From: a virus
Taxonomy: Duplodnaviria > Heunggongvirae > Uroviricota > Caudoviricetes
Reading direction: 5' to 3' (one strand)
Length of the DNA: 64,000 nt
Virus record (IMG/VR): IMGVR_UViG_3300018050_002226
The translations under genes were made by a program, and so were the position numbers. Below the pieces are notes generated by a model. The model saw only the letters and a program-made list of their open reading frames with translations, did not search any database and was not told the DNA's origin. Within the stretch, counting starts at the first letter, position 1; every line of letters begins with the position of its first letter. Positions 1 to 64,000 of the stretch are shown piece after piece.

Positions 1-221
1 TGGTTATTTCATATCACATACTATATCATGTAAATGTATGATATGTCATAATATCGTATGAATATACGATGGTTTCTATATCATCTCATAGACGATTACT
101 TATCACCATCTCATTTGTCATCTCGTTAGGTGGGGATAATTTAGGGTGGGGGATGTTCCCGACATGGATGTCGGAGACATGTGAGTTATGAGTAATAATT
201 TATAGTTCATATTTATAGTGT
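1..221. promoter_or_regulatory. AT-rich non-coding leader with short direct repeats (TATATCAT x2, CATCTCAT-like x3) and a hairpin CCGACAT..ATGTCGG (159-176)
   Basis: no ORF; repeats and palindrome read directly from sequence. Confidence 0.25.
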
Positions 222-518
222 ATGAAGACTGCTATTGAGAAAATATTGAATAACTTTGTAATAGGTGCTATTGATATATCCTATTATGATATTGATAGTT
301 ATCCCACCCCTGAAATGGATGTAAGAGAATATGAAGTTGAGATTTATACACCCCTTGATATTTCGATGGATGAAGCACAGGGTTTATTAGATAGACTTAT
401 CACTGCTTTTAATCTACTTGGTTTCAGTCGTGTGGATGGAAACATGTTTCATGATGCAAATAAAGACAAGTTACTCATAAGAGCGAGAGGACATATCAAA
501 ACGGAAGGAGATAAGTAA
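222..518 (+). CDS. hypothetical small protein, paralog of 3468..3770 (shared IEKI(L/I)xNFV N-terminus and C-terminal RG motif)
   Basis: ORF track; intra-window paralogy. Confidence 0.55.
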   Translation: MKTAIEKILNNFVIGAIDISYYDIDSYPTPEMDVREYEVEIYTPLDISMDEAQGLLDRLITAFNLLGFSRVDGNMFHDANKDKLLIRARGHIKTEGDK

Positions 519-603
519 TGTGTAGTTTGATGACGAAGTGAGATGGACCCCGAACGATAGTGAGGGTGTATTGTCCATTGAACTGAGGAAACAACACTAC
601 ACA

Positions 604-1125
604 TTACCCATTGAGATAATTGTCTATAATACCTTGAACTTTTGGATTGTCCCCCGTGTAAATGATGTCTGTAAGATATTTTCTTAGTGGGTAAATTTCG
701 TCTGTAAGAACTCTTTCTTCTAACTCATCATTTTTCTTATGATGTTCATAATCAGGTTCGATACCTGAATAGTTAAAAGGTTCGACTCTATATTTTGTTC
801 TTAATTTATTTTTATCAAGAACAAATGTCATATCATTGTCTTCTAAAGGTGATTCGAGACCAATACCAATCGTAGAGTTTGGTTTCCAATTTTTGTCTCT
901 TGTAAATGATATTGCGTTTTGATGTTTGGTTCTGGCTAATCGTTTGTCGTGACTTAAATATTCCCCTGACGGTAATGTACCTCTTAATGAATTTGAAGAT
1001 ATAATATCTAATCCGCGGTTTGTAGATGTCTTGTGATATAATGGTGTTCCTTTTATATCCTCTAACCTTTCGGATATAATCCCCATCACTTGTTTTATCC
1101 TGTGAATATTTTCGTGGAGCGTCAT
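604..1125 (-). CDS. hypothetical protein (start moved to internal Met MTLHEN to avoid overlap with divergent gene)
   Basis: ORF track 604..1224; AT-rich upstream of internal ATG. Confidence 0.4.
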   Translation of the reverse strand: MTLHENIHRIKQVMGIISERLEDIKGTPLYHKTSTNRGLDIISSNSLRGTLPSGEYLSHDKRLARTKHQNAISFTRDKNWKPNSTIGIGLESPLEDNDMTFVLDKNKLRTKYRVEPFNYSGIEPDYEHHKKNDELEERVLTDEIYPLRKYLTDIIYTGDNPKVQGIIDNYLNG

Positions 1126-1191
1126 GTAAATAAATATAATTGAACTACACATTACTGAACTATTTATTGATAGAAATAATACTTTGTTATC

Positions 1192-1566
1192 ATGAGATAT
1201 GTAATAACACCCACACAATTTCATAATTTAGTTTATGGTTACCTGAACAAGATGTTCAGCAAAAAGGATTTTAGAAAAGACGTAATAGATGATGAAAATT
1301 GGAGGGTTGATATGTTTGATGACAAAGAAAGAGAACTCATTTCATATTTTTGGTATGAACCTGGCGAGTACGATGACGGAACCCCTCATAACGGAATTGG
1401 TAGTTTGCATGTTCACCCCGATGTTGCCGACTTTATAAGAAATACATTTTCTGTTAGACAAGGAAAAGCCCTTGATATTATTGGTGATTGGGTCAGTGAA
1501 AAGTTTGATGTGGATATCGATGAAATTGATATCTATCCTACTAGAAAAAGTCCCCCTAATTATTAA
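1192..1566 (+). CDS. hypothetical protein
   Basis: ORF track. Confidence 0.5.
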   Translation: MRYVITPTQFHNLVYGYLNKMFSKKDFRKDVIDDENWRVDMFDDKERELISYFWYEPGEYDDGTPHNGIGSLHVHPDVADFIRNTFSVRQGKALDIIGDWVSEKFDVDIDEIDIYPTRKSPPNY

Positions 1567-1619
1567 CATTATTCATAATAAGTTAATATTTGTCTTGTTA
1601 GAATTTTCTATTTATTGTA

Positions 1620-2318
1620 ATGATAAAAGATATTCTAACCATTGTAATCCCTTGTAAAAACGAAAGGGATTTGATTTCATTTACGTTGAAGTATTTGGAT
1701 AAACAAATCAACATCCACGGGACGAAGGTAATCATCGCTGATTCATCAGATGACCTTACAAGAGAAATAATTAACAACACCTATTGTCCCCATCTCAACG
1801 TTGAAATAATTGACGGAGGTTTCCCATCTGTAGCAAGAAACAATGGAGCAAAACTTGTTGATACACCATATGTTCTTTTCTTGGATGCAGATATTTTCTT
1901 ACATGATAATGAGACAATAGATAACTCTTTGAATTATATGATTAATAATTCACTTTATCTTGTTACTTGTAGATTCCGAACTCGTGGGAAATATTCATTG
2001 GTCTTCCCTATATTTGAATGGTTCAGAGATTTTTATTCTCATCACCTGCCATGTGCAATTGGTGGTTTTATGATGTTCGATAAAGAAGTTTTTGATAAAC
2101 TTGGAGGTTTTATTAATGAGGATTTATTTGCCGAAGACTTTCATCTATCTTCAAAAGTTCACCCATCAAAATTTGGAGTTTATAATAAAAAAATATATAC
2201 CACAGATAGAAGGTTCAAGAAAAAAGGTTTGTGGTACATGCTAAAAATGGCGGTTCTTTCTGCTGTTAATAAAGACAATCCTGAGTTTTTTAAAAATGAA
2301 CACAATTACTGGGTATAA
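1620..2318 (+). CDS. family 2 glycosyltransferase (GT-A fold)
   Basis: N-terminal IVIPCKNE motif, DAD (DxD) motif LFLDADIFL. Confidence 0.8.
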   Translation: MIKDILTIVIPCKNERDLISFTLKYLDKQINIHGTKVIIADSSDDLTREIINNTYCPHLNVEIIDGGFPSVARNNGAKLVDTPYVLFLDADIFLHDNETIDNSLNYMINNSLYLVTCRFRTRGKYSLVFPIFEWFRDFYSHHLPCAIGGFMMFDKEVFDKLGGFINEDLFAEDFHLSSKVHPSKFGVYNKKIYTTDRRFKKKGLWYMLKMAVLSAVNKDNPEFFKNEHNYWV

Positions 2319-3054
2319 AGTTGTTATCATGTCCGACCTTCACCTCGGAATGAAAGATAGCTCACCAAAAAAGATATTGGAATTTTTAAATTCCATCGAA
2401 ACGGAACTTCTGATTCTAAACGGAGATATCATTGATATTGATGCTCTTAAACGTGGCAGCAAGTGGAAAAACAAACATACAAAAGTCTTAATGAAAATAT
2501 TGGATATAAGTCGTCACACAGAAGTTATATATATCCGCGGAAATCATGATAATGATTTGGAAGACTTATTTGAATTTGATTTGGGTAATATAAAGTTCGT
2601 TGAGGATTATACCTATTATCAAAGTGTATGGTTAGGTGAAGATGATAACTTCGGTACCAAGAAAGTTTTTGTATTCCACGGTGATAAAATAGATGTGACC
2701 GTTAAATATAAATTCTTATCTTACATAGGCTCCGTGGGTTATGATATTGCTCTTCGTGTTAATACTTGGTACAATGATTATAGAAATAAAATGGGTAAAC
2801 CTTATTTTTCTATATCCAAAATTATCAAGGAAAATGTTAAAGATGCCATTAGTTTTATCAATGATTTTGAAGTTAACGCTTGTGAATATGCAAAAACAAA
2901 AAACGCAGATATTGTTGTTTGTGGTCACATCCATATTCCGTCAATAAAAAAAATTAATGGGGTAACTTATTATAACTCAGGAGATTGGGTCGAAAATTTC
3001 TCCGCACTTGTTCTTACTAAAGAAAACAAGTGGGAATTGATTACTCTTTCTTGA
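2296..3054 (+). CDS. calcineurin-like metallophosphoesterase, LpxH/UDP-2,3-diacylglucosamine hydrolase-like
   Basis: motifs SDLHLG, GDIID, GNHD, HGD, GHIH in canonical order. Confidence 0.8.
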   Translation: MNTITGYKVVIMSDLHLGMKDSSPKKILEFLNSIETELLILNGDIIDIDALKRGSKWKNKHTKVLMKILDISRHTEVIYIRGNHDNDLEDLFEFDLGNIKFVEDYTYYQSVWLGEDDNFGTKKVFVFHGDKIDVTVKYKFLSYIGSVGYDIALRVNTWYNDYRNKMGKPYFSISKIIKENVKDAISFINDFEVNACEYAKTKNADIVVCGHIHIPSIKKINGVTYYNSGDWVENFSALVLTKENKWELITLS

Positions 3055-3174
3055 TAATAATTTGACATGCTAAATGATGGTAAGTACTTGTTGTTAGGTG
3101 TATACTTCTCTAAGGAGAAGGAACCGACAAGGATTTCTTGACAGTTCACAATTTATTTTTGTATATTTGCTGGG

Positions 3175-3471
3175 ATGGACCTTCGAGAACAAATAGATTG
3201 CGTGTTTAATAAAATGCTCATACCTCAATGCTCTGAATTTGACTATGTGTTCAGTAAGAAATATGGTGAGGTTGGTCCTAAGCGCTTTTATGAAATTGTC
3301 TTTGTCATTAAAGAAGGTAGTTACGAATGGGTCGATAGTGTTATGATGCACGAAATACACAAAAAAGCATCGGGTTTAATTGATATGATTGGTCTTGGTG
3401 AAAAAGATGACTATGCAATCATTTTTAGGTCTCACAAAAACTTAAGAAACAAAGGTCATTATTTGAGGTGA
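3175..3471 (+). CDS. hypothetical protein
   Basis: ORF track. Confidence 0.45.
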   Translation: MDLREQIDCVFNKMLIPQCSEFDYVFSKKYGEVGPKRFYEIVFVIKEGSYEWVDSVMMHEIHKKASGLIDMIGLGEKDDYAIIFRSHKNLRNKGHYLR

Positions 3472-3770
3472 TTGTCTATTTATTATGGATGAGAACCTCA
3501 ATTGAAAAAATAATTAAGAACTTTGTATTAAAAGATGTTTCGGGCGCTGATTATAGCGTCGAAGCAAACCAAGGCGATGATAACTTGGAACTATATGAAA
3601 TTTATATATACCTTCCTCATAAAACTGATAGAGAAGAGGTTCTAATTATTAAAGAAAGACTTGAAAGAGCTTTATCTCATCTTGGACTTAGAGGAATTTT
3701 CGGTGGTCTCTATGACTACAAAATTCAAAATAAATTTGTGATTAACGTCAGAGGGATATATAGACCTTAG
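3468..3770 (+). CDS. hypothetical small protein, paralog of 222..518
   Basis: ORF track; paralogy. Confidence 0.55.
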   Translation: MIVYLLWMRTSIEKIIKNFVLKDVSGADYSVEANQGDDNLELYEIYIYLPHKTDREEVLIIKERLERALSHLGLRGIFGGLYDYKIQNKFVINVRGIYRP

Positions 3771-3780
3771 AAATTATTTT

Positions 3781-4107
3781 ATGACAGAAAGGGAACAAAA
3801 CGTTAAAGCAATTCAAAAGTTCGTTGAACAAGTATACCGCCCAGAAAAAACTCGTATCAGAGAACTGAAGAGCGGAAATTATGTAGAGTATTTTTTGATA
3901 TTTTATTTTGACCATATTTCTGATGATTATATTTTAAATCGTCAACACAAAGATTTGAAAGAACACAAAGAATCAATGTTAGCAAAAGAAGTTAGAGAAT
4001 ACATTGAAAAGTATTTGGGAATTAAAACATCAGGTCTTCAATACACAAACAATTATTTCTCCCCGATTGAACAACACGGAATAAGTATCATCATCGTAGA
4101 AGAATAA
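3781..4107 (+). CDS. hypothetical protein
   Basis: ORF track. Confidence 0.45.
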   Translation: MTEREQNVKAIQKFVEQVYRPEKTRIRELKSGNYVEYFLIFYFDHISDDYILNRQHKDLKEHKESMLAKEVREYIEKYLGIKTSGLQYTNNYFSPIEQHGISIIIVEE

Positions 4108-4125
4108 TTTCTACTATTTATAAGT

Positions 4126-4458
4126 ATGAAATACATCATCACAGAAAGTCAGTGGGAAAATTGGTTGAGAAGAAGAATGTCTCCCACAGATTATTTCGAA
4201 TATGTTAGATTTGCCTGTAACCATTATGATGACCGTGGTGTTGATTTGCAACAATTCGTTCAAGACGTTCATTCAAGAGCTATTGATGATTTTTTGATGG
4301 CCGAATATGATTATGCCAATATAAACGATGAACTTTATGAAGCTTACGAAGACTGTTTGATTAATTGTTTGGATGGAAAGATTTTGAAATATATAGAAGA
4401 TTTCTATTTCAAATACGACATAGGTACTGATGAAGAATTATATAAAATCATTCCCTAA
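4126..4458 (+). CDS. hypothetical acidic protein
   Basis: ORF track. Confidence 0.5.
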   Translation: MKYIITESQWENWLRRRMSPTDYFEYVRFACNHYDDRGVDLQQFVQDVHSRAIDDFLMAEYDYANINDELYEAYEDCLINCLDGKILKYIEDFYFKYDIGTDEELYKIIP

Positions 4459-4461
4459 CTA

Positions 4462-4557
4462 ATGAAAAAATTCTTGATTATAATCGCATTGATAATCACA
4501 GTAATCACATTCATCGAATGGGCTAGAATGTTTAGTGATTTATTTGCAACAAGATGA
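4462..4557 (+). CDS. 31-aa hydrophobic (single TM) peptide MKKFLIIIALIITVITFIEWARMFSDLFATR, not in ORF track
   Basis: ATG 4 nt after previous stop, followed by hairpin. Confidence 0.25.
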   Translation: MKKFLIIIALIITVITFIEWARMFSDLFATR

Positions 4558-4562
4558 ACTTG

Positions 4563-4592
4563 AATAAAAAACCCCCACCATTGGTGAGGGTT
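4563..4592 (-). terminator. rho-independent terminator of 4598..5176 (hairpin AACCCCCACCATTGGTGAGGGTT followed by a T-run on the minus strand)
   Basis: seen in sequence. Confidence 0.45.
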
Positions 4593-4597
4593 ATCGT

Positions 4598-5176
4598 TTA
4601 AATTGATTCGTAATCTATTTCTCCGTAATCATCCAAATCATCATTTTCATCATGTCCTTCTCCTTCTTGAGCTTTTCTGATTGCTTCACAAGTACTTCTC
4701 GCTTGAACGGTGTGTGTCCAACTTTGTACACAAGTTCTTGAACATTGAATAGTATATTCTTCTTCTTCGTTATCTTCCCATCCTTCTTCATCTTCACATT
4801 CATCAGGGTCGATTTTTTTAACAGGGTCCTCAGTTCTACTAAACTTATCGGAGAACTCAAGTAATTCATTTCTTAACTTGATTAGTTGCTCCAATGATTC
4901 AATTCTAAAACTAAAGTTTCCAAGTTTTGAATTAAGAGATAAACTTACGAACTCTTGTGGGTTTTCAGCGTCTTCACCTTGTTTGTAATGTGAAATCCAA
5001 TATCCCTCTAAGGGACCAAAATAAACGACAGATTCATCAGGATAAATTGAAATCCATTCATTCGGGTTTGTGTCAATCATTTCCTTATATTCGTTCTCTA
5101 AGGATTGAAGTTCTTTGATAACTTTGGAATATTTCTTTTCAAAAGACTTTTTCCACTTTTCGCTGTATTCTGCCAT
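4598..5176 (-). CDS. hypothetical protein with acidic C-terminus
   Basis: ORF track. Confidence 0.55.
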   Translation of the reverse strand: MAEYSEKWKKSFEKKYSKVIKELQSLENEYKEMIDTNPNEWISIYPDESVVYFGPLEGYWISHYKQGEDAENPQEFVSLSLNSKLGNFSFRIESLEQLIKLRNELLEFSDKFSRTEDPVKKIDPDECEDEEGWEDNEEEEYTIQCSRTCVQSWTHTVQARSTCEAIRKAQEGEGHDENDDLDDYGEIDYESI

Positions 5177-5251
5177 TTTGATTTTTTTTTAATCATAAAT
5201 AATATTTTTGATAAAAGAAATTGTTGTGAAATTTTTTTTATATTTACAGGT

Positions 5252-5539
5252 ATGAGAGAAAACTTCCAAAAGGTTCTTGAAAAAATTTTATTACCTCACT
5301 TTCCCGTAATCGAAAGGGTCTTAGTTATAGAGTTAGGACCACTTTTGCATGTTTATTACACTCTCAAAAGACCTCCAACCAATACTGAAGGGTTTGAAAT
5401 TTCAAAAGAAACTCAAACACTTTTTGATATGTTGGATTCTGACAAAAAGATGGCCTTCACTCTCGCCTTTAAAATGGATGAAGAGCCACCTAAAAGAAAA
5501 AGAAAAAGAAAAAATACAACGCAGCGTCCTCATCTCTAA
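5252..5539 (+). CDS. hypothetical protein with basic KRKRKRK C-terminus (start at internal Met)
   Basis: ORF track 5105..5539 trimmed. Confidence 0.3.
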   Translation: MRENFQKVLEKILLPHFPVIERVLVIELGPLLHVYYTLKRPPTNTEGFEISKETQTLFDMLDSDKKMAFTLAFKMDEEPPKRKRKRKNTTQRPHL

Positions 5540-5882
5540 CACCAATATAATGTCCAATTGTTTTACCTAGATTGTTGGTTACTCTTCCTCCCTGAACATA
5601 TCCTATGGTTGTTCCTAAATGATTTCTAACCCTACCATTTTCTATATAACCGATGGTGCTTCCCAAATTGTTTCTAACTCTTATACCATCGAAAGAACCT
5701 ATGGTTGACCCTAAATTATTTTTTATCCTTCCTTCTTCGATATAACCAACTGTTGAACCCAAATTGTTTTTAACTCTACCATCTTCGATAAATCCAATGG
5801 TTGAACCCAAATTATTTGTAAGTCTCTGTGCTTTTACATGAAAAGTCAGAAGTAAAAAAATAAACAAAACAAAAGTTCTCAT
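5490..5882 (-). CDS. secreted protein of six tandem 17-aa repeats (NNLGSTIGYIExGRVx) after a signal peptide
   Basis: signal-peptide-like N-terminus MRTFVLFIFLLLTFHVKAQ; repeats visible at protein and DNA level. Confidence 0.6.
   Translation of the reverse strand: MRTFVLFIFLLLTFHVKAQRLTNNLGSTIGFIEDGRVKNNLGSTVGYIEEGRIKNNLGSTIGSFDGIRVRNNLGSTIGYIENGRVRNHLGTTIGYVQGGRVTNNLGKTIGHYIGVRDEDAALYFFFFFFF
5540..5822. repeat. ~51-bp imperfect tandem repeats x6 inside CDS 5490..5882
   Basis: repeated CCAAnGGTTGAACCCAAATT units. Confidence 0.7.
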
Positions 5883-5886
5883 TTTA

Positions 5887-7248
5887 TCATAAGTTTGGGA
5901 AATTTTTCAAATCAACGTTCGTCTCTAATTTTCCTTGATTTTCTTTTGGATAAAATACGAAAAGTAATTTTCTTCTCGATAGTTTATTATACAAACTATC
6001 ATTTTTCTTTCTTAAAATTTCTAAAGTGGGATAATTTTGAAGTTCTTTTATTATCTGCTCGAGAGTTTGTCTTGTATAAACCTTTTGTAAATCTTTAGTG
6101 AGATTTTGAAAATATTCTTTTCCCCTTTTATGTGCCGTTTTGTAAGCGTTTGGTGATTGAACCATGAAATCTCTCAAAGTAGAATACTTTGCCACCTCAG
6201 CGTTTAATAAATCATCTGTCCATTTGTAATCTGAACGTCCACCCAATCCACCAGGTGATACTTTGTTAAGAACATTCCATCCTCTTTGAAGATATTCGTT
6301 CCATATCTTTTTTTCGAGCAGTGCGGCATCTTCGGCATCAATCATTGTGGAGGTCTTGATTTCAAATTTCGGAACAAGTCCTGTTTTTATCATGTAATCA
6401 CGAACAGGACCCTTGAACATATGTTCCACATATCTTTCTTTCGGGTCTTTGGCTAATCCAGCATACGCAGTATTATCAGAAAATTCAAATGTGTAGACAT
6501 ATCTTTTGTATAAATTACCAATTCTTTCCATATGTGCAGTAATTTGGTCAAAAAATTCTCTACCCTTACGCAGTGCCTGATTGTATGCTTTTCTGTCCCC
6601 ACGAGCAAAATCAATTCTTGTTCTAAATCTTTTTGCAATATCTGCCAGTTCTTCCTTAGAATAAAAGGTTAGGTGTCTTGACAGGTTTTTGGTTTTTTCT
6701 TCAAATACTTCTCTACCAAATTTCATAAGGGCTTTGTATGCAGAGGGACTTGATTTAATGAAATTATTCAAAGTTTTATATTTTTCTATCTCCTCTGATA
6801 TTTTTTCGATTGTCCAATAACCATGAGGTTTTACTTTTTCTGATTCATTAATTCCTAAAAGTTCCTCAGTGTTATGGGTTCCACAAACAGGACAAATGGG
6901 CTTTGACTTTTTTCCTTTATGAATAGTTTGTGTGAACCTTTGTTTACAATTTTTACATTTAATCCATTTCGCTGAACGGTTTCCTTCTTCTTGCATTTTC
7001 TTCAGAAGAGTTTCCATTTTTTCTTTATTTCCCGTGTCAATAATTTTTATGTTCTTGGTTGAAATTGATTTATGACCACTGGACCCCTTGTTTATATAAA
7101 TCAAATCTCTTTGAGTTGCCAGATAAGGAACCAATTGAAAACGATATCTATCATTCATATAGGATAGTGCTGGTAAAATTTGGATTACCGCATACTCTGG
7201 TTCCTTTTTTTCAACAATAATATTTTTTATGGTTTTGAGTAAATTCAT
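5887..7248 (-). CDS. GIY-YIG homing-endonuclease-like protein with Zn ribbon and three KYxTRxEF..AYxxAxRxG DNA-binding repeat modules
   Basis: YVYTFEF..NTAYAG..RYVEH..E..GWNVLN (GIY-YIG, R, E, N); CKNC..CPVC. Confidence 0.6.
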   Translation of the reverse strand: MNLLKTIKNIIVEKKEPEYAVIQILPALSYMNDRYRFQLVPYLATQRDLIYINKGSSGHKSISTKNIKIIDTGNKEKMETLLKKMQEEGNRSAKWIKCKNCKQRFTQTIHKGKKSKPICPVCGTHNTEELLGINESEKVKPHGYWTIEKISEEIEKYKTLNNFIKSSPSAYKALMKFGREVFEEKTKNLSRHLTFYSKEELADIAKRFRTRIDFARGDRKAYNQALRKGREFFDQITAHMERIGNLYKRYVYTFEFSDNTAYAGLAKDPKERYVEHMFKGPVRDYMIKTGLVPKFEIKTSTMIDAEDAALLEKKIWNEYLQRGWNVLNKVSPGGLGGRSDYKWTDDLLNAEVAKYSTLRDFMVQSPNAYKTAHKRGKEYFQNLTKDLQKVYTRQTLEQIIKELQNYPTLEILRKKNDSLYNKLSRRKLLFVFYPKENQGKLETNVDLKNFPNL

Positions 7249-7622
7249 TATTGTTTTTCGAATGTTAACTCGATGTCACCGCCCTCTTCAAATTCATTCC
7301 AAGCTAAAAGAGTTTCACCACCATTTTGAGTTTGTGTCCAAGATTTACCGTTAGCAACCGAGACCATTTTGATAGTTTGGTCATTCTCTGCCATCCAACC
7401 TCTATCAACATACACACCAGCTTCAGGACCAAATGAAAGATTACCCTGCATATACCATACATTTGGTGTATCCCAAAAAAGTAATGACTTAGTATTATGA
7501 ATTTCTGAAGAAGACCAAGATGTTTGGCTATTCGAACCGATGGTTGTGTTACCAGGTCCAACACCTTCAATACTCAAGTTATACTCAGTATTGTTTATAA
7601 TTGTTACGTTTGCTTGCCACAT
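7248..7622 (-). CDS. hypothetical beta-rich protein
   Basis: ORF track. Confidence 0.5.
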   Translation of the reverse strand: MWQANVTIINNTEYNLSIEGVGPGNTTIGSNSQTSWSSSEIHNTKSLLFWDTPNVWYMQGNLSFGPEAGVYVDRGWMAENDQTIKMVSVANGKSWTQTQNGGETLLAWNEFEEGGDIELTFEKQ

Positions 7623-7653
7623 AGATTTTTTTTATAAATATCTTTTTTTGTAG

Positions 7654-7661
7654 TATTTTTG
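7654..7661 (+). promoter_or_regulatory. Bacteroidetes-type -7 element TATTTTTG (TAnnTTTG) 19 nt upstream of ATG 7681
   Basis: motif match only. Confidence 0.2.
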
Positions 7662-7680
7662 GAAATTAATATTTAATTCT

Positions 7681-7959
7681 ATGAAAGACTACATTGAACT
7701 TTTTTTAGATAAGAAATTCCCCTTAAAAATCGAGATTTCTGAGAAAAGGCATCCGAATTTAAAAGGTCTTACCATGTTTCTTTATAAATCAGGAAATAAG
7801 AGATTATTCATAAAAATGAGTGGTTTTACAGGTGTATTTTATAATTATTATGACTTAACCCCCGAACAACTTACCATGTGGTTCGAATTATCTTATTCTG
7901 AAGCTGAAAAAAAACTGATAAAGTGGACTGAAAAAAGGATTAAAAAACAATCCTCCTGA
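7681..7959 (+). CDS. hypothetical protein
   Basis: ORF track. Confidence 0.5.
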   Translation: MKDYIELFLDKKFPLKIEISEKRHPNLKGLTMFLYKSGNKRLFIKMSGFTGVFYNYYDLTPEQLTMWFELSYSEAEKKLIKWTEKRIKKQSS

Positions 7960-7967
7960 GGTATTTA

Positions 7968-9542
7968 TTGTTTATGAGTATATCTCAAAACCTAAGAACT
8001 ATTTTATTGGAAGATTTGGCTCTTCAAATACAACAACTTAAAGACAAATATGTTGGAGAAGGAAAACCCCTCAAAGACGAGGAGTTTCAAAAAATTCAAG
8101 ACCTCTCTCACGGTAAGTTTTATATTCTTGCTTGGCTTACAAAAAAAATTGGCACGAACCTCTTGAAATCTGAAGACCTATATAAGTGGAAAGAGTATAT
8201 TGATATTTTTGAAAAGAATAAAAAGAAATTCAAATTTCAGGACCTTAATCTTTACAAGACAGCAGAGGATTTACAAAACTTCATCGAAACTGTTATTCAA
8301 ATTAAAGAAGGAGACGTCAAATATGAGGATATTCCTCAATCCTCGGCATTTCTTTCAAAAAACGAAGTTGAGAAACTCACCTCCACGGGAGGAAACAAGT
8401 ATCTTGGTTTTTGGAAACCCGAAAATGGTCTAAAAGCTGCTGGCTCTGATGGTTACCAAGTTTTCGAAATTTCAGAACCCACAAGAGAAAATTGGAAAGT
8501 TTATCGTGATTTGTTGGGTAGATGTAAGGGACGCGAGAAGGGAGCTTCAATCGAAATTTGTACAATTGCACATTTTAACTACTTTAAGGATTATTTGAAA
8601 TCTGATAAAGGCTCAAAATATATTGTTCTTTTCAATCTCAACGACCCATTGTCGCCATATCAACTTCATGTAGAAAGCCAACAATTCATGAATAAAAACG
8701 ATGTGGAGAGATTTAATTTTATACCTCAAATTTTTTATAAGTGGCTTTCGGAAAAGTCCGAATACTACAATTATGAAAAAATCGCATCAAATTTAGAATT
8801 CGACATACCTGTTGAAGGAAAGGGTTTTGAAAATGAAAAAGGGAAACAAGGTATTTGGAAATCTTTTCACGATGGTAAGATAGATGGAATACTCACTTAC
8901 GTTAATAACAAGAGAAACGGACCAGTAATCCTATTTTCAAAAAACGGAAAGATTTCAGAAAAGGGAACGCTGAGGGAAACTAGGTCTGATTATAATTGGG
9001 TTGGAGAATACGAAAGTTTTTTTGATGACGGAACAATCGAAAAAAAGGGAAAGTACGATGAAAAAGGGAAAAAAATTGGGATTTGGAAAATTCACAATCG
9101 TTACACTCCTTTTGGTATTTATTATGTTATCAAAGACTTTGATGATGACAGAATTCCAGTCACCGGCATAACTCAAAGTGGTGTTATCAAAGTAATTGCT
9201 GACGGTGGAACACAAGATTTCAGGGGTAAAATAATTATTTTCTATCCAAGTGGTACCCCAAAAGCCATCGGCCAATTAACTACTTTAGGTAGGAAAACAG
9301 GGAAATGGACAATTTTCAAACCTGATGGCTCAATAAAGGCGGAGGGACAGTTTAAAAATGAACGCCCAACTGGAGATTGGACTTTTATATTTTCTTCCAA
9401 AAGGGGTGACGAATTTCTTTATCAATTTAATTGGGAAGAAAGAGAGAAAGGAAAACTTTATAACAGTAAAGGAGAATTTATTAAGAAAGTAGATTATCGC
9501 TCTGATAAAATTCCTTCAATCGGAGATTTTTTCAGTTTCTAA
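7968..9542 (+). CDS. MORN/YwqK-like repeat-containing protein
   Basis: repeated GxWxxYxxNGxxxxxG units in C-terminal half. Confidence 0.5.
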   Translation: MFMSISQNLRTILLEDLALQIQQLKDKYVGEGKPLKDEEFQKIQDLSHGKFYILAWLTKKIGTNLLKSEDLYKWKEYIDIFEKNKKKFKFQDLNLYKTAEDLQNFIETVIQIKEGDVKYEDIPQSSAFLSKNEVEKLTSTGGNKYLGFWKPENGLKAAGSDGYQVFEISEPTRENWKVYRDLLGRCKGREKGASIEICTIAHFNYFKDYLKSDKGSKYIVLFNLNDPLSPYQLHVESQQFMNKNDVERFNFIPQIFYKWLSEKSEYYNYEKIASNLEFDIPVEGKGFENEKGKQGIWKSFHDGKIDGILTYVNNKRNGPVILFSKNGKISEKGTLRETRSDYNWVGEYESFFDDGTIEKKGKYDEKGKKIGIWKIHNRYTPFGIYYVIKDFDDDRIPVTGITQSGVIKVIADGGTQDFRGKIIIFYPSGTPKAIGQLTTLGRKTGKWTIFKPDGSIKAEGQFKNERPTGDWTFIFSSKRGDEFLYQFNWEEREKGKLYNSKGEFIKKVDYRSDKIPSIGDFFSF

Positions 9543-9796
9543 TCACACTTATCAAACCCCACAGACCCAACAAAAACTTCCATTCCTAAATAATCTTTAA
9601 TATTTTTCTCTAACATAGCCCTCATCCCTTTTGCAATAAACTCTGGACGAGCCTGAACTTCCCTCATCCATTCCATATCCACCTTGATGATAACTTGAAC
9701 ATCGTCACCTTGTAAAACTAAAAACCCACAGACACCGGGCATTTTTATTTTGTCAACAAAATTTCTCACAAGTTTGAGTTTTTCGTTTTGATTCAT
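9539..9796 (-). CDS. hypothetical protein
   Basis: ORF track. Confidence 0.4.
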   Translation of the reverse strand: MNQNEKLKLVRNFVDKIKMPGVCGFLVLQGDDVQVIIKVDMEWMREVQARPEFIAKGMRAMLEKNIKDYLGMEVFVGSVGFDKCD

Positions 9797-10096
9797 ATCA
9801 ATAAGTATTTATTCAATATGAAATACATTCTCAAAAAAAGTCAAATTAGTCTCTTAATTGAGAATGTTGAAAGTGAATACGAGGTTGCTAAGAGATTTTT
9901 AAAAGGTCTTCCACCTAAATTTCCAAAATGGGTAAAGGGTTATGAATTAACAATTTCAAATAACAATGTAACTTTCACATTAAAAGTTGAACCTAATATT
10001 TTACCAAGTCAAACGGACGAAATTTTAGACGATATCTGGCAAAGAATTTATGTATTTACAGGTGTTCCCGTATCACTTCATTTGGAACGTTTCTGA
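9788..10096 (+). CDS. hypothetical protein
   Basis: ORF track. Confidence 0.4.
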   Translation: MIHINKYLFNMKYILKKSQISLLIENVESEYEVAKRFLKGLPPKFPKWVKGYELTISNNNVTFTLKVEPNILPSQTDEILDDIWQRIYVFTGVPVSLHLERF

Positions 10097-10266
10097 TTTG
10101 GTGGAGTTTTTCTGAAATTCATAACAGGTTTTCCATTGACGGTGGGCATACCGTGTTCATCAACACCTATTGTTTTGACAGTTGTTTTTTTATTCTTGAA
10201 TCTCCCTGTGTAAATGGTCTCACCAACTTTAAGAGGAATGTATATCCCGTCTATTCTTTCTCCCAT
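10078..10266 (-). CDS. hypothetical small basic protein
   Basis: ORF track. Confidence 0.3.
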   Translation of the reverse strand: MGERIDGIYIPLKVGETIYTGRFKNKKTTVKTIGVDEHGMPTVNGKPVMNFRKTPPNQKRSK

Positions 10267-10273
10267 AATAAAA

Positions 10274-10918
10274 TTATTTTACTATCCACCAAGTTCCCCA
10301 AATTTCGGTTGTTACATCTAATTCATATCCGTACTTTTCACAAAATTCATCAACCGCAGGATTAACTCCGAACACACCACTATAATACATTTTACCTCCG
10401 TGGATATTATACATATGTTTGTCTTTTTTATTGGGAAGGAAATTATTATCACCATACCAATCGATATTGATATAATCATGACCCGCAAAAATTCCACCCT
10501 TCTTAACTTTGGGAAACCAAAGTTCTAAATCTTTTTTTACGTGTTCATAGGAATGATTAGCATCAATATAAACAAAATCTAAAGATTCATTTTGGAACAA
10601 ACTTGAAGCGGTTTCGGAGGTAGCTCTTATTAGGTTTGCCCTATCTTCATTCCCCTTTATTACTTCACAGACTTCCATCATATAACCAAGTTGTTCATCA
10701 TCATTGCAAACATCTGTGTATTCTTCTCCGATTTTTCTCCAAATGTCGATTAAGAACATTGTTCCATTATCCCAAAGTCTCAAAATCTCTTTGGAAAGGT
10801 CGCCACGATAAACTCCAACTTCCGCACCAACTCCTTTACCAACAATGTTATTCAGGTCCCAAATCAAATCCAGTCCACCAACATACTTTCTCCTAAATTC
10901 TTTCATATTATTTTTCAT
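10274..10918 (-). CDS. class I SAM-dependent O-methyltransferase, Methyltransf_24/TylF-like
   Basis: EVGVYRG motif I; DFVYIDANHSYEHV and GGIFAGHDY motifs. Confidence 0.7.
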   Translation of the reverse strand: MKNNMKEFRRKYVGGLDLIWDLNNIVGKGVGAEVGVYRGDLSKEILRLWDNGTMFLIDIWRKIGEEYTDVCNDDEQLGYMMEVCEVIKGNEDRANLIRATSETASSLFQNESLDFVYIDANHSYEHVKKDLELWFPKVKKGGIFAGHDYINIDWYGDNNFLPNKKDKHMYNIHGGKMYYSGVFGVNPAVDEFCEKYGYELDVTTEIWGTWWIVK

Positions 10919-11204
10919 TTTGTAAAACAGCTTTCAAAATTTCAATTGACTCTTTATCTTGTTGGGTCTTAATTTTTTTATCCATCAATACTTTTAAACT
11001 ATCCATAAGTTGTTTTTTTCTTTCAGAAAGTTGTTGAGTAACTTTTGTTAAAGGTGCTTCAATTGGACCATAAACAACTTGTGTTGGATTGGTTACTGAT
11101 GATACAAATGTCTTTTTGTGGTAGAGCATTTGATAAATCTCTGCGCTGAGTATTGAATCTTTTATCATCTTTTTGACCATCCAAAATCTGATTATTTCTT
11201 TCAT
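10908..11204 (-). CDS. hypothetical protein
   Basis: ORF track. Confidence 0.4.
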   Translation of the reverse strand: MKEIIRFWMVKKMIKDSILSAEIYQMLYHKKTFVSSVTNPTQVVYGPIEAPLTKVTQQLSERKKQLMDSLKVLMDKKIKTQQDKESIEILKAVLQNEK

Positions 11205-11225
11205 GGGACAAATATACTGAAAAAA

Positions 11226-11825
11226 TCAATATGGATAATCATACCCGAACATTTCAAGATAATCTTTTGCCACATATTTTATATGTTCAATCATATCTTT
11301 TGTATAAAACTCTTTTTCTGCGTCACTGAAAAAAGTACCATTCATTCTTTTTTTACATAAATCATATAAAGCACCTGATTGACATATTTTTGAGTTGTAA
11401 ACGAAAGGAATTTTTATATAATCAGTCCACAGTTGCTCAACTCTAATCGGATAATCAGGTTTTCTATCTTGGAACATGATAAAACCCAAATCAAAGTTTC
11501 GTTCTGACTTTTCATGAAAAAAATTTCTGAAATTTTTGACAGTGAATTCATCTTTATTTGTTAATCTGTACTTGAATTCTGATACAAGTTTTGTGAAAGG
11601 ATTTCTTATGGTACAGATGAATTTGTAGTTATCGTGTCCTGTAAATAAATCCATAGCGTGATTATGACTCAAAAATTTTTCTCTCAAATCACTACCACCA
11701 GTGCTTTTAGTAACAAAATCAAAATGATTGAAAATAAAAGAAGCATGTAACGAACCAGTTTTAGGTGGCATCCACAAAAAGGCTTTGTTTTTTTCTGAAA
11801 TATTTACAGTATAGTTGTTTTTCAT
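11226..11825 (-). CDS. carbohydrate-type sulfotransferase-like protein (paralog of 22159..22758)
   Basis: 5'-PSB-like PPKTGS and 3'-PB-like RNPFTKLVSEF motifs. Confidence 0.6.
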   Translation of the reverse strand: MKNNYTVNISEKNKAFLWMPPKTGSLHASFIFNHFDFVTKSTGGSDLREKFLSHNHAMDLFTGHDNYKFICTIRNPFTKLVSEFKYRLTNKDEFTVKNFRNFFHEKSERNFDLGFIMFQDRKPDYPIRVEQLWTDYIKIPFVYNSKICQSGALYDLCKKRMNGTFFSDAEKEFYTKDMIEHIKYVAKDYLEMFGYDYPY

Positions 11826-13027
11826 ACAAATACTTTTGGAATTTCATCCCAATCTGTCGTAAACTTCTGTGAAATAAACTCCTGTCTCATTTCCCAATTC
11901 TTTTCAACATTTACAGGTGGTTGAACAATTTGTATTGAACTTGAAAACAATGTTGCCTGTTCAACATTCTCAGGCATTAATTCATTGAATATAATTCCAC
12001 ATTTTTTATACCTTTTTCCGTTTTTAAACATTTTTTTAAGGTGTGGATAAATTTGAGACCAAATTTGATTTATATCTCGGGTTTGTTGTTGAAATAATAT
12101 TTGTCTACTCGAATAATGTTTTTCATCCTTGTGTTTATTACCTGCCATGAAAATGGTTGCTCTATTTGGAGATATTCCATTATCTTCCAATTTTTTAACT
12201 CCGTTTTTAACATATGAATACATAGCCTCCGCAATTTGGTCAAAAGAATCAATGTCCTGTCCAAACGAACGTGTCGAGGCCACATTTCTTTTTAATTTTG
12301 GGACAGGTTGAATGGGATGACAATACATTCCAAGGATTTCCATTTTTGTTTTTAGACCGTTCACATTCATCATTTTTCTAACAAGTCCATCATTCAACAT
12401 AACAAATTGACCGATACTTTCAACACCAATCATTTTTAATTTCTTTGACCACTTTCTACCAATCCCCCAAACTTCGTCAACTGAAATATTATAAAGTGAA
12501 TTTCTAAAATTTTGTAAATTCCAATAAGAACAAACCCCATCATATGATGGTTGTTTTTTTGCAATGTGTGAAGTTAGTTTAGCTAAAGTTTTATTTGGTC
12601 CTACTCCAATTGAAACGGGAATACCTGTAAGTCTTTTAACTTCATTTCTTATTAGGTGTAGTCGGTCTAACAACTCTTCTGATGGGATGTTCGAGAAATC
12701 GACAAAACATTCATCAATTGAATACACTTCAACTTCATTCGCATACTTTTTTATGACCGTCATTACTCGGTCTGACATATCTCCGTATAGATTGTAATTA
12801 GAAGAATATACACAGAACCTGTGTTCTTCCATAAAATCCTTTTTTTGGAAGAATGGTTCACCCATCTTTATTCCGAGGTCTTTAGCTTCTTGCGAACGTG
12901 CAATTACACATCCATCGTTGTTTGATAATACGACAGTTGGTTTTCCGATTGATACGGGATTAAATACTCTTTCGCAACTTACATAGAAATTGTTACAGTC
13001 TACAATACCAATCTTTTTATTTTCCAT
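11822..13027 (-). CDS. umuC: Y-family translesion DNA polymerase, UmuC-like
   Basis: near-colinear match to UmuC N-terminus: VDCNNFYVSCERVF..KPTVVLSNNDGCVIARS..SSNYNLYGDMSDRVM..YSIDECF. Confidence 0.9.
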   Translation of the reverse strand: MENKKIGIVDCNNFYVSCERVFNPVSIGKPTVVLSNNDGCVIARSQEAKDLGIKMGEPFFQKKDFMEEHRFCVYSSNYNLYGDMSDRVMTVIKKYANEVEVYSIDECFVDFSNIPSEELLDRLHLIRNEVKRLTGIPVSIGVGPNKTLAKLTSHIAKKQPSYDGVCSYWNLQNFRNSLYNISVDEVWGIGRKWSKKLKMIGVESIGQFVMLNDGLVRKMMNVNGLKTKMEILGMYCHPIQPVPKLKRNVASTRSFGQDIDSFDQIAEAMYSYVKNGVKKLEDNGISPNRATIFMAGNKHKDEKHYSSRQILFQQQTRDINQIWSQIYPHLKKMFKNGKRYKKCGIIFNELMPENVEQATLFSSSIQIVQPPVNVEKNWEMRQEFISQKFTTDWDEIPKVFV

Positions 13028-13239
13028 CAGTAATAAACAATTATTTCCCCAGAATTGTGTGCAGGGACCTCAAAATTATAACCATTTTTTCTCAAAATGT
13101 CTACAACCAACTGGCTCATTTTATCAGACTTACCAGTGATGATTTTAACAGGAAATTTTGGTTCATTTAAGAACAAAAAATTCTTAACTTCCAACTCTAC
13201 ATCGTGATGAAGAAACCCGTGAAGGTCTAGCTTCTCCAT
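13027..13239 (-). CDS. stand-alone Smr domain protein
   Basis: LDLHG ... IITGKS motifs. Confidence 0.6.
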   Translation of the reverse strand: MEKLDLHGFLHHDVELEVKNFLFLNEPKFPVKIITGKSDKMSQLVVDILRKNGYNFEVPAHNSGEIIVYY

Positions 13240-13451
13240 AGTTTAGCGTTTTTATAAAACCAAAAAATATGGATTGTCATTACGGTTAGATTTACAACGA
13301 TTAATGGTCCGTCCATTTTTATCAAACCATAAATCGCCCAAGTGGATGTTGCCAAAAAGTTTGTAACTCTTAATCGGAGCATGTCTTTGAAAAGGAATGA
13401 ACCAATGACAAGTGCAGTTGCAACCCAACCAATCAAATCAACTAAATTCAT
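13227..13451 (-). CDS. small two-TM membrane protein
   Basis: hydrophobic segments. Confidence 0.4.
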   Translation of the reverse strand: MNLVDLIGWVATALVIGSFLFKDMLRLRVTNFLATSTWAIYGLIKMDGPLIVVNLTVMTIHIFWFYKNAKLWRS

Positions 13452-14053
13452 ATTTTGTATTTTAATTTTGAATAAGTTCGTTTCATAACACTCTTTACCT
13501 TTTCGAGGTATATCATTCTATCATTTTGTCCAACAAAAGGAACCGACCAAAATTGAACAACTTTTTGTCTGAACCAACCAAAACAAAATGAATAGACACC
13601 CATAACAAGTCTTAATTTTACTGAATTGAGATAGATTGTGTGTACAGGAAATGCGGGTGCTCCATGCGTCAAAAATGTTATGACTTTTTTATCTTTTAAT
13701 AGTGGAATTGGAATTCCATATTCCTTTGTTATTGGTCTAAACTTGTAGGCAAAGCCTGGTGTAAGAACTTTATCAAAAAATCCTTCAATCATCGGTGTCA
13801 ATCGGAACCACCAAACGGGTGAAGTTATTACAATAATATCAGCCTCACTGATAAGTTCTTGATACTCCAAAACTAACTGTTGGTTTCTTTCTGTTTCATT
13901 TTCTCTGATTATTGGTTCAAAATCCTCTTCATACAAATCAATGTTGATTACTGATATGTCCGAACTTGTTAATGAGAACTCACTAACAGTTTTATGGATT
14001 GCATGATTGAAACTGTTTTTATTGGGATGGCCAATGATGTTTAGTATTTTCAT
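13448..14053 (-). CDS. flavodoxin-like NAD(P)H:quinone oxidoreductase (KefF/MdaB-like)
   Basis: MKILNIIGHPNKNSF ... ITSPVWWF ... FAY motifs. Confidence 0.65.
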   Translation of the reverse strand: MKILNIIGHPNKNSFNHAIHKTVSEFSLTSSDISVINIDLYEEDFEPIIRENETERNQQLVLEYQELISEADIIVITSPVWWFRLTPMIEGFFDKVLTPGFAYKFRPITKEYGIPIPLLKDKKVITFLTHGAPAFPVHTIYLNSVKLRLVMGVYSFCFGWFRQKVVQFWSVPFVGQNDRMIYLEKVKSVMKRTYSKLKYKI

Positions 14054-14054
14054 T

Positions 14055-14372
14055 TTATAATTTATTTAAAATCCAATTTACCCTTCCCCACACATTTGTT
14101 TGTCCTTCAAACTTTCTAATGATAAAGTGTGACTTCTCAGTTAACACAACCAAATCATCCGTCTGTGGCTCAATAGAACGGTCTATAACGAGGATATTTC
14201 CTGTCTTAACTCCAAGTGTGTTTGGACCCATATAACGGAAATAAAAGGTCGTAAATGTGTTCTGAATGATTAAATCATTAAGGTCAAGTCGTTTGTCCAC
14301 ATAAGACTCGGCAGGTGAGGCAAAACCTGTGGTTCTTGACTTGATTTGAAGGTCTTGTGTTAGGGCACTCAT
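14055..14372 (-). CDS. umuD: UmuD'-like polymerase V accessory subunit (short N-arm, Ser nucleophile replaced)
   Basis: GFASPAESYVDKRLDLNDLIIQ aligns with UmuD GFPSPAADYVEQRIDLNQLLIQ; GDSM replaced by GPNT. Confidence 0.7.
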   Translation of the reverse strand: MSALTQDLQIKSRTTGFASPAESYVDKRLDLNDLIIQNTFTTFYFRYMGPNTLGVKTGNILVIDRSIEPQTDDLVVLTEKSHFIIRKFEGQTNVWGRVNWILNKL

Positions 14373-14430
14373 AATACAAAAATAAATCTTATTCTTTTAA
14401 TTTCAAAATTTTTTATTTAATCTTGTAATT

Positions 14431-14694
14431 ATGATTATGGAAACAGAAAAAACCCTTGTGATAAAGGACGTACCACAAAGCCAAGTATGTATGAATTGTA
14501 AATCTTGTCTTCGCATGAGACTTATGGAGATGGGAGTTGTACCTGGACAAAAAATTCGGCTGAAACAATATCAGAAATCTTTGTGGACACTCACAATCCT
14601 TGAAAATGACAATCCAATCTCAACGTATGGACTAAGAGAAGATGAGATTGAAAGAATTTTATTAGATGAAGAATGTATTGTATCTCTCGCTTGA
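14431..14694 (+). CDS. hypothetical protein
   Basis: ORF track. Confidence 0.4.
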   Translation: MIMETEKTLVIKDVPQSQVCMNCKSCLRMRLMEMGVVPGQKIRLKQYQKSLWTLTILENDNPISTYGLREDEIERILLDEECIVSLA

Positions 14695-14721
14695 TATTTA
14701 TCCTTATAAAAACATTTCAAT

Positions 14722-15087
14722 ATGACAATAGCAATAATTTTAATTTCAATTTTAGCAATCAGCGGTTTGGTTTACTTTCTTAGAAGAAAACCCGCTAAGA
14801 AAGATTGGGGATTTGTACCTTACACTCCTACCACTCCTAACACCCCTACAGAAACACCCGAGGTACCATCAGAGGGCGAAATGCCAATCAAGCCCGAACC
14901 CATAGATTGTCAAAAAGCAACTTTTAGACCAGCACCTGAGGATTTCTTCTATGTAGATTGCTGTGGTAAACCTAAAAAGGGAGAAGGATTTCAACCTTGG
15001 GAAAAGAAACCACCAGTTTCAATAGATGTAAACAAACCATTCATGGGAATGGATTTGATAGGTGAACCTGGTGACAGTGATTGTTAA
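14722..15087 (+). CDS. membrane-anchored Pro/Thr-rich protein
   Basis: N-terminal TM helix, PT-rich linker. Confidence 0.5.
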   Translation: MTIAIILISILAISGLVYFLRRKPAKKDWGFVPYTPTTPNTPTETPEVPSEGEMPIKPEPIDCQKATFRPAPEDFFYVDCCGKPKKGEGFQPWEKKPPVSIDVNKPFMGMDLIGEPGDSDC

Positions 15088-15092
15088 ATCAA

Positions 15093-15118
15093 AACCCTCG
15101 AATTGAGGGTTTTTTTTA
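15093..15118 (+). terminator. rho-independent terminator (AACCCTCGAATTGAGGGTT + T7)
   Basis: seen in sequence between convergent genes. Confidence 0.55.
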
Positions 15119-15517
15119 TGTTAATTTGTAAGTTTTGAGATTTCGAATTAAGTAACCAATTGTCGCTGTGAGTAAAATGATTATTGGTGCTTCCATTCCT
15201 TTACCTTGTAAATGTGAAAGATGAAATGAAATAGCACCTCCCATTATAATACCCAATAAAAAAATTCCAATCAGAGATGTTCTAGGTAGAATAATGAGAA
15301 TTGATATCACTATTTCTAAAATACCAACTAATATTCTGATATGGTCTATTTTAGTAGCTTTGAAAATTTCTATAGTTTGATAAAGACCAAAAATTATACA
15401 AATCCCTGTGAAAATTAAAAAAAGAGAACTTATCAATACTAACAATAAACCGAAATTTTCTAAATTTAATAATTTATCAGAGTTAAAATAACTCAAAATT
15501 TTTTTTACAATTCTCAT
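15116..15517 (-). CDS. polytopic membrane protein, DoxX-like
   Basis: four hydrophobic helices. Confidence 0.45.
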   Translation of the reverse strand: MRIVKKILSYFNSDKLLNLENFGLLLVLISSLFLIFTGICIIFGLYQTIEIFKATKIDHIRILVGILEIVISILIILPRTSLIGIFLLGIIMGGAISFHLSHLQGKGMEAPIIILLTATIGYLIRNLKTYKLT

Positions 15518-15546
15518 ATTTCTTGAAAATAAGTGAGTAACTAGTT

Positions 15547-15957
15547 TTAGTCAAGTTCTCCGAAGACGGCTGCTTTGTGTTGAGGAAAATCTTTAATGAA
15601 TTGTTTCAGAAATATACCTGAAAGAACATTTGCCATGTTCTCCTCGGGTCCACCGATGTTTTGAATTTCAGTGGTGTCCTTCAAACCTAATTTCTGATGT
15701 TGAAACTCATGAACCCACTCGTGTGATAAAGTTCTTAAGATATCAATCAATAGTCTGTCTTTAGCCAATATATGAATGTTGTTTTTCGGTAACCGAACAC
15801 CTGTTGTCATGTTCCCTTCAAGCCTATTTTTCTCGAAAGAGATGTGAGTTTCTTTATTTAGTGGGAGTTGTTTTTGTAAAAATTTGGAAAAGTCTTCCAA
15901 TGTTTTTTTTTCCAAGTCGGAAAAATAATTTTTTGTATTCTTCAACTTCAGTTTCAT
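15547..15957 (-). CDS. hypothetical protein with HEWVH (HExxH) motif
   Basis: motif only. Confidence 0.4.
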   Translation of the reverse strand: MKLKLKNTKNYFSDLEKKTLEDFSKFLQKQLPLNKETHISFEKNRLEGNMTTGVRLPKNNIHILAKDRLLIDILRTLSHEWVHEFQHQKLGLKDTTEIQNIGGPEENMANVLSGIFLKQFIKDFPQHKAAVFGELD

Positions 15958-15968
15958 AACTATAAATA

Positions 15969-17060
15969 TTAGTTCTGTAGAAGTTCTTCTGTTTTTTTCA
16001 ACGCCTGTGCAATGATTTGGTGCATGTCGTAATAAACGTATCTTGCTAAACGTCCACCGAATATGAATTTGGTTTCATTGTTTGCAAGATTTTCATATTT
16101 GAGATAGATTTTTGTATTTTCCTCATCTCTTATAGGATAAAAGGGTTCATTACGACCAGTATAGTTTGTTGGATATTCATAACTTACGATTGTGCCCTTT
16201 TGTTTTTGGTAGTCAAACCATTTGTGTTCAAGTATTCTAGTATATGGTGTTTCTTCGTCAGTATAATTGACAACAGGTACACCTTGATGATTATCAGTTT
16301 CTAAAGTGTGAGTAGACCATTCCAAACTCCTGTAGCCTAATTTTCCAAATTCGTAATTGTAGAATTTGTCGATGGGTCCAGTGTAAATTATTTTATCAGC
16401 AATTTGGTCGAAGTATTCTTTGTTCTCGAAGTAATCTGTGGAAGTTCTTACCTCAACTCCCTCTAACATTTTTTCAAAGATTTGAGTATATCCTCCAACA
16501 GGTATACCTGTGTATTTGTCATCAAAATAATTTGAGTCCCAAGTATATCTTACAGGTAATCTTTTAATTATTGATGGTGGTAAATTTTCACAAGAGGTGT
16601 TCCATTGTTTTTCAGTGTAACCTCTTATTAATTTTTCGAAGATGTCAAAACCCACCATTGAGATTGCCTGTTCTTTCAAATTAGTAATTTTACCTGAAAA
16701 AGACTGGCCTTTTATAATTTGACTGGCCTCTTCAGGAGAATTTACACCCCAAAGTTGATTGAATGTCCACATATTGAATGGTAAGGTGAACATTTGACCT
16801 TTATAATTTGCAATTACATTATGACAATACTGTTTGAAGTAAGCGAATTGGTTTACGTAATTCCATATTTTGTCATCGTTGGTATGAAAGATATGAGCAC
16901 CGTATTGATGAACGTGTATTCCATTTTGGTTTGAGGTATAACAATTTCCCGCGATATGATTTCTTTTATCTATGACCAAACATTTTTTTCCCGCCTTGTT
17001 CAGTTCATATGCGCAAACGGACCCAAAAGGGCCCGCTCCGACTATCAAAAAATCATACAT
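15969..17060 (-). CDS. glf: UDP-galactopyranose mutase
   Basis: FAD-binding GAGPFGS N-terminus; length and conserved blocks typical of Glf. Confidence 0.9.
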   Translation of the reverse strand: MYDFLIVGAGPFGSVCAYELNKAGKKCLVIDKRNHIAGNCYTSNQNGIHVHQYGAHIFHTNDDKIWNYVNQFAYFKQYCHNVIANYKGQMFTLPFNMWTFNQLWGVNSPEEASQIIKGQSFSGKITNLKEQAISMVGFDIFEKLIRGYTEKQWNTSCENLPPSIIKRLPVRYTWDSNYFDDKYTGIPVGGYTQIFEKMLEGVEVRTSTDYFENKEYFDQIADKIIYTGPIDKFYNYEFGKLGYRSLEWSTHTLETDNHQGVPVVNYTDEETPYTRILEHKWFDYQKQKGTIVSYEYPTNYTGRNEPFYPIRDEENTKIYLKYENLANNETKFIFGGRLARYVYYDMHQIIAQALKKTEELLQN

Positions 17061-18212
17061 TTAGAATTCGAATTTGAAACTTGAATTATCTATGATAGGA
17101 GTTTCCATCCTTTTAATTATTTTTTCTCTATATTCAAACAAATAATTACTTGTGTTCGCATAAGCTCTATCCTCAATTAAGAAAGAAGAGTTAGGGAAAG
17201 GATTTTTTCTTTCAGGTTGAACCATATATTCAATATTTTTCAATATCTCATCAAATCTCTCTAATTTTTCCAAAATGAAATTTGCATATATTAAGTGTTC
17301 ATTTCTGTTGGGTGCGAACTCTCCAGCTTTATTCATGTATTGGAGGGATTTTTCAATTTCACCCATAAATTCATACGCGTGAGCCATCATTATTAGTGCG
17401 AAATATCCCATTTCATCAAGTCTTGTTACACTTTTGGTAATATCCCATTGGAAATTATATTCGAACCATCTATCGTAATACCAAACACTTCTTCTAGCAT
17501 ATTCGTCAGCGTGTTTTTTTCCGAAAGGAAGTTGTGAAAAGTCTCCGTAACAATCAGAGTAACTTTTTGCAATATACCACAAATGATAAGGGTCCTCAAG
17601 GACGGTGTTACCAACCACCTTGTCCATTTCAAGTTCCAACGCATCTTTGAGAAACTTTCTCGGTGCAGCCCATGTTTCACCGTCCTGAGATACAAGATGC
17701 CTAAAACCACTCGGCATTGTAATTCTTACAAATCCTTCACCAATTTCGGGAAGATGAATTGTTTCATGACGTTTATCGTGTTGGAAGAACCATGGTCTTT
17801 TAGCATTCCAAAACCAAGTTCTGAGATATCTTAGTTCACCATTCTGAGCAACCATGTTGAAACTGTCTATTGATGTATCTTCCAAGACACTCCAATCAAA
17901 ATCAGGGTCAACGTGTAACCTTTCGTCAGCGTCCATTCTTAGAATCCAATCACATCCATGGTCAGACTTCAAACATGTTTGTAAGGTGTGGTCTCTATTC
18001 CAACCAGGAAAATTCCATTCAATTTGATAAGTAAAACCAGGTTTGTTTTTACTATTGAAAAAATCTTGAATAATTTTTTCTGTGTTGTCATTTCCATTAC
18101 ATTGGATAACCCAATAGTCAATGTACGGTTCAGCGGATTCTAACATCCTCAAAATGGTTTTGGACTCATTTCCAACCATTGCATTCAAACAAATTTTTGT
18201 TTTCTTACTCAT
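17061..18212 (-). CDS. family 2 glycosyltransferase (candidate galactofuranosyltransferase)
   Basis: NESKTILRMLES; RMDADERL (DxD); adjacent to glf. Confidence 0.6.
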   Translation of the reverse strand: MSKKTKICLNAMVGNESKTILRMLESAEPYIDYWVIQCNGNDNTEKIIQDFFNSKNKPGFTYQIEWNFPGWNRDHTLQTCLKSDHGCDWILRMDADERLHVDPDFDWSVLEDTSIDSFNMVAQNGELRYLRTWFWNAKRPWFFQHDKRHETIHLPEIGEGFVRITMPSGFRHLVSQDGETWAAPRKFLKDALELEMDKVVGNTVLEDPYHLWYIAKSYSDCYGDFSQLPFGKKHADEYARRSVWYYDRWFEYNFQWDITKSVTRLDEMGYFALIMMAHAYEFMGEIEKSLQYMNKAGEFAPNRNEHLIYANFILEKLERFDEILKNIEYMVQPERKNPFPNSSFLIEDRAYANTSNYLFEYREKIIKRMETPIIDNSSFKFEF

Positions 18213-19452
18213 AAATGTAGTTCATTACTTCTTCTTCTTTGTAATACTTTCTAATGGGAACTCTGTTTTGAAATCTTTGTGAATGTTTTGTTTCTTCATC
18301 CCAATTCCAATCTTTGAACCCAAGCTCAAGTATACGGTTATGAATTGCCTCATCATAATAATCTCTTATGAGACGGGCTCTTCGGTTTATATCTGTTGCA
18401 TTATTATCAACTGTGCTATTTCTATTGTTGTATTGTAAGTACAAGCATTTTTTTACGTGTATAATTCTTGTATGAAGAAAACTTCTTATAATAATTTCAA
18501 AGTCATCAGCAACGGGCGTTGTCTTGTTATGACCTCCGATTGAATGATAGAAATTCCTTTCCCACATCCTTACATGGTTCGGCATTGAAATATTGAATCT
18601 AATAGATAAAGGATTGATATCTGGATACCAATGAGCCAATATATCCGTTCCGTCTACTTTCACCCAACTATGTCCCGCATAACCGAAATCAAAATAGTTG
18701 TCGTGGCGGGCATACCAATTTCCTGTCCAATCATGGTCATAATGTTTCATTTCACCATCATCGTAAAGCTCAGCGACGTCTGAATATAAAAACCCAGAAT
18801 CAGGATGTTTTTCTATTGCAGCATTACAAGTTGATAAACAATCACTTGTCAAATAATCATCATGGTCTAATTCAACCAACCAGTCTCCATCACTGAGAGA
18901 AGCCGCTCTGTTCTTAGCTAATCCAACAATTCCACCCGAAGTGGGATAAATTCTATGAAGCTTTACTCTATAATCTTTTTTTGAGATTTCAACGAGTAAT
19001 TTCCAAGTTTCCTCATCAGGAGAGTCGTCAACAACAACCCATTCCCAATTAGTCCATTTTTGATTTTGAAGACTTTTATAGGTTCTTTTAATTCTTTCAC
19101 CTGTTTTGTAAACAGGAGTAAAAATTGAAAACCTTGGTCTTTGAACTTCACAAGATTTATAAACCGCGTTTTTCACTATTTCATTTGCAAGTTCATAATC
19201 ATTAAGAGGTTCATCAAAATGTGAATGTATTCTTTGTAATTGATAATGTGGTAAATCTATTTTTTTACCGAACGAAATTATTAGGTCTGGTCTATATTTG
19301 GTGTAATCTTCTAACCAACTCGATGAGTCCGGTAAAGAAAAAACCATAACTTCATCCCATAAACCCTCTTCGGTATAGATGTTACTTTCTAAAACTTCTT
19401 CACCTAATTTGTACCATCCGTAGATGATTGCACTTGGCTTTTTTGTAATCAT
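18205..19452 (-). CDS. family 2 glycosyltransferase
   Basis: FTPVYKTGERIKRTYKSL; VVDDSPD; ELDHDDYL. Confidence 0.75.
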   Translation of the reverse strand: MITKKPSAIIYGWYKLGEEVLESNIYTEEGLWDEVMVFSLPDSSSWLEDYTKYRPDLIISFGKKIDLPHYQLQRIHSHFDEPLNDYELANEIVKNAVYKSCEVQRPRFSIFTPVYKTGERIKRTYKSLQNQKWTNWEWVVVDDSPDEETWKLLVEISKKDYRVKLHRIYPTSGGIVGLAKNRAASLSDGDWLVELDHDDYLTSDCLSTCNAAIEKHPDSGFLYSDVAELYDDGEMKHYDHDWTGNWYARHDNYFDFGYAGHSWVKVDGTDILAHWYPDINPLSIRFNISMPNHVRMWERNFYHSIGGHNKTTPVADDFEIIIRSFLHTRIIHVKKCLYLQYNNRNSTVDNNATDINRRARLIRDYYDEAIHNRILELGFKDWNWDEETKHSQRFQNRVPIRKYYKEEEVMNYIYE

Positions 19453-19491
19453 ACAAACACAAGTATAAAATCAATAAAACTATTGTAAATC

Positions 19492-19827
19492 TTACTCGTG
19501 ATAATCTCCATCACTTTCCCAATCAGTAACAACAAATTCTAAGTTAATACCAACCACTTGTCCGAACCTATTTTTCCAAGCTGTTGCCTTTAGTCCTCCT
19601 GTGGCACTGAAATATGATGAGTGAAAATTTATATCTTTTTCTTTAACACCTTGGATAGAACTATTAAGGAGATGTTTCGCCGTTTCTTTCAAATTGTGAA
19701 TTTGAGGAAAACCAACAAGAGCCCAAGTCCAGTTAAGAGCCCTCATTGTTTTTACACACTTTTCCCAATCAAAATTCTCCAAAATATCATTAATCATTGA
19801 TTCTTCTGAAACCAATTCTCTCTTCAT
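19492..19827 (-). CDS. hypothetical protein
   Basis: ORF track. Confidence 0.45.
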   Translation of the reverse strand: MKRELVSEESMINDILENFDWEKCVKTMRALNWTWALVGFPQIHNLKETAKHLLNSSIQGVKEKDINFHSSYFSATGGLKATAWKNRFGQVVGINLEFVVTDWESDGDYHE

Positions 19828-19830
19828 AGT

Positions 19831-19869
19831 GGAAAAATAAAAATTAACCCCGAGCTAGTCAACTCGGGG
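19831..19869 (-). terminator. rho-independent terminator of 19876..20628 (CCCCGAG..CTCGGGG + T-rich on minus)
   Basis: seen in sequence. Confidence 0.5.
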
Positions 19870-19875
19870 TTCAGA

Positions 19876-20628
19876 TTAGTATAGCGATTCAATCGCTTCT
19901 TTGTGAATTCTTGATTTACCACCTTCCCATTTTTTGATGGAGGCTTTCGGAGCCCAAACTTCCATTTCTCCAATCTCATCAATTCTTTTCAGATATCTCT
20001 CACGGAAAGATTCCGCTTGAGAGGCGTCAGTGATGTATTCAACTTTCATGTGACCTGCACAAATCTTACCCATGTTTGTAAGCATTGAGAACTCATCAGT
20101 CAAAGTCTTGTTACAGATTGTACAAACATTACCACGAGAGATGGTCATCTTAGCTTTGAACTTAATTGCTTTGGGACGAACCTCAATAATCTCTGTAATA
20201 TCGAGAACAATTGGATTGAAATCTAAATTGTATTTTTCTTTGAGTTCTTGTCCAACCTTTCTTCCTAATTGGATTGTTTGGCCAGGAGTTGCCCAATGAA
20301 CCAACATTGATTTATTTTTATCCTCTTCTTTCTGAATGGCTTGAGACACGACCAATTTTTGTTTATCGGTGAGAGTTCCATACTTTTTCAACTTTTCGGA
20401 AATGTCCTTAATGAACTTGTTTTCACCAGTGTAGTTCAAAATCTTTTTGAGGTCTTCGGGGAGGTTTTCAAGGTCGATGGTTTTGACCTCGGAGTTCAAA
20501 CTTTTTTGTGCCGCTTCGATTTGTTTCGGAGTAAGTGAACCATACTTCTGAAGGTTACTTTTAAGGTTGTTCAAAAAGTTACTCTGTCCTTGGTAGTTAC
20601 GGACCTTTTGGATGGTTTCGATAGACAT
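19876..20628 (-). CDS. hypothetical protein with N-terminal duplicated KKYGxLTxKQ motif
   Basis: ORF track. Confidence 0.5.
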   Translation of the reverse strand: MSIETIQKVRNYQGQSNFLNNLKSNLQKYGSLTPKQIEAAQKSLNSEVKTIDLENLPEDLKKILNYTGENKFIKDISEKLKKYGTLTDKQKLVVSQAIQKEEDKNKSMLVHWATPGQTIQLGRKVGQELKEKYNLDFNPIVLDITEIIEVRPKAIKFKAKMTISRGNVCTICNKTLTDEFSMLTNMGKICAGHMKVEYITDASQAESFRERYLKRIDEIGEMEVWAPKASIKKWEGGKSRIHKEAIESLY

Positions 20629-20682
20629 GGTGGATGTTTTTGTGAATACAAAGATAATGATTTTTTGATTACCAAAAAAAAA

Positions 20683-21150
20683 TTATGAAAAGGGTATGAT
20701 TTTATAATTCATTTGTTCTTGTGAAACCCCAACTCTTTGATTGTAAACTTCTCTTAATTTTTTACGAACTAAACTATAAAAGGGGGATAATAAAAAATAA
20801 GGATAAAAACCTTTTTTTCTGAAATTATTCTCGGTCTCCTTGTCTTTAGAAGTAAACTTTATGAAGAGATAGATATTTGCAATGTTAGACCCCACATTCA
20901 GTTGCATATCTTCAATCTCTGCGGAAATAATTTTTATTTCATAGTCCCCTTGATTAAATAGAGGTATTATTATTTGGTTGATTTCTTTCTGAAGTCTGTT
21001 TTTAATTTCAGTGTACTTCTTCTTGAATCTTTCTTCCCATTCGAGTCTTTCTTTTTCTATCTGTGCAGAAGTTCTTCTTTTTCTTTTGAGTTTTAACTCA
21101 CCTTGTTCCATCAATCGTTGAAATTGTCCATTATTTACAAGATACTTCAT
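20683..21150 (-). CDS. hypothetical protein
   Basis: ORF track. Confidence 0.45.
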   Translation of the reverse strand: MKYLVNNGQFQRLMEQGELKLKRKRRTSAQIEKERLEWEERFKKKYTEIKNRLQKEINQIIIPLFNQGDYEIKIISAEIEDMQLNVGSNIANIYLFIKFTSKDKETENNFRKKGFYPYFLLSPFYSLVRKKLREVYNQRVGVSQEQMNYKIIPFS

Positions 21151-21163
21151 GTATATAAATATC

Positions 21164-21619
21164 TTAAGATAGAATCAATTCAGATAACCCTGAAACCTCA
21201 ATACCACAAGCCAGATAGCTTTCATAATTTATATAATTGGGATTCTTTTTGGCAAATTGTGTGACTTTTGTGTGTTCATCTTTGGTAAGTTCAACAGTGG
21301 AGCAATATTTTTTTAATAAAAAAATGAATTTTTTTGTATCCATTTGAGGTTCTTTCTTTAACTCCTCAAATACCAATTTTATTGCTTTGGCTCTCTGAAT
21401 GTAATGGTCTTTCACCGTTTTGGATGAACTTTTGGCATTATGAGACTTCAATCCAGTCTCAAAAAATGCGTTTTGGGATATATCGAATAATGGATTTCTG
21501 TTTCTCGAACAAAACTTTTTCAGTAAAAAAATATCTTTTTCTACTGTTTTATAACGAGGTAAAAGAGCCTTGAAGTCTTTCAAGGTCTCTTTAATATTTT
21601 CGAGCTGATTATTGTTCAT
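21164..21619 (-). CDS. hypothetical protein
   Basis: ORF track. Confidence 0.45.
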   Translation of the reverse strand: MNNNQLENIKETLKDFKALLPRYKTVEKDIFLLKKFCSRNRNPLFDISQNAFFETGLKSHNAKSSSKTVKDHYIQRAKAIKLVFEELKKEPQMDTKKFIFLLKKYCSTVELTKDEHTKVTQFAKKNPNYINYESYLACGIEVSGLSELILS

Positions 21620-22097
21620 GGGTACTTATTTTTTTTTTGAATGCGTTATCTGCCCAGGTTTTGGCACCAACCAACTCCCAAAGTTTCATATCACACATGT
21701 TTGGGAAAGATTGTCTCATAGCTCCCACAGTAAGAACTTCCAAGAAACTACGGTCGATTGAGTACCACTTCCCACCCTTTGTTGTAAAAACGTTGAACCA
21801 ACTTGATTTTCCACTCTCAAATACAACTTCCACTTGAAGGGTAACAAGAGCGTTCTTTTGCCAGTTTGAAATCGCTCCGACTGGAGTGCTCTTGAACTCG
21901 CTGATGTTGACAAAGCCGGCTTTACATTTAGCTGCGGAACGAAAATTGTAAGTATTGTTAACATCTTTAATGTGGTTTGAAACCATAATTGAGGTTTTCT
22001 TACCGTTGACGACTGTATCAAAGGAGCCGTAGAAAACGTCTCCTGCTAATGAATCTGTGTTTACTTTAACTGCGGGAAGAGTGTTGGTAGTTGTCAT
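21609..22097 (-). CDS. hypothetical beta-rich protein
   Basis: ORF track. Confidence 0.45.
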   Translation of the reverse strand: MTTTNTLPAVKVNTDSLAGDVFYGSFDTVVNGKKTSIMVSNHIKDVNNTYNFRSAAKCKAGFVNISEFKSTPVGAISNWQKNALVTLQVEVVFESGKSSWFNVFTTKGGKWYSIDRSFLEVLTVGAMRQSFPNMCDMKLWELVGAKTWADNAFKKKISTHEQ

Positions 22098-22158
22098 GGT
22101 TTTGTGTTTTGTTACACAAAAATATGAGTTTCCGAAATACCAACAAAAAAAACTTTAA

Positions 22159-22758
22159 TTATTTTTCATAACCCCAAATCTCAAAATGATGAGCACATAA
22201 ATCGTAAACGATATTTTTCATGTGTTCATCATAATAAGGTTCCCAATCATAAGGTGGTTTCTTATGTTTAAGTTTTTCAGTAATCTCATCAAACGTGAAA
22301 ACATCAAGGATGAAGGGTAATTTCATATAATCCTCAAGTAAATTTTCAAGTTTCAATAAATAATTTGGTCTAACTTTTAACCTTGGATTCGTTATGTATG
22401 CCTTAGTGAGGTCATCGTAATCCTGATTTTGAACCCATTTGAGATATTCCCTGAAAGTCTCTTTTGTATTCCCTTTATATTCAGGAGGAAAACCTGTAAG
22501 AGAAAGATAGATGGAAAGTACCCTCGAATATGGATTTCTAGCGGTGGATATCAAAGTATAGTCGTTGAATCTTTCATTCATTCCACAATAATGAGTGTAT
22601 ACCCACCATTTACCGTTGATAAGTGGAACTTCTCCGCGTTCGAAACCATAATTTGTTAGAAACTTCGCAGATGTACGCGAACCTGTTCTTTCAGGTAACC
22701 AAACCAATGATTTATATTTTTCGGAAACGTTGTAGGATTCGTGAAAATTGACATTCAT
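22159..22758 (-). CDS. carbohydrate-type sulfotransferase-like protein (paralog of 11226..11825)
   Basis: LPERTGS and ARNPYSRVLSIY motifs. Confidence 0.6.
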   Translation of the reverse strand: MNVNFHESYNVSEKYKSLVWLPERTGSRTSAKFLTNYGFERGEVPLINGKWWVYTHYCGMNERFNDYTLISTARNPYSRVLSIYLSLTGFPPEYKGNTKETFREYLKWVQNQDYDDLTKAYITNPRLKVRPNYLLKLENLLEDYMKLPFILDVFTFDEITEKLKHKKPPYDWEPYYDEHMKNIVYDLCAHHFEIWGYEK

Positions 22759-22764
22759 TATTTA

Positions 22765-22947
22765 TCACAATGAATTAATAATTTCTTTTACTCTTTCTTC
22801 AAGCACGTTGATTGTTGTGTGAAGGTGACCAGTGTCATGTGGTTCTAGTCTTGATTTAAGTACTTCTATTTCAGCTAATAGAGCTGTAACGTGTTCTTTT
22901 GGATTAACTATTTTCATAAATTGAATTTTATTTGTTATAACATTCAT
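22765..22947 (-). CDS. hypothetical small protein
   Basis: ORF track. Confidence 0.3.
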   Translation of the reverse strand: MNVITNKIQFMKIVNPKEHVTALLAEIEVLKSRLEPHDTGHLHTTINVLEERVKEIINSL

Positions 22948-23368
22948 GACAAACCTGTCCTGACCCTTCTACGTAACCAATTCTCATATCAATATGTGTG
23001 GAGCGTTTGTAAGGAGTTTCTTTTCCACAGATAACACATTTGTCAAACTCATCTTCTGTTTTAATTTCTTCACTTATACGACACCCTATGTGGTCCCATC
23101 CTGCCAAGTAATCTGAGTCAACACCACTTGTATCTTTTCCACAGATGGAACAAACCCACGGTCTACCGATTGATTTAACCAAACCATCATCCCCGATGTT
23201 CAAGAAAAAGTGTTCATCATCACGAGGAGGACCCTCTTGATTTCTTCTTTCTTGCCAATATTTGTTTCTTACAAGTCCACCCAATTCAAAATCATTTGAT
23301 GTTTGCAAAATTTCTTTTTCGGTTACGGTTACAGTTATGTTCATAAACTTTTTTTTAAAAAAATACAA
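22928..23368 (-). CDS. Cys-rich putative zinc-binding protein
   Basis: CSICG, CVICG, CHEC motifs. Confidence 0.45.
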   Translation of the reverse strand: MYFFKKKFMNITVTVTEKEILQTSNDFELGGLVRNKYWQERRNQEGPPRDDEHFFLNIGDDGLVKSIGRPWVCSICGKDTSGVDSDYLAGWDHIGCRISEEIKTEDEFDKCVICGKETPYKRSTHIDMRIGYVEGSGQVCHECYNK

Positions 23369-23420
23369 TCTTACTTCTATAAAAGAAAGGTATTTATTTA
23401 AAAGAAATGAAATTTTTAAG

Positions 23421-24284
23421 ATGAGTCAAAAAGCAAAAATAATTGCATCCAAATTAAAAAACAACATCCGTGGTGATATTCAAACTCCACAGGATATGTA
23501 TAGTCTTTTGGTCAGAGTTTTCAAAAGACAGGAAGATTATTTTTCTAATTTGGACCCTGTAGACTTACTCAAGATAGTTCTTTATACATACTTTCTTAAA
23601 AAAGAAGGTTCTTTTGATGGAGCAGATAAAATAATGGAGGAATTGGAATTCATAAAATTATTTTCTTTGTCTGAATATTGTACTGAAGTTGAATGTGAGG
23701 AATGTGGTGGTAGTGGAAACGTGGATTGTCAAGAGTGTGATGGTAGAGGCGAAGAAAAATGTTATGAATGTAGTGGAGATGGTGAAATAACCTGTGATGA
23801 ATGTGATGGAAGTGGTAGGGAGGAAACGGAGGATGGGTCTTTAGAAGATTGTGATGAGTGTGGTGGACGAGGGAACTTAACTTGTCCTGACTGTGGAGGA
23901 GAGGGTACAACATCTTGTTCAGTTTGTTCAGGAGATGGTCGCGAAAGTTGTGACGAGTGTCAAGGCAACGGTGAGGTAGTTAGTGATACCCATAAGGATG
24001 CAGAAATATTATTTGTTTGTAGTTGGGACAAACAATTCAACAATAAATGTGAATTAGAAGAACAAACAATTTATCCAGTTATGGATGACAATGAGTTTAA
24101 TCAGTTGTCAGATAAAATTACGTTGAATAAAACAACCATTTCCATTGAGCCAAATGATGATATAGAACCATACAAATTATACTGTGTTTCAATGACTGAT
24201 ATCCCAGACCTTACTTTGAGTCATTCACTTGAAATAATACCAACAAGAGTTAGAGGTGAGTTAAACTTGTACGGGAATCAATAA
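23421..24284 (+). CDS. protein with ~9 tandem CxxCxGxG (DnaJ-type zinc-finger) repeats
   Basis: CEECGGSG, CQECDGRG, CYECSGDG ... repeated; start at internal Met 23421. Confidence 0.55.
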   Translation: MSQKAKIIASKLKNNIRGDIQTPQDMYSLLVRVFKRQEDYFSNLDPVDLLKIVLYTYFLKKEGSFDGADKIMEELEFIKLFSLSEYCTEVECEECGGSGNVDCQECDGRGEEKCYECSGDGEITCDECDGSGREETEDGSLEDCDECGGRGNLTCPDCGGEGTTSCSVCSGDGRESCDECQGNGEVVSDTHKDAEILFVCSWDKQFNNKCELEEQTIYPVMDDNEFNQLSDKITLNKTTISIEPNDDIEPYKLYCVSMTDIPDLTLSHSLEIIPTRVRGELNLYGNQ

Positions 24285-24572
24285 TCTTTCCACCGCTCTT
24301 CGGAATTCTTCATCTTTACCCAAATCTTGCGCAAGTATTTTAGTGAACGGGTCATCTTGACGAAGTGCAATCATAAAATCAACAATTTGTTCATCTTCAA
24401 AACCTTTTTCTCTGAGAACTGAAACAATCTTTCTCATAGCGTTACCCAAAGTCATTTCTTTTTCGAGCTCTATTGTCTCGAGAATTCTTTTAAGTTGCAT
24501 TTCATTAATCAGGTAATTACTCACGTCAAAATATTTATATATAAATATCCTAAATGAGTGAAGTAAAATCAT
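24261..24572 (-). CDS. hypothetical protein
   Basis: ORF track. Confidence 0.4.
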   Translation of the reverse strand: MILLHSFRIFIYKYFDVSNYLINEMQLKRILETIELEKEMTLGNAMRKIVSVLREKGFEDEQIVDFMIALRQDDPFTKILAQDLGKDEEFRRAVERLLIPVQV

Positions 24573-25033
24573 TTCTCAATGTTGTTAAAAATTATGGTTA
24601 TCCAAATCCAAAGATGAGGACTTTGGCTGACATGGTAGGATATAATTTGGATAATTTTTTATGGGATTTGAGTACAGGAATAGGAAGGGATGGCGTAGAA
24701 GATTTTTGTAAAAAAGCAATCGAAAAGATATCAGGAAAAGACGGTATCAAGGTTGATTTGGGTTCAGGTGAATTTTGTTATATCCATATAAACCCAAAAT
24801 ACTATGATGAAAACGAAACTGAAAATGGTATAATTTCAGAGGGTAAATGGGGTGATTCAAAAATATTAACAGTAAGCGAGGATGGTGTTCAGTATTATGC
24901 AACAATTCAAGAGATAATTGATGATGTAGGTATAGGAGAATGGGGAGATTTGGACGACTTAATTGACGGTATCAAAGATAATGCCAGTGAGTACGTATAC
25001 AAAAATTGTGGTTTCTATATTTGGTGGGAATAA
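24554..25033 (+). CDS. hypothetical protein
   Basis: ORF track. Confidence 0.45.
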   Translation: MSEVKSFLNVVKNYGYPNPKMRTLADMVGYNLDNFLWDLSTGIGRDGVEDFCKKAIEKISGKDGIKVDLGSGEFCYIHINPKYYDENETENGIISEGKWGDSKILTVSEDGVQYYATIQEIIDDVGIGEWGDLDDLIDGIKDNASEYVYKNCGFYIWWE

Positions 25034-25055
25034 AAAAAAGGGACCGAAGTCCCTT
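25032..25055 (-). terminator. rho-independent terminator (AGGGACCGAAGTCCCT + T8 on minus)
   Basis: seen in sequence. Confidence 0.45.
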
Positions 25056-25087
25056 TAGGGCGTTGGTTTACGCCTCCACCACCAAGT

Positions 25088-25381
25088 TTATCTAACTTGG
25101 AAATTTTCTCCCAGAATTTCATTTAGTGATTTCACAAGCTCATGACCTTCCATGTAAGGAATTACATCATCGGACACAGAAAAAAAGAAGTTTGTCATAA
25201 ACTCTTTGGTTTTACGATTGATTACAGCAACCTCGAAGTCTTTTTCGAAATCACCATAAAGACCGCTAGCACCTCCAACTATTGAGAAATCAAATAAATC
25301 ATTCCCGATAACCGTTCTTCTACCTTCTGAAGAGCGTCTGTGAGGTCGGGACCAATCCTTGATATTTTCTATAGTAATCAT
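25088..25381 (-). CDS. hypothetical protein
   Basis: ORF track. Confidence 0.4.
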   Translation of the reverse strand: MITIENIKDWSRPHRRSSEGRRTVIGNDLFDFSIVGGASGLYGDFEKDFEVAVINRKTKEFMTNFFFSVSDDVIPYMEGHELVKSLNEILGENFQVR

Positions 25382-25638
25382 GATTCAATTAAAGATTTAT
25401 TGGTAAATTTTTCGGTAAGTGTTTGAGGTGTATGTTTTGTGGTAACAACGCTTTCCTTCAATACCTCATAAGGGATGTGTAAAAGGAAGGTGGTACCATT
25501 GAAAAAATCCAAATCACTTGATGACAAAAGACATCCATGGATAGTTTGTAAGAAAATCTTAAACTGAATTGGGTCAACAAAAGTTTCTTCCGTAATTACA
25601 CCAAGTGTCTTGTGTTGTATTTTTATTGTTTGGTTCAT
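25378..25638 (-). CDS. hypothetical protein
   Basis: ORF track. Confidence 0.4.
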   Translation of the reverse strand: MNQTIKIQHKTLGVITEETFVDPIQFKIFLQTIHGCLLSSSDLDFFNGTTFLLHIPYEVLKESVVTTKHTPQTLTEKFTNKSLIES

Positions 25639-25654
25639 GGTTCAAATATACAGA

Positions 25655-26218
25655 TTATTCCATTACCGGCAAAATTCCTGATGGATTTTTATAAGAGTCT
25701 CCCATAATTCTATAAGTTACAATTTCTCCTAAATCAGGAAAGCTTATTTGTTCCACCACAATACCCCACTTTTCAACTTCATTATTAACAGCCGGTGTAA
25801 CGGTGTTACCAAGTTCATAAAGGTCACTCCAATTTGAGCTTTCTACCACGTCTCGAATAATACCTTGTGTTGTATCAATTAAAACATCATTCGCGTGCAT
25901 TACGCCCAAGAGAAATTTTTCAACGTCATCAATGTGATAACGGACAATACTCGAAAGAACGACACTTTTTTCATCCAAGGATGTCACCGTTTGAGGTTTT
26001 AAGTTTACCGTTTGGGTAATGACAGGAGTAGTTAAAATTTGGTCAAAAAAAGGGATTTTCCAGTTCAAACCAGGAAGAACTACTCTCAGAAACTTTCCGG
26101 TTCTAAGATGAACTCCTTGTTCCCATTGGTCTACGATTTTCCAAGGTAAAATGTCATTAATAAAAGTAACGATTAGGTCAATGAGTTTGTCAAACATATC
26201 TTTTCTTTTATGATACAA
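25655..26218 (-). CDS. SPFH/band-7 (prohibitin/HflK-like) domain protein
   Basis: VDQWEQGVHLRTGKF..VLPGLNWKIPFFDQI..IVRYHIDD pattern. Confidence 0.6.
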   Translation of the reverse strand: MYHKRKDMFDKLIDLIVTFINDILPWKIVDQWEQGVHLRTGKFLRVVLPGLNWKIPFFDQILTTPVITQTVNLKPQTVTSLDEKSVVLSSIVRYHIDDVEKFLLGVMHANDVLIDTTQGIIRDVVESSNWSDLYELGNTVTPAVNNEVEKWGIVVEQISFPDLGEIVTYRIMGDSYKNPSGILPVME

Positions 26219-26275
26219 AGATATGAATAATCCCTCGTATGAACAAATTCTTCTAAAAACAAGAATTTCAATCAG

Positions 26276-27316
26276 TTAGAATTCGGTGTCTGCACTTGCA
26301 ACCCTTGTAGTTGGTTTTGTTGTGGTTTCAGAATTAGAAGGTTGAGAGTTTGCACCAAATTGTGATTGTGCGAACTTTTGGAAACCTTTAGATGCGCTTG
26401 GGATTTGAGCTTTAGGTGGAGTTGTATCAATTTTCGTGGAAGATTGAGATTGTGTTGTATCTACTTTTGATGAAGTTGTTGTATTTGTAGTAGGAGATGA
26501 ATTAAGATAATTTACCCTTTGAAGTTTCCACCATTTATTTGTTCTCGGACCAAATTTACCATAACCTTTAGGGACGCTACCATTCAGAACTTTGTATTTG
26601 TCATGCCAACCCTCATGGTTTTTATCTAACCAATCTTGGAATTTTTTTACACCCTCGATGTCTTTCAATTCTGATGGAATTGGAACAGCTTTTTTAGGGG
26701 CAACTGTTTGTGAATTTTTCTTATCAAATAATTTGTATTCATCCACTTCTGAAGAATCAACATCTGTTATTTCAACAACACCAGGTTTAGTTTTACTACA
26801 TTTGTATGTATACTTGTACTTATCCCCACTTTCGACATATATTGCTTTTCCGTCAGGCCAAAATCTCCAAACGTGAACCGGTTTTCCAATGCCGTCAGAG
26901 CTTACTAAAGCTGTTGTGATTTCTTTATATTCTTCACCGTTGAATCCAATACAAGATACATCTATTTTGAGGTTTGCCGCTTGAACACCTTGTTGTATAG
27001 CTTTTCCAACTCCTGTGTCAGAGGTTTGTTTGTTAGCGGTACTTGTATCAACCGCGGAGGTAGGAGTTTGAGTGCCCCCAAAAACAGATTTTAATGTGTT
27101 TGTTTTCAACTTTCCCTGTTTAGCTAAATCGTCAGCTGCTTTGGCTGTCACAGGACCAAAACCTTGAGTTAATGCTGCTTGTTGGTTTGTTGTGAGATTG
27201 GCTTTTTGTTCGAGGACTATCAACTTATTTTCGTTCAAAGTTTTTGATGAATCATAATTCATTCTCAATTTGATTGTTTCTAAAGCCTCCTGAGGCGAAA
27301 GTTTTTTTATGTACAT
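26276..27316 (-). CDS. Thr/Ser/Gln-rich low-complexity protein (start at Met MYIKK; long form would read through a terminator)
   Basis: ORF track 26276..27451 trimmed. Confidence 0.45.
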   Translation of the reverse strand: MYIKKLSPQEALETIKLRMNYDSSKTLNENKLIVLEQKANLTTNQQAALTQGFGPVTAKAADDLAKQGKLKTNTLKSVFGGTQTPTSAVDTSTANKQTSDTGVGKAIQQGVQAANLKIDVSCIGFNGEEYKEITTALVSSDGIGKPVHVWRFWPDGKAIYVESGDKYKYTYKCSKTKPGVVEITDVDSSEVDEYKLFDKKNSQTVAPKKAVPIPSELKDIEGVKKFQDWLDKNHEGWHDKYKVLNGSVPKGYGKFGPRTNKWWKLQRVNYLNSSPTTNTTTSSKVDTTQSQSSTKIDTTPPKAQIPSASKGFQKFAQSQFGANSQPSNSETTTKPTTRVASADTEF

Positions 27317-27340
27317 CGTATTTTTTCTTATAAATACTTC

Positions 27341-27377
27341 AAAAAACAAAAAACCCCAACCGTAGAGACGGTCAGGG
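27341..27377 (-). terminator. strong minus-strand terminator: CCCTGACCGTCTCTACGGTTGGGG hairpin + TTTTTTGTTTTTT
   Basis: seen in sequence. Confidence 0.55.
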
Positions 27378-28349
27378 TCAGGCAAAAAACTCTGAGAATA
27401 CAAGCTTTGTTGAGAATCTTTAGAAGGATTATTTATTCCCTCCGTTTCCACTGTCTTTTGAACAGTAACTCTCAGTGACGGTCAATTAGATTAACCAATC
27501 CTTAAATCGTTGAATACTCTCTCCTTACTCATCACTCTTCGAGGTTGCCACCCCAATTCTTCCTTGCGGGAATAGAGAACTTTCGTGAAAATCGTGAAGG
27601 GCTTGGGACCCAACACGGTCATGAACATCTCAAGACTATGTAGTCACCTGTTTCCAACGACTGACAGACACTTTTCCTTGATTTTAATTATAAGTTGTTA
27701 AACCAGAATTAACAATTAAGGGTTGGTTTACGGATGTGGAAAGTAGCGGTCTGTCACCAGCCGTGTCGCCTTTTGAACGACACGATACTAAACTACTCTC
27801 TGAAGTCTCCCGACCTCCATACTTCAAGTCAACTTCAGTGATACGCTCTTGGTAGAGACGTTTCAAGGTTAATAACAGCACCACCTGTACATCAACTTAC
27901 CTTTCGGTTTTAAGTCAACTTTCATATTGAATTACGTGATGACTATGGTGGAAGCCATAATTTCTCACATAGATTCCTCAGGTTATTCTTATTAGTCTTC
28001 CGACCTCAACGAGACGACCCGTATCGCCCCGTATTCCAACCACTTTCCCTACAGTGTTACCCTCAGTACTAAAGGTCAGAACATATCCTGATTGCCTACT
28101 CGAGTACCCCTTTGATACCGCAGAACACTAAAACCTGGTGTCCCACTTTATACTACTTTCGTAGTTTATTTAATGACCATAGGCGGCCAATATCTTAAAA
28201 CAAAGAACTATCAAGTATTGAAGGAGAGTGGAAATTTTTTACAACCCCCGACTTCGGTAAGGAACTTTACAACCCTTTTCCTTCAACTGTCTTACAAAAT
28301 TAAGAAGAACTTTTCAATTCGTCAAATTTTTATAAAACTTTTTTTTTCG
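27378..28349 (-). ncRNA. candidate large structured non-coding RNA directly 3' of tRNA-Met on same strand (identity unknown)
   Basis: ~970 nt with no credible ORF in a gene-dense genome; visibly higher GC; many local hairpins; bounded by tRNA and terminator. Confidence 0.3.
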
Positions 28350-28422
28350 TTGCATGGGTCAGAATCGAACTGACGACCTCCAGGTTATGAGCCTGGCGAG
28401 CTACCGCTGCTACTACCATGCG
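28350..28422 (-). tRNA. tRNA-fMet: tRNA-Met (anticodon CAT), initiator-like (C1.A72 mismatch)
   Basis: 73-nt cloverleaf built by hand: acceptor CGCATGG/CCATGCA, U8, D-loop GG, anticodon loop CUCAUAA, T-loop TTCGATT; CCA not encoded. Confidence 0.85.
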
Positions 28423-28519
28423 ATATAATAAAACTACCCAAGTCCCCGTGTCACCATCCAAGTCATGCTCTGGTTGAACCTTGAGTAGAAGTATGTTAAA
28501 GAACTACTTTGATAATAAA

Positions 28520-28577
28520 GTCCCACAAAAATAAGGTGAGATAATTTAACTTCCAAATTTTGTGGGACTTTTTTTTT
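28520..28577 (+). terminator. hairpin GTCCCACAAAA..TTTTGTGGGAC followed by T9
   Basis: seen in sequence. Confidence 0.45.
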
Positions 28578-28805
28578 GAGATTACTGCTTCATTCATCTC
28601 GTGAGGACCGATTTTATTGAAACTTCTCAGTTTCTTCAGTTCTCATGTTGGGGATGTTCATCCTTTCGGATAAGAACATATAAATATCTCCAAGTTTCGG
28701 AAAATCATCCTAACCTGTCAATATTTTTTTTGATTTGTTGATTTATTTTGAACCAACCGTAAAGTCCGATGACAGTTATAATTGTTATAGATATCAATAA
28801 AACTT

Positions 28806-29225
28806 TCATTGTAGTACGATTTCAATAAGTTTATACATATATTCACCACACTGTCCAAAATCAATCTCATCTAATTTAAAGTATTTCCATTCAGTGTGTT
28901 CTTCACCATCTTTTGCTACGGAAAAGTCAGGTTCAATTGGCTGGTCGGTATCAAGTTGATAAACGTACATCATCCCTTTCACTTTTTTTCCGTCTCTTGT
29001 GTGTCTCGGAAGAAGTCCGATGAACTTTATGTTTCTATCTGAAATGTCCACGGCAGTTTCTTCCACAAACTCTCTTTTCGCACTATCTTGAGAGTTTTCA
29101 CCTTCCTCCATCTTTCCACCTGGTATTGACCACATACCAGGGAAAGACCCCAAGTTATTTCTTTTGCAAAGGAGAACTTCGTCTCCACATTTCACTAAAA
29201 CGCCAGCGTATCTTTTTGATTCCAT
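28806..29225 (-). CDS. Nudix hydrolase
   Basis: Nudix box GGKMEEGENSQDSAKREFVEETAV. Confidence 0.85.
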   Translation of the reverse strand: MESKRYAGVLVKCGDEVLLCKRNNLGSFPGMWSIPGGKMEEGENSQDSAKREFVEETAVDISDRNIKFIGLLPRHTRDGKKVKGMMYVYQLDTDQPIEPDFSVAKDGEEHTEWKYFKLDEIDFGQCGEYMYKLIEIVLQ

Positions 29226-29311
29226 TTGTATTTATTATTGTGTTTGTCAAAATTAACAAAAATATTTTTAAAACAAAAGTTCTAACCGATAAAAAATCTC
29301 AAGCAATTGGG

Positions 29312-29587
29312 ATGATGGGTAAAACTTTCAATAAAGACTTTGAAGCTCTTTTATTTTTGATGAGTGGGAACAAACAATGTTTTTGGATGAAAAATTGTAT
29401 TATACCCTTAGATATCATAATGATAAAAAATAATGTAATTGTTAATATTCACTCTGATTGTCCTCCTTGCGATGAAGACCCTTGTCCAACATATTGTGGA
29501 AATGGAAATATTGTTTTGGAGTTACCGGGAGGTTATTGTGATACTGTTGGTATAGAACCCGGCGATTGGGTTGAGTATCATTTTTAA
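29312..29587 (+). CDS. DUF192-like protein (true start may lie upstream at a non-ATG codon to include a TM helix)
   Basis: FWMKNCIIPLDIIMI ... VLELPGGY pattern. Confidence 0.45.
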   Translation: MMGKTFNKDFEALLFLMSGNKQCFWMKNCIIPLDIIMIKNNVIVNIHSDCPPCDEDPCPTYCGNGNIVLELPGGYCDTVGIEPGDWVEYHF

Positions 29588-31008
29588 TTTGACACTTCTT
29601 TTTCTTTTTGTTGTTCCTCTTGAATTTTTTCTTTCAGTATATTGAAAAATTTTGTTCCGAGTTGTTTCATGAATTTAATATACGGAACATCTGGCTTGTC
29701 AGGGTCGTATCTGTATGGGTCCTCTGATGGTCTTGTCTTTCTTCCAAGAAAATTTAGACCTGAAATATTCGTGATACACTTGTGTCCTCCTGAGTTAGAT
29801 TGAATAAAATCCCACATATTAATTCCAATCTTGTCCAAAAGTTGTTTTTCTTCTTCTTTGAGTTCTGAAAAAGGTTTGTCCATCATGGGTTTTATTCTAT
29901 CTAAAATTTCGTTACCCCCATCAATAAATGCAATTTTACCACCGAAAAGGGCATTGAAGTCTTTGAATGTAAATCCAACATCACCTGGTTTGGTTGATAT
30001 TTCACTTAACCATTTGATTGTCGAAAGGGGGATTGTTCTTGATTTGAGTTGGCTTTCAAAAGGTTTCAGAACGTCCTGAGCCATCTCTCCCAAATTAACT
30101 CCTTTCAACTTTCTATCTTTTTTGAAAGGGTTACATGAGACTTGTAAAAGTCCCATCGGCCACATTAGAATTAAAAAGTCCGCATTCGGATTTACTCTGA
30201 AAGGAGTGTATCTATCGTAAGAACCTGACTTCATACTTCCCGCACCATACTGAAAAATTATTCCGTCTTCTACTCTTACCTTGGGATATTTTTTCATTTG
30301 TTCCAAGTAATCATCGGACCTCTGTTGGAGAGTAGCGAAGTCTTCAGCACTTGTCATTTTCATCCATTTCTTGATGTTATTGAAAATAGACATGAGGGAG
30401 GGTTCTGAGTCCATAACCAAACTCTCCATAAACCCTTTTCGGTTTTTGAAAGCTAAAATCAGTTTGTTGATAACCAACCCAAGTAACATTTTATTTTTCT
30501 GAAGGGTCTTATCTTTATCTAATCTAAAGATATAATTTACAACATCCTCTGGTGTGATTTCATGTTTCAAAAAGTTAGCTGAGTCTACAGTACTGATTAA
30601 AAGTATATCAGCGGTTGGAAATATTTCCTTAGGTGAAACAATTTGAGATATTGTTTCAACGTTCGAACGGGCTTGTCTGAATGATTTAGAAGCCTCAGGT
30701 TCTGCACCAACCTGCCTATCGTGGTGGTCAGTATGAATAACAAACATCGGTTTACCGTGTGCGAAATCTACGAGCACTGGCATTGTATCACCTTCAGCAT
30801 CCAACTTTTTAACTGCAAATTCCTTGTCCCCATATTGAATGGTATGTGCTCCAACGACCTTGATACCATTGTCCTCAAGGTATTTTTTCATTGCAATTGC
30901 GGTGGTCACCCCATCAAGGTCAAGGTGAAAATAAATTTCGGCTTTTGGGTATCTTTTCCTCAAAGCCGAAATATCTCTTAAACCAGACTCTTTTAATAGT
31001 TTTTTCAT
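29584..31008 (-). CDS. DHH/DHHA1-family phosphoesterase (NrnA/RecJ-like)
   Basis: HLDLDG, FAHG, VIHTDHHD motifs; C-terminal SGGHK (GGGH-like). Confidence 0.6.
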   Translation of the reverse strand: MKKLLKESGLRDISALRKRYPKAEIYFHLDLDGVTTAIAMKKYLEDNGIKVVGAHTIQYGDKEFAVKKLDAEGDTMPVLVDFAHGKPMFVIHTDHHDRQVGAEPEASKSFRQARSNVETISQIVSPKEIFPTADILLISTVDSANFLKHEITPEDVVNYIFRLDKDKTLQKNKMLLGLVINKLILAFKNRKGFMESLVMDSEPSLMSIFNNIKKWMKMTSAEDFATLQQRSDDYLEQMKKYPKVRVEDGIIFQYGAGSMKSGSYDRYTPFRVNPNADFLILMWPMGLLQVSCNPFKKDRKLKGVNLGEMAQDVLKPFESQLKSRTIPLSTIKWLSEISTKPGDVGFTFKDFNALFGGKIAFIDGGNEILDRIKPMMDKPFSELKEEEKQLLDKIGINMWDFIQSNSGGHKCITNISGLNFLGRKTRPSEDPYRYDPDKPDVPYIKFMKQLGTKFFNILKEKIQEEQQKEKEVSN

Positions 31009-31301
31009 TTTCTTTTTTCTATCAAAAGGATTTCATGTTTTTTCCCTCTCTTATCGTACCCGTAATATTTTCCATCTTTTGAAAATTCAAACATAAATTT
31101 ACCTTTTGGTAAAGATGTTTTTACTTTAAAGATTTGGTCTTTCCCCATTTGAGAAAAAATAGTCAATATGTCTCCAATCAATTCTGCCTCAGCTGTTTGA
31201 CCAGGATTCATGAATAGTTCGAATTTTTTTTGTTCAGAGATAACCCTTTTTACAAGATTAATTAAGTCACCTTCGGTTAGTCTTACAATTTTTTTTGCCA
31301 T
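31005..31301 (-). CDS. hypothetical protein
   Basis: ORF track. Confidence 0.45.
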   Translation of the reverse strand: MAKKIVRLTEGDLINLVKRVISEQKKFELFMNPGQTAEAELIGDILTIFSQMGKDQIFKVKTSLPKGKFMFEFSKDGKYYGYDKRGKKHEILLIEKRK

Positions 31302-31672
31302 TAGTATTTGAGTGTTAATAAGTACTTAGATTTATTTATGAGACCCAACATCTCATCTCTAATGTTGAGTAAGTCTGTATCATATCTTGAATCGAGTTGG
31401 TCTGACATCCCAACAAAAAATTCAGTAATTCCATCTATGAAATTCTGCATACTCAATGCAGAAATATCTTGAAACATAATTCCGAATTCAGAGTCAAACT
31501 CAGGTCTTCCATATTTTCCCATCATTGTTTCAGTGAACTCATCTATCAATTCTCCCAACTTATCGTAGATGTCTCCATAAAGTCTGTGTTTAGCATCTCC
31601 AAAAGTTTGCCAATGTAAAAATTTAAATTGAAGTTGAATTTGAACGAGTTTTTTAATGAGTTCTTCTTTCAT
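31301..31672 (-). CDS. hypothetical protein (start at Met MKEEL; longer form overlaps upstream terminator)
   Basis: ORF track trimmed. Confidence 0.45.
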   Translation of the reverse strand: MKEELIKKLVQIQLQFKFLHWQTFGDAKHRLYGDIYDKLGELIDEFTETMMGKYGRPEFDSEFGIMFQDISALSMQNFIDGITEFFVGMSDQLDSRYDTDLLNIRDEMLGLINKSKYLLTLKY

Positions 31673-31703
31673 AGAAGTAATTTTTCTATAAATATCTTGA
31701 GAA

Positions 31704-31727
31704 TAAAAAAAGGGGTTTTTAAACCCC
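31704..31727 (-). terminator. terminator hairpin GGGGTTTTTAAACCCC + T-run overlapping stop of methyltransferase gene
   Basis: seen in sequence. Confidence 0.45.
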
Positions 31728-32582
31728 TTCTTCAAAATCTAATTTAGATTGTTTCTTTTTATCGATAAATTGTTGAACTCTCTTTTTAGCAATTTCACAA
31801 TAGTTCGGACTGAGTTCAATACCTACCCAGTTTCTTCCTGATATTACTGCCGCAACTGGAGTTGTACCAGAACCACAGAAAGGGTCTAAAACGACGTCAT
31901 TTTTGTAAGTGAGTATCTTCATAGCTTTCATTGGAATGTCCAAGGAAAAGGTTGCTTTGGTCATTTGTTTAGTGTCTGCAAAATATGTCCACTGTCCATA
32001 AACCAAATCCATAAACTCTTTCTTCTGTTCTTCAGTATAGAGAGTTTTTTTCTTTTTCGTTCCATCCTCTTGTTCAATCTCATCAATCACCCCAACCCAC
32101 TCGGGTTCTCCCTTAACAATCTTAATATGTTTAGACTTGTAAGCCAAGATAACACACTCTTTCGGATTGTAGATGTAAGGTGCAGAAGGAGACATCCATG
32201 AACCCCAAGCCGTTGTCTTACTTCTATGTGGAGAATCTTCATCTAAATCCACAATACCATAAAATTTAAAACCAATTCTTTGCATAATCTGCCAAAGTTC
32301 AGAGGCAATAAAAACTCTACCTCCTTTATCCTGTCGATTGATTTCATAAGGAACATTAAGAGCAATTCTACCATCCGCCTTCAGAACTCTATAAGCCTCG
32401 GTGAGCCATTTCTTTGAAAAGTCTTTGTAGTCCTCTATGTTCATATCATCATCAAATGAATCATATTCAATACCCACTCCATAGGGTGGTGAAGTAACAA
32501 TAAGGTCAATAGAGTTTTCAGGCATTTTAGCCATCTCAATTATACAATCACCATTTATTATATTTCCTAAAAAATTTTCCAT
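31719..32582 (-). CDS. DNA methyltransferase, beta-class N6A/N4C (SPPY)
   Basis: DLIVTSPPYGVG (motif IV) precedes VLDPFCGSGTT (motif I). Confidence 0.85.
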   Translation of the reverse strand: MENFLGNIINGDCIIEMAKMPENSIDLIVTSPPYGVGIEYDSFDDDMNIEDYKDFSKKWLTEAYRVLKADGRIALNVPYEINRQDKGGRVFIASELWQIMQRIGFKFYGIVDLDEDSPHRSKTTAWGSWMSPSAPYIYNPKECVILAYKSKHIKIVKGEPEWVGVIDEIEQEDGTKKKKTLYTEEQKKEFMDLVYGQWTYFADTKQMTKATFSLDIPMKAMKILTYKNDVVLDPFCGSGTTPVAAVISGRNWVGIELSPNYCEIAKKRVQQFIDKKKQSKLDFEEGV

Positions 32583-32653
32583 TATAACAGTTTAATAATT
32601 CAATTCTAATGATTTTTTTCCACTAAGTCCAGTAAATTGAAAAATATTTTCCA

Positions 32654-33055
32654 TTATAATTTTCCTTCCTGTCTCATTTGTTCACGTATTTTCGTTGCAG
32701 AAATATCATGAACTTCTTGAGGTGGTACATGTTCAATGATATCATATCCAACTCCTCGGCCGAAGTTTACTGATTCGATATCAGGAATCGTAATTACTTT
32801 AACCCTTTCCTCACCAATAAGTTGCCAAAGTTCCTTCTTAATATTTGTCTCAACTTCTTGTGCGGTGAACGGATTTTTTTCATCTGGTTCAATGTCTCTA
32901 ATACAAATTAGAACATTTTTACCTTCTTTTATAATTTCATCCACAATCCATTTGTGACCCCCATGAAAAGGCTGAAATCTTCCCACGAACATAGAGTATT
33001 GTTTACCCCCCGTGTTCTTCAATTTTGGGTCTCCTTCAACGTGAAATTTTTGCAT
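32654..33055 (-). CDS. HxGH nucleotidyltransferase, archaeal-type NMN adenylyltransferase (NadM)-like
   Basis: VGRFQPFHGGH ... NPFTAQE ... ISATKIR colinear with NadM. Confidence 0.6.
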   Translation of the reverse strand: MQKFHVEGDPKLKNTGGKQYSMFVGRFQPFHGGHKWIVDEIIKEGKNVLICIRDIEPDEKNPFTAQEVETNIKKELWQLIGEERVKVITIPDIESVNFGRGVGYDIIEHVPPQEVHDISATKIREQMRQEGKL

Positions 33056-33476
33056 ATTCTAATACTTTTTTAGCTGAGTCCTCAACACTTTCATTTGTTG
33101 TGTCGATGTCAAGGTAATTTTCGGTTGGTTGTCCATATTCTTTAACGAAGAAATCTTCTCTTCCTCTTTTTTCAGAAGTATGTATATAAACCTCCACCAA
33201 TTTATCCCCCATCTTTTCTTTGAATTTATCTCTTTGGTCTTTATAGGGGGAAACCAAAGATACTAATACATCTTCACCCTTGTTTGTGAGATACTGAGCA
33301 ATTTGTTGTGCTAACTCAATGTTTTTTCTTCTACCTTGTTCAGAGTAGTCTTTGTTTTCAAATAAATCTCTAAGGTCATCTCCATCGATGTGGAAAAAAC
33401 TGGCATCTCTAAGTAAAATTTTTTTACAAATTGTTGTTTTACCCGCACCGGGTTGGCCTGTTAACCAAATAATCAT
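33036..33476 (-). CDS. cysC: adenylylsulfate (APS) kinase
   Basis: IIWLTGQPGAGKTTI (P-loop), HIDGDDLR, VLVSLVSP, VEVYIHT colinear with CysC. Confidence 0.8.
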   Translation of the reverse strand: MIIWLTGQPGAGKTTICKKILLRDASFFHIDGDDLRDLFENKDYSEQGRRKNIELAQQIAQYLTNKGEDVLVSLVSPYKDQRDKFKEKMGDKLVEVYIHTSEKRGREDFFVKEYGQPTENYLDIDTTNESVEDSAKKVLEYAKISR

Positions 33477-33703
33477 TTTTCTAAATTTTTAATTTTTCTA
33501 TCCAAATAAAAAGCCGCTTTCTTGAGGTCTTCGATTTCTTTAGAAACGTCTTTCTTTCCTGCTCGAGCGACATATTTGACCACGTTGAATAAATAAGCGT
33601 CTTTGTCGAGCTCCCAAGCTTCACAAACCTTAATTACTTCGTATGGGTTTTCCTTTCCACCGTAGTGAGAGGGTCCATTGACCCATTCTGTATTGTCAAT
33701 CAT
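33473..33703 (-). CDS. DUF3310-family phage protein
   Basis: HYGGKENPYEVIKV ... NVVKYVARAGKK ... DLKKAAFYL. Confidence 0.55.
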   Translation of the reverse strand: MIDNTEWVNGPSHYGGKENPYEVIKVCEAWELDKDAYLFNVVKYVARAGKKDVSKEIEDLKKAAFYLDRKIKNLEK

Positions 33704-33807
33704 TTTTATTTCCCCACTTTTTTTCCATGTACTCTAAGTACTTGTGTGTTTTATTTCCGTTGTATAACATCCAAGCGAAATAATAATCGAATATCCACTC
33801 CAATTTC

Positions 33808-34038
33808 TTAATTATCTTTTTCATTAGGAAAGTATTTTTGCAAAGCCTCCAATTTATCATCAGCATCAACGAGCATTTGTAATGCTTCTTCTGCGTTTTT
33901 ATAAAAATCACCTGTTGAGTGGTCTCCAATCCCTGCAGCATTCTCAGATAATAATTTGAATGTGAGAAGAGCTTTGGCTCTTTGTGCAATAGCTTCACAA
34001 CGAAGCATTCTAATCAACTGTTCAGATACGTTTCCCAT
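33808..34038 (-). CDS. hypothetical protein
   Basis: ORF track; preferred over overlapping 33696..33998. Confidence 0.4.
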   Translation of the reverse strand: MGNVSEQLIRMLRCEAIAQRAKALLTFKLLSENAAGIGDHSTGDFYKNAEEALQMLVDADDKLEALQKYFPNEKDN

Positions 34039-34295
34039 TATTGTTTGTTTTTATGTTTGTCGGACTTTTGGCCCTTTTTATAAGGTTTTTTTTCATTTTG
34101 TTCTTGGGGTTGTTGAGAATTTTCTTCTCCTTTTACTTCAGTTAGTTTGGATTTTCTCGTAGCCGATTTCCATTCTGCTTTGGAAATATAAGTCCACATA
34201 TTTCCGACCATATTAATTGCAGTTTTGTCATCAACTCTCTTAATGGTCCCGAGAGCTACGTCTTTTGTTTCTTTGATTGATTTAATACATTTCAT
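34038..34295 (-). CDS. hypothetical protein with basic tail
   Basis: ORF track. Confidence 0.4.
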   Translation of the reverse strand: MKCIKSIKETKDVALGTIKRVDDKTAINMVGNMWTYISKAEWKSATRKSKLTEVKGEENSQQPQEQNEKKPYKKGQKSDKHKNKQ

Positions 34296-34497
34296 TGGTT
34301 TTTTCCTCCATGTTTTGATTTATAATGATAAGAATTTCTTCGGAATTGTGACCAGATTTATAGAGTTCGTAAATTTTTGAACTAATATCATCTTCGAAAA
34401 TAAGTGCATCGGACTTTCCGTAATAATTTTTCAGTCCACCATTTTTCAAAGCGTGAATTGAAGTGTCTTTGTCGACATATCTTCTATTAAATCCCAT
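34282..34497 (-). CDS. hypothetical protein
   Basis: ORF track. Confidence 0.35.
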   Translation of the reverse strand: MGFNRRYVDKDTSIHALKNGGLKNYYGKSDALIFEDDISSKIYELYKSGHNSEEILIIINQNMEEKTNEMY

Positions 34498-34509
34498 AAA
34501 ACAAATATA

Positions 34510-35289
34510 TTAAACTTTCGGAGAAGAATCAAAGGATTTCATAAGTTCCGCATTGGCAACTTGAAATATAAAAGTCAAAATTTTTCTTTTCATCATCGGA
34601 ACGAAGGTTTGTTCCATCGGGAAGGCTATTTTGGATTTGATTTCAAAAATTGGATAAATTGTTACATCATTTTTCCAAGTTGAAAAATTGGTGATTAATT
34701 CTGTTATCGAGTTATCGGACAAATTGTTTTCGAATATGAGTGTAAGATTTGTTTTGTGGTCACCCCCTTTTTTCCTATCTCTCTTAATCTCATATTGCCA
34801 AATGTACAATTTCCTTGTATCTTGTTCAACAAAGTAACAAAACCCCTTACCCAAATGTAAACTATCTCTATTTTTTTTCAAATTGATGAAAATGTTATCA
34901 AATGCAAGATTCCAAATTGATTTACCAATATTGAAGGTATCAAAAAGTTTGTTCCCTGAATACATTATTGTTTTGTCAAGTTGTTCCTCCTCTTCTCTAG
35001 AAAGGTCTCTTGGTTTTTTTGGATAAAGTTCTTTGAGTAAAATCTCATCATCACAAGAATTAAATTTTTTATCAGTCAGAAGTAATGTCTTCTCTTTTGT
35101 GAGTGATTGTAGGTTTGCTAAGTGAAGAGAGAGCTCCACAAAATCAGGGTATATCTCCAATTTTTCAAACCTTTTTTCACACTTTTGAATGTAGTCCAAA
35201 AGAGTATACTTGTTGAACTCAAAATCTACGGGAGATTTCAACATCCACTCAGGGTCCAATTGAAATGATATTTTTTTCTTTCTTGGCAT
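34510..35289 (-). CDS. hypothetical protein
   Basis: ORF track. Confidence 0.45.
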   Translation of the reverse strand: MPRKKKISFQLDPEWMLKSPVDFEFNKYTLLDYIQKCEKRFEKLEIYPDFVELSLHLANLQSLTKEKTLLLTDKKFNSCDDEILLKELYPKKPRDLSREEEEQLDKTIMYSGNKLFDTFNIGKSIWNLAFDNIFINLKKNRDSLHLGKGFCYFVEQDTRKLYIWQYEIKRDRKKGGDHKTNLTLIFENNLSDNSITELITNFSTWKNDVTIYPIFEIKSKIAFPMEQTFVPMMKRKILTFIFQVANAELMKSFDSSPKV

Positions 35290-35292
35290 TTT

Positions 35293-35871
35293 TTAATAAC
35301 TATCCGGACTGAACTCACCATTTCGGAAAATTGTGTATTTTAACGGATATTTTTTTGGAAGAGAGTAGGGTAAATTACTTATATCTTCATTTTCAAACTC
35401 ATAAACAATCTCAGTTAATCTATAGTCCCTTATCAGATACTCGAAAAATGCAACAATGCAGTTTTCATTACAATTTTTTTTAACATCCGTAAGGAAAAAT
35501 GGAATGTTAGGGTCCTCGTGTGTATCATGTAAAACCCCGTCGAACTTTTTATCCAATTTGGGAATTACCTCTTCCCAACTTCCCAATAATAAAGTAACAT
35601 TTTTTTTATTCTCAGCCCATTTCACGGCTCTTTCATAAATTTCAGGATGAACTTCAATAATGGTGTGGGAAAGAACGTTCGGATTTTCTTGAACAAAGTC
35701 GGCTGTTATATTCAACCCGAAACCAATCTCAAGTATGTGTCCTCCATTTCTCGTTGCAAGGGATGCTAACTCCCTCATTAATTTTTTTTCTGCAACATGC
35801 ATTACATATCCATCTAACTCAGGTAAAAAAATATAATTGTCACCAAAAACTAACTTTTCTTTTCCGTTCAT
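35293..35871 (-). CDS. guanidinoacetate N-methyltransferase (GAMT/Rmt2)-family SAM-dependent methyltransferase
   Basis: GGHILEIGFGLNITADFVQE ... HTIIE ... WA ... LLGSWEEV ... FDGVLHDTHED colinear with GAMT. Confidence 0.65.
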   Translation of the reverse strand: MNGKEKLVFGDNYIFLPELDGYVMHVAEKKLMRELASLATRNGGHILEIGFGLNITADFVQENPNVLSHTIIEVHPEIYERAVKWAENKKNVTLLLGSWEEVIPKLDKKFDGVLHDTHEDPNIPFFLTDVKKNCNENCIVAFFEYLIRDYRLTEIVYEFENEDISNLPYSLPKKYPLKYTIFRNGEFSPDSY

Positions 35872-35899
35872 ATATGAGAAAAATAGTTAAAAAATTTTC

Positions 35900-37642
35900 T
35901 TAATCAATTCTCATAACCACAAAGGTTTGGTCTTGTACTGTAACTTCATCAGAATTTCCGTCATAAGAATTAATAAAATGAGCTTCACCATCCACATCAA
36001 TCGCTTCCTCAATTAATGATTCAACGTCTATAAAATCCGCCCAATCTAAACCATAGTTACTCAAAAAATATTCAGGGTCACTTACCGCGTCTTCCACCAT
36101 CTCATCTATTCTTTCTTCAATCAGTTCACTTGGAAAATCTCCTTGAGGGTCATCTTTTATTTCTTGAATTTCGTCCTCCCAATCCACAATCATATCTTGT
36201 AATTCCTCTATTTTTTCCTCAGTGCCCTCTAATTCTTCCAAACTTTCAATTGAGTCTTCAGCTTGTTTTATTTTTCTTTCTAATAAACTTATATTATCAT
36301 CTTGTTTTTTTGATAGTTCCCTTTGTGAATCATCTAAGAACGCATCTGGATTATCCCAAATGTCTTGATAAAAATAATCTCTAGCGGTGTCCTCAATTTT
36401 ATCCTTGTCCAAATGACCTTTCGCAAACCCATGATTGAATGCATCCACACCCATATCATCTATTTGTTGTCTCAAAGCATCTTCAGCGCTCTCTCTAGTT
36501 TCATCTAAAGTTCCAACAGCATATCTTCTTCCTTCCAAATCCGCACTTTCTGTAACTTCAAATTCAGTCATTTCGTAATGTTCTCCTGTTGGTACAATAT
36601 TATAAACATCAATTTTTGAAACTAACTCATCTCTTTCATCTTCTAAATCACTTATTGTGTCTAAAAGGTCTGTTCTTACTTCATCAGATGTGTCGTATTC
36701 TGTGTTCAACCTTTCAATTTCATCATTAATTCTCTGAATTTCAATTCTGTCTGCATTGGTTAAGACTTTAATATCACTTGTATCAACCAACCAATCGAGA
36801 AGTGCATGAGCTTTCAACCCTTCCTCAGGACAATCGGGTCCTAAATCCCATTCTCCCTCCGCTCTTCTTTCTTCGGCGTCCTCGTACCTTTGTCTTTGAA
36901 TTCTTTGGATTTCCAATCGTCTCTGTCTTTCCTTCTCTTCTTTTTTTCTTTTTTCATCCTCAAACTTTTGAATTTGTTCGGGATATTGATTTCTGAGGTA
37001 TTCTTCAATTTGTCCCAAAATTTTATCAAGTTCTTCGGAACCAAGTATCCATCCCTTAGAGAAAGAGTTGTCTCGAGCGTCCCACCAAGATTTCTCTTTA
37101 TCAAATTTATAAAGGAGGGCAACTTTATAGAAAGGGTCATCTGTTTTTAACTTTTTATCAATAAAATAAAAAAGTTTTCCATCACTATTGTATTTGTTGA
37201 AGTTTGCATCACTATCAGTTGTGCTGGTACACCATTTAGTTCCAGCACCATAATAACAAGATGATTTATGATTAAGTGGATTTACAATGTAAAATCTATC
37301 ATCTTGGAAAACTAAATTTCCACCCTCAGTCTCTGTATAATTTCTTTTCAGCTTGTCTCGATACTTTTTAATCTCTTGGATTAACTCATCCAATGACTTA
37401 TAACGATTAATGTCTGTTTGAGGTAAATTTGATGAAATGTTCTCGAAAATATTTAAATATTCATTGAGTTGTAAAATTTCTTTTTCAAAGGAAATTCCGT
37501 CCAAAACTCGTCCTGACCAATCTAAAAATTTTGGTTTAATCAAATCAATCATTCTTTTAAGCTGTTCACCGGTAAACTTGTTAGCATATTTGAAAGCAAA
37601 CTCATCAACTCTCGACTCTTTTAAAATTTGAAAAAATTTCAC
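35900..37642 (-). CDS. large protein with conserved CYYGAGTKWCTS domain and long acidic coiled-coil C-terminus (possible internal virion protein)
   Basis: ORF track; domain shared with 53915..55246. Confidence 0.55.
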   Translation of the reverse strand: MKFFQILKESRVDEFAFKYANKFTGEQLKRMIDLIKPKFLDWSGRVLDGISFEKEILQLNEYLNIFENISSNLPQTDINRYKSLDELIQEIKKYRDKLKRNYTETEGGNLVFQDDRFYIVNPLNHKSSCYYGAGTKWCTSTTDSDANFNKYNSDGKLFYFIDKKLKTDDPFYKVALLYKFDKEKSWWDARDNSFSKGWILGSEELDKILGQIEEYLRNQYPEQIQKFEDEKRKKEEKERQRRLEIQRIQRQRYEDAEERRAEGEWDLGPDCPEEGLKAHALLDWLVDTSDIKVLTNADRIEIQRINDEIERLNTEYDTSDEVRTDLLDTISDLEDERDELVSKIDVYNIVPTGEHYEMTEFEVTESADLEGRRYAVGTLDETRESAEDALRQQIDDMGVDAFNHGFAKGHLDKDKIEDTARDYFYQDIWDNPDAFLDDSQRELSKKQDDNISLLERKIKQAEDSIESLEELEGTEEKIEELQDMIVDWEDEIQEIKDDPQGDFPSELIEERIDEMVEDAVSDPEYFLSNYGLDWADFIDVESLIEEAIDVDGEAHFINSYDGNSDEVTVQDQTFVVMRID

Positions 37643-37728
37643 CTTTTTTATTTAATAAATATCTTTTCTAAATTATATTTCCCCTACAAATATATTTATC
37701 TAAATAAACTCAACAAAAATAATTTTTT

Positions 37729-37899
37729 ATGGGATGTGGATGTAAAAATAAAGGTCAACAACAACCTGTTTCTGCAGCTGAGGCCGCGGCTCAACAAAGA
37801 CAAATACAAGAGCAACAAAAAATTCAACAGGACAACGTAAAAGCCTCCGTGAAAAAAACAATTGAAAAGTATTACCAAGCGAATAAGACCAACAAATAA
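37729..37899 (+). CDS. 56-aa Gln-rich small protein MGCGCKNKGQQQP..., not in ORF track
   Basis: ATG to TAA followed by terminator; replaces low-complexity ORFs 37628..37840 and 37696..37932. Confidence 0.35.
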   Translation: MGCGCKNKGQQQPVSAAEAAAQQRQIQEQQKIQQDNVKASVKKTIEKYYQANKTNK

Positions 37900-37924
37900 A
37901 AAGATATAACTTCTAATCATTATA

Positions 37925-37949
37925 AGGGACAAAATTTGTCCCTTTTTTT
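37925..37949 (+). terminator. rho-independent terminator AGGGACAAAATTTGTCCCT + T7
   Basis: seen in sequence. Confidence 0.5.
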
Positions 37950-37962
37950 GTATTTATAATGT

Positions 37963-38976
37963 ATGAGTATTAATGATAATCTAAACAGAATACTTGATGA
38001 CTTCCTAAATAAGGAACAAGATGATGTTATATCTTATTTCGGAGATTTAGAAACTTTTTTTGATGTTCTCAAATCAAGAGGTCTTTACACAAAATTAGAC
38101 ATAGAAAGTTACGATTCTGAAGGTTGGCAAAACGATTATCTCTTGTGGTTATACGAAAATGATAAACCAAGATATTATTTTTGGGTTGGAAGATTTTTGG
38201 GAGATGTTGAAATTGACCCAAAAACGAGAAAAGCTTATTGGATTGGTGATAGGGAAGATTTAGCGGACCTTTTTTGTGGTGGTCACAGAAATGACGTATC
38301 ACAAGATACTATAAGAAAAATTCTCTCGGACGACGGAGACTGGTATGACAGTTATTGGGATACAACTGACGATTTATACAGAGACGTAATTGAGGAATTG
38401 AATTCAGAAAATATTGAACGTTTGAAAGAATACATCATCGAAAATCTCAAGGATAAACAACTTTCCCCCGAAACAGAAGAAATGGAACTAATTGCTACAG
38501 AACAAGGTCATAATGATTATTGGGAAATTAATTCAGAAGTTGTATCAAGAATAATTGACGATGAAGAATCTATGAATTCATTATTGGATGATGAACTATC
38601 TGACCTGAAATCAGAGCTATATAGTATACACTCAAATGCTTACAATTCAGCTTATGAAACTACAATTTACGATGAAATTTGGTCAGAGTTGAATGATTAT
38701 TTTGATGGACAAGGTGAATGGTTTTCCAAACCACATCCTTTCAAAGAAAATACGATGGTTCAGAAATTCAAATTACCGATAAGAGATTTAGAAGGGGTTG
38801 TGAACGAATATTTATATAATAATAAAGGTTTTTATAGAGGTACTTTGGAATATCAAGGAGCTTTACTGACCATAATCAGAGAAGACCATGATTGTCTCTC
38901 GGTTAGTATTCCTGACTATCCAAATTATTCCACGGTTGATAAAAACATAAATTTGTATTTCAGAGATTATATTTGA
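37963..38976 (+). CDS. hypothetical acidic protein
   Basis: ORF track. Confidence 0.5.
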   Translation: MSINDNLNRILDDFLNKEQDDVISYFGDLETFFDVLKSRGLYTKLDIESYDSEGWQNDYLLWLYENDKPRYYFWVGRFLGDVEIDPKTRKAYWIGDREDLADLFCGGHRNDVSQDTIRKILSDDGDWYDSYWDTTDDLYRDVIEELNSENIERLKEYIIENLKDKQLSPETEEMELIATEQGHNDYWEINSEVVSRIIDDEESMNSLLDDELSDLKSELYSIHSNAYNSAYETTIYDEIWSELNDYFDGQGEWFSKPHPFKENTMVQKFKLPIRDLEGVVNEYLYNNKGFYRGTLEYQGALLTIIREDHDCLSVSIPDYPNYSTVDKNINLYFRDYI

Positions 38977-39746
38977 TGAAAAATTATTTGAAAGAAATAT
39001 CGAGGAGCCCTTCCAAAACCCCACCGAAGTACATAGGTAACTTACTATCTCAAATTAAATTATTTGAGGTCTATCCGAGAATATATGCCGTTGTTATTAA
39101 AGACAATAAATTGAGAGGGAGAGTGTTTATGAGGTATCAAGAGTTTTATGAATCTGACTCGGATACTTTCAGAGGGAAAGGTTTCAAGTGGACAGAGTTT
39201 GTAGATTATTACAAAAGAAAAACAAAGAATGACATCTTAACATATCATGAAGATTGGGCTGGATATAATATCCCTTGTGATTCAATTGAATCGTGTATGG
39301 CTCTAATCCCTGACATTAATTTTTACGACTTAATAATGTTCAGTATTGTTGATACAATCAAATCAAAGGTTGGAGGAGATAAGTTTTATCTTATTGGAAT
39401 TGACCAAGAAAATGGTGAGGACGCTTCTTTAATTCAACACGAACTCGCACACGGTCTGTGGTTTTCATCCCCCCAATATAAAGCAGAACAGACTATGAAT
39501 ATAGATGAACTTCCTGATTTTGTTGAGGAGCCTTTGAGAAACAAGATTGCCAAAATGGGTTATGGACCAAACGTGATAGATGATGAGATTCAAGCCTATT
39601 TATCTACAGGGATTGAAGCCCCTTTGACGAGTATAAAGGAAATAAAAAAATATGTAATAAAATTTAAAGACACATTTCAGAAGTATGCCTCCAAAATGTA
39701 TACAAAGAGCATACCTATTGATTGGAGAACTGACTTAAATGCCTAA
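38973..39746 (+). CDS. hypothetical protein with HELAH (HExxH) motif
   Basis: motif only. Confidence 0.45.
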   Translation: MMKNYLKEISRSPSKTPPKYIGNLLSQIKLFEVYPRIYAVVIKDNKLRGRVFMRYQEFYESDSDTFRGKGFKWTEFVDYYKRKTKNDILTYHEDWAGYNIPCDSIESCMALIPDINFYDLIMFSIVDTIKSKVGGDKFYLIGIDQENGEDASLIQHELAHGLWFSSPQYKAEQTMNIDELPDFVEEPLRNKIAKMGYGPNVIDDEIQAYLSTGIEAPLTSIKEIKKYVIKFKDTFQKYASKMYTKSIPIDWRTDLNA

Positions 39747-40593
39747 AATATTAAACATATTAACTTCTATTCTAACTGAAGCATCAAGGTTCAAAATGGA
39801 CCCTGAACTAAATTTCTACATTCAAGATTTAGCTGATAGATTGTGGAGTATGAGAGATAAAAAGTTTACAAGAAAAACTCTTGTTGACGGATTTCCATTT
39901 AAAACTTCTGACGGTGTTGATGGTTATGTGAAAGTAATAATCAACCCAAGACTTCCTTATTTGGGTTATATGGATACCAAACCAAAAGAATCAAGAGACC
40001 CAATGGATTTTGTAATGGAATTACAACCAAAAGAATATGTTTCGAGAAGGAACTTATACCTTACAATTTACCACGAAATGCTCCACGCAACAGACCCCAC
40101 TCAATCCACAAAGTTTAGCCCAAAATACAGCCTAACTTACGACGAGAAAAGTGATGAGAAGTATTGGGGTCATCCAATTGAATTCAGAGCAATTTCTAAT
40201 GAGTTTTTGGAGGGTTTAGAACTTGAGATGGATAGAAGAACCTTGATGTTAAAAAATCCTGAAAATAAAAAGTATTTGGTTCAAAGCTTGGATAACATTT
40301 TGAATTATTTTGCCAATGGTGAAAAACTTTCCAAACTTTCTTTGGATATTTTAAGGAGAGTTAATGATGAAGAGGTATTGGAAAACAGAATTTCCAAATC
40401 TATAAGTGATATTGCAACTGAAAATCCTGGTCTTTCGGATTTTATTTCCGCTAGAGAAGGTAATGAACCATATTATTTGACTTATGTGGAACTTATCAAA
40501 AATCACAACCCGAAAATTTGGCCGAGATTTTTGACCATGTTGTACAAATCAATTGAAGACACAAAAAATAAGATTAATATAAAAAGGGTTTAA
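39739..40593 (+). CDS. hypothetical protein with HEMLH (HExxH) motif
   Basis: motif only. Confidence 0.45.
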   Translation: MPKILNILTSILTEASRFKMDPELNFYIQDLADRLWSMRDKKFTRKTLVDGFPFKTSDGVDGYVKVIINPRLPYLGYMDTKPKESRDPMDFVMELQPKEYVSRRNLYLTIYHEMLHATDPTQSTKFSPKYSLTYDEKSDEKYWGHPIEFRAISNEFLEGLELEMDRRTLMLKNPENKKYLVQSLDNILNYFANGEKLSKLSLDILRRVNDEEVLENRISKSISDIATENPGLSDFISAREGNEPYYLTYVELIKNHNPKIWPRFLTMLYKSIEDTKNKINIKRV

Positions 40594-40611
40594 AAAAACC
40601 CTTTTTTTTTT
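40586..40611. terminator. bidirectional terminator GGGTTTAAAAAAACCC flanked by T10 / A-run between convergent genes
   Basis: seen in sequence. Confidence 0.5.
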
Positions 40612-43600
40612 ACTTAACTTTCATTTCAAGTTTTTCAAGTCTCTCCTCTTTTTCATCTAATAATAAAGACTGTTCTTTTATAGCTTGAAGACATAAAGCA
40701 ATAACTTCAGAGTATTTTACCATATAATGAGAATCTTTCTGATTCTTTTTGAATACAAGTTCAGGGAATATTTGTTGAATTTCTTGAGCGATAAATCCAA
40801 TGTCACTTACTTGAGGTCCGTGAGATTTGGTATCAATATTTTTCCACTCGAAAGATACACCTCTAAGTTTAAGAACTTTTGGTAAAACATTTTCAATCGA
40901 TTTAATGTTTTTCTTTACTCTATAATCCGAAGGTCCTGTTGCACCTTGAGCACCCTGAGCACCCTGAGGTCCCGTCCCACCTGCCGGACCTTGTGGTCCT
41001 GTAGGTCCTTTTGGACCTTGCGCACCTTGAGCTCCCGTTCCTCCTGGTGAACCTGTAGGTCCAAGTGGACCTTTTGCACCTTGTGAACCTTGAGCTCCTG
41101 TAGCTCCTGTAGGTCCTTGAGCTCCTTGACCACCCGCTGGTCCTTGAGCTCCTTGCGCACCTGTAATACCTGTTGCTCCAGCCGGTCCAACTGCACCTTG
41201 AGCTCCCTGACCACCTGTTCCACCTCCTCCCCCTTGAGCTCCTTGAGCACCTTGTCCACCAGCTGGTCCTTGTGCACCTTGAGCTCCACCTGGGCCTTGT
41301 GACCCTTGTGCTCCTTGACCACCCGCTGGTCCTTGAGCTCCTTGACCACCTTGAGGGCCTTGAGCTCCTTGAGCTCCTTGACCACCCGCAGGTCCTTGAG
41401 CTCCTTGACCACCTTGAGGACCTTGAGCTCCTTGTGCTCCCTGTCCTCCAGCCGGTCCCTGCGAACCTTGACCACCTTGTGGACCCTGAGCTCCTTGGGC
41501 ACCTTGACCTCCAGCTGGTCCTTGGGCACCTTGACCACCTGTTCCACCTATTAATCCTTGGGCGCCTTGTCCTCCAGTTGGTCCTTGTGAACCTTGTCCA
41601 CCTTGTGGACCCTGAGCTCCTTGGGCACCTTGACCTCCAGCTGGTCCTTGTGCACCTGTAGGTCCAAGGGGTCCTTTTTGACCTTGGGCACCTTGACCTC
41701 CACCAGGTCCCTGCGCACCTGTTGAACCTTGAGGCCCTTGAGCACCTTGTGCTCCTTGTCCTCCTGTTGGACCTTGAGCTCCTGTTGAACCTACAGGTCC
41801 TTGAGCACCTTGTGCTCCTTGACCTCCAGCGGCACCACCACCACCTTGGGCTCCTTGTCCACCTTGAGCTCCTTGGGTTCCTTGTCCACCTTGAGCCCCT
41901 TGACCACCTTGGGCTCCCTGTCCACCCTGTGAACCTTGAGTACCTTGACCTCCTTGAGCTCCTTGTCCACCTTGTGAACCTTGACCACCTTGAGCACCTT
42001 GAGCACCTTGAACACCACCCGGTCCTTGAGCTCCTGTTGAACCTTGAGGTCCTTGAGCACCTTGGGCTCCTTGTACACCGCCCGGTCCTTGAGCTCCTGT
42101 TGAACCTTGAGGTCCTTGAGCACCTTGGGCTCCCTGAGCACCGAGAGCTCCTTTAGCTCCAAAAGAACCCTGAGCACCTTGACCACCTTGGGCTCCTTGT
42201 CCTCCTTGAGCACCTTGACCACCTTGGGCTCCCTGTCCTCCTTGTGCACCCTGTCCACCTTGTCCGCCTTGGGCTCCTTGCCCTCCTTGAGCACCTTGAC
42301 CACCTTGGGCTCCTTGGGCTCCTTGTACACCGGTTGGACCTTGTGCCCCTGTGGGACCTTGAGGACCTTGACCACCTTGGGCTCCCTGTCCACCAGTAGG
42401 CCCTTGAGCACCTTGTGTACCTTGCGGTCCTTGTGTACCCTGAGCACCCTGTACACCAGCTGGACCCTGAGCACCAGTTAAACCCTGAGGACCTTGAGCA
42501 CCCTGTGCACCTGTCCCCCCTTGAGCACCTTGAGGTCCTTGAGCACCTTGTCCACCTTGAGCACCCTGTGTTCCTTGTCCACCTTGGGCACCTTGTCCCC
42601 CTACGGCACCCTGAGCACCTTGAGAACCCTGTACTCCTTTTGCACCTTGAGCACCTTGACCACCTTGAGCACCTTGACCACCTTGGGCTCCTTGGGCACC
42701 TTGTCCTCCTTGAGAACCCTGAGCTCCTTGTACCCCTTGAGCCCCTTGTCCTCCTTGAGCACCTTGACCACCCTGTGCACCCTGTCCTCCTTGAGAACCT
42801 TGAGCACCTACAGGTCCCTGTGAACCCTGACCACCTTGTGAACCTTGTCCACCTGTAGAACCCTGAGAACCTTGCCCTCCTTGAGCACCTTGTCCTCCTT
42901 GAGAACCTTGACCCCCCGTAAGACCCTGAGCACCTTGACCACCCTGTGCACCTTGACCACCCTGTGCACCTTGTCCTCCTTGGGCTCCTTGACCACCTTG
43001 GGCTCCTTGTGCTCCCTGACTTCCAGGTTGACCAATATCTCCTTGAGCTCCCTGTGCACCTTGCACTCCTTGCGCACCTTGTCCACCCTGTGCACCTTGT
43101 AGACCGGTTATTCCCTGAGAACCTTGAGCTCCTTGGGCACCCGTTCCTCCTTGAGAGCCTTGTCCCCCAACCGCGCCTTGTGCTCCCTGTGCTCCTTGTA
43201 CTCCTTGAGCACCTACCGCTCCTTGAGAACCTTGAGCTCCTTGTGACCCTTGGCCTCCTTGCGCACCTTGTCCTCCAATATTTCCCTGGGCACCTTGGTC
43301 TCCTTGAGCACCTTGTGCACCTTGTGAACCCTGAGCGAGTTTGTTTCCTAACCAACCTGTAGAATTAATTAATGGGCTTAGAGCATTATTACTTAATGAA
43401 TTTTCCAAGTAAATTGGAAAATCTGACCTTAATATATTTCCAGATGTGTGAATACTTAAATAAGCAGTACCTGCAGCATTATTATATGGTACAAATTTCA
43501 GAACCCCACCTTCCAATACCCAGTTCACAAATGTATCTGCACTACTTACAAGTTGCATTAAAGATAGTGAAGGAGCAACAATAATGTTTTCAGCAGTCCC

Positions 43601-43786
43601 ATTATTATCGCAATCTACAGAAGTTGTGGTTACATTAGTAAATGTTGCAGTGTCTTTTATACAAGGAGTATAAAGTGAAACCCCTTGATTAACATTACTA
43701 CTTACTGCGGTTAAAGATGCACAGAGTTCTCCACTCCATGAACCACCTCCTGTACCACCAACTACTTTATATATCTTACAAGCCAT
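40610..43786 (-). CDS. tail fibre/spike protein A: N-terminal domain, ~800-aa collagen-like G-X-Y tract, C-terminal intramolecular chaperone (peptidase S74-like) domain
   Basis: C-terminus [10 protein letters not shown]...LRGVSFEWK...[16 protein letters not shown] matches the endosialidase chaperone domain pattern. Confidence 0.8.
40931..43330. repeat. GXY-coding low-complexity repeat (collagen-like tract of fibre A)
   Basis: CCTTGAGCACC-type 9-bp periodicity. Confidence 0.8.
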
Positions 43787-43787
43787 C

Positions 43788-46700
43788 TTATGTTAATGTT
43801 TCAGTCAACTTATTTATCCTCTCATAAATAGAGTCAATACGTTTTTGATTTATTTTGAGATTTGCAAGTCCCAAACTAACAAGAGGTCCGTAGTGCATAC
43901 TTTTATAACCCTCATCATCTGTATCTACTACCTCAGGTATAATCTTCTCCACATCTTGAGCAATGAAACCGAAAGTAGTACCTGTGAAAGCTTCTTTGAA
44001 AACAATTGCTGGGTGTTCTTTGATTTTCCTGTGTTCTGTATCCCACTCAAATGATACACTTTCAATTGTTTTAATTTTTTTCTCAGGTTCTCTCAGCGGA
44101 ATAATATTATCCTTCAATCGGATGTCAGAAGATGGACCTTGAGCACCTTGTGCTCCCTGACCACCTGTTGGTCCCTGTGGACCTGTAGGACCTGTTGAAC
44201 CTCCAGCACCTTGAGCACCTTGAGCTCCCGTAGGTCCTTGTGGGCCAGTTGGTCCTGTTGCACCTGCTAATCCAGTCGCTCCGGGTTGACCCGAGGGTCC
44301 TACTGGTCCCGGAGCACCCGCGGTTCCACTTGCGGCACCTTGAGCACCCTGAGCGCCTTGGGGTCCTGTTGGACCAGGTCCTGACCCTTGTGAGCCCTGA
44401 GCTCCAGTAGGTCCTTGTGGTCCCGTACCACCTGGAGCACCTTGAGCACCTTGTGGACCGGGTCCCGCGCCTTGTGCTCCTGTGGCTCCACCTGGACCCG
44501 TAGCTCCTTGTGCACCTTGAGGACCGGGTCCTGAGCCTTGCGCCCCTGTATTTCCTGTTGGCCCTGTGGCTCCTTGTGCTCCTTGAGGACCAGGTCCTGA
44601 CCCTTGCGCACCTGTATTTCCTGTTGGCCCTGTGGCTCCTTGTGCTCCTTGAGGACCAGGTCCTGACCCTTGTGCTCCTGTATTTCCTGTGGGTCCTGGA
44701 GCACCTTGCGCTCCTTGGTTTGCTCCCTGAGAACCTTGGGCACCTTGAGCTCCTGTGGGTCCTGTTGCTCCTTGAGCTCCTGTGTTTGCACCCTGAGAAC
44801 CTTGAGCCCCTGTTGGCCCTGTTGGTCCTGTCGCACCCTGAGCACCTTGGTTCGCACCTTGAGAACCCTGAGCTCCCTGATTACCCTGAACACCTATGGC
44901 ACCTTGAGCTCCTGTGTTTGCACCCTGAGAACCTTGAGCACCTGTTGGCCCTGTTGGTCCTGTCGCACCTTGAGCACCTTGGTTCGCACCCTGCGAACCC
45001 TGTGCTCCTTGAGCTCCCGTATTTCCAGTTGCTCCCTGAGCACCTTGTGTTGAACTTGCTGAACCCTGAGCTCCTTGAGCTCCTGTTTTTCCTGTTGCAC
45101 CTTGAGCACCTGTTGTACCCCCTTGAGCTCCTGTGTTACCTTGAGCTCCCTGTGGACCCGTGGCTCCTTGTGCACCTGTATTTCCTCCTTGTGCTCCCTG
45201 AGAGCCTTGTGCACCTGTTTTTCCTGTCGCACCCTGAGCACCTGTATTAGCTCCTTGGGTTCCTTGAGCTCCCTGAGCACCTGTGGGTCCTGTGGCTCCT
45301 TGTGCTCCAGTGTTAGCACCTTGTGTACCTTGAGCTCCTTGAGCACCTGTAGGTCCTGTCGCACCCTGAGACCCTTGAGTTGCGCTAGCTGCTCCTTGAA
45401 ACCCTTGGGCACCTTGAGCTCCAGTACTCCCTTGAGCACCTGTTGTCGCACCCTGAGCTCCTGTATTTCCTTGAGCTCCTGTTGGTCCTTGAGCACCTGT
45501 TGGTCCTTGAACTCCACCTTTAGCCCCTTGCGAACCTTGAGCACCCGTATTACCTGTCGCACCTTGTGCACCCGCGTTTGCACCCTGAGTACCTTGAGCA
45601 CCTTGAGCACCTGTAGGTCCTGTAGGTCCTTGAGCTCCTTGATTTGCTCCCTGAGTACCTTGAGCACCCTGAGCACCTGTAGGTCCTGTAGCTCCTTGTG
45701 CACCTGTATTTGCACCTTGAGTACCTTGAGCACCTTGAGCACCTGTGGGTCCTGTAGCACCTTGCGCTCCCGTTGTTCCACCTTGAGCACCTTGTGAACC
45801 TTGAGCACCAGAAACTCCAAGGTCTCCTTGAGCACCTGTAGTTCCACCTTGCGCACCTTGACTCCCGACGGCTCCTTGAGCACCTTGGGCACCTTGTGAA
45901 CCCTGAACCCCACTTTGAGCACCTTGTGAACCTTGGGCACCCTGCTTTCCTGTTGCACCTTGTGCACCTGTCGGAGTACCTTGAGCTCCCTGAGCACCCT
46001 GCTTTCCTTGAGCACCTGTATTTCCTTGCGCCCCAACAGGACTACCTTGAGCACCTATGTTTCCTTGAGCACCTTGAGCACCTGTATTTCCTTGAGCTCC
46101 TGTGTTTGCTCCTTGTGCCCCCTGAGAGCCTTGAGCACCTTGAGCACCTGTATTACCTTGTGCACCGGTGTTCGCACCTTGTGCTCCTTGAGAGCCCTGA
46201 GCACCCTGAGCTCCTGTGTTACCTTGGGCACCTGTGGTTGCGCCTTGAGCACCTTGAGAACCCTGAGCACCTGTATTTCCTGTTGCACCTTGAGCACCTT
46301 GTTTAGCTCCTTGAGCTCCCTGAGCACCTTGAGCTCCTTGAGCTCCTTGTTTACCTTGTGCTCCAACTGTTGCACCTTGGTCCCCTTGAGCCCCCTGTGC
46401 TCCTTGATTTCCAACGGCTCCTTGAGCTCCTTGTGTTCCTCCTTGAGCTCCCTGAGTTCCTTGGGCACCTTGAGCACCTGTGGCACCAGTAGGACCTGAA
46501 ACCGCACTGGCTGTTCCCTTAGCACCCGTCGCACCTTGAGCTCCTGTATCACCCTGAGCACCTGTGTTTGCTCCTTGAGTACCTTGAGCACCTTGTTTAC
46601 CTGTAGCACCTTGTGCTCCTTGAGCACCTTGAGCTCCCGCAATACCTGCTGTAGGTCCAGTCCAAACTCCCGAAACATTAATCATTTGAGTTGGACCCAC

Positions 46701-46907
46701 ATATAATCCTGAATTATTTATAGTTAATCCTGAAGTTCTTATACCTTGAGGACCAATCATTAATCCTTGCGTGAATGTTCCCGCAGAAAAATTTAAAGTT
46801 CTTGCCGTTACAAAAAAAGCAACTTGATTGCTTCCATCATCCCAATAAAACCAAGGTCTACTATCGTAAGCATTACCCTGAGGAAATATCTTTAGTTCGT
46901 TCGGCAT
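43788..46907 (-). CDS. tail fibre/spike protein B: collagen-like tract ~840 aa + C-terminal S74-like chaperone domain
   Basis: C-terminus [13 protein letters not shown]...SVSFEWD...[16 protein letters not shown]. Confidence 0.8.
44133..46658. repeat. GXY-coding repeat (fibre B)
   Basis: as above. Confidence 0.8.
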
Positions 46908-49900
46908 CAGCTAATACTTTTTTCTAATTCATCAAGTTTATTATTAATATCTTCTATAAATAATTGATGTTCTTTAATTCCTTCAACTATCACGGCATTT
47001 AATTTTGTATAATCTATAAAATAATACCCGTCAGGTCCCATTTTAACCACTTGTGGGAAATGTAACCTTACGTTCTGTGCAATAAGACCTATTTGGTGAA
47101 GTTTTTTATTTTTTTCAAATATGTCATATTTTTCTTTACCTATATTTTCATTCCAATCATACTCAACAGTCTCGATTTCTATAATTTTATCCATTACCCC
47201 CTCTAAGGTCTCTATACTTTGTTTTAAATTTACGTCCGAATACGCACAGGTTTGATTGAAGGTTCCGTTACCACATGTTGCATTCAGAGTATAACACTGA
47301 TTAGCAGCGGTTTTTTCGTATTGATAAAGGTTACCGAAATCACAGCTTGAATTCGTACAGTTGGTATAATTGAAATATTTGTTGTCTGATGGTGAATATG
47401 TCCCACTTTGTGTGTAGATTGGACCTACAGTAAAAGTTTGTATACATACTGAAGTACAACTCGCACCCCTTCCTCCTCTCAAAATTGGATAATAGGCATA
47501 ACATGTTACACTTCCTGGTCCCGTTGCACCCTGAGCACCTTGTGAACCTGTAGCCCCCGTTGGACCTTGTGGTCCTGTAGGACCAGTCACACCAGTAGCT
47601 CCTTGAGCACCTTGACTACCTGTTGGACCAGTAGGACCAGTTCCTCCAGCGGGACCCTGAGGTCCTGTAGGACCTTGTGCACCTTGTCCCCCCTGTGGTC
47701 CAAGGGGACCGTTAGAACCTGGAGCCCCTGTGGCACCTACAGGACCTATTGGTCCTTTTGTTCCTGTTGCCCCTTGAGCACCTTGACCTCCTGTTGGTCC
47801 AGTTGGTCCAGTGGGACCAGTTGCACCTGTAGCACCCGTTGCACCTGCGGCACCTTGTGGTCCTGTAGGACCTTGTGGACCTGTTGCACCCGTTGCTCCT
47901 TTGGTTCCAGCAGCACCTTGTGGTCCTGTAGGACCTTGTGGTCCTGTCGCTCCTCCCGCACCGATAGGTCCAGTTGCACCTTGTGGTCCTGTAGGACCTG
48001 TTGGACCTACATTACCTGTGGCACCGATAGGTCCAGTTGCACCTTGTGGACCTGTTGGTCCTGTTGGACCTGTGTTTCCTGTTGGACCAAGAGCTCCGGT
48101 TGCACCTCCAGCACCTTGAGGGCCAATAGACCCTTTAGCACCTTGAGCTCCAGAATGACCGGTGGCACCTTGCGGACCAGTTGGTCCGGTTGGACCTGTG
48201 GCACCTTGAGCTCCCGGGTGTCCCGTTGCTCCTTGAAATCCTGTAGGTCCTGCGGGTCCTAATGCACCTTGTGCACCAGGATGACCCGTGGCACCTTGAG
48301 CACCTTGTCCACCTGTTGGTCCGAGAGCTCCTTGAGCGCCAGGATGTCCAGTTGCTCCTTGAGCTCCTTGTGGACCCGTAGGTCCAATGTTTCCTGTCGG
48401 TCCAAACGCACCTTGGGCACCTGTTGACCCTTGAGCACCTGCTGTTCCTGTGGCCCCTTGTGGTCCTACGGCACCTACATTACCAGTAGCACCTGCTGGA
48501 CCTGTTGGTCCAGTTGCCCCTTGTGGTCCTAAAGCCCCTTGAGCACCTGTACTACCTTGAGGTCCGGCTGGACCTGTTGCTCCTTGTGCACCTGGATGAC
48601 CCGTTCCTCCCTGAGCACCTTGTCCTCCTGTTGGTCCGAGTGCTCCTTGAGCGCCAGGATGTCCAGTTGCTCCCTGAGCTCCTTGTACACCTGTGGGTCC
48701 AGTGTTTCCTTGTGGTCCAATGGTTCCTTGAGCACCAGTTGCACCTTGTGCACCTTCGTTTCCTGTTGCCCCCTGTGGACCTACCGCCCCAACACTTCCT
48801 GTTGCACCCTGTGAACCGGTTGCTCCTTGATTTCCGAATGGTCCAGCAAGACCCTGAGCACCTGTACTTCCCTGTGAACCTACAGGACCTACGGAGCCTT
48901 GTGCACCAGGATGTCCTGTCCCACCTTGTGCCCCTTGTGGACCTGTTGGTCCTATTGCTCCTTGTGCACCAGGGTGTCCTGTCGCGCCTTGAGCTCCCTG
49001 TGGACCTGTTGGTCCTAAAGCGCCTTGTGCACCAGGATGTCCTGTCCCACCTTGTGCCCCTTGTGGACCTGTCGGTCCTGTCGCTCCTTGTGGGCCAACC
49101 GCTCCTTGAGCACCAACTTTTCCCTGAATACCTTGAATACCTTGAGCACCTTGTGGTCCCAAATTACCTTGAGCCCCTGTGGCTCCTTGCGCACCAGTAT
49201 CTCCAGTGGCCCCTTGTGGACCAACAGCACCCTGTGCACCTGTATCTCCTTGAGCTCCTGTCGGGCCTGCAGCTCCCTGTGCTCCGGTGTTACCTTGTGC
49301 ACCCGTTGGGCCTTGAGCACCTTGTGGACCTGTGGCACCTTGTGCCCCTGTGAGTCCTTGAGCACCTGTGTTTCCTTGAGCTCCTGTCGGACCTGTGGCA
49401 CCTTGTGCTCCAGTATGCCCTTGGGCGCCTGTGTTTCCTTGGGCTCCTGTTGGGCCAGTGGCACCTTGGGCACCTGTGTTTCCTTGGGCACCTGTGTTTC
49501 CTTGTGCTCCAGTCGGACCTGTGGCACCTTGTGGACCAACATTTCCCTGTGCACCCGTACTTCCTTGTGAACCAACAGGTCCAACAGCACCTTGTGCACC
49601 AGTGTGTCCCTGTGCACCTGTATTTCCTTGAGCACCAATTGGTCCTTGTGCACCTTGTGGTCCCACTGGTCCTTGTGCACCTGTATCTCCAAAAGGCCCT
49701 TTAACACCTTGAGCCCCTTGAGGTCCAACATTCCCCTGAGCACCTGTATTACCCTGAGCCCCTTGAGTACCTTGGGCACCTTGAGGTCCTATACTACCTT
49801 GGGCACCTTGTCCACCCTGTGCACCGTTTGTACCAATGGAACCTTGAGCCCCCGTATTACCCTGAGCCCCTTGGGTTCCTTGTGTACCTTGATTTCCTTT

Positions 49901-50236
49901 TGGTCCCTGCGCTCCCGCAATACCAGCTTGAGAACCAATCCAATTTGCGGTGTCGTTGATTACTTGAGTTGAACCAACAGTAAGATTATTTATTACGTTT
50001 ATTGAAGTTGCAGTAAGTGTTCCTAAATAAGCATTCAGAGTTAAAATGTTCGGTGAAGTACTAGCAGAAAAATTTATAACCTGACCCCAAATTGCAGGTC
50101 CACCTCCAACGGTGTAATCATAAATCCTCATTCTAAGTGGTGCATCAGAAGCCTCGTTAATAAAATCAATAAAAGGTATTCTATCAACTGTTCTTGAAAT
50201 ACTATTACTCGGTCTTATAAAAATGTTTTCACCCAT
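46907..50236 (-). CDS. tail fibre/spike protein C: collagen-like tract ~800 aa, Cys-rich domain, C-terminal S74-like chaperone domain
   Basis: C-terminus [13 protein letters not shown]...VEYDWNE...[16 protein letters not shown]. Confidence 0.8.
47513..49936. repeat. GXY-coding repeat (fibre C)
   Basis: as above. Confidence 0.8.
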
Positions 50237-50341
50237 CTATTTCTGTATACTTGAATAAATATTTTAAATTGGATTTATCTTGTCATTATTTTTGAATATA
50301 ATTCCGAGACATAAAAAATCTCAATTAATAAATATAACGAA

Positions 50342-51037
50342 ATGAATAATGAAGGACAGAATCATCAGATAAAACTATCTGTGGTAAACTTATTCTCTGA
50401 ATTTATTTTAAACAAAATTAATATTACCTCCGAAACGGTCATTGAAGTAGTGGATTGTCAAAATTTTTTTGTTGTCAAAGGTAAAACTTCAAGTACTGAG
50501 GTTTTGGACTTGAATAAAATAAAAGAAGAGTTTCATGAAAAGTTTTTAAAAATTTCTGAAAATTTTAAAATTGGAAACACAATCGATTTAATCGAGTATG
50601 GTTTTGAATTGGATTCAAAAGACAAAATGGCTTTCGAGTTTTTTAACACGGTTGATTTATCATCTAGTAAGTGTAACATCCCGAACACATCTTTAACCTT
50701 TAAATCGGAATTTCCGTTTGGGCACTCATTCAAAATGGGAAAAAATCTTTTTTATTACGCAAAACACATTGCATATAATCTACAATCAAAATATACTTGG
50801 GACAGATTAATTATTGAAATAAGTTATAAAAATAATGAAGAAAATTTGAAGTTGTATTTGGACTCTTGTGATGTATCAAATGAAGAACTTAAATCTTCAA
50901 TATTGGATTGTTTTACTTTCAACTATGGGAGTTTCGAGAAAAAAATTGTTGACTCCGATTGGTGGGAACCAATAATTGACAAAGAGAAAGAATTTTATTT
51001 TGTAAAAGAACTTAACAAAGATTTAATCCTCTTTTAA
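50342..51037 (+). CDS. hypothetical protein
   Basis: ORF track. Confidence 0.5.
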   Translation: MNNEGQNHQIKLSVVNLFSEFILNKINITSETVIEVVDCQNFFVVKGKTSSTEVLDLNKIKEEFHEKFLKISENFKIGNTIDLIEYGFELDSKDKMAFEFFNTVDLSSSKCNIPNTSLTFKSEFPFGHSFKMGKNLFYYAKHIAYNLQSKYTWDRLIIEISYKNNEENLKLYLDSCDVSNEELKSSILDCFTFNYGSFEKKIVDSDWWEPIIDKEKEFYFVKELNKDLILF

Positions 51038-51318
51038 ATTAAGTGTTTTTTAACTAATTCCAAAGCCTCGGTCAACTCATTATAGTTTCTTTCTGGCGCG
51101 TAGAGATAAGACTTATGATTTTTTTCATCCCCTTCAATTATAAGAAGTGCGGGTATCATATCATTACCAGTAATTTTGGAGTATGTATCGTATTCTTGTT
51201 CATGCTCGTGAATGTCCCTATCAACGAAATCGATTTTTTCATCTTCCAACAACTTTTTGAAGTCCTGACAAAAAGGACATCCTTTCATGGTATAGACAAT
51301 GACATTAACTTTTTTCAT
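51034..51318 (-). CDS. glutaredoxin-like protein (CPFC)
   Basis: VIVYTMKGCPFCQDFKKLL. Confidence 0.75.
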   Translation of the reverse strand: MKKVNVIVYTMKGCPFCQDFKKLLEDEKIDFVDRDIHEHEQEYDTYSKITGNDMIPALLIIEGDEKNHKSYLYAPERNYNELTEALELVKKHLI

Positions 51319-51323
51319 AGAAA

Positions 51324-51647
51324 TTAGTTTAATAGAGTGAGAAGTTCAGTTGGCATCATTACGCCAGGTCTTGAAAAAACTTCTTTTCCCTCTTTGAAGA
51401 TTTTTATAGTTGGAACACTTCTGATTCCGAGTTCGGATACTACGAACTCTTTGTCAGTGTCGATATCGTACTTGTAAATTTTGTATTTTGGTTGGTTTGT
51501 TGATTCTTTTATCAAGGATTCATTAACTTGTTCCAAGTTTCTCAACATTATTTTACAAGGACCACACCATGTTGCATATAAATCCAAAACGAAGTTTTCA
51601 CCATTGTTAATTTTTTGTTTTAGTTCTTCAGTTGTCAGTTGTATCAT
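51324..51647 (-). CDS. thioredoxin (WCGPC), start at internal Met MIQLTT
   Basis: FVLDLYATWCGPCKIM; 107 aa. Confidence 0.75.
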   Translation of the reverse strand: MIQLTTEELKQKINNGENFVLDLYATWCGPCKIMLRNLEQVNESLIKESTNQPKYKIYKYDIDTDKEFVVSELGIRSVPTIKIFKEGKEVFSRPGVMMPTELLTLLN

Positions 51648-51963
51648 TTTTGAATGTTTTAAGAAAATTTTTAATGAAAAATTGTAATTCCGAGTCCTGT
51701 GACTCCTCAAAATAAATAGTAATTTGATATGAATTGTTTTCTGTGGATTTATCAAAACATAGATAAAATCCTTGAGCAGATTTGAGTATATAACGTGAAA
51801 GCACTGTTTTACCGTCTTGTTCATGAATCCTTTCGGAATAGACAGGAAAATATTTTTTTTCTTGTAAGTTCTTAGGAAAAGTTATTTTCATATCTTTTAG
51901 AACATACGATGAAAAAGTTCTTCTTTCGCCTTCAATTTTTTGTATGTACTCAGGTTTTTTCAT
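51628..51963 (-). CDS. hypothetical protein
   Basis: ORF track. Confidence 0.4.
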   Translation of the reverse strand: MKKPEYIQKIEGERRTFSSYVLKDMKITFPKNLQEKKYFPVYSERIHEQDGKTVLSRYILKSAQGFYLCFDKSTENNSYQITIYFEESQDSELQFFIKNFLKTFKNDTTDN

Positions 51964-53589
51964 TCAGATAAAATAAGGTTCAAATCCGTATTGGTCAATA
52001 GGAGTGTAAGACCATTTTAAATAACCTTTCTCGTCAAAATGAGAATCTGATTCCATTTGAACACCATTTGAGCAAATCTTTATCAATTTGTGAGGTTCAA
52101 ATTTTGGACTAAGTGCAATCTCATTCATCATACAATCTAAAGAGTGTAAGGGTTGGTTCCATTCTAAAGATGGTTCTGAATTATATCTAGCACGAGTTTG
52201 AATTCTCTTTATAATTACCCATTTTACATCCGGTAATTTACTGATTGAATATTCGACTGTAAGTCTGTCCTCTGAATCTTCATTTCCTTTCCTGAGAGAA
52301 ATTATCAAAGAAGAACATCTACCTATATACCCTTTTACACAATTCGATTGCATCGCACTTTCATTATTGTAATCAGTTGAATTCATCAGAACTACAGGAA
52401 AATATTTTACACCTTCATGTTCAATAGTCTTAATAGTTTCATTGAATATATCGGAATAAATCCTCTCGTAGTGTCCTCTTTTATAGTGTTCCAATTTGTC
52501 AGCCCAATCTAAGTGTTCTTCCCTGAAGAATTTTTCATTTTTTCCATCGGACTTCCAAAATATCTCTGTATCACCATATCTTTTTAACTCAACCCAAAAT
52601 CTGAAGTGGTCGGAAAGTGAATATACATCAGTTGAAAAATTTATCAAAGAATCTTTTAATAGGTCAAATGCGTTTCTTTTTTCTTTTTTGGTGGCATTCA
52701 AATAAAAATATTTATTATTCATGTCCGCTGACATAATAGTGTTCTGTGAGTTGATTAGTAAATATATAATATTTTCATCTTGGTTCAACCAATCCTCTCC
52801 AAACAACGATTTTACGGTTAAGTAATTGTTGAGATTAATTTTTTGTGTTGTTTGATGTAAAGTTTTTTTTAATTTACTCCCCTTTATTTTCAATAGTTCC
52901 ATGACAGAATCTATTAATTTATTTTCATTCTTTTTTAGAATTTTTCTGTATTCCGTACCAAAAGTAAACTCGTTGAATAAATAAAAATTATTCGGGTACT
53001 TAACACCTTTTTTATCCAAATGAAATTTAAGTAATCTTTGACCAAGCGGTAACTTAAAATCATTTCTCACATCAATTAAATTCATGAAATCTTCCAAAGG
53101 TTGTAAATAAAAGTCTGGATTCGGAGTCAAAGAGTTTTTCAATTTTATTTGGAAATTTTCTACGACTTGACTTATAAAAGTATTACAACTGATTTTTTTA
53201 GTCAGTTTTTTTTTCAAGTGGTAATTGTGAATGTACCCATTGTAGACATTTCCTGTTTTCAAATTAACAGATATAAAATCACAATTTTTTGATTTTTTGA
53301 ACCAAACAACTCCCGCCCTTCGTGTTTTGTACCCGTGAAAAAGTTTAATCGAAATTTTATCTGCATCCTTTTCTATTACGACCATACGGTAATCTAAAAA
53401 TACATTACACAATGGATTGGCAAAATTTTTAACAAAGCTTTGTTCATCTGTAAAAGTAGATTCAATCTGAAAATAAGGGTGTTTTTTTGAAAATGAATTA
53501 CCATTTAACCCTGAATTAAATTCAGTTTTGTCAAACATTTTTTCTGTAAGATAAGCTTTAACCTCTTTTTTAAGGATAGTCTCTTTCAT
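51964..53589 (-). CDS. hypothetical large protein
   Basis: ORF track. Confidence 0.5.
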   Translation of the reverse strand: MKETILKKEVKAYLTEKMFDKTEFNSGLNGNSFSKKHPYFQIESTFTDEQSFVKNFANPLCNVFLDYRMVVIEKDADKISIKLFHGYKTRRAGVVWFKKSKNCDFISVNLKTGNVYNGYIHNYHLKKKLTKKISCNTFISQVVENFQIKLKNSLTPNPDFYLQPLEDFMNLIDVRNDFKLPLGQRLLKFHLDKKGVKYPNNFYLFNEFTFGTEYRKILKKNENKLIDSVMELLKIKGSKLKKTLHQTTQKINLNNYLTVKSLFGEDWLNQDENIIYLLINSQNTIMSADMNNKYFYLNATKKEKRNAFDLLKDSLINFSTDVYSLSDHFRFWVELKRYGDTEIFWKSDGKNEKFFREEHLDWADKLEHYKRGHYERIYSDIFNETIKTIEHEGVKYFPVVLMNSTDYNNESAMQSNCVKGYIGRCSSLIISLRKGNEDSEDRLTVEYSISKLPDVKWVIIKRIQTRARYNSEPSLEWNQPLHSLDCMMNEIALSPKFEPHKLIKICSNGVQMESDSHFDEKGYLKWSYTPIDQYGFEPYFI

Positions 53590-53622
53590 ACCACAAATAT
53601 AAGTAAAAAATGAAAAATAACC

Positions 53623-53904
53623 TTAATTTAAACAGATAGTACCAAAAGGTGTGTTTTGAAAAATTTTGGAGTCAATATCAAGTTCTTTAGGTTTAACTTG
53701 ATTTATATCAACACAAATTTCTATTATTTGTTTTTGTGTTAAAACAAGATTAAGACCCTCTTCGATATTTCGAGCGGCACGTTGTCTAATACGGCTTAAT
53801 AATTCTTTTTCTTTTTCTTTGGGAACCAAAGACATTAACTCTTTTGGGTTTTTCTTAAAAAATTTTGTGAGGTTGTTGATATAAATTTCTAAATCAACAT
53901 TCAT
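53623..53904 (-). CDS. hypothetical protein
   Basis: ORF track. Confidence 0.4.
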   Translation of the reverse strand: MNVDLEIYINNLTKFFKKNPKELMSLVPKEKEKELLSRIRQRAARNIEEGLNLVLTQKQIIEICVDINQVKPKELDIDSKIFQNTPFGTICLN

Positions 53905-53914
53905 AGGTTAAATT

Positions 53915-55246
53915 TTAAGGTTGGAAATCTAACATATAATTACCCAATTTCGATTTAGCCCTGTTCCTAATTTTTTCAGGAATTACAAGGTTTTCACTTC
54001 CTTTCGTATTAAGGAACATCAAATTCGGCATATCCGCAATACACTCAGGAACAGTTTTCAATTTAGGGTTGTTCATCAATGAAAGGAAATTTAAATTATC
54101 CAATTCACAAATGGCATCAGGTATAGTTTCAATACAATTATCAAATAAAATCAATTGAAGATTTTTGAATCTTTTTATTGAACTTGGAATTTCGATAGTC
54201 ATTCCATTTTTCTCGTTATTTCTGATTTGTAACTCTTCTAAAGTATCAGGTTGTGAATTGATAAGTTCTTCAAGACCATAAAGGGCAACAAATTTTCCAA
54301 CATTACCACTACTGAATCCGTTAATTCTGAGTGTTGTTCCTCCAGCTTCAGTAAGACCTTTAGCAAATTTGGATTTGAATAATGGTTTCAATTCTTTCCA
54401 AGGTCCATTAAGTTTTTCAATGATATCAATTCTAGAGTCGTGTCTGTCCATGTAAGAATCAGTCTCAAAGTTCAACTGATATCTCTCAACAGGTAAACCG
54501 GTAGTTGGTGCTACATTTGGGTCATTAGGGTCAAATATAACGTATAACGGTCCCTTAACAATGTAATAATCAAAGTGACTAAGACCAGGTGCGGATGTAC
54601 ACCATCTAGTCTCCTTATTGTTTCCACCATAGAAACAAGCAGCTTCCTTACCTGTGGCTCCTTTATCTTTAATCTCAATAACTCTCAAATTGGGTGAGTC
54701 GAAAATAAGTTTACCTCCAGGGTGAACCGGTGTAGATTTTCTTTCTGCTTTGGACGTGGTGGCCATTGTGAGGTCAAAATCCTTAACCGCATGATATAAC
54801 TGTTCAGGCGTGAGATTTTGTATTTGTCTTTGTTCTAATGGTAATCTTCCTTTAAATCTATCAAATTTCTTCAGGTCGTCAGTAACTTTATAGAGGTCTT
54901 CCAAAAACCTCTCCCTCATAACCTTCAACTCTTTTTCATAATTAGGATGGTCTGATTGTACCTCTGTTGGAACTTTCAAATAAGATTGTATAATCCAATC
55001 TACATATTTACCAGCTTTCACTTTACCTAATTCTTTTTCATCGGTGGTTTGTAAATCTACATCGTTGAGACGAGTTGTTGGGTCAGCTTGAACAAGTAGG
55101 TCAAAAACCTCTTTACTCATTTTTGGTTTTTTCTTCTTGCCATCTTTAGCAACAATAGGTTTTGTGTTTTGCACCAACTTTATTTCATAAGCCGATGCCT
55201 CAACAATAAGTTTTTTCAACAACGATGTGAATTTCATTGAAAACAA
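53915..55246 (-). CDS. protein with conserved CFYGGxxKxxRWCTS domain fused to C-terminal leucine-rich repeats
   Basis: LRR pattern LxxLxLxxNxL in last ~100 aa; domain shared with 35900..37642. Confidence 0.55.
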   Translation of the reverse strand: MFSMKFTSLLKKLIVEASAYEIKLVQNTKPIVAKDGKKKKPKMSKEVFDLLVQADPTTRLNDVDLQTTDEKELGKVKAGKYVDWIIQSYLKVPTEVQSDHPNYEKELKVMRERFLEDLYKVTDDLKKFDRFKGRLPLEQRQIQNLTPEQLYHAVKDFDLTMATTSKAERKSTPVHPGGKLIFDSPNLRVIEIKDKGATGKEAACFYGGNNKETRWCTSAPGLSHFDYYIVKGPLYVIFDPNDPNVAPTTGLPVERYQLNFETDSYMDRHDSRIDIIEKLNGPWKELKPLFKSKFAKGLTEAGGTTLRINGFSSGNVGKFVALYGLEELINSQPDTLEELQIRNNEKNGMTIEIPSSIKRFKNLQLILFDNCIETIPDAICELDNLNFLSLMNNPKLKTVPECIADMPNLMFLNTKGSENLVIPEKIRNRAKSKLGNYMLDFQP

Positions 55247-55280
55247 TTTAATAATAAATATAATGGAACAACAAAAATAA

Positions 55281-56120
55281 CTAATAATTTAATATCAAAA
55301 GCTCTTCTCCTAAATTTTGTTTTACACCTTTTTTTGCAGAAGCAGCTTTAGCAAATTGTTTTTTCTCCCATCTATATCTACTTTCAGGAAACCAATCGTG
55401 TAATAAAGAAAAATCGTAATATGATAAAGAAAATTTTCCTTGTACACAACTCAATGTTTGAGCAAGTCTTTCATGGTCATTTCTATCGAAATCGTGATTT
55501 GAATAGTAATTTTCAGTCTTCCAATAGGGAGGGTCTAAATAAATGTAAGTTGAAGGAGAATCGTATTTTTCAATCACCTGTTGGAAATCAAGATTTTCAA
55601 CATGGGTAATTTTACTGAAGTGGTCAACCCATTTTGGATTGGAAAGTTTGTCTCTGAAAGCCAAGTATTTAGAACGGTATTTCCCTTTCAAATCAATGAA
55701 ACTTGAAGTTTCAGGTTTACTACCACTGAAGACTTGTGTCACAACATAAACATACTTTGCAGCAATCGTATAATCAGGATAATTTATTGTGAGCCCAGAA
55801 GAAAATAGTTCTGTTTGAAACTCCTGAAATCTAATCTTATAAATTTGGTCGGTAGGTGAAACCCCAAATTCTTGCACAGGAATATTATCTAAGTGTCTTT
55901 GGAGTTCAGAAGGATTTTGAACACATCTGAATAAGTTGTAATTCAAAGGGTTGAAATCATTGTAAACAACTCTTTTAAGATTTTTGAACTTTGACAGGTC
56001 CATATTGAAGTAACACCAAAACATACCTCCAAATGTTTCGACATATGTTTCCATGTCTTCAAGATAATAAGGTACAATCCACTTACCTATTTTGGATTTA
56101 CCACCAATATAACTTAACAT
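55281..56120 (-). CDS. dam: DNA adenine methyltransferase, T4 Dam-like (D12 class, DPPY)
   Basis: N-terminal YIGGKSK, FGG motif I, IYLDPPY motif IV. Confidence 0.85.
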   Translation of the reverse strand: MLSYIGGKSKIGKWIVPYYLEDMETYVETFGGMFWCYFNMDLSKFKNLKRVVYNDFNPLNYNLFRCVQNPSELQRHLDNIPVQEFGVSPTDQIYKIRFQEFQTELFSSGLTINYPDYTIAAKYVYVVTQVFSGSKPETSSFIDLKGKYRSKYLAFRDKLSNPKWVDHFSKITHVENLDFQQVIEKYDSPSTYIYLDPPYWKTENYYSNHDFDRNDHERLAQTLSCVQGKFSLSYYDFSLLHDWFPESRYRWEKKQFAKAASAKKGVKQNLGEELLILNY

Positions 56121-56157
56121 GAATAAAATATAACACAAAAAAAATCAAAAAGCAAAT

Positions 56158-56364
56158 CTATTTGTAACAATTTTTGTAAGGTCTACAAGAAGCTTTCTGT
56201 GTAAAACCCATTTCAGAACATGCGGTAGATTTACAATAGGATTTACTATACTTTCTTGGTTTTTTGAATTTTTTTTCCTTTTCTTCTACGAATTGATGAA
56301 TTACTCTTCTTATTAATTGTTCAGAAATCATATTTATAAATATCATGGAAAAAAAAGGATGCAA
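56158..56364 (-). CDS. hypothetical Cys-containing small protein
   Basis: ORF track. Confidence 0.3.
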   Translation of the reverse strand: MHPFFSMIFINMISEQLIRRVIHQFVEEKEKKFKKPRKYSKSYCKSTACSEMGFTQKASCRPYKNCYK

Positions 56365-56483
56365 TACTTGTAAGAAATTAAAAATGTCGACTATTAAAAA
56401 CAGAATTTTGTTTTCAGGAATGCTTTTATTTTCCCTCTCTGTCTTCGGAATATACTATGTTGTAAAACTTCTGATAGAATTTT

Positions 56484-57401
56484 TTAATTAGTTCTTTCGA
56501 ACCTTACTTGTAATTTCACATACATATCCCCCCCACTATATCCTTTACCTCTTAATCTTAGTGGTTTGGATGTATCAAAGGATTTGGGTGCTGGTATTTG
56601 AAGTTCCCCATCAGGATGAGGAATTTTATATTTGTCGGAATTTATCCCATTTAAATCCAAATATAAAGTGTAAACCAAATCACTATTAATCTTTTCAAAA
56701 CCGTCTTTTGGTTCGAGTTCAATTTGTAAAATCAAATCTCCATAGTCTCCACTTCTGAAATCTCCCACGTCAGGAATTTTAACAAACTGACCATTATCAA
56801 CCCCAACAGGTAGATTTATTGAAATTTCATTTTTAGATGATTTTGTTCCTCTACCTTGACAATCATAACATCTTGAAATCAGATTGTATCCCTTCCCCTG
56901 ACAAGACGGGCATGCGGTTCTTATTTGTTGAACCATAAAACCTGTTCCAAAAGTTTTTATTATGAACCCACTACCCTCACAGGTGTTACAAATTCTTTGG
57001 TCACCCCCTGTACCGTTACATGTGACACAGTGAGTGTCTCTAAAATACATTATATTTTTTTGGGACCCTCGATATGACTCAATTGGAGATACACTGACTT
57101 TTACAATCTTATCGGGTGCTTGCTTTCTTCTTGGTTGGTTGGGACCTCTGTTCCCAAACATTTGGGAAAAAATTGCTTCAAAAGGTGTACCACCATAGGG
57201 ATTGTTTTTTTGATTGTTGTAGTTTGACCTTTTTTGTTGGTCCCCAAGAACCTCATAAGCCTCATTAATTTCTTTAAATTTTTCAGCCCCTTCGGGATTT
57301 AAATCGGGATGATATCTTTTGGACAGATTTCTGAAACTTTTTTTGATTTCATCATCAGTCGCATTCTCTTCAACTTCTAATATTTTATAGTAATCTTTCA
57401 T
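56484..57401 (-). CDS. dnaJ: DnaJ (type I Hsp40: J domain, G/F region, 4x CxxCxGxG zinc finger, C-terminal domain)
   Basis: DYYKILEV...RYHPDLNP; CVTCNGTG, CNTCEGSG, CPSCQGKG, CYDCQGRG. Confidence 0.85.
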   Translation of the reverse strand: MKDYYKILEVEENATDDEIKKSFRNLSKRYHPDLNPEGAEKFKEINEAYEVLGDQQKRSNYNNQKNNPYGGTPFEAIFSQMFGNRGPNQPRRKQAPDKIVKVSVSPIESYRGSQKNIMYFRDTHCVTCNGTGGDQRICNTCEGSGFIIKTFGTGFMVQQIRTACPSCQGKGYNLISRCYDCQGRGTKSSKNEISINLPVGVDNGQFVKIPDVGDFRSGDYGDLILQIELEPKDGFEKINSDLVYTLYLDLNGINSDKYKIPHPDGELQIPAPKSFDTSKPLRLRGKGYSGGDMYVKLQVRFERTN

Positions 57402-57402
57402 T

Positions 57403-58041
57403 ATGGTAAATTATTCCGTAGTCTTATTCAAGGATAAAACATCAAAAAAAATTCTAAAGGAATTTGTTACTTTTAAAAATGCAAAGAACTTTTATGATAC
57501 TGTCCTAAAAGAAACAAATGATGTTATATTCGAAGTGATTATAGAAAATGGTAAAAGTTGTAAGTATGAAATTGCTATTGTTGAGAACTCCCACACTAAA
57601 CTTATTCCTGTTTATTTGACAGATGAAATGGGTAGGAGTAAAAAGGTTAAACTTGAAAACTCAGGTAAAACTATTTCAGAGATTTCTTTATACAGAAAAG
57701 AAGAAAAAATTTTTGATATTGGTCAGAACAAAAAAATTACCATTCAAGAGTTTATTCAAAAAAATCTTAGAGGTACAGGGCTCAAAATGATTTCCTCTTT
57801 GAACAATAAGGTTGTTGTACAAAATGATGATGACTGTAAACTTTTCAGTTTAAAAAACGAGAGCGAAGTCCATAGATTTTTGGACTGTCTCACCATTCAC
57901 TTCCAAAAAAATAACAAAAAGGATTGTTTGGTTGTAAAAGACAATTCAACAGCTCAAAAAAAATATTTATTGAATTTACTATCGGAAAAAGGATTTGATA
58001 AGAAAGTACTTTACCGAAAATCTACTACTCACCCTCGGTAG
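57403..58041 (+). CDS. hypothetical protein
   Basis: ORF track. Confidence 0.45.
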   Translation: MVNYSVVLFKDKTSKKILKEFVTFKNAKNFYDTVLKETNDVIFEVIIENGKSCKYEIAIVENSHTKLIPVYLTDEMGRSKKVKLENSGKTISEISLYRKEEKIFDIGQNKKITIQEFIQKNLRGTGLKMISSLNNKVVVQNDDDCKLFSLKNESEVHRFLDCLTIHFQKNNKKDCLVVKDNSTAQKKYLLNLLSEKGFDKKVLYRKSTTHPR

Positions 58042-58276
58042 TTGTGGGTTCTTTTTTTTCGTCTAAAACAAAATGAAATTCTGTTCCCGAAATCTCTATT
58101 GAAAATTGTTTGTAATGTCTGTCTATTTCTCTGAAGTGTGATATTACTGGAGCATATTCATCCTTTTCCAATTCGAAAATTATGGTCCCTTTCCCTCTGA
58201 ATAAAGTTTGAACAGACTCAGCAATCAGTGCAAGTTTTTCTAATGTCCCCAAATCATTATTTTTATTTTCTGCCAT
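58025..58276 (-). CDS. hypothetical protein
   Basis: ORF track. Confidence 0.35.
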   Translation of the reverse strand: MAENKNNDLGTLEKLALIAESVQTLFRGKGTIIFELEKDEYAPVISHFREIDRHYKQFSIEISGTEFHFVLDEKKEPTTTEGE

Positions 58277-58443
58277 ATTGAAGGTTTTTTTGGGACTTTG
58301 ATTAGGTCCTCTTTTTTAAATTTTTTAATTTCCTCTATGAATTTCTTTTTCTCAAATTCTACGTTGAGAGTGTCTTTCTTTTTTTCTTTATCAAGCCAAT
58401 TCAAGAGTCGTTGGTTCTGAGGCGTCTTCTCCATTTTCATCAA
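58240..58443 (-). CDS. hypothetical Lys-rich small protein
   Basis: ORF track. Confidence 0.3.
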   Translation of the reverse strand: MMKMEKTPQNQRLLNWLDKEKKKDTLNVEFEKKKFIEEIKKFKKEDLIKVPKKPSIWQKIKIMIWGH

Positions 58444-58822
58444 AATTTTCTATGTCAGTTTCAAAATCAAAATAAAGTCTTTTGAGTGTCTCTAAGTCGT
58501 TTTTTTCGAATGTTTTTTTGAGAGTATCTATTGTTTCTTTGAATAAAACTTCTTTCAATTCTTTTTCTTTATTAAGGGTAATCAATTTGACTATTTTTGA
58601 GATAGTTGTATTGATACTTACCTCTTCAGACGGGCAAACAAATGATATTCCCTTGGTGTCCGGTGTATCAGAATTGAATGGTACTATTTCAGAAGACTCT
58701 GAAAGACTTTTTGGAATTGACCATTTATTTGGTATCAAAAGGTCTATACTTATATAATCTTTTAATTTTCTGATTGAAAATAGATAGTCTACAAAAGGGA
58801 TAATATTTTGGTAAAAGTTCAT
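58391..58822 (-). CDS. hypothetical protein
   Basis: ORF track. Confidence 0.4.
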   Translation of the reverse strand: MNFYQNIIPFVDYLFSIRKLKDYISIDLLIPNKWSIPKSLSESSEIVPFNSDTPDTKGISFVCPSEEVSINTTISKIVKLITLNKEKELKEVLFKETIDTLKKTFEKNDLETLKRLYFDFETDIENFDENGEDASEPTTLELA

Positions 58823-59007
58823 TTGAAATTTAAGTATGTAATTAAGTAACTAATTGAACAGGATAAAATTATAAGTTCCCTGTTACTTAATACAAATGGT
58901 TTTGGATTTGTAAGTAACAGGGCTCTTAAAAATTTGCTTAAGAAATTTGATAATACTAATATTGAGAATATGAATATAAAAAAATATACAGATTCTATAT
59001 TATGCAT
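58819..59007 (-). CDS. small membrane protein
   Basis: ORF track; hydrophobic. Confidence 0.35.
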   Translation of the reverse strand: MHNIESVYFFIFIFSILVLSNFLSKFLRALLLTNPKPFVLSNRELIILSCSISYLITYLNFK

Positions 59008-59182
59008 TAGGTTCAGTTTTTTTGTGTTCCAAAATTTCTGCTCTGAATTTCTGAAGTAGTGCTTTCAGTTCTTGTGCAGATTTTCTAGCTCTTGTACCAG
59101 CACTTTTATTTCCTTTGTAGAATTTTGTTGCATCTACAGAAAGAAGTTCAGTCAATTCTTTGATTTTTTCTAATGTTTCCAT
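59000..59182 (-). CDS. Bacteroidetes-type histone H1-like DNA-binding protein (~60 aa)
   Basis: KGNKSAGTRARKSAQELKALLQKFR motif recalled from Bacteroidetes H1-like proteins. Confidence 0.55.
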   Translation of the reverse strand: METLEKIKELTELLSVDATKFYKGNKSAGTRARKSAQELKALLQKFRAEILEHKKTEPNA

Positions 59183-59260
59183 TTTTAAAAAATATTGTGT
59201 AGTTTATTTGTGGATAAAAATAAAAAATTCGTGTGTATTGTCAATATAAACAAGGTTTTT

Positions 59261-59728
59261 TCACTTAATATTTTTCTCCATCAGTTTATAAATTTCTGTT
59301 ATAATTTCTAAATCTGATTTAGTACAGGGTTTGTCTAGGTCAAATACTTCCTCCAAAAAACTTGGAATGGCTTCTTTAATATTTCTTTGATTTTGATTGT
59401 AAAAGGTATCAAAAAAAAATTTTTCAAAATAGTTTTTATGTTCCCCTTCAGAATTGAAGGAAATATTTTCTTTTGAAAAGTCTTCGATTGTTTTTATCCA
59501 ACACCATTCAAAATGTTCTTTTTTATTTTCTTCAGAAAGGCTTATCCTTGTCTCATGGTGGTCTTCCTCGAAAAATGTGTCGGTGACTTTCATATTCAAG
59601 GATTTAAAAAAATCACCATAAAGTTCAACTTTTTCATAATTTATATTATTAATGTTGAACCAAACAATAACCTCTTCCTTAGGAACAGGTTTGGATACCC
59701 AATTAAAAAAATTCTCCATAGAGTTCAT
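59261..59728 (-). CDS. hypothetical protein
   Basis: ORF track. Confidence 0.45.
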   Translation of the reverse strand: MNSMENFFNWVSKPVPKEEVIVWFNINNINYEKVELYGDFFKSLNMKVTDTFFEEDHHETRISLSEENKKEHFEWCWIKTIEDFSKENISFNSEGEHKNYFEKFFFDTFYNQNQRNIKEAIPSFLEEVFDLDKPCTKSDLEIITEIYKLMEKNIK

Positions 59729-59767
59729 CTATGGAGAATATAATAATTTAACACTATTTGTGAATTT

Positions 59768-61555
59768 TTACTGCGTCTTTTTGTTGTAAGTAATGAGATT
59801 CATCATCTTATTCATCTCTTCTTTTATAACTTCATCTTTTCTATCTTCAGAAGACTCAAGTTGGTTCATGATTTTTTCAGCCTTCTTGGTAGAACCTTTT
59901 CTTATACTCTTCAAAGAACCATCCACTTTATCAGTTCCACCAACATCAACTGGTTGTGGTTGTCTTTTATAAGAAACATTCATTTGTTCTGCACCATATA
60001 AGTTGTCCTCGAAATTCTTCATGAATCTTTCTCCGACTTCACTAGGAACCACGTTACCTAAAGCTTTTCCGTCTTTATCTTTGACAGCATTTCCTGTAGT
60101 ACTATCGCCCTTCAAATGTTTCTCAATTTTTTTCTCATCAGGTTTAATTTCATCATAAACCAAATTAGTCATACCTGGAAAAGCAAAAGCTTCAATATAT
60201 TCATCGACCGCTTGAGATGGATGATACTTCATCGTTTTTTCTTTCATTTTACCCATAGTGTAATTACTTTGAGGAAAACTCTCAGGTGATTCGTTATATT
60301 CCCCTACAGAGCCTGCTTTTACATACTCTTTCATTTTCTTTACTACCTCTTTAGCATAATCATCATTTTCTTTCTTATCTGCTTTCAAAACTTTCTCTGT
60401 TTTTTTCAAACCTTCAGCTTTTTTATTGGTAATATTATTTTTTTCTGCAATATCTTTTACTTTCTGTTCCATAACAATAGTCTCAATCAAGTCAATAAGT
60501 TCTTCCTCAGTCAGTTGTAAACTTTCCTTTACCGCAGCCTTACCTTTACCTTTCCATCCTTGTTTAGCTCTTTTAGCAAAATAAAGTTGACTCATTTTGG
60601 TTCTGTCAGCTTGAGGTACTTTTTTTCCAGCGTCCTTCGCCTTATCATTTTTAGTTTTCAATTTTTTGATTGCGGCATTCAATTCCTCAATTGACATACC
60701 TGAATATTCACCTGTTTGTTTTACTTCAACATCACCTTCCCACTTCTCACCCATTTCTTTTCTTTGTTTGTCTATGTTTGAGTATACTCCAATAACTTTA
60801 CTTTTTCTGCCGTCAAACTTGTCTCTTGCTTCTCTAACTTGGTATGTTTTACCATCCACTTCAAAAGTATCTTTTCCTTTTTCTTTTGCGTCTGCTAAAG
60901 CTCCAGAGAATGCATTTCCTTCTTCAGTTTCAGCTTCCTCTAAACCTTTCATCACTCTAACTCTGAATGGTTTACCACCGAATTTTTTCTGATATAAATC
61001 GAAAAATCTTCTACCATCTCCCATCGGAGTTGCATCTTTTCTCTCCGGTGCAAACCAAAGTTGTTGTTTACCGTATTTTGACATCAATGAGTCAAAATCA
61101 GAGAATTCTTCTTCTTCGAAATCGAAGTCGAAATCCCCTTTGAACTGTCTGTCATTTTGGTCAAACCAACCGTGCTCATCATCAAATGAACCGAATAATT
61201 TATTAGTTAAATCAGCCTTAATTTTGTTGTCTGCCAAACCTTTACCAACGTACGTTGGTTCTTTTTGCGAAGCCTCTTCAGCATCTTCTATTGCTTCATC
61301 TTCGAAGAAAAATTCGTCCATCTTTTTCTTATGAGATTTCTTTTTTCTCAAAAGTTTGAAGTCCTCGGCGTCAATTTTACCGTTTTTGTTTTTATCTAAT
61401 TTTTTTTGACCACCATGAAGAGCTTCATCAACTTCAATCTCAGTCCACTCACCACCCTCTTCGAGTCTTTCCAATATAGTTTTACTTTTTGTTTCGATTT
61501 CCTCTTTGAGTATCTTCGAAATCATATTGTCTAAATTTTTTTCGAAATTTTCCAT
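59768..61555 (-). CDS. large Lys/Glu-rich protein (possible scaffold or internal virion protein)
   Basis: ORF track; composition. Confidence 0.5.
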   Translation of the reverse strand: MENFEKNLDNMISKILKEEIETKSKTILERLEEGGEWTEIEVDEALHGGQKKLDKNKNGKIDAEDFKLLRKKKSHKKKMDEFFFEDEAIEDAEEASQKEPTYVGKGLADNKIKADLTNKLFGSFDDEHGWFDQNDRQFKGDFDFDFEEEEFSDFDSLMSKYGKQQLWFAPERKDATPMGDGRRFFDLYQKKFGGKPFRVRVMKGLEEAETEEGNAFSGALADAKEKGKDTFEVDGKTYQVREARDKFDGRKSKVIGVYSNIDKQRKEMGEKWEGDVEVKQTGEYSGMSIEELNAAIKKLKTKNDKAKDAGKKVPQADRTKMSQLYFAKRAKQGWKGKGKAAVKESLQLTEEELIDLIETIVMEQKVKDIAEKNNITNKKAEGLKKTEKVLKADKKENDDYAKEVVKKMKEYVKAGSVGEYNESPESFPQSNYTMGKMKEKTMKYHPSQAVDEYIEAFAFPGMTNLVYDEIKPDEKKIEKHLKGDSTTGNAVKDKDGKALGNVVPSEVGERFMKNFEDNLYGAEQMNVSYKRQPQPVDVGGTDKVDGSLKSIRKGSTKKAEKIMNQLESSEDRKDEVIKEEMNKMMNLITYNKKTQ

Positions 61556-61583
61556 TCTATTTTTTCTTTATAAATATCTAGTT

Positions 61584-62726
61584 TTATGGTTTAATTTTAG
61601 AATATTCATACTCTAAAATCGTTTTAATTACATCTTCACTAATATTATGTTTTTTTGAAACTTCTTTAATCGCTTTTTGAACTGATTCGTTTTTGGAAAG
61701 TTTGAGTGCGTTGATATCTCCTTGATTACAATAAGGGAACTTGGTGCATTTTTTCTTCACTTGAACAAACTGTCCTCCTTTATACTGAGTTTTTCTTGAA
61801 GGTCCCCAGTCTTTTTTCTTAGTAGACTTTGCCCACATTGCTGGTGTAGAGTATCCACCTACCGAACTAGAACTTGTTGCTTCAGTCGCCTCGACTTTGT
61901 CCGACCCCATGGCACCAACAGCTATACCCTCTTCAAGTTTCGGAGTTTCTTTATTACTTTTTTTGATGAATTGATTGTCTCCACCAAATAGAGGTGCCGA
62001 ATAAGCTCCGCTTGAACCAGAACTTGTTGCTTCTGTAGCCTCTTCCTTTCCAGGTCTACTGTATTTAGTTTTCTTTATGTATGGGTCGTCTACGGTTACA
62101 TTTGGAACACCGTAGTTGAATTCCTTATATCCCTCTTTTCTTTTCGAATTCTTTTTGAATTCCAAATAATCTTTATCCATTTGTAAATCTTTTGCAAATT
62201 CCCTTTTAGCTGAGTTTCCAACGTTTTCTTTGGTCTCAGATTTACCCATAGAGTAAAGTTTACCGATTGGTTTTTCCATTTTATTCATTCCTACTAATTT
62301 GTCCGCAATTCCTTTCTTAATGGATTTCCTTATAATCTGTTCATTGTTTTCCATTTTTTTGAGTTTTGTATAATAGTGAGGGTCTTCAGCTAAATGGTCC
62401 ATGGCAATTTCTCTAGCAATCTCCTCGTCATCAGTATGTTCCTTTTCTACTTCTAAACCTTTTTTCAACTCAGATTTCAAAATTCCAAGGATTGAATTTA
62501 TTTTATGACCAGTGGTCAAAACTTTGTCTTTCATTGCATGTTTGATTGCAAGGTCCAAAAGGGTTTTTTTGTCCGATTTTCCACCTTCCAAATCTTCTTT
62601 CATTTCTTTGGAATACTTGTTGAGGTCTTGCATCAAAGTTTGTGTTTGTGCACCACCCAAAGCCGCTGAAAAATTGGATTTCAATGCATTTGTAAATTCA
62701 TTCCTACTACTTTTCATATTAAGCAT
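61584..62726 (-). CDS. Lys-rich protein with internal duplicated VEATEATSSxSxGxYSxP motif
   Basis: ORF track. Confidence 0.5.
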   Translation of the reverse strand: MLNMKSSRNEFTNALKSNFSAALGGAQTQTLMQDLNKYSKEMKEDLEGGKSDKKTLLDLAIKHAMKDKVLTTGHKINSILGILKSELKKGLEVEKEHTDDEEIAREIAMDHLAEDPHYYTKLKKMENNEQIIRKSIKKGIADKLVGMNKMEKPIGKLYSMGKSETKENVGNSAKREFAKDLQMDKDYLEFKKNSKRKEGYKEFNYGVPNVTVDDPYIKKTKYSRPGKEEATEATSSGSSGAYSAPLFGGDNQFIKKSNKETPKLEEGIAVGAMGSDKVEATEATSSSSVGGYSTPAMWAKSTKKKDWGPSRKTQYKGGQFVQVKKKCTKFPYCNQGDINALKLSKNESVQKAIKEVSKKHNISEDVIKTILEYEYSKIKP

Positions 62727-62964
62727 TTTTTAATCTGGGCTCCCAATAACTTCTGTTTTGCCACATAAATTGGTAAAATTCTCTGAACATTTTCACAGTG
62801 ATTTCTTTAATCTCTCCTTCGAGTTTTCCCCTCTTTATTTCTTTCTGAACTTTATCCAAAATTTTATCTTCATATTGTTTGATTGTAGATGTTTCCATAA
62901 AGTCTCTTATCTCTTTACGGATTAATCTTTCAATCTCTCTGATTTCTGAACTTGTAAGTGCCAT
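62719..62964 (-). CDS. hypothetical protein
   Basis: ORF track. Confidence 0.4.
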   Translation of the reverse strand: MALTSSEIREIERLIRKEIRDFMETSTIKQYEDKILDKVQKEIKRGKLEGEIKEITVKMFREFYQFMWQNRSYWEPRLKNA

Positions 62965-63374
62965 TACTTAGTTATTAAAAAGAAACCTAATACCGCAATT
63001 ACCCCGGTTCCCAAAATTGATTTGAATTTATTTTTTACTTTTTCCTTCTTCAAGTCGAATTCTAATTTCTTCGAATACTTCTCCATTATGTCAAACTTTT
63101 GTCTTTCCGTTCCGATTATTGTATTATAATTCTCTTCTTTCAATCTTAGAGTATTAATAACACTATCTTTCAGAACAACCTTTTTTTCAGTTTGAATGAG
63201 TTGTTCTTCAACCAGCTTCAATTGTGCTTTTGCCGAGTCTCCACTAAGAACGTCTTTCATAATTTGTTTCACAACTGGAATTGGGAAACATTTTATATTA
63301 CTTGTTGTATCTGTCTGTGAAAAAACTGTCAAGCTCACGAACAGTAAGCTTGTCAACACTACTAATCTTTTCAT
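62964..63374 (-). CDS. protein with signal peptide and C-terminal TM anchor
   Basis: hydrophobic N- and C-termini. Confidence 0.45.
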   Translation of the reverse strand: MKRLVVLTSLLFVSLTVFSQTDTTSNIKCFPIPVVKQIMKDVLSGDSAKAQLKLVEEQLIQTEKKVVLKDSVINTLRLKEENYNTIIGTERQKFDIMEKYSKKLEFDLKKEKVKNKFKSILGTGVIAVLGFFLITK

Positions 63375-63660
63375 GGTAAATTTCTTTTACTATGGTTTTT
63401 TGACCTTTTATTTTTCCAATATGGTTATCAACTTCTTTGATTTCCTCATTGAATTCTGAGATTTTATCCTCTAATTTTAAATTATCTTCGTGTAATTTAT
63501 TTATTACAACATTCAAAGAGTCGAGTTGTTGTTTTTGACTCGCCGACATTCTAACATTAGGTGTCAAAAAGAATATCAAATAATATAACACAAAAACCCC
63601 AAATGTGACTTGGAGGATTAATTTGTAGTTTGATTTCAAAAGATTTAAAATTTTAGACAT
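63298..63660 (-). CDS. membrane-anchored coiled-coil protein (start at internal Met MSKIL)
   Basis: ORF track trimmed. Confidence 0.35.
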   Translation of the reverse strand: MSKILNLLKSNYKLILQVTFGVFVLYYLIFFLTPNVRMSASQKQQLDSLNVVINKLHEDNLKLEDKISEFNEEIKEVDNHIGKIKGQKTIVKEIYHEKISSVDKLTVRELDSFFTDRYNK

Positions 63661-64000
63661 TTTGTTCTCTAGTTTTTTTCCTTCCCGCCAAAATTTTTGC
63701 CCACTTAGATTTGAATTTTTCAAAGAAGGATTGAAGTTTATTAAGTGTATCAATAAAATCTTCGTCAACTTTAATCATGTTACCTTGAACATAAATTCCA
63801 CTATCCTCACCTATTGAGAAAATAAAATCTATATTCTCATCAATTAATTTACCAGACCATTGTACGTTATTGGGGTAGACATCCAAAGTGTTGAAATCTA
63901 CTAAATCTGAAACTTCATCGATGAACTCATCCATTGTTTGTTGAAAGGCAATTTTGTCATCAGAAGTAATATCTAAATCAGTTTTGTACTTTCCGTGTAA
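63653..64000 (-). CDS. hypothetical protein, 5' end beyond window edge (frame open to 64000)
   Basis: no stop upstream in frame within window. Confidence 0.35.
   Translation of the reverse strand, partial: LHGKYKTDLDITSDDKIAFQQTMDEFIDEVSDLVDFNTLDVYPNNVQWSGKLIDENIDFIFSIGEDSGIYVQGNMIKVDEDFIDTLNKLQSFFEKFKSKWAKILAGRKKTREQNV

Follow-up and report, generated by a model that had tools for sequence, protein, structure and literature searches.

Can a phage make the sulfate donor PAPS and use it on its own account? PAPS-dependent sulfation by sulfotransferases is well known in cells, and the question is raised for viruses by a 64,000-nt stretch of DNA, referred to here as the window, from the large uncultured phage IMGVR_UViG_3300018050_002226. 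Literature searches returned no described phage PAPS or sulfotransferase pathway; the mentions of phage sulfation that were found are unexamined 'AMG' labels in metagenome surveys only. A sequence-only reading of the window had proposed a sulfated-glycan toolkit dispersed over positions 10274–33476, in which an APS kinase, two sulfotransferases and a DHH phosphoesterase would make, use and recycle PAPS alongside the UDP-galactopyranose mutase Glf, three GT2 glycosyltransferases and a TylF-like O-methyltransferase. The analyses described below bear out the kinase, the sulfotransferases, the DHH motifs, Glf and, clearly, two of the GT2 enzymes, but not the TylF assignment or the methylation link. 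Megablast of the region against 50,697 GenBank phages gave a single match, a tRNA-Met at window positions 28362–28417. It was considered as an anomaly inside a GT2 gene, which was ruled out, as the match is covered by a tRNA located at 28349–28422 by ARAGORN.

The kinase had been read as CysC-like along its length; its family holds, but its full length does not. The 146-aa P-loop protein encoded at 33036–33476 (minus strand) matches Pfam APS_kinase (PF01583) at 7e-19 (68.8 bits; cut-off 21.1), covering profile positions 4–112 of 152 only, and its 19 best solved-structure matches in the PDB, the best at 1e-11, are all APS kinases or PAPS synthases. An N-terminal Walker A motif, GQPGAGKTT, aligns with GxxGxGKST/T of solved APS kinases, and 8a8h, 7yq0 and 5cb6 align with the protein column by column at the motifs IDGDDLR, YSEQGRRKNI and VSPY; the DGD, Arg, aromatic-Ser, Arg/Asn and SPY positions line up with those of PDB APS kinases. 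We take the positions of these three motifs to be the APS-contacting residues of the family. The mobile lid is shortened to EKRGREDFF, with ∼12–15 lid residues absent; the protein is shorter than the chains of solved APS kinases (173–211 aa), and it scores below the NCBIfam apsK (TIGR00455) equivalog cut-off (73.8 versus 138.7). Homologues number 5092, the best 120 of which are more than 80% identical.

A 20-nt overlap joins the kinase gene to an open reading frame at 32654–33055 (minus strand) for a 133-aa HxGH nucleotidyltransferase, which was not mentioned in the earlier reading. Its motifs (GRFQPFHGGH, GRGVGY and ISATKIR) comprise the HxGH element and a C-terminal ISxT-type motif, and the first and last of them are invariant or nearly so in the family alignment. 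CTP_transf_like (2e-7) is its only Pfam match, and Sat/MET3-type membership is not supported; a profile of the transferase family gave strong PDB matches to NMNATs only, with ATP sulfurylase absent among its PDB matches up to E 10. The match to the NCBIfam archaeal/NadM NMNATs (6e-13) lies below their cut-offs (48.6 versus 127; 41.4 versus 181) and is limited to residues 21–95. Kinase and transferase are adjacent in 85/85 related phage loci, their overlap being 16 nt in 60/80, and in the Casjensviridae they are fused into a single 248-aa protein (phrog_10255, represented by Xylella phage Salvo gp32).

A significant relationship of the transferase to NadM/archaeal NMNATs only would fit a role of the pair in nucleotide or NAD salvage, for instance as nicotinamide-riboside kinase plus NMNAT or another kinase/adenylyltransferase two-step, unrelated to sulfation and with the sulfotransferases drawing on host PAPS. 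A NUDIX gene ∼4 kb downstream in the conserved block is consistent with such a role, as is the setting of the Casjensviridae fusion, which adjoins MazG-like and DNA-metabolism genes in phages with no recognisable sulfotransferase. Nevertheless, we regard salvage as quite improbable. The kinase has specific matches to APS kinases, keeps the APS-contacting motifs and has no match to NadR-type RNK; the transferase is 35–50 residues shorter than NMNATs (133 versus 168–181 aa) and divergent in the C-terminal substrate half; and the pair recurs beside two unrelated sulfotransferase families, one in phages and one in the polysaccharide clusters of Marinimicrobia.

The sulfotransferases of the window, ST1 (11226–11825) and ST2 (22159–22758), are 199-aa minus-strand paralogues (BLASTP, 2e-13) with the P-loop-like alpha/beta fold of sulfotransferases. 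The 5′-PSB loop (PKxGT/S) reads PPKTGS in ST1 and PERTGS in ST2, and the 3′-phosphate motif reads RNPFTKLVS and RNPYSRVLS, respectively. T25, G26 and S27 of the 5′-PSB loop are invariant among close relatives only, and an alignment of 67 diverse members shows R74, P76 and E138 to be invariant and H56, N75 and S82 nearly so; the 3′-phosphate segment (R74–S82) aligns with RNPKDxxVS of SULT4A1 and SULT7A1. ST2 falls below the Pfam gathering score for Sulfotransfer_2 (18.8, cut-off 22) and a Pfam scan of ST1 gave no match; relatives reach 7e-9, and the PDB matches of the family profile are sulfotransferases only. Paralogy and both binding motifs stand as originally read, but the label 'carbohydrate-type' is not established because Sulfotransfer_1 is matched as often (22/67 members) as Sulfotransfer_2 (PF03567; 20/67). 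A word-index search found 20 relatives of ST2, and a profile search extended the wider family to 4060 clusters; tblastn of the minimal sulfotransferases against the 50,697 GenBank phages found none, and a single motif pattern from a sub-alignment detected no relative in 185,579 GTDB species genomes.

Sulfotransferase slots differ between genomes. ST1 is closer to the kinase-adjacent sulfotransferases of relatives (31–39% identity, E ∼1e-30), and its slot, after UmuC, corresponds to that of a tandem sulfotransferase pair in 317–321 kb relatives. In 29/55 related contigs, and in 20/35 after dereplication, the kinase has a same-strand sulfotransferase homologue no more than 2.5 kb upstream, and these kinase-adjacent proteins are divergent (10 clusters at 60% identity). 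Given 1–4 sulfotransferase genes per genome of 150–320 kb, such an arrangement is expected by chance in only a few percent of genomes; the observed 53–57% is therefore far above chance. In some relatives, such as L006/L007 and L097/L098, the 10 kb around the kinase contain no sulfotransferase, and the conserved synteny could in part reflect inheritance within one clade, not selection.

The same kinase–transferase pair (44–49% and 54–60% identity) is carried, as adjacent genes, by all six of the Marinimicrobia species found; it lies there in polysaccharide clusters that also contain UDP-sugar dehydrogenase, Wzx-GT1 and GT4 genes, and the kinase homologues keep the APS-kinase motifs, with APY in place of VSPY. 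A Sulfotransfer_5 gene (1e-50), unrelated to the phage sulfotransferases, lies within 4 kb of the pair in five of the six loci; the sixth locus has a contig end beside the neighbouring aminotransferase. Taken together, the constant pairing, the upstream sulfotransferases and the Marinimicrobia clusters connect the kinase with sulfotransferases and thereby with the provision of PAPS.

Two candidates considered in this context were discarded. Salvo gp29, a 192-aa protein whose gene lies two positions upstream of that for the fused kinase, had been suspected from motifs to be a sulfotransferase and gained no support from BLASTP against Sulfotransfer_5, a sulfotransferase HMM or a PDB search. The metallophosphoesterase at 2296–3054 showed no detectable homology to the phosphoesterase whose gene separates sulfotransferase and kinase in relatives.

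What might be sulfated is suggested by the surroundings of ST2, which in relatives belongs to one conserved block with GT2-GT2-Glf wherever the sequence suffices. Glf (15969–17060, minus strand) is confirmed by its GLF domain (PF03275, 1.4e-73) and FAD-binding Rossmann domain (NAD_binding_8, PF13450, 1e-22). The three GT2 enzymes proposed earlier reduce to two clear ones, a 415-aa protein at 18205–19452 (minus strand; Glycos_transf_2, 8.4e-20) and a protein at 1620–2318 (plus strand; 6e-14), outside 10274–33476. The product of 17061–18212 (minus strand), with a TPR-like C-terminal part, matches Glycos_transf_2 (1.4e-3) and TPR_8 (4e-3) below cut-off, and in relatives its homologue always lies between GT2a and Glf. 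Together with the 29/55 contigs and the Marinimicrobia clusters, this block supports the proposal that the phage makes and uses PAPS.

The class I SAM methyltransferase at 10274–10918 (minus strand) could not be tied to this glycan. It is a generic Methyltransf_24 protein (PF13578, 9e-17), its PDB match to the TylF-type demethylmacrocin O-methyltransferase has an E value of 0.34, and no homologue occurs in any related locus; neither the TylF-like assignment nor glycan methylation is supported. It matches phrog_2675, annotated 'DNA methyltransferase'.

The 474-aa protein encoded at 29584–31008 (minus strand), ∼2 kb downstream of the kinase block, is a candidate pAp phosphatase. Its assignment as a DHH/DHHA1-type phosphoesterase stands on the motifs FHQDLDG, VDFAHG, HTDHHD, VDSADF and SGGHK (motifs I–IV and the DHHA1 GGGH), invariant in 27 homologues, but its Pfam score is below the cut-off (20.1 versus 28.1). 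A DHH profile found no match among PDB sequences, and the AF2 model is poor in the N-terminal half. In size, and with its helical insert, the protein is as close to archaeal proteins of RecJ/Cdc45 size as it is to NrnA.

These properties bear on whether the genes share a pathway at all. They could be independent accessory and core genes that happen to occupy one 23-kb region; the DHH protein would then turn over DNA or RNA as a RecJ/nanoRNase-type nuclease, and DNA would be the substrate of the methyltransferase. The DHH protein indeed has weak recJ matches in NCBIfam and homologues in 634–642 kb huge phages; it and the kinase are core phage genes with thousands of close homologues each; the sulfotransferase slots are variable, with few ST2 relatives by word index, though many clusters by profile; and the methyltransferase has a PHROG annotation that fits a DNA substrate and is absent from relatives. 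Set against the excess of sulfotransferase–kinase adjacency over chance, and against its independent recurrence in Marinimicrobia, such a coincidence is very unlikely.

A different acceptor would leave the pathway intact. Three collagen-like tail-fibre genes at 40610–50236 (minus strand; PHROG tail-fibre matches down to 1.5e-123) each encode G-X-Y repeats over ∼800 aa, in which Y is Gln or Thr, Thr being frequent, and their GC content is 46–57% against a background of 33%. Such fibres, or other virion proteins, may be hydroxylated and/or directly O-sulfated, a scheme that Iyer and Aravind predicted for bacterial operons (PMC2938197). A P4H-type 2OG-Fe(II) oxygenase (PF13640) does lie between kinase and transferase in some relatives, where inserts of 764–771 nt occur in 8/80 loci. 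The scanned ORFs of the window yielded no 2OG oxygenase, the synteny of ST2 is with GT2-GT2-Glf and not with fibre genes, and the cellular homologues of the kinase pair reside in polysaccharide clusters; we therefore consider protein acceptors unlikely, if less so than the two preceding alternatives.

From a short APS kinase, its adenylyltransferase-like partner, two sulfotransferases and sugar enzymes, we conclude that the phage probably makes its own PAPS and sulfates a glycan or virion component. In the proposed scheme, the 133-aa HxGH transferase, a relative of NMNATs, would adenylylate sulfate to give APS, and the two proteins would form a PAPS synthase of ∼280 aa; were this role wrong, APS would come from the host. 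The lid-shortened kinase, an APS kinase by family, would phosphorylate the 3′-OH of APS to yield PAPS, from which the two ∼200-aa proteins, sulfotransferases by fold and motifs and members of a fast-diversifying family, would transfer sulfate to acceptors. The acceptor would most likely be a galactofuranose-containing glycan, the product of the GT2-GT2-Glf block invariably found with ST2; a virion protein, for instance one of the Thr-rich collagen-like fibres, could carry this glycan, as could the host envelope. The DHH/DHHA1 protein could plausibly clear the inhibitory by-product pAp.

Several observations count against a sulfation pathway: the loss of the lid and the score below the NCBIfam cut-off, a transferase without detectable ATP sulfurylase similarity, the lack of any recognisable sulfotransferase in Casjensviridae, and the lack of one near the kinase in some relatives. 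On balance, it is rather likely that the window derives from large uncultured phages of a widespread clade that have a sulfation pathway of their own. More tentatively, and short of what we would call likely, the 113–133-aa NMNAT-derived HxGH transferase may represent a previously unrecognised class of sulfate adenylyltransferase that, with the lid-less APS kinase, forms a PAPS synthase smaller than any known, encoded by two overlapping genes in jumbo phages and Marinimicrobia and as a 248-aa fusion in Casjensviridae, thus providing a host-independent donor for mini-sulfotransferases acting on virion glycans or fibres.

The importance of the locus lies in a coherent, conserved set of sulfation genes in uncultured large phages of a very widespread clade. 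With a virion glycan or fibre as the acceptor, sulfation would be a new form of virion decoration, with effects on adsorption, evasion of immunity or defence, or particle stability. If the small transferase activates sulfate, it would constitute a new family of enzymes catalysing the initial step of this activation, and both the 'NMNAT-like' genes in the polysaccharide clusters of Marinimicrobia and the Casjensviridae 'kinase' genes would be re-annotated.

In known PAPS synthase systems (CysC, the bifunctional CysNC and animal PAPSS, whose APS kinase is fused to ATP sulfurylase), the kinase is likewise tightly coupled, by overlap or fusion, to an enzyme with a nucleotidyltransferase fold, and the product of the phage pair would likewise feed sulfotransferases. 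The putative phage version differs in its 146-aa kinase with truncated lid and in its NMNAT-like partner of 113–133 aa, which has no detectable similarity to ATP sulfurylases of the Sat/MET3 or CysDN type. Compared with the sulfotransferase superfamily (Pfam Sulfotransfer_1/2/3/5; cytosolic SULTs, HS sulfotransferases, TPST and Stf0), whose members have 240–300 aa or more, the phage proteins are small (∼190–205 aa) and most fall below Pfam cut-offs. MtPAPP is a DHH-family pAp phosphatase of Methanothermococcus thermolithotrophicus (PMC10322725); the NrnA/MtPAPP type is a two-domain protein of ∼310–330 aa, whereas the phage protein is longer, carries a helical insert and a C-terminal helix, matches in sequence only at the motifs and belongs to the phage core genes, with homologues in huge phages too.

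Mycobacteriophage virions are glycosylated by phage-encoded glycosyltransferases (Freeman et al. 2023, as cited in PMC12619734), and the GT2-type enzymes of the window could similarly decorate virion proteins; Glf, a PAPS-supply module and multiple sulfotransferases are added here, and the description of those phages in PMC12619734 mentions no sulfation. Finally, predicted operons combine 2OG-Fe dioxygenases, sulfotransferases and PAPS synthetases with collagen-like/tail-collar proteins (Iyer et al. 2010, PMC2938197). Those operons are bacterial, with canonical PAPS synthetases, another sulfotransferase family and an oxygenase of a kind not found in the phage window, but sulfotransferases, PAPS supply and collagen-like or fibre proteins co-occur in both settings, and some phage relatives add a P4H-like oxygenase.

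The kinase encoded at 33036-33476 on the minus strand (146 aa) matches the Pfam APS_kinase family at 7e-19 (68.8 bits versus a cut-off of 21.1), and each of the 19 solved structures that match it best is an APS kinase or a PAPS synthase (best 1e-11), which bears out the family membership proposed in the sequence-only reading. In alignments to the solved APS kinases, the P-loop is present, and IDGDDLR, YSEQGRRKNI, and VSPY correspond to the LDGDxxR, FSxxxRxxNI, and ISPY motifs, respectively. The match covers only positions 4-112 of the 152-position APS_kinase profile, the lid is cut down to EKRGREDFF, and the NCBIfam equivalog cut-offs are missed (73.8 versus 138.7). Based on these matches, the partial profile coverage, and the short lid, the protein belongs to the APS kinase family as a lid-truncated form with predicted catalytic activity. 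The gene is highly conserved: among 5092 homologues, identity does not fall below 80% in the best 120, whose lengths are 142-155 aa.

The kinase ORF overlaps by 20 nt with a second ORF (32654-33055, minus strand; 133 aa), absent from the earlier reading, whose GRFQPFHGGH, GRGVGY, and ISATKIR motifs identify an HxGH nucleotidyltransferase. The two genes are adjacent in 85 of 85 related phage loci, with a 16-nt overlap in 60 of 80, and are fused in PHROG 10255 ("kinase", 230 aa). This fusion is present in Casjensviridae, as in the "kinase" gp32 of Xylella phage Salvo (15167-15913 of that locus), which joins a divergent APS-kinase-like domain to a mini HxGH transferase. Salvo gp32 adjoins MazG-like and "topoisomerase" genes.

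The small transferase could be a sulfate adenylyltransferase that feeds the kinase. This role is attractive because an APS kinase is tightly coupled or fused to a nucleotidyltransferase-fold enzyme, as in PAPS synthases, and because NMN adenylyltransferases already perform the required chemistry, the transfer of an adenylyl group from ATP to an oxyanion. It is counted against by the missing sequence link to known ATP sulfurylases, none of which appears among the transferase matches even at E 10; the sole significant relatives are NadM/archaeal NMN adenylyltransferases, which align with the N-terminal half only and score under curated cut-offs. The Casjensviridae fusion also counts against it, occurring in genomes where no sulfotransferase was found; none is recognisable in the Salvo genome. 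On balance, we regard the assignment as a possibility with slightly worse than even chances.

The two proposed sulfotransferases, ST1 (11226-11825) and ST2 (22159-22758), both on the minus strand, are paralogues of 199 aa each (25% identity, E 2e-13). Searched alone, ST1 has no Pfam match and ST2 scores no more than 18.8 bits on Sulfotransfer_2. When 67 diverse family members were combined into a profile, however, the PDB matches were sulfotransferases exclusively (best 1.5e-4), with the RNPxxxxxS 3'-phosphate-binding motif as the aligned segment, and an AlphaFold2 model has a pLDDT of 92. The diverse alignment has R74, P76, and E138 in every member and H56, N75, and S82 in nearly every one, and the close relatives keep the 5'-PSB loop P-x-K/R-T-G-S. 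Model, profile, Pfam, and motif evidence is thus consistent with a sulfotransferase identity; the "carbohydrate-type" label is not established, since 22 of the 67 members match Sulfotransfer_1 and 20 match Sulfotransfer_2. The family comprises 4060 representative clusters in metagenomes (E 1e-3 or better). Tblastn against the GenBank phage collection gave no match and one motif pattern run against GTDB genomes (one per species) recovered no relative.

Adjacency was counted in loci seeded by the kinase alone, of which 55 extend 1 kb or more upstream. In 29 of these (20 of 35 once dereplicated), the 2.5 kb upstream of the kinase include a sulfotransferase homologue on the same strand. The neighbouring sulfotransferases are very diverse: their 23 unique sequences fall into 10 clusters at 60% identity, and pairs share as little as 26%; kinases of the related loci are 72-97% identical to that of the window. 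The gene order of the backbone conserved across the clade is kinase, transferase, DNA methylase, DUF5856, DHH, NUDIX, Band7, orf146, GT2, GT2, Glf, UmuD-like, flavodoxin-like, UmuC, and up to four sulfotransferase slots interrupt it. One lies upstream of the kinase and the others follow Band7, orf146, and UmuC; in the window, the last two are occupied, by ST2 and ST1, respectively. Wherever the available sequence is long enough, GT2-GT2-Glf follows the ST2 slot. In relatives, the variable slot upstream of the kinase (L017 11392-13037, L035, L054, L104) also holds a calcineurin-like phosphoesterase, recognised by motifs, and a protein of about 300 aa, apparently a methyltransferase-like N-terminal part fused to DUF3310; the window has only a 76-aa DUF3310 protein there (33473-33703).

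The pair also occurs in cells. Six Marinimicrobia (SAR406) species genomes encode a short kinase (44-49% identical) overlapping a transferase (54-60% identical), at about 8000-8760 in most of these loci (L113-L118), within polysaccharide clusters containing a UDP-sugar dehydrogenase, a Wzx-GT1 fusion, GT4 enzymes, and a class IV aminotransferase. Five of the six loci have a genuine Sulfotransfer_5 gene (1e-50) no more than 4 kb from the pair; the remaining contig stops at the neighbouring aminotransferase. Sulfotransfer_5 and the aminotransferase form a gene pair in these clusters. PAPS supply best explains why the kinase-transferase pair is associated with one sulfotransferase family in phages and with an unrelated one in Marinimicrobia. 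Three independent lines, namely phage adjacency, backbone slots, and Marinimicrobia clusters, support functional linkage, and with it the proposed making and use of PAPS.

As to the acceptor, a glycan is favoured by the conserved ST2/GT2/GT2/Glf block and by the location of the cellular homologues in polysaccharide clusters. The Glf assignment (15969-17060, minus strand) is certain, as originally proposed. Two of three suggested GT2 glycosyltransferases are clear (18205-19452 and 1620-2318); the third (17061-18212) gives a weak match with a TPR-like tail. The supposed TylF-like O-methyltransferase (10274-10918) is a Methyltransf_24 protein, not demonstrably TylF-like, that matches a PHROG labelled DNA methyltransferase and lacks homologues across the related loci; this leaves the idea of a "methylated" glycan unsupported. 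Sulfation of a protein is a serious rival. Iyer et al. predicted that bacterial operons hydroxylate and sulfate collagen-like and tail-collar proteins (PMC2938197), and a P4H-type 2OG-Fe(II) oxygenase (PF13640) lies between kinase and transferase in some relatives (L006/L007 10442-11197), with gaps of 764-771 nt in further loci such as L090; this insertion hints at hydroxylation coupled to sulfation. The window itself encodes three consecutive tail fibres (40610-50236, minus strand; 1058, 1039, and 1109 aa). Collagen-like G-X-Y repeats, chiefly G-A-Q and G-x-T and rich in Thr at Y, make up about 800 residues of each. The fibre genes have a GC content of 46-57% against a 33% background, and the C-terminal end of the first matches tail-fibre C-termini, with Peptidase_S74 in relatives. 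What suggests the Ser/Thr-rich protein at 26276-27451 as a candidate acceptor is its composition alone.

The window (33% GC) derives from an uncultured large phage with no close relative among 50,697 GenBank phage records; related metagenomic contigs reach 146-321 kb. Nearly all genes at 10-38 kb lie on the minus strand. Between ST1 and Glf are a UmuC-like Y-family polymerase (11822-13027), a flavodoxin-like (Flavodoxin_2) protein (13448-14053), and a short S24/UmuD-like protein (14055-14372), all on the minus strand and syntenic in 317-321 kb relatives. Other minus-strand features are a 5-fold beta-flower protein (PF21785; 5490-5882), an SPFH/Band-7 protein (25655-26218), N6/N4 and Dam-type D12 DNA methyltransferases (31719-32582 and 55281-56138), thioredoxin (51324-51824), and a full-length DnaJ with J, zinc-finger, and C-terminal domains (56484-57401), which may be reminiscent of the freshwater "moraphage" lineage (PMC12619734). 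A single tRNA-Met (CAT; 28349-28422, minus strand) shares 89-95% identity with tRNA-like sequences of Gordonia phage GodonK and Pseudanabaena phage Pan5 along a stretch of about 50 nt. The plus strand carries a MORN-repeat protein (7968-9542), a Cys-rich CxxCxGxG-type zinc-finger protein (23262-24284), and, outside the range of the original finding, a GT2 gene overlapping a calcineurin-like metallophosphoesterase (1620-3054).

Recycling of pAp was assigned to the DHH protein (29584-31008, minus strand; 474 aa), which has the complete DHH and DHHA1 motif set, as described, though it scores under the Pfam cut-off. Its AlphaFold2 model is poor (pLDDT 59, N-terminal domain below 50). A direct precedent is the Methanothermococcus thermolithotrophicus DHH protein, a pAp phosphatase encoded beside sulfate-activation genes (PMC10322725). 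Several features speak against a role specific to pAp: the phage protein exceeds that enzyme in length by about 150 residues, its gene belongs to the core set and has 3938 homologues, homologues also occur in huge phages of 634-642 kb, and none is present in the Marinimicrobia loci. A role as candidate pAp phosphatase is plausible.

The original observation is largely confirmed. We found neither a phage system combining PAPS supply with sulfotransferases nor the kinase-transferase pair described in the literature; metagenome surveys have named viral "sulfotransferase" genes without analysing them. The phage system would work as PAPS-dependent sulfation, a known kind of pathway, with components that are unusual and minimal and a biological setting that is new.

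Follow-up and report, generated by a model that had tools for sequence, protein, structure and literature searches.

Organization and phage setting of the locus

Phage DNA that encodes both a UmuD-like protein and a UmuC-type polymerase raises the question of whether the pair could act as a Pol V-like translesion enzyme outside the SOS and RecA controls of the host, and whether other genes lying between the two belong to that enzyme. The locus analyzed here is part of a 64-kb stretch of AT-rich freshwater phage DNA (hereafter the window), in which five minus-strand genes are packed into positions 11822..14372. From upstream to downstream, they encode a UmuD-like accessory subunit (14055..14372; 105 aa), a Flavodoxin_2 NAD(P)H oxidoreductase of flavodoxin-like fold (13448..14053; 201 aa), a SemiSWEET/PQ-loop-like membrane protein with three hydrophobic segments (13227..13451; 74 aa), a standalone Smr-like protein (13027..13239; 70 aa), and a UmuC-type Y-family DNA polymerase (11822..13027; 401 aa). 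All features located below are likewise given on the minus strand. Neighboring genes abut or share 1–13 nt, and the three inserted genes set the UmuD-like gene and umuC 1027 bp apart. This arrangement, with its ORFs, strand and coordinates, agrees throughout with the initial annotation. An assembly artefact is excluded, since several metagenome samples, independent of one another, show the identical five-gene order.

The locus belongs to a large-phage (jumbo phage) lineage, with relatives on IMG/VR viral contigs of up to 321 kb. The window also holds a GOLLD RNA and genes for collagen-like proteins bearing an S74 chaperone domain. A search of 185,579 cellular genomes gave no relative above 39% identity.

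A protease-dead mini-UmuD

The UmuD-like protein matched the NCBIfam UmuD model PRK10276 with an E value of 3e-18 (65.9 bits; curated cutoff 110) and the HumD model NF051876 with an E value of 8e-11 (42 bits; equivalog cutoff 120), while its Pfam score of 21.4 fell under the cutoff of 23.3. A phmmer comparison with UmuD' in the PDB (1umu) returned an E value of 1.5e-10. Its AF2 model has a core pLDDT >90, and the top PDB matches of that model are UmuD' structures (1ay9/1umu; TM 0.66–0.68). The alternative raised in the initial annotation, that the ORF might be a repressor of the LexA/cI family, was rejected: the protein lacks an HTH, its best structural matches are UmuD', and its umuC partner is conserved.

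We aligned the protein to solved UmuD/UmuD' structures, with MAFFT alignments as controls. G49-P50-N51-T52 falls opposite G58-D59-S60-M61 of UmuD, with N51 (codon 14220..14222) in place of the nucleophile Ser60, just as had been proposed from the sequence. Across 121 homologs, this column reads D in 56, N in 48, S and E in 7 each, A in 2, and T in 1. The accompanying claim that the Lys region is retained did not hold: within F83-I84-I85-R86-K87, it is R86 (codon 14115..14117) that stands opposite the general base Lys97, and the lysine that is kept, K87, matches K98. The Ala of the K97A chain of 8gmt likewise pairs with R86, and 117 of the 121 homologs carry Arg here. T15-G16 takes the position of the C24-G25 cleavage site, in accordance with the earlier reading, and the residue before the Gly is Thr in 114 and Ser in 7 of the 121 family members. 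With both residues of the dyad lost throughout the family, self-cleavage of the protein is not possible, which upholds its description as non-cleavable; we predict that it must act as made.

The remainder of the protein consists of an N-terminal arm and a beta-barrel core, preceded by an N-terminal extension (residues 1–14, before T15-G16; 14331..14372). Fifteen residues thus precede Gly16; the length of the extension is conserved and its sequence partly so (L8, I10, and T14), and the gene has no internal start codon near G16. The arm itself (residues 15–33, TGFASPAESYVDKRLDLND; 14274..14330) is homologous to UmuD' 24–42 and aligns to GFPSPAADYVEQRIDLNQ. Its columns are invariant or nearly so in family alignment A1, with G16, F17, S19, P20, A21, Y24, R28, and N32 fully invariant (the GFPSPA..Y..R.DLN arm). 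In the published Pol V model, this arm is the element that inserts into UmuC (PMC11791011). The acidic patch D91/E93, through which UmuD contacts RecA (PMC9926225), reads K80/H82 in the alignment to solved UmuD/UmuD'. We also observed a feature that had gone unnoticed, namely a deletion of about 22–26 residues after the Lys region, corresponding to UmuD ~101–126 (a hairpin).

A UmuC polymerase without the RecA-NT motif

The phage UmuC matches the Pfam domains IMS (E 7e-36), IMS_C, IMS_HHH, and, partially, DUF4113. Of the NCBIfam models, UmuC was by far the best (294 bits, E 1.8e-87, under its cutoff of 431), followed by Pol IV at 154 bits, and identity with E. coli UmuC amounts to 35%. Since the catalytic carboxylates D10, D105, and E106 and the steric-gate Y15 are aligned and invariant, the enzyme is predicted to be catalytically intact. 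A beta-clamp-binding motif of the QxxLF type, QATLF (residues 357–361; 11945..11959), aligns with QLNLF of E. coli UmuC, and Q357, L360, and F361 are invariant. At the C-terminus, the tail (residues 378–401, WEMRQEFISQKFTTDWDEIPKVFV; 11825..11896) matches DUF4113 positions 26–51; W378–V401 aligns to E. coli UmuC 398–422 (QWQMKRAMLSPRYTTRSSDLLRVK) and is conserved in the clade. In E. coli UmuC, the C-terminal tail is the UmuD'-binding site (PMC6511836, PMC11791011).

Between the clamp motif and the tail, a short Pro-containing linker (residues 362–377, SSSIQIVQPPVNVEKN; 11897..11944) replaces the RecA-NT motif, with 21 residues missing relative to E. coli UmuC. The phage-clade UmuCs tested match DUF4113 at profile positions 26–51 only, compared with 1–51 for E. 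coli UmuC and 2–49 for canonical prophage UmuCs. In all clade UmuCs with a locatable clamp motif (~20 distinct sequences), a linker of ~16 residues stands in for LMxAxDxxNxxxGRG, and the linker is itself conserved as IQ-hydrophobic-x-Q-P-P. This loss, which the initial annotation had not seen, argues more strongly than any other feature that the pair is independent of RecA.

Missing links to LexA and RecA

Upstream of the UmuD-like gene, an AT-rich region of 58 bp (14373..14430) extends to a divergent FeoA-like ORF; it shows sigma-70-like matches that are weak, and it lacks an SOS box. A search of 14340..14520 with 11 LexA-box patterns, two of them ad hoc and the others published types, gave no hit, and the upstream regions of the phage clade have no LexA boxes of known type. 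In canonical prophage relatives, the equivalent place holds clear boxes, either GTTC-N7-GTTC or palindromic. The absence of known LexA-box types supports the SOS-independent reading proposed at the outset.

As judged from sequence, the phage pair lacks all three links that bacterial Pol V has to RecA and SOS: a LexA operator of any known type, UmuD cleavage stimulated by RecA*, and, in UmuC, the RecA-NT motif for docking. The earlier suggestion of RecA independence is strengthened by the dead dyad, the RecA-NT loss, and the lack of a LexA box, from which we infer that the pair may act without RecA. The companion description of the protein as a 'pre-activated' UmuD' fared less evenly: self-cleavage is indeed impossible, but a 15-residue uncleavable extension remains, so that activity as made can only be inferred.

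Comparison with known Pol V-like systems

Like the E. coli Pol V mutasome (UmuD'2C-RecA-ATP), MucAB, and RumAB, the phage pair combines a UmuC-type Y-family subunit bearing a clamp motif and a UmuD'-binding tail with an S24-fold accessory subunit bearing the GF(P/A)SPA..Y..R.DLN arm, and the gene for the accessory subunit precedes that for the polymerase. Unlike those systems, the accessory protein has neither a Ser-Lys dyad nor a Cys/Ala-Gly site, and hence no RecA*-driven maturation. The pair further lacks UmuD ~101–126, RecA-NT, and the LexA box. It comes from a large phage, and the search of cellular genomes yielded no close relative.

The initial annotation had likened the protein to HumD of phage P1, for which we compared the copy of the P1-like RCS47. 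Both are phage-encoded UmuD-family proteins needing no cleavage, but the parallel goes little further. The first residues of HumD, MGFPSPA..., place its start precisely at the Gly of the cleavage site; by alignment, a Ser and a Lys are still present at the dyad positions or beside them, and the C-terminal half is full-length. The protein described here, by contrast, has 15 residues before the Gly, no dyad, and a deletion. It also has its own UmuC, while RCS47 humD has no adjacent umuC; HumD is reported to work with host UmuC.

A non-proteolytic subunit composed of an N-terminal arm plus an SH3-like beta-barrel also stands beside a UmuC-like polymerase in B. subtilis YqjW-YqjX and SP-beta UvrX-YolD, the proposed Gram-positive counterparts of Pol V, of which one is phage-borne (prophage SP-beta). 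The likeness is architectural only: YolD/YqjX have no sequence similarity to UmuD (PMC6511836), whereas the phage protein is clearly homologous to UmuD and has no Pfam match to the YolD/YqjX family (PF08863). YqjW and UvrX, moreover, keep the RecA-NT motif, unlike the phage UmuC. Another precedent comes from E. coli, where a UmuD variant that cannot be cleaved and whose arm is altered is reported to act as a UmuD' mimic, according to the title of Beuning et al. 2006 as cited in PMC3901139. The phage protein resembles it in being uncleaved and in its altered N-terminal arm; however, that variant is a laboratory E. coli mutant in a RecA-dependent Pol V, while the phage protein represents a natural conserved family.

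A Treponema-associated UmuD-like family (P0271 group; L050–L053) has T/S-Gly where the cleavage site would be, a short N-terminal extension, and a TTGFASPA arm, as in the phage clade. Its S60 position is D/E in 120 of 121 sequences and its K97 position R in all 121. It differs in its full-length C-terminal half, in a UmuC that keeps RecA-NT, and in palindromic operators upstream, and it is only ~43% identical to the phage clade.

The genes between umuD and umuC

The oxidoreductase matches Pfam Flavodoxin_2 (E 1.1e-26) and FMN_red (E 1.8e-10); homologs 55–59% identical to it fill this slot in L006 and L009–L014 and are absent from most relatives. The 74-aa, three-helix membrane protein marginally passes the Pfam MtN3_slv threshold (24.1 bits; cutoff 23.7) and weakly matches NCBIfam SemiSWEET_2. 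Contigs of the same arrangement carry this 74-aa gene in the slot, and no homolog was found in the other related loci searched. By itself, the Smr-like protein scores under the cutoff of Pfam Smr (PF01713; E 0.0066, 17 bits; cutoff 25.7), and a profile search of PDB sequences returned no Smr structure. Nevertheless, all six homologs tested match Pfam Smr (best E 8.7e-8), and the LDLHG and ITGxS motifs are invariant. In other relatives, Smr homologs sit 1.3–4 kb away, outside the Pol V pair.

A candidate constitutive Pol V-like enzyme and its alternatives

We consider the locus most likely to encode a constitutive phage Pol V-like enzyme that dispenses with LexA control, UmuD cleavage, and RecA docking, a reading to which we give a probability of roughly 0.55. 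The two gene products would together form the enzyme, making this a phage translesion-polymerase locus. Phage promoters would drive expression of the pair during infection; the UmuC tail would dock on the mini-UmuD, probably a dimer, whose arm would insert beside the polymerase active site; and a beta-type sliding clamp would bring the complex to phage replication forks halted by lesions, for example UV photoproducts, where it would not need host RecA filaments.

Counting against this, E. coli UmuD'2C alone is nearly inactive. All Pol V homologs tested biochemically need their cognate RecA (PMC13062779; PMC12926913), and it is therefore possible, though we doubt it, that dependence on a RecA-family protein (host RecA or a phage UvsX/RecA-like protein) persists through the linker or the extended arm and that only the proteolytic and LexA controls are lost. 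A binding role is suggested by the linker and the N-terminal extension, each of which is conserved in both sequence and length. The Treponema-associated protease-dead UmuD-likes pair with a UmuC keeping RecA-NT, so dispensing with cleavage need not, by itself, mean dispensing with RecA. Binding of RecA or of a phage recombinase could also take place via another surface, and the conserved short linker might be a new docking motif. On the other hand, the helix and strand of RecA-NT are too large for 16 residues that include Pro-Pro, and a non-exhaustive scan of ~55 ORFs of the window found no RecA-like gene. The extension bears on activity as well: the free N-terminus of UmuD' lies near the active site in the published model (PMC11791011), so 15 additional residues could block rather than activate. 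Uncleaved UmuD (UmuD2C) is non-mutagenic in E. coli (PMC6511836), and the phage protein, with its residues before the cleavage-site Gly, might by analogy with full-length UmuD in the E. coli checkpoint be mainly a brake or decoy, holding phage or host UmuC inactive or disturbing host RecA*/SOS. We regard this as very unlikely. Its strict partner is a UmuC with an intact catalytic site and a conserved UmuD'-binding tail, its RecA-contact acidic patch is not conserved, and a brake that no cleavage can release would leave a conserved polymerase useless; the UmuD' mimicry described for the Beuning variant, as cited, points the same way.

The inserted genes invite another explanation, in which all five genes form one functional module and the Smr nickase and reductase, with the membrane protein, aid the polymerase, for instance through nicks made at lesions or by dealing with oxidative damage. 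The closely packed genes are probably one transcript, their order repeats in several samples, a sister lineage has a Flavodoxin_2 gene in this slot, and several relatives have an Smr homolog no more than a few kb from the Pol V genes. Even so, such a module is unlikely. Most related phage loci have the UmuD-like gene directly upstream of umuC, with gaps of 3–132 bp. Inserts at the junction are confined to the nearest relatives and differ in content: close relatives have none, 376 bp, 4HBT plus Endonuclease VII, or Flavodoxin_2 plus 4HBT, compared with Flavodoxin_2, membrane protein, and Smr here. The junction is thus a variable cargo slot rather than a five-gene module, and the claim of an expanded operon working as a unit with an Smr nickase and a quinone reductase is not supported. 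The co-directional block also runs past umuC into sulfotransferase-like and methyltransferase genes, so the 'operon' has no functional boundary here. By comparison of these loci, the reductase, membrane protein, and Smr-like protein are predicted to be lineage-specific cargo and not polymerase parts, co-transcribed because of their position between the Pol V genes; given the tight packing, co-expression with the polymerase may still reflect some functional link. Decay offers the remaining explanation, with the UmuD-like gene a functionless remnant of a cellular umuD, as its lost catalytic residues, internal deletion, and scores under the Pfam and NCBIfam cutoffs might suggest. The conservation data effectively refute it: the protein has >330 homologs of constant length (55–91% identity) and 25 invariant alignment columns, its dN of 0.13–0.38 is far under a saturated dS, and synteny with umuC is kept across phages diverging to 53% identity, in addition to the confident AF2 core. 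Across both Pol V genes, dN is 0.12–0.38 with saturated dS, indicating purifying selection.

The preferred reading remains that of a constitutive phage Pol V-like enzyme. What is new is a clade of phage UmuCs that have no RecA-NT motif yet keep the catalytic carboxylates, the clamp motif, and the UmuD'-binding tail, and that would, together with a mini-UmuD, serve translesion synthesis in large phages.

The five-gene locus and its variable cargo

The Pol V-like pair of the window consists of a gene for a 105-aa UmuD-like protein (14055..14372, minus strand), which matches the NCBIfam models UmuD (E 3e-18) and HumD (E 8e-11), and umuC (11822..13027, minus strand), whose 401-aa product matches Pfam IMS (E 7e-36), IMS_C, IMS_HHH and part of DUF4113, with NCBIfam UmuC as its best model at 294 bits and Pol IV second at 154. 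Three genes on the same strand lie between them, encoding a 201-aa Flavodoxin_2 reductase (13448..14053; Pfam E 1e-26), a 74-aa membrane protein with three hydrophobic segments (13227..13451), for which the MtN3_slv/SemiSWEET model barely passed, and a 70-aa Smr-like protein (13027..13239). Taken singly, the Smr-like protein matches Smr weakly (E 0.0066), and a profile search with the Smr-like alignment against PDB sequences returned no Smr structure; the putative assignment comes from its homologs, since all six from related phages match Pfam Smr, with a best E-value of 8.7e-8 and invariant LDLHG and ITGxS motifs. Neighboring ORFs among the five abut or share 1–13 nt, and the co-directional block runs on directly downstream of umuC into a sulfotransferase-like gene (11226..11825) and a methyltransferase gene (10274..10918). 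The identical five-gene order recurs in several independent metagenome samples, and the set of co-oriented genes reported at 11822–14372 in the initial annotation is therefore real and correctly placed.

That annotation had further interpreted the five genes as one expanded functional operon, a reading that comparison with related loci on other contigs (numbered L006 to L053 here) does not support. In most of these loci, the UmuD-like gene lies immediately 5' of umuC with a gap of 3–132 bp, and inserts are present only in the nearest relatives of the window, where their contents differ: Flavodoxin_2 plus a 4HBT thioesterase in L006 and L009–L014, 4HBT plus Endonuclease VII in L007 and L008, 376 bp in L015, and Flavodoxin_2, the membrane protein and Smr in the window itself (13027..14053). 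Homologs of the Smr-like protein are also encoded outside the pair, 1.3–4 kb away (L017, L027–L029, L041 and L043–L046), and no homolog of the membrane protein was found in related loci other than the contigs of identical arrangement, where an identical 74-aa gene occupies the junction slot. From these differing inserts, the junction emerges, in this one sub-lineage, as a hotspot where variable cargo is inserted, among it nuclease-type genes of a sort typical for mobile phage DNA. The two-gene pair is the ancestral unit, which, together with the variability of the inserts, argues against a five-gene functional module, even though the cargo is probably co-transcribed with the Pol V genes. The apparent expansion is ordinary, a cargo-insertion hotspot of a kind common in large phage genomes.

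Loss of the catalytic dyad in the UmuD-like protein

We mapped the UmuD-like protein onto UmuD with HMMER against solved UmuD and UmuD' chains, with MAFFT alongside 120 homologs and E. coli UmuD, and with a second MAFFT alignment that included E. coli UmuD and HumD, and all three agree. In the HMMER and MAFFT alignments, T15-G16 corresponds to the C24-G25 cleavage site and N51 to the nucleophile S60, in keeping with the Ser-to-Asn replacement noted at the outset. R86 falls opposite the general base K97, and the Ala of the K97A mutant chain 8gmt aligns with the same residue; the Lys of the IIRKF segment, previously taken as a sign that the catalytic Lys region is retained, corresponds instead to K98. 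Across 121 members of this family, the S60 position is occupied by Asp in 56, Asn in 48, Ser and Glu in 7 each, Ala in 2 and Thr in 1, and the K97 position is Arg in 117; both catalytic residues of the Ser60-Lys97 dyad have therefore gone throughout the family. An internal deletion that the initial annotation had missed removes the equivalent of UmuD residues ~101–126, and the C-terminal strand is preserved (VWGRVNWILNKL versus VFGVVIHVVKAM). In the HMMER alignment to UmuD and UmuD', K80/H82 of the phage protein stand in place of D91/E93, the acidic patch through which UmuD contacts RecA (PMC9926225).

The N-terminal arm of the UmuD-like protein, TTGFASPAESYVDKRLDLN, is almost invariant in the family, and the stretch of 14 residues before it keeps its length and, in part, its sequence (L8, I10, T14), with no alternative start codon near G16. 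An AlphaFold2 model built from 58 homologs places residues ~41–100 above a pLDDT of 90 and leaves the arm disordered. We estimated dN at 0.13–0.38 with synonymous sites saturated, a result used only qualitatively, as dN far below dS, since overlong N-termini were taken for some loci (identities 0.41–0.46 in L007, L009 and L017). The gene is thus under purifying selection, and its synteny with umuC is conserved. On this conservation we rejected a pseudogene or remnant. A LexA/cI-type repressor was likewise rejected: the protein has no HTH, is only 105 aa long and has a umuC partner, and its model best matches UmuD' in the PDB (1ay9 and 1umu, TM 0.66–0.68), with the C-domains of LexA and lambda cI behind. 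Judged from its sequence, the UmuD-like protein is predicted to be a conserved, functional, protease-dead 'mini-UmuD'.

The UmuC partner and its missing RecA-binding motif

The catalytic apparatus of the phage UmuC is intact, with the carboxylates D10, D105 and E106, the steric-gate Y15 and a QATLF clamp-binding motif at residues 357–361. Its last 24 residues, WEMRQEFISQKFTTDWDEIPKVFV, align with the tail of E. coli UmuC, the main UmuD'-binding site (PMC6511836, PMC11791011). Between clamp motif and tail, E. coli UmuC has 37 residues, whereas the phage protein has 16, including Pro-Pro. What is missing is RecA-NT, the first half of Pfam DUF4113, a helix and strand to which RecA docks through mimicry of its own oligomerisation motif (PMC6511836). 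The DUF4113 profile spans positions 1–51 in E. coli UmuC and 2–49 in canonical prophage UmuCs, and only 26/27/28–51 in the window and in every UmuC tested from the phage clade, that is, the window and its relatives with a mini-UmuD. The short linker is found in all of the ~20 distinct clade UmuCs whose clamp motif could be located; all canonical UmuC sequences inspected carry LMxAxDxxNxxxGRG at this place. The linker itself (residues 362–377, window 11897..11944) is conserved in the clade, roughly as x-x-I-Q-L/I-V/I-Q-P/A-P-x-N, a hint that it serves a new binding function and is not simply the scar left by a deletion. Together with the N-terminal extension of the mini-UmuD, it could provide new docking sites for RecA or a phage recombinase.

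The upstream region

Upstream of the UmuD-like gene lies a 58-bp region that, like its counterparts across the phage clade, is AT-rich and has no match to any of 11 LexA-box patterns (two of these ad hoc, the others published types). Canonical prophage-type relatives that the same scan recovered have clear GTTC-N7-GTTC repeats or palindromic operators in this place. A sigma-70 promoter and terminator scan returned 23 sites against 16.0 +/- 3.5 in shuffled sequence, barely above background for AT-rich DNA; the sigma-70-type matches do not stand out from chance at this composition. Its best sigma-70-like match, TAGACA-17-TATAAT (11/12; 13075..13103, minus strand), lies within the Smr-like gene just upstream of umuC and could be an internal promoter or a chance occurrence in AT-rich DNA. 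Divergent from the UmuD-like gene is an 87-aa FeoA-domain ORF (14431..14694, plus strand; Pfam E 2.7e-6), a 50%-identical copy of which is found upstream of the Pol V pair in L007 and L008.

Protease-dead UmuD as a wider class

A search of a representative library recovered many other short UmuD-like proteins that have Thr-Gly at the cleavage position, lack Ser/Lys and are short in their C-terminal part. A further family of 121 UmuD-like proteins (proteins P0271 and P0279–P0397; loci L050–L053), a few of them labelled Treponema sp., has Asp or Glu at S60 in 120 members and Arg at K97 in all 121, with Thr/Ser-Gly at the cleavage site and, in most members, 5–12 residues ahead of the Gly. The UmuC partners of this Treponema-labelled family retain RecA-NT, and palindromic operators (ACTATAC-N4-GTATAGT) lie upstream in L050 and L052. 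Protease-dead UmuD therefore forms a wider class, and replacement of the Ser-Lys dyad by Asp/Asn/Glu plus Arg appears to recur in phages and Treponema-associated sequences. The phage clade is its most reduced form, and among the forms seen here, loss of RecA-NT alongside a dead UmuD occurs in this clade only. We found no description of such a class in the literature searched, which likewise yielded nothing relevant on UmuDC with a dead dyad in phages or jumbo phages.

Phage context

The mini-UmuD family has >330 members in metagenomes and occurs on IMG/VR viral contigs of up to 321 kb; of 185,579 species-representative cellular genomes, none holds a relative above 39% identity. We therefore assign the locus to a clade of large (jumbo) phages. 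The closest samples of the clade are JGI/ENA environmental metagenomes, series that we take to be of freshwater origin. A blastn search with the locus as query gave no match in 50,697 phage records, placing it outside INPHARED at the DNA level, and ten large window proteins matched only PHROGs families of unknown function. A Bacteroidota origin, guessed from the 'Flavobacteriaceae MAG' label of one homolog and a shared TTGFASPA arm, was not borne out: the nearest cellular-type group is labelled Treponema, and the MAG label probably denotes a mis-binned phage contig.

Elsewhere, the window (~33% G+C) encodes a full-length GOLLD RNA (27389..27800, minus strand; RF02032, 324.5 bits, model 1–416), with a tRNA-Met(CAT) ~550 bp away (28349..28422, minus strand). 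About 60 nt at the end of the GOLLD match fall within an ORF with a GTG start (26276..27451), whose N-terminus may therefore be annotated too long. Three tandem minus-strand ORFs of 1058, 1039 and 1109 aa (40610..50236) reach 46–57% G+C; the first and sole one scanned (40610..43786) has Collagen (E 9e-55) and a C-terminal Peptidase_S74 (endosialidase-chaperone) domain, an architecture typical of phage fibre proteins. A sugar-modification cluster (15969..19452, minus strand) comprises a UDP-galactopyranose mutase (GLF, E 1e-73), a 383-aa ORF without Pfam match and a family-2 glycosyltransferase, and a further GT2 lies at 1620..2318 (plus strand). The minus strand also encodes an N6/N4 DNA methylase (31719..32582), a Dam-type (D12) methyltransferase (55281..56138), a full DnaJ with J domain, Zn finger and C-terminal domain (56484..57401) and an SPFH/Band-7 protein (25655..26218), and the plus strand a MORN-repeat protein (7968..9542).

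A candidate Pol V without RecA

Pol V is the textbook example of a dangerous polymerase kept under control by three locks, all of them dependent on RecA: repression by LexA, cleavage of UmuD and the RecA-ATP subunit. The phage pair is predicted to work like bacterial Pol V, but without the dyad and cleavage, without RecA-NT and without a LexA box. All three locks appear to be missing in a conserved, selected phage clade that retains the polymerase, its clamp motif and the UmuD-UmuC interface. The earlier proposal of a non-cleavable, SOS- and RecA-independent protein is supported, and is strengthened by the absence of RecA-NT and of an SOS box; RecA independence is something we infer from these absences.

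Known systems offer partial parallels. The earlier comparison with HumD fails on alignment, since HumD begins at the cleavage-site Gly, keeps both Ser and Lys and is full-length, all unlike the phage mini-UmuD. YolD/YqjX resembles it in architecture, with an arm and a non-proteolytic SH3-like barrel, a likeness that is convergent and without sequence relation; the polymerases partnered by YolD/YqjX retain RecA-NT (PMC6511836, PMC12926913). In a survey of >3000 representative bacterial species, RecA-NT was wholly absent only from four small groups of the Y family, UmuC not being among them (PMC12926913), and all Pol V homologs tested to date require their RecA (PMC13062779).

According to the published model of Pol V, the sheet of UmuD' gains a strand from the C-terminus of UmuC, and one of the UmuD' arms reaches in between the palm and the little finger, close to the active site (PMC11791011). 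By analogy, the phage UmuC and mini-UmuD would form a Pol V-like complex that would be active as translated, would be brought to phage forks stalled at lesions by a beta-type clamp, and would act independently of host RecA filaments and SOS induction.

Left uncleaved, E. coli UmuD is non-mutagenic. For an engineered UmuD that cannot be cleaved and has an altered arm, mimicry of UmuD' is reported (cited in PMC3901139); an uncleaved protein is therefore not necessarily inactive. We put at roughly 0.4 the probability that the locus encodes a natural Pol V without any RecA, in which UmuC is paired with a mini-UmuD that cannot be cleaved and whose extended arm takes the place of RecA-ATP as activator. 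If so, it would be the first UmuC/UmuD-type enzyme free of LexA, of RecA*-mediated cleavage and of RecA docking, and would offer a minimal setting in which to find out RecA's real role in Pol V. The locus may accordingly be regarded as a putative natural minimal Pol V that would make this role testable, its RecA independence being read from missing motifs, and the phage clade as an experimental handle on both the contribution of RecA to catalysis and the role of the UmuD' arm. The findings suggest that large freshwater phages bring a lesion-bypass enzyme of their own rather than depend on the SOS response of the host.

What the first reader, a model, noticed from the sequence alone, without database searches (positions are those of the whole stretch)
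27341..28577. Candidate large structured ncRNA co-transcribed with an initiator-like tRNA-Met
Between the tRNA at 28350..28422 (minus) and a strong minus-strand terminator (27341..27377) lies ~970 nt with no credible ORF. The only ORFs there, 27684..27884 and 28173..28373, are short and lack start context. Gaps of this size are rare in this window, which otherwise packs a gene every few hundred bp. GC is visibly higher here, roughly 40-45% by eye against ~30% around it; this was not computed exactly. The segment is full of local GC hairpins, e.g. GTGTCG..CGACAC at 27761-27781 and CCGACTTCGG near 28240. Large ornate ncRNAs such as GOLLD and ROOL are known to sit next to tRNA genes in phage genomes (established knowledge). 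Whether this is one of them, a tmRNA-like RNA, an intron-derived RNA, or a new class is inference. I looked for a tmRNA resume codon and tag, RNase P, and group I/II core motifs and could not recognise any.
Basis: partly seen in the sequence, partly recalled or inferred. Interest (0 to 1): 0.75.

Follow-up and report, generated by a model that had tools for sequence, protein, structure and literature searches.

The report
GOLLD RNA beside phage initiator tRNA

Summary
A tRNA-Met lies at 28350..28422 (-), an intrinsic terminator at 27342..27379 (-), and about 970 nt between them has no credible ORF. The GC contrast was overstated: 40% against a window mean of 36%.

Rfam identifies 27389..27800 (-) as the complete GOLLD model (RF02032) at 324.5 bits (cut-off 150, E 4e-92). 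The other half, 27801..28190, aligns end to end (66% identity) with the 5' domain of GOLLD env-38. That RNA has a cryo-EM structure showing a 14-mer nanocage, and it also sits downstream of a Met-tRNA. Thirty-four dereplicated viral-contig relatives give strong covariation for the 5' domain. The sequence motifs I could locate for nine of the ten cage bridges are conserved in the window, one kissing loop through compensatory changes.

ROOL, tmRNA, RNase P and intron models do not match. The tRNA is initiator-like (C1xA72, A73, A11:U24, 2 of 3 anticodon-stem G-C pairs).

Co-transcription is plausible but unproven. No terminator separates the two genes, but a conserved Bacteroidetes-type promoter match lies between them.

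One possibly new point: in 25 of 34 relative clusters an initiator-like tRNA is GOLLD's immediate neighbour.

Verdict: a new member of a known kind, of modest interest.

The parts
28526..28557 (-). Promoter-like site P1 upstream of the tRNA (TTTG-N20-TATTTTTG, Bacteroidetes -33/-7 type)
   Evidence: Exact consensus match. The window has 10 matches, all on the minus strand, against 2.4 expected. An equivalent match sits upstream of the tRNA in relative L112. Function is inferred.
28350..28422 (-). tRNA-Met (anticodon CAU), initiator-like. It has C1xA72, G2:C71, C3:G70, A73 and A11:U24. The anticodon stem CCAGG/CCUGG gives 2 of the 3 canonical G-C pairs. There is a 1-nt insertion in the D arm and no encoded CCA.
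   Evidence: ARAGORN. Rfam tRNA 51.9 bits, with the first pair flagged non-canonical. Acceptor and anticodon-stem parse.
28295..28326 (-). Promoter-like site P2 between the tRNA and GOLLD (TTTGACGAATTGAAAAGTTCTTCTTAATTTTG)
   Evidence: Exact Bacteroidetes-type consensus. Positionally conserved in L088, L112, L114, L021, L040 and L010. 19 of 33 dereplicated relatives have such a match within 300 nt upstream of GOLLD, against 0 of 33 control regions.
28217..28287 (-). Leader hairpin between P2 and GOLLD (outer stem UUGAAGGA...UCCUUCAA)
   Evidence: MFE structure. The energy z-score is not significant. The outer stem changes in a compensatory way in relatives (L114 UGGAGGG/CCCUCCA; L021 UCGGGGG/CCCCCGA). 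This was judged by eye on a few sequences.
28202..28210 (-). TAGTTCTTT box 12 nt upstream of the GOLLD 5' end. A second copy lies at 28498..28506 upstream of the tRNA.
   Evidence: 4 exact copies in the window, two of them here. AGTTCTTT is found upstream of GOLLD in 20 of 33 relatives at 11-14, 49-52 or 66-81 nt, with 0 in controls. It is also present in the 634-kb phage LR745206.1. Role unknown.
27801..28190 (-). GOLLD 5' domain, the counterpart of env-38 residues 1-420 (the 'cap' of the cage)
   Evidence: 66% identity (285 of 432 columns) to the env-38 5' domain. 34-sequence alignment A1 with 106 predicted pairs, 72 of them with compensatory changes. 95.9% of cells are paired against 36-44% for slid controls.
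27389..27800 (-). GOLLD 3' domain, the universally conserved part, covering Rfam RF02032 model positions 1-416
   Evidence: 324.5 bits against gathering 150, E 3.6e-92, not truncated. 66% identity to the env-38 3' domain.
27663..27738 (-). Unpaired A/U-rich linker inside the 3' domain, the counterpart of the disordered interior loop of env-38. No tRNA is embedded here.
   Evidence: Unpaired model columns 63-138 in the cmscan alignment. ARAGORN finds no tRNA there. The disordered linker is described in PMC12286853.
27342..27379 (-). Intrinsic terminator 9 nt after the GOLLD 3' end
   Evidence: 12-bp stem with 6 G-C pairs, a 4-nt loop and a T-rich tail. An equivalent hairpin plus T-run follows GOLLD in L088.

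Best explanation
Window 28190..27389 (-), about 802 nt, is a full-length GOLLD RNA gene of the env-38 structural type, carried by a large phage of a probable Bacteroidota host.

Shown:
- Family membership by covariance model.
- End-to-end homology of both domains to the RNA whose cryo-EM structure is solved.
- Covariation across relatives.
- Conservation in the window of the sequence motifs I could locate for nine of the ten intermolecular bridges.

Inferred:
- The gene is transcribed from a promoter about 100 nt upstream (P2), and possibly also by read-through from the tRNA promoter (P1).
- Transcription ends at the intrinsic terminator just after the last GOLLD hairpin.
- The roughly 100-nt leader is trimmed.
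- The RNA folds into a 5' 'cap' domain and a 3' 'ring' domain. Like env-38, it self-assembles without protein into a closed homo-14-mer cage held together by A-minor contacts and kissing loops.

The biological role of GOLLD is unknown in the literature. My working hypothesis is that it acts in translation during lytic growth, because its fixed partner in this lineage is an initiator-type tRNA.
For: - Rfam GOLLD at 324.5 bits, model 1-416 complete.
- The window aligns with env-38 positions 4-813 at 66% identity in both the 5' and 3' domains. The env-38 sequence and structure come from PMC12286853.
- More than 120 viral contigs share the 5'-domain motif. They fall into 34 clusters at 90% identity.
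- 5'-domain covariation: 72 of 106 pairs have double changes. The covariation score is 0.552 against 0.08-0.12 for slid controls, and 0 of 500 shuffles reach it.
- Bridge motifs taken from the paper's interaction table are conserved in the window and in the family consensus: GAAA (B1), GGGUAAC (B2), GGAA (B3), GUGGUG/ACCA (B5), CAAAAG twice (B6, B10), CGCAAG (B8) and GGCA (B9).
- Kissing loop B4 changes from GGGAU/AUCCC in env-38 to GGGAG/CUUCC in the window, still giving 5 pairs.
- Relatives L075, L088, L005 and the huge phage LR745206.1 are also Rfam GOLLD at 287-325 bits.
- The context is a phage: three collagen-like fibres with an S74 chaperone domain, a DNA methylase, a NUDIX protein and a Y-family polymerase.
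- Terminator. Promoter matches.
Against: - No expression, end-mapping or assembly data exist for this sequence.
- Cage formation is extrapolated from a 66%-identical homologue.
- My copy of the env-38 sequence is a machine-read PDF with about 17 nt missing and some errors. Residue numbering was therefore re-anchored by local context.
- The receptor sides of the A-minor bridges and the 2-bp B7 contact were not checked residue by residue.
- The promoter and host assignments rest on consensus matches only.
Confidence: 0.93

Rival explanations
1. The tRNA and GOLLD are one functional module: a co-transcribed, co-processed pair in which GOLLD acts on or with the phage initiator tRNA.
For: - No terminator lies between the tRNA and GOLLD in the window.
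- An initiator-like tRNA-CAU is the immediate same-strand neighbour in 25 of 34 dereplicated clusters: 17 upstream and 8 downstream.
- In the downstream arrangement the tRNA starts 7-22 nt after GOLLD, and in two examples (L075, L014) the terminator clearly follows the tRNA.
- There are 36 distinct neighbour tRNA sequences, 34 of them with a non-Watson-Crick 1:72 pair.
- In loci that carry tRNA arrays the order is initiator tRNA, then GOLLD, then the array.
- The same arrangement occurs in the 634-kb phage LR745206.1, and env-38 also lies downstream of a Met-tRNA.
- In this window it is the only tRNA in 64 kb.
Against: - Most loci share upstream synteny (Mtase, p144, RecJ/DHH-like, NUDIX), so the adjacency may be inherited within one phage lineage rather than selected independently.
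- 7 of 34 clusters have no tRNA within about 3 kb.
- A conserved promoter match sits between the tRNA and GOLLD.
- In phiCbK-like phages the nearby tRNA-Met genes are on the opposite strand.
Confidence: 0.3
2. A different or new class of large RNA: ROOL, tmRNA-like, RNase P, a group I/II intron remnant, or a novel class.
For: None.
Against: At E<=10 on 27250..28650 the only significant Rfam matches are GOLLD and tRNA. All other listed matches fall far below their gathering scores. The Rfam GOLLD match plus the end-to-end alignment with env-38 account for all of 27389..28190.
Confidence: 0.01
3. The segment encodes a conserved protein through a non-standard start, or is a decayed, non-functional GOLLD remnant.
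For: Short ORFs of 45-66 aa exist.
Against: - The short ORFs have no Pfam match.
- Substitutions among relatives preserve base pairs, with 95.9% of cells paired.
- The Rfam model match is complete and untruncated, with only 3 non-canonical pairs flagged.
- The bridge motifs, the promoter match and the terminator are all retained.
Confidence: 0.02

Closest known systems
GOLLD RNA env-38 (JCVI_SCAF_1096627009515/1239-410; cryo-EM structure PDB 9MEE; Kretsch et al., Nature 2025, PMC12286853)
   Same: - Two-domain architecture over about 800 nt.
- 66% identity across both domains.
- Lies downstream of a Met-tRNA.
- Bridge motifs conserved.
- A/U-rich internal linker.
   Different: - The hairpin carrying the B4 partner loop is 3 nt shorter, and the kissing pairs have changed in a compensatory way.
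- Several peripheral hairpins differ in length.
- A hairpin insertion seen in env-38 and some relatives is absent (alignment A1, columns 319-335).
- Assembly of the window RNA is untested.
Rfam RF02032 GOLLD family (Weinberg et al. 2009; described as often near tRNAs and in prophages, PMC5737381)
   Same: Full model match at 324.5 bits. Phage context and tRNA adjacency.
   Different: The Rfam model covers only the conserved 3' half. The 5' half had to be identified separately.
ROOL RNA (also forms a phage-associated RNA nanocage, an 8-mer)
   Same: Same kind of genomic context (phage, near tRNAs) and probably a similar physical behaviour (self-assembling cage) according to PMC12286853.
   Different: No sequence or structure match. 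ROOL is absent from the Rfam results even at E<=10.
GOLLD in phiCbK-like Caulobacter and Brevundimonas phages, and in mycobacterial tRNA arrays
   Same: Rfam GOLLD (165 bits in phiCbK). It is embedded among stable-RNA genes, including tRNA-Met and tmRNA (PMC6582537).
   Different: In these the tRNA-Met and tmRNA genes lie on the opposite strand. A tRNA (Gly in phiCbK) sits inside the GOLLD linker. The 5' domain is divergent.

Membership tests
GOLLD RNA (RF02032) | Covariance-model score at or above the curated gathering score, over the whole model | tested here: met
   324.5 bits against 150, model 1-416 of 416, not truncated.
GOLLD RNA (RF02032) | A second, less conserved 5' domain giving a total length of about 800 nt | tested here: met
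   27801..28190 aligns with env-38 residues 4 to about 420 at 66% identity. Total length is about 802 nt.
GOLLD RNA (RF02032) | Secondary structure supported by covariation among homologues | tested here: met
   5' domain: 72 of 106 pairs have double changes, and the score is 0.552 against at most 0.12 for slid controls. 3' domain: fits the Rfam structure. The shuffle control is not tree-aware.
GOLLD RNA (RF02032) | Phage or prophage context, near tRNA genes | tested here: met
   Phage genes surround it. The tRNA lies 159 nt upstream.
GOLLD env-38-type nanocage | Conservation of the residues that form intermolecular bridges B1-B10 | tested here: met
   Donor loops and kissing loops are conserved or covary. 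The receptor sides of the A-minor contacts and the 2-bp B7 contact were not checked individually.
GOLLD env-38-type nanocage | Assembly into a homo-14-mer with D7 symmetry | not testable with these tools
   Requires in vitro transcription followed by mass photometry or cryo-EM.
Bacterial initiator tRNA (tRNA-fMet) | Mismatch at 1:72, with G2:C71, C3:G70 and A73 (formylation determinants) | tested here: met
   C1xA72 is flagged non-canonical by cmscan. The parse gives CGCAUGG/CCAUGCA with discriminator A.
Bacterial initiator tRNA (tRNA-fMet) | Three consecutive G-C pairs, 29-31 with 39-41, in the anticodon stem | tested here: not met
   The stem is CCAGG/CCUGG: A29:U41, then G30:C40 and G31:C39, so 2 of 3. 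Most neighbour tRNAs in relatives share this pattern. For this reason I call it 'initiator-like' rather than a proven initiator.
Bacterial initiator tRNA (tRNA-fMet) | A11:U24 in the D stem | tested here: met
   The D stem is G(U)AGC/GCUC, with an A:U pair at positions 11:24 and one inserted U (alignment).
ROOL / tmRNA / RNase P / group I and II introns | Match to the respective Rfam covariance model | tested here: not met
   None appears among the matches at E<=10 on 27250..28650, on either strand, or at gathering score in the whole window.

The most novel reading that the evidence does not exclude
In this widespread lineage of large aquatic phages, GOLLD and an initiator-type tRNA-Met form a conserved two-gene RNA module. 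The tRNA sits either just upstream or directly abutting downstream within one transcription unit, and the pair is kept even when no other tRNA is nearby. This would imply that the GOLLD cage acts in translation initiation, for example by sequestering, delivering or protecting the phage initiator tRNA or initiating ribosomes. A conserved AGTTCTTT box and leader hairpins may serve as shared processing signals.
Probability: 0.25. Interest if true: 0.65.

Novelty: new member of a known kind. Interest (0 to 1): 0.3.

Why it matters
As an identification it is ordinary. Rfam annotates half of the element at default thresholds, and the other half matches a published structure.

Its value lies in context. 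GOLLD has a solved architecture but no known function. This window and its roughly 120 relatives offer a clean comparative set. In that set GOLLD's most constant partner is an initiator-like tRNA, the order of the two genes flips while adjacency is kept, and the quaternary-contact motifs are conserved or covary. That gives a concrete, testable lead (translation initiation) for an open question, but it does not answer it.

Tried and rejected
- The sigma-70-type match GTGACA-18-TATTAT at 28454..28425 was rejected as the tRNA promoter. Its start site would fall inside the tRNA, and the number of such matches in the region is below chance.
- The long-loop hairpin GTCCCACAAAA...TTTTGTGGGAC at about 28520-28566 first looked like an upstream terminator. 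It overlaps the promoter match P1, and relative L112 keeps the promoter but not the 5' arm.
- The leader hairpin has an unremarkable folding energy (z -0.01). RNAalifold on 17 heterogeneous leaders gave no consensus. Its support is only by-eye covariation within the close subclade.
- No close relative of the phage exists in the INPHARED collection. The polymerase tblastn search gave only about 35% identity to UmuC-like genes and no host clue.
- The RecJ/DHH-like neighbour has no PDB sequence match and only faint NCBIfam and Pfam hits.
- I could not obtain Weinberg 2009 or Morgado 2020. A search for 'GOLLD' plus 'initiator' returned nothing relevant. The novelty of the initiator-tRNA link is therefore unverified.
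- Two supplement term searches failed or found nothing, and one literature search was uninformative.

Full report
**Observation**

The minus strand of 27341..28577 carries the following features.
- A tRNA-Met(CAU) at 28350..28422. It is the only tRNA in the 64-kb window.
- A strong intrinsic terminator: stem 27379..27352 followed by a T-run.
Neither has a Pfam match.

This is the largest stretch in the window without an ORF of 100 aa or more. The GC claim is only partly right: 40.3% for the finding against 36.1% for the window and about 31-37% in the flanks. The surrounding genes are phage genes. They include three tandem collagen-like fibres with an S74 chaperone domain, an N6/N4 DNA methylase, a NUDIX hydrolase and a Y-family polymerase.

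**Identity of the 3' half**

A gathering-threshold Rfam scan of the whole window returns two matches, the tRNA and GOLLD (RF02032). GOLLD lies at 27389..27800 (-), at 324.5 bits against a cut-off of 150, E 3.6e-92. It covers model positions 1-416 without truncation. A permissive scan (E<=10) of 27250..28650 adds only sub-threshold noise. It gives no ROOL, tmRNA, RNase P or intron match.

**Identity of the 5' half**

The Rfam model covers only the universally conserved 3' region of GOLLD. Kretsch et al. (PMC12286853) describe GOLLD env-38 as follows.
- It is 833 nt long and lies 'downstream of Met-tRNA'.
- Its 5' domain spans residues 1-420 and its 3' domain residues 421-833.
- It forms a D7 homo-14-mer nanocage.

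I took the env-38 sequence from their Supplementary Table 4. That copy is machine-read: 816 nt were recovered, with a few errors. A local alignment runs end to end, from window 28189..27392 to env-38 4-813. Identity is 66% in both the 5' domain (285 of 432 columns) and the 3' domain (273 of 411). The whole gap from 28190 to 27389 is therefore one GOLLD gene of about 802 nt.

**Relatives and covariation**

Ninety-one of these hold a full-length element, and they fall into 34 clusters at 90% identity. The closest to the window are L088 (93%) and L114 (84%). Several were confirmed as Rfam GOLLD at 287-325 bits.

RNAalifold on the 34 representatives of the 5' domain predicts 106 pairs, 72 of them with compensatory double changes. 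On that structure:
- 95.9% of cells are paired, against 36-44% when partners are slid by 1-3 columns.
- The covariation score is 0.552, against 0.08-0.12 for the slid versions.
- No shuffle out of 500 reaches the observed values.

The shuffle control ignores phylogeny, but the slid control does not. The gap between them is large.

**Does it work like env-38?**

The paper's interaction table lists the residues of the ten intermolecular bridges. I re-anchored them by local sequence context, because my env-38 copy is imperfect. All the donor motifs I could locate are present in the window and in the family consensus:
- the invariant GAAA tetraloop (B1)
- GGGUAAC (B2)
- the GGAA loop (B3)
- GUGGUG and ACCA (B5)
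- two CAAAAG loops (B6, B10)
- the CGCAAG loop (B8)
- GGCA (B9)

The B4 kissing loop is GGGAU/AUCCC in env-38 and GGGAG/CUUCC in the window. That still gives five pairs, through a double change plus one G-U pair. L046 shows AGAGAU/AUCUC. I infer, but cannot show, that the window RNA forms the same kind of cage.

**The tRNA**

It has C1xA72, G2:C71, C3:G70, discriminator A73 and A11:U24. These are the bacterial initiator hallmarks, as I know them from E. coli tRNA-fMet. It has only two of the three anticodon-stem G-C pairs (A29:U41), and it has a one-base insertion in the D arm. 'Initiator-like' is the right description.

**Transcription units**

Two exact matches to the Bacteroidetes promoter consensus TTTG-N19-21-TAnnTTTG lie here. 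I know this consensus from work on Bacteroides promoters. One match is upstream of the tRNA (28557..28526) and one lies between the tRNA and GOLLD (28326..28295). The window has 10 such matches, all on the coding (minus) strand, against 2.4 expected.

The internal match is positionally conserved in the close relatives. Nineteen of 33 dereplicated relatives have one within 300 nt upstream of GOLLD, against none in control regions. No terminator lies between the tRNA and GOLLD. GOLLD therefore probably has its own promoter, and read-through from the tRNA promoter is possible. Co-transcription is plausible but undemonstrated.

In eight relative clusters the order is reversed. The initiator-like tRNA starts 7-22 nt after the last GOLLD hairpin with no terminator in between, and in two examples (L075, L014) a clear terminator follows the tRNA. 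There the two genes must share a transcript.

**The one possibly new point**

In 25 of 34 clusters an initiator-like tRNA-CAU is the immediate same-strand neighbour of GOLLD, upstream in 17 and downstream in 8. The neighbours comprise 36 distinct tRNA sequences, and 34 of them have a non-Watson-Crick 1:72 pair. Where a tRNA array exists, the order is initiator tRNA, then GOLLD, then the array. The 634-kb phage LR745206.1 has the same layout, with a homologous 5' domain.

Against reading too much into this:
- Most loci share upstream synteny (methylase, a 144-aa protein, a RecJ/DHH-like protein, NUDIX), so they form one phage lineage and the adjacency may be inherited.
- Seven clusters have no tRNA nearby.
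- In phiCbK-like phages the nearby tRNA-Met and tmRNA genes are on the other strand.

[quoted passage not shown] I could not access the original 2009 description.

**Verdict**

It is a new member of a known RNA family with a solved homologue, not a new class. Interest is modest. The residual interest lies in the GOLLD and initiator-tRNA linkage and in the conserved leader signals.

Noticed in passing
window 40610..50236 (-): Three tandem genes of 1039-1109 aa encode collagen triple-helix repeats ending in a Peptidase_S74 (endosialidase chaperone) domain. They are probably tail fibres. Their GC content is 46-57% in a genome of about 33% GC, which makes them the most GC-rich part of the window.
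   Followed up: partly
window, 10 sites: 14377, 22117, 24973, 25643, 26216, 28295, 28526, 34502, 34852, 37687 (all on the minus strand): The Bacteroidetes-type promoter consensus TTTG-N19-21-TAnnTTTG occurs 10 times against 2.4 expected, always on the main coding strand. This suggests a Bacteroidota host and use of the host sigma factor.
   Followed up: partly
window 28202..28210 and 28498..28506 (-); L122 (LR745206.1) about 1727..1735: A TAGTTCTTT / AGTTCTTT box lies upstream of both GOLLD and the tRNA. It is conserved upstream of GOLLD in 20 of 33 relatives at discrete distances (11-14, 49-52, 66-81 nt), and it is also present in a 634-kb phage. It may be a processing or transcription signal. 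Its role is unknown.
   Followed up: partly
window 28217..28287 (-): A leader hairpin lies between the internal promoter match and GOLLD. Its outer stem covaries among close relatives, but its folding energy is unremarkable.
   Followed up: partly
window 28806..32582 (-); 25-30 of the 34 relative clusters: The gene block of DNA methylase, a 144-aa protein, a 474-aa protein with a faint RecJ/DHH N-terminal match, and a NUDIX hydrolase is conserved immediately upstream of the tRNA/GOLLD locus across most relatives. NUDIX and DHH enzymes act on nucleotide or RNA ends, but a link to GOLLD is speculative.
   Followed up: partly
L075, L025, L035, L041, L019, L006, L048, L014, L037: In these relatives an initiator-like tRNA-CAU begins 7-22 nt after the GOLLD 3' hairpin. 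In two examples (L075, L014) a clear terminator follows the tRNA, so RNase P cleavage of the tRNA 5' end would define or approach the GOLLD 3' end.
   Followed up: partly
L005 5794..6173; L121 (phiCbK) 1625..2064; L124 (Bajun) 2907..3339: tmRNA genes, permuted in phiCbK, lie within a few kb of GOLLD and tRNA-Met in unrelated phage lineages. GOLLD therefore tends to sit in clusters of translation-related stable RNAs.
   Followed up: no
L002 and L107, about 375-463 nt upstream of the GOLLD motif: An 89-nt tRNA-CAU call has C1xA72 ends but carries an insertion of about 15 nt after the anticodon arm. It may be a long variable arm or an intervening sequence.
   Followed up: no
window 28409..28413 (-): The tRNA has a one-base insertion in the D arm (GUAGC instead of GAGC). 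The same insertion occurs in a subclade of relatives: L088, L112, L045, L079, L010 and L005.
   Followed up: no
window 11822..13027 (-) and 25655..26218 (-): The phage encodes a Y-family (UmuC-like) translesion DNA polymerase. It also encodes an SPFH/Band 7 domain protein two genes downstream of GOLLD.
   Followed up: no

Follow-up and report, generated by a model that had tools for sequence, protein, structure and literature searches.

Candidate chains of a natural phage ABC collagen: tracts of 98 to ~270 triplets with matched unit changes and a strictly periodic single-chain break

Three neighbouring genes, C, B and A, in the window (the whole 64,000-nucleotide stretch of viral DNA analysed here) may encode the chains of one heterotrimeric collagen-like fibre of ~230 nm, set in register by S74 domains that are then self-removed. 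Judged from the sequences, the chance that this reading is correct is about even. The wider proposal, that the chains belong to one natural phage ABC collagen spanning 98 to ~270 triplets, with matched unit changes and a strictly periodic break in a single chain, could equally fall either way. A single fibre of three chains is suggested by the match of the tracts to ~1 triplet, by complementary charges at equal heights and by the presence of a single distal domain. On the same grounds, with one distal domain per trio, the three separate paralogous fibres proposed in the earlier note on this DNA are probably wrong.

Genes C, B and A most likely form one operon of an uncultured freshwater jumbo bacteriophage (Table 1). 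They are minus-strand ORFs of 1109, 1039 and 1058 aa, co-oriented as that note had recorded, and the 1-nt gap given there lies at 43787, where the B/A junction reads TAA g ATG and gene A then starts. The overlap at 46907, given there as ATGA, is instead TGATG, in which the gene C stop and the gene B start share 1 nt. This start/stop codon coupling at both junctions was counted in favour of the heterotrimer. Orthologues of gene C begin with MGKNILIVP or MAKNILIVP. The promoter-like site upstream of gene C was found by its match to the consensus alone, and such sites in the region as a whole showed no excess over shuffled sequence. Many ORFs in other frames or on the opposite strand of the tracts were rejected as genes and attributed to the repeat.

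Table 1. Features of the three-gene cassette and its borders
Feature	Position	Strand	Basis
Gene C, chain 1 of the trio, 1109 aa	46907..50236	-	ORF listing, Pfam
Gene B, chain 2, 1039 aa	43788..46907	-	ORF listing, Pfam
Gene A, chain 3, 1058 aa	40610..43786	-	ORF listing, Pfam
Promoter-like site TTGAGA-18-TATATT, upstream of gene C	50295..50324	-	match to consensus alone
Palindromic terminator-like hairpin, 11-bp stem, A-run/T-run, between gene A and convergent genes	40581..40606	.	sequence
Chain C N-domain, aa 1-104, type NC, predicted all-beta, ending W-x-G	49925..50236	-	
Chain B N-domain, aa 1-87, type NB, paralogue of that of chain C	46647..46907	-	
Chain A N-domain, aa 66-152, type NA (ENIIxxP ... 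W-x-G)	43331..43591	-	
Chain A N-terminal extension, clade-specific, aa 1-65, 4 Cys	43592..43786	-	closest relatives only (MACRVYKVV etc.)
Chain C collagen tract, 268 unbroken G-X-Y triplets (aa 105-908), 21-aa (63-bp) super-repeat	47513..49924	-	
Chain B collagen tract, 839 aa, 265 triplets, 35 breaks, 22-aa (66-bp) period	44130..46646	-	
Chain A collagen tract, 267 unbroken triplets (aa 153-953), 21-aa super-repeat	40928..43330	-	
Chain C Cys-rich domain, aa 909-997 (89 aa), 8 Cys, between tract and S74	47246..47512	-	
Chain C S74 domain, Ser1000 codon 47237-47239, Lys1005 codon 47222-47224	46910..47245	-	
Chain B S74 domain, Ser927 codon 44127-44129, directly 3' of last triplet	43791..44129	-	
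Chain A S74 domain	40613..40927	-	Pfam, alignment to solved S74 domains

The contig also encodes an endolysin, a sigma-70-like factor and T4 endoV; with the overlapping genes and PHROG matches, these three led to rejection of a giant-virus origin, for which MORN, LRR and DnaJ genes had been considered. A phage origin is supported by the same three genes, by contigs of up to 321 kb and by a neighbouring gene whose product resembles a PA5oct virion protein. The sole link to tails is the similarity of the S74 domains to long-tail-fibre distal subunits. Against cultured phages, megablast of the flank gave no match and tblastn gave distant S74 matches only, the cassette being present in no cultured phage. 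An IMG/VR scan for close relatives with the C-terminus of chain C as query found none. The scan of bacterial genomes yielded no host; its close matches were short contigs binned into unrelated MAGs.

Pfam Collagen (PF01391) scored above its curated cut-off in all three chains. Uninterrupted tracts of ~270 triplets had been described for each; this holds for chains A (267) and C (268) but fails for chain B, whose 35 breaks follow a strict 22-residue period. Chain B consists of 36 triplet blocks with a unit of 7 triplets + 1 residue, or 6 triplets + 4 residues, and amounts to 268 triplet equivalents if each break is taken as the nearest whole triplet. Its orthologues retain a 22/43/44-aa period. 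The composition was as first described, with GPT among the dominating triplets and Pro-Pro almost absent (no GPP); Gln and Thr occupy Y, and charged residues make up ~1%. KGD/KGE motifs, usually abundant in viral collagens, do not occur within any one of the three window chains. Glycosylation or another factor may be needed for stability of the collagen helix. The repeat DNA of the three tracts comes to 7.33 kb, in agreement with the ~7.3 kb estimated earlier, and has periods of 9/18/27 bp and stronger ones of 63/66 bp. Exact DNA repeats extend to at most 62 bp inside one gene and at most 25 bp between genes.

At the C-termini, Peptidase_S74 (PF13884) was matched with 59.2 bits in A (aa 953-1011), 45.1 in B (aa 927-994) and 36.3 in C (aa 1000-1065), against a curated cut-off of 22 bits, and the S74-type assignment of the earlier note therefore stands. 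A test for the Ser-Lys dyad had been set beforehand: the motif S-D-x-x-x-K (S-x4-K) at the domain start is invariant in A, B and C and kept in 111/111 chains of the 37 trios described below. The window domains align onto the solved 6f45 and 7dc3, with the dyad on SDRRIKK of 6f45. From this motif, we infer that each S74 domain cleaves itself at the conserved Ser. The net charges of the three S74 types showed no complementarity.

A Cys-rich domain between tract and chaperone in fibre C, as reported before, was confirmed. Among the relatives it is found on exactly one chain per trio and has 6-10 Cys, and in the other two chains the catalytic Ser comes immediately after the last triplet; in chain A of the window, Ser953 is the final Y residue of the tract. 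Since the Ser directly follows the last triplet in two chains, only one chain would retain a distal domain after cleavage. An AF2 model of the Cys-rich and S74 region (pLDDT 41) was too poor for a fold search.

The N-terminal domains had been called distinct, but they are paralogous: those of B and C align with E = 9e-9, A aligns weakly, and all three have a proline close to the N-terminal end (Pro9 in chain C) as well as W-x-G directly before the tract. No Pfam or PHROG matches were obtained in the three chains outside the collagen and S74 parts, and no match of the N-domain to known baseplate or tail attachment domains. With the chain C N-domain alone as query, the sole match was itself, and the profile search returned only unnamed metagenome fragments. 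The AF2 model of this domain (pLDDT 59) was likewise too poor for a fold search.

For comparison, 37 distinct complete syntenic trios (111 chains) were assembled from metagenome contigs of uncultured freshwater jumbo phages; the genomes are related and counts from them non-independent. The variation in fibre length foreseen earlier is real, with tracts ranging from ~80 to >290 triplets between relatives. In one clade the N- and C-terminal modules are reshuffled, which fits recombination within the tracts and so bears out the repeats as a recombination substrate. No genome, reshuffled ones included, lacks any of the N-types or C-types or has one of them twice.

Triplet totals at the three gene positions are correlated with r = 0.976-0.977 across these related genomes. 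The within-trio spread has a median of 4%, compared with 43% when permuted, and 0/10,000 permutations reached the observed value. Across 16 non-overlapping genome pairs, the three genes also change length in parallel (r = 0.91-0.94), as in the examples -35/-37/-35 and -99/-98/-99. Divided by the average of A and C, B comes to 1.003 when triplets are counted and to 1.037 for residue span (p = 0.0017); on the sequences, the quantity matched is triplets, not residues. In triplet equivalents, where each break is scored as the nearest whole triplet, the window gives 268/268/267, relatives give 233/233/232, 195/195/194, 161/161/160, 142/142/141 and 98/99/98, and one distant group gives 128/128/127. 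Agreement within 2 triplets was found in 21/37 trios by this count, a result partly dependent on how the tract boundaries are defined, and in 3/37 by raw counts or residues/3. The well-matched trios span 98 to ~270 triplets. Nevertheless, about one third of trios are mismatched, by whole repeat units, which counts against the heterotrimer. Indels lie at equal heights in the three chains between the window and L027 (D 3.1 vs 17.7) and between L098 and L111 (8.7 vs 28.8), but their co-location was significant in only 4/11 genome pairs, which also counts against it.

Opposite charges are paired across the chains of the trios. Within 4 levels there are 55 cross-chain opposite-charge pairs against 16.7 +/- 4.0 expected (3.3-fold; 0/400 shifts as high), and acidic residues have a basic partner on another chain in 46/121 cases and on their own chain in 15/121. 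The pair offsets peak at +2 and -1, the K-G-D/E geometry divided between chains. Clusters involving all three chains number 11 against 2.0 expected (p ~0.001), and one of the 11 lies in the window (C:D226, B:K223 and A:K230). Like-charge pairs across chains were slightly below expectation, not significantly so, and Asn gave no signal in the same cross-chain test. The charged residues are sparse and sit mostly in the N-terminal 150 levels, an observation that counts against the heterotrimer.

Neither the 35 insertions of chain B nor the breaks of chains 1 and 3 fall at matching positions in another chain, so a heterotrimer would hold many single-chain defects. Compensation of a +1 break by a -1 break at the same height in another chain was rejected because 43-aa and 41-aa periods drift apart. 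Unequal-length breaks in different chains do occur in natural heterotrimeric collagens, and their structural consequences are not understood (PMC11923368).

In the proposed heterotrimer, the stop/start codon overlap would provide equimolar chains, and the three paralogous S74 domains would form a mixed trimer that takes a single copy of each chain and fixes the register. The triple helix would then zip up in the C- to N-terminal direction along 268 triplets, giving ~230 nm, after which each S74 domain is predicted to excise itself at its conserved Ser. The mature fibre would comprise a three-chain N-terminal beta domain for virion attachment, the rod and the single Cys-rich tip of chain C. The extra residue after every seventh triplet of chain B may loop out, making a single-chain break every ~6 nm, and fibre length would evolve by whole repeat units matched in all three genes.

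Precedent speaks against such a fibre. To our knowledge, every S74 domain described so far is a homotrimer encoded by a single gene, and no heterotrimeric collagen has been reported outside animals. Prokaryotic collagen-like proteins are described as homotrimers (PMC8968730). A homotrimer is what is normally expected of a phage fibre, an S74 domain or a prokaryotic collagen, and three separate ones (A3, B3 and C3), held to equal length from outside, for instance by a reach they have in common or by a dimension of the virion, are a possible alternative that we consider distinctly less probable. The chain-specific breaks would be harmless there, falling at the same place in all three chains; periodic breaks do occur in single-gene, presumably homotrimeric, collagens (P0022 and P0110), which counts against the heterotrimer, and the PHROG matches of the chains are to tail fibre families. 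Nevertheless, flexible fibres of ~230 nm have no obvious need for a match of ~1 in 268 triplets, and it is triplets that are matched, though physical length should track residues. Separate homotrimers also leave the cross-chain charge complementarity at equal heights and the co-located indels unexplained, and cleavage would leave two of them as plain rods with no distal domain.

In another arrangement, which we regard as unlikely, the three homotrimeric helices would run alongside one another in register and form a cable of nine chains, held N-terminally and with complementary surface charges paired between helices. Equal unit numbers would be needed here too, charges at equal height on different chains could be exploited, most of the charge pairs are near the N-terminal end, and the 7-triplet sequence period could present a repeating face. 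However, the +2/-1 offsets fit contacts within a helix, B3, measured in residues, would exceed A3 and C3 by ~4% unless its extra residues contribute no rise, two rods would still be tip-less, and no such cable is known for phage fibres. Far less probable still, indeed very improbable, is that the lengths match as a side effect of concerted evolution or of assembly artefacts, with no functional cause. Recent copying is possible in the distant group L167-L171, where the three tracts are near-identical, but in the main group gene conversion was rejected as the cause of equal lengths because orthologous tracts (similarity 0.42-0.69) are more alike than paralogues in the same genome (0.22-0.55), and chain B keeps its own 22-aa period. 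Short-read assemblies do break or collapse in these repeats, yet collapse would destroy matching rather than produce it, and exact repeats do not exceed 62 bp. An assembly artefact in the window cassette is unlikely: its 9627 bp are the same in independent assemblies, without any mismatch in JGI contig L004 and with a single one in ENA contig L001.

C1q A, B and C are encoded by three linked paralogous genes with collagen regions of equal length. In C1q and other heterotrimeric animal collagens (types IV and IX; the procollagen C-propeptide), a C-terminal non-collagen domain selects and registers the chains, as proposed here for the S74 domains, and heterotrimeric animal collagens likewise have unequal-length breaks in different chains. 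They are unrelated in sequence to the window chains, in which register would be set by a protease-chaperone that cleaves itself. C1q has a tract only about one third as long as that of the window, which also carries hardly any charge, is without Hyp-type stabilisation and is interrupted with strict periodicity in one chain alone. Prokaryotic and prophage collagen-like proteins (Scl1/2, BclA and EPclA) share with it G-X-Y tracts free of hydroxyproline, Thr/Gln-rich types included, and in them flanking domains drive trimerisation; they are described as homotrimers and are far shorter.

If the three chains do form one mixed helix, the view of prokaryotic and viral collagens as homotrimers would be overturned (PMC8968730), and the trio would offer a natural model for chain selection, register and unequal-length breaks. 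It would also show a virus tuning fibre length by quantised steps. The production of defined heterotrimeric collagens in E. coli is a standing difficulty (PMC11923368), for which the S74 domains could then supply a ready-made, self-removing registration module or tag.

Phage fibres and spikes with a C-terminal S74 domain (K1F endosialidase, T5 pb1, S16 gp37 6f45) and MYRF (7dc3) likewise have S-x4-K at the domain start and then a helical tail, with release expected after trimerisation. The window trio differs from this set in that three paralogous S74 types always occur together and that, in two chains, the domain sits directly on the collagen end. Collagen-like phage fibres with an S74 chaperone are already known; against the literature searched, what is new is the conserved trio with equal triplet count over a 3.4-fold range of length, no length-matched collagen trio being described there. 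Phages and polinton-like viruses also encode fibre proteins that combine collagen with S74 (PHROG 6320, 5073 and 8745; PMC12220804) in the same domain order, but from single genes, unlike the trio of the window. Many metagenomic proteins of 1500-1800 aa share this order, and the longest unbroken run among the best 120 matches is 196 triplets, compared with 267-268 in the window.

The interval 40610-50236 is occupied by three minus-strand ORFs transcribed in the order C, B, A, with a promoter-like site upstream of gene C and a palindromic terminator-like hairpin just beyond gene A. The G+C content of the cassette region is 46-57%, against about 33% in the remainder of the window. Tight coupling of the genes had been claimed in an earlier note on this DNA. 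The 1-nt gap between the B stop and the A start was found as described; C and B do overlap, one base being common to the C stop and the B start, but the junction is TGATG rather than ATGA. Further ORFs called inside the collagen tracts were dismissed as mechanical by-products of the repeat.

Features of the cassette and of the surrounding window
Feature	Coordinates	Strand	Description
Gene C	46907-50236	-	ORF, 1109 aa
Gene B	43788-46907	-	ORF, 1039 aa
Gene A	40610-43786	-	ORF, 1058 aa
231-aa gene	50342-51037	+	sole gene between gene C and glutaredoxin/thioredoxin pair
Glutaredoxin	51034-51318	-	just upstream of cassette
Thioredoxin	51324-51647	-	just upstream of cassette
Three-gene group	37963-40593	+	337, 257 and 284 aa; converging on cassette
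580-aa gene	35900-37642	-	kept beside cassette
Sugar genes	15969-19452; 1620-2318	-; +	UDP-galactopyranose mutase, two or three glycosyltransferases
tRNA-Met (CAT)	28349-28422	-	sole tRNA in window
UmuC-like Y-family polymerase	11822-13027	-	
DnaJ	56484-57401	-	full-length, with zinc-finger domain
Dam methylase	55281-56138	-	
N6/N4 methylase	31719-32582	-	

All three proteins matched Pfam Collagen and Peptidase_S74 above the curated cut-offs, and the expected Ser-Lys dyad was confirmed, S-D-x-x-x-K being invariant in A, B and C. Chain A can be aligned with two S74 domains of known structure, one from a long-tail-fibre distal subunit (6f45) and one from MYRF (7dc3). The predicted catalytic Ser lies at, or immediately after, the last triplet in A and B; in chain C an 89-aa domain with eight Cys sits between the collagen tract and S74. 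The G-X-Y tracts had been called uninterrupted, which is correct for A (267 triplets) and C (268) but not for B, whose 265 triplets carry 35 breaks with a strict 22-residue period. Autocorrelation and Tandem Repeats Finder gave a super-repeat of 21 aa/63 bp in A and C and of 22 aa/66 bp in B. Charged residues make up about 1% of the tracts and the Y position is mostly Gln and Thr; neither GPP nor K-G-D/E motifs occur in the three tracts. The N-domains, previously regarded as distinct, proved to be paralogous: all share W-x-G just ahead of the tract and a proline near the N-terminus (Pro9 in chain C numbering), and that of chain A bears an additional 65-aa extension.

A search with a C-type S74 profile gathered about 160 related loci, and every contig of sufficient length had the three genes in tandem, with synteny kept. 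Among the 37 distinct complete trios used for length statistics, triplet number ranges from about 80 to about 270 across genomes and is nearly equal inside each genome (r = 0.976-0.977 between gene positions; median within-trio spread 4%, compared with 43% when permuted). When related genomes are compared, all three genes change length by the same amount. Periodic breaks are always carried by chain 2, and the quantity matched is triplets, not residues. With each break taken as the nearest whole triplet, the window trio has 268/268/267 triplet equivalents, and these agree within 1 in 12 of the 37 trios and within 2 in 21; raw triplet counts or residues/3 agree within 2 in only three. In mismatched trios one gene is shorter by whole repeat units, and such trios look like collapse or deletion variants. 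Among near-identical strains (L169 vs L168; L032 vs L095; L038) a single gene is off by exactly one repeat unit of 34 or 13 triplets, which breaks the match, owing either to assembly collapse or to real population variation.

For pairing tests, positions in each chain were converted to axial levels, which allowed charged residues to be compared across chains. Opposite charges lay within 4 levels on different chains 55 times, against 16.7 +/- 4.0 expected (3.3-fold enrichment), and acidic residues had a basic partner on a different chain at three times the frequency seen within their own. The offsets, +2 and -1, are those usually seen in K-G-D/E contacts. Clusters of acid in one chain and base in both others numbered 11 against 2.0 expected, for example at level 226 of 804 in the window and 667 of 810 in the related locus L106. 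Like charges across chains were slightly, not significantly, below expectation, and Asn gave no signal in the same test. In two genome comparisons, window vs L027 and L098 vs L111, the three chains have their indels at matching levels; co-location is weak or absent in other genome pairs, whose near-perfect repeats allow more than one alignment.

Judged from sequence, the chances are about even that A, B and C form a single heterotrimer. Five observations are those expected of an A-B-C triple helix: the chains match triplet for triplet, charge pairs are split between chains, the genes are translationally coupled, each genome has every N-type and every C-type once even where these have been shuffled, and only one chain has a distal domain. 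The S74 domains would act as a self-removing registration module, and the proposed fibre would follow the same logic as C1q or type IX collagen. What speaks most against this reading is that each chain has its own breaks, at positions that differ from chain to chain, so chain B would loop out one residue per 7 triplets; animal heterotrimers also have breaks unequal between chains, and their structure is not understood (PMC11923368).

Equal lengths could also belong to three separate homotrimers, which we consider doubtful, or to a bundle of homotrimers, which seems less probable still. An artefact or concerted evolution is very improbable. Tracts of paralogues are less alike than those of orthologues, so gene conversion is not the cause of the length match in the main group, and exact repeats of at most 62 bp make assembly collapse unlikely in the window cassette. 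This 9627-bp cassette is fully identical in the JGI contig L004 and differs by 1 base in the ENA contig L001. No description of heterotrimeric collagen-like phage fibres was found in the literature searched, and the pay-off would be high if the heterotrimer were true.

A distant second family (L167-L171, IMG/VR; e.g. L168 8651-13725) also has three tandem collagen and S74 genes, with 35-aa N-termini, [SSIA] breaks, tracts near-identical to one another and matched lengths (128/128/127 triplet equivalents). In the L012-L014 clade, with about 80 triplets per chain, N- and C-terminal modules are recombined (NC-CB, NA-CC, NB-CA) and gene order is altered, one of each module type being retained. Some loci have globular insertions of 150-236 aa in the tract of one chain only, encoded by gene 1 or gene 3: mid-tract in gene 3 of L080 and L093 and after the first few N-terminal triplets in L010, L094 and L108. 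Most of these trios still match when the triplets of the interrupted tract are summed; gene 2 of L080 is about 14 triplets short.

The collagen and S74 architecture as such is already known, from PHROG tail-fibre families, thousands of metagenomic proteins (many of 1500-1800 aa) and polinton-like viruses. The longest unbroken run among the best 120 matches was 196 triplets. Periodic breaks after 7 triplets recur outside the cassette family: the unrelated single-gene collagen proteins P0022, P0110 and P0087 have a 23-residue period (7 triplets plus 2 residues) and end in a non-collagen C-terminal domain without assigned fold.

The source is an uncultured freshwater jumbo phage. This follows from occurrence of the same proteins on freshwater metagenome contigs from ENA and JGI, from genes on the same contig outside the window (Amidase_2 endolysin, sigma-70-like factor, T4 endoV), from IMG/VR contigs of relatives of up to 321 kb, and from the 580-aa neighbour, whose N-terminal part weakly resembles (24-29% identity) mass-spectrometry-verified virion proteins of jumbo phage PA5oct. 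Megablast of the flank and tblastn did not find the cassette in the cultured phages searched, and a scan of bacterial genomes did not find the host.

The glutaredoxin/thioredoxin arrangement is kept in every syntenic relative examined, and, as these genes adjoin the chain with the 8-Cys tip domain, their products may act in its disulfide chemistry. Helix formation by (Gly-Pro-Thr)n requires glycosylation (PMC11923368); together with the Thr-rich, almost uncharged tracts and the glycosyltransferase genes, this makes fibre glycosylation by phage-encoded enzymes a lead. The three genes converging on the cassette are kept in all relatives, and their products are candidate fibre adaptors or assembly factors. 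None matched Pfam, and the sole PHROG match was a marginal one of the 284-aa protein to phrog_10499 (unknown function; E 8.7e-4). The UmuC-like polymerase, DnaJ and the two methylases are accessory genes unusual in phage.
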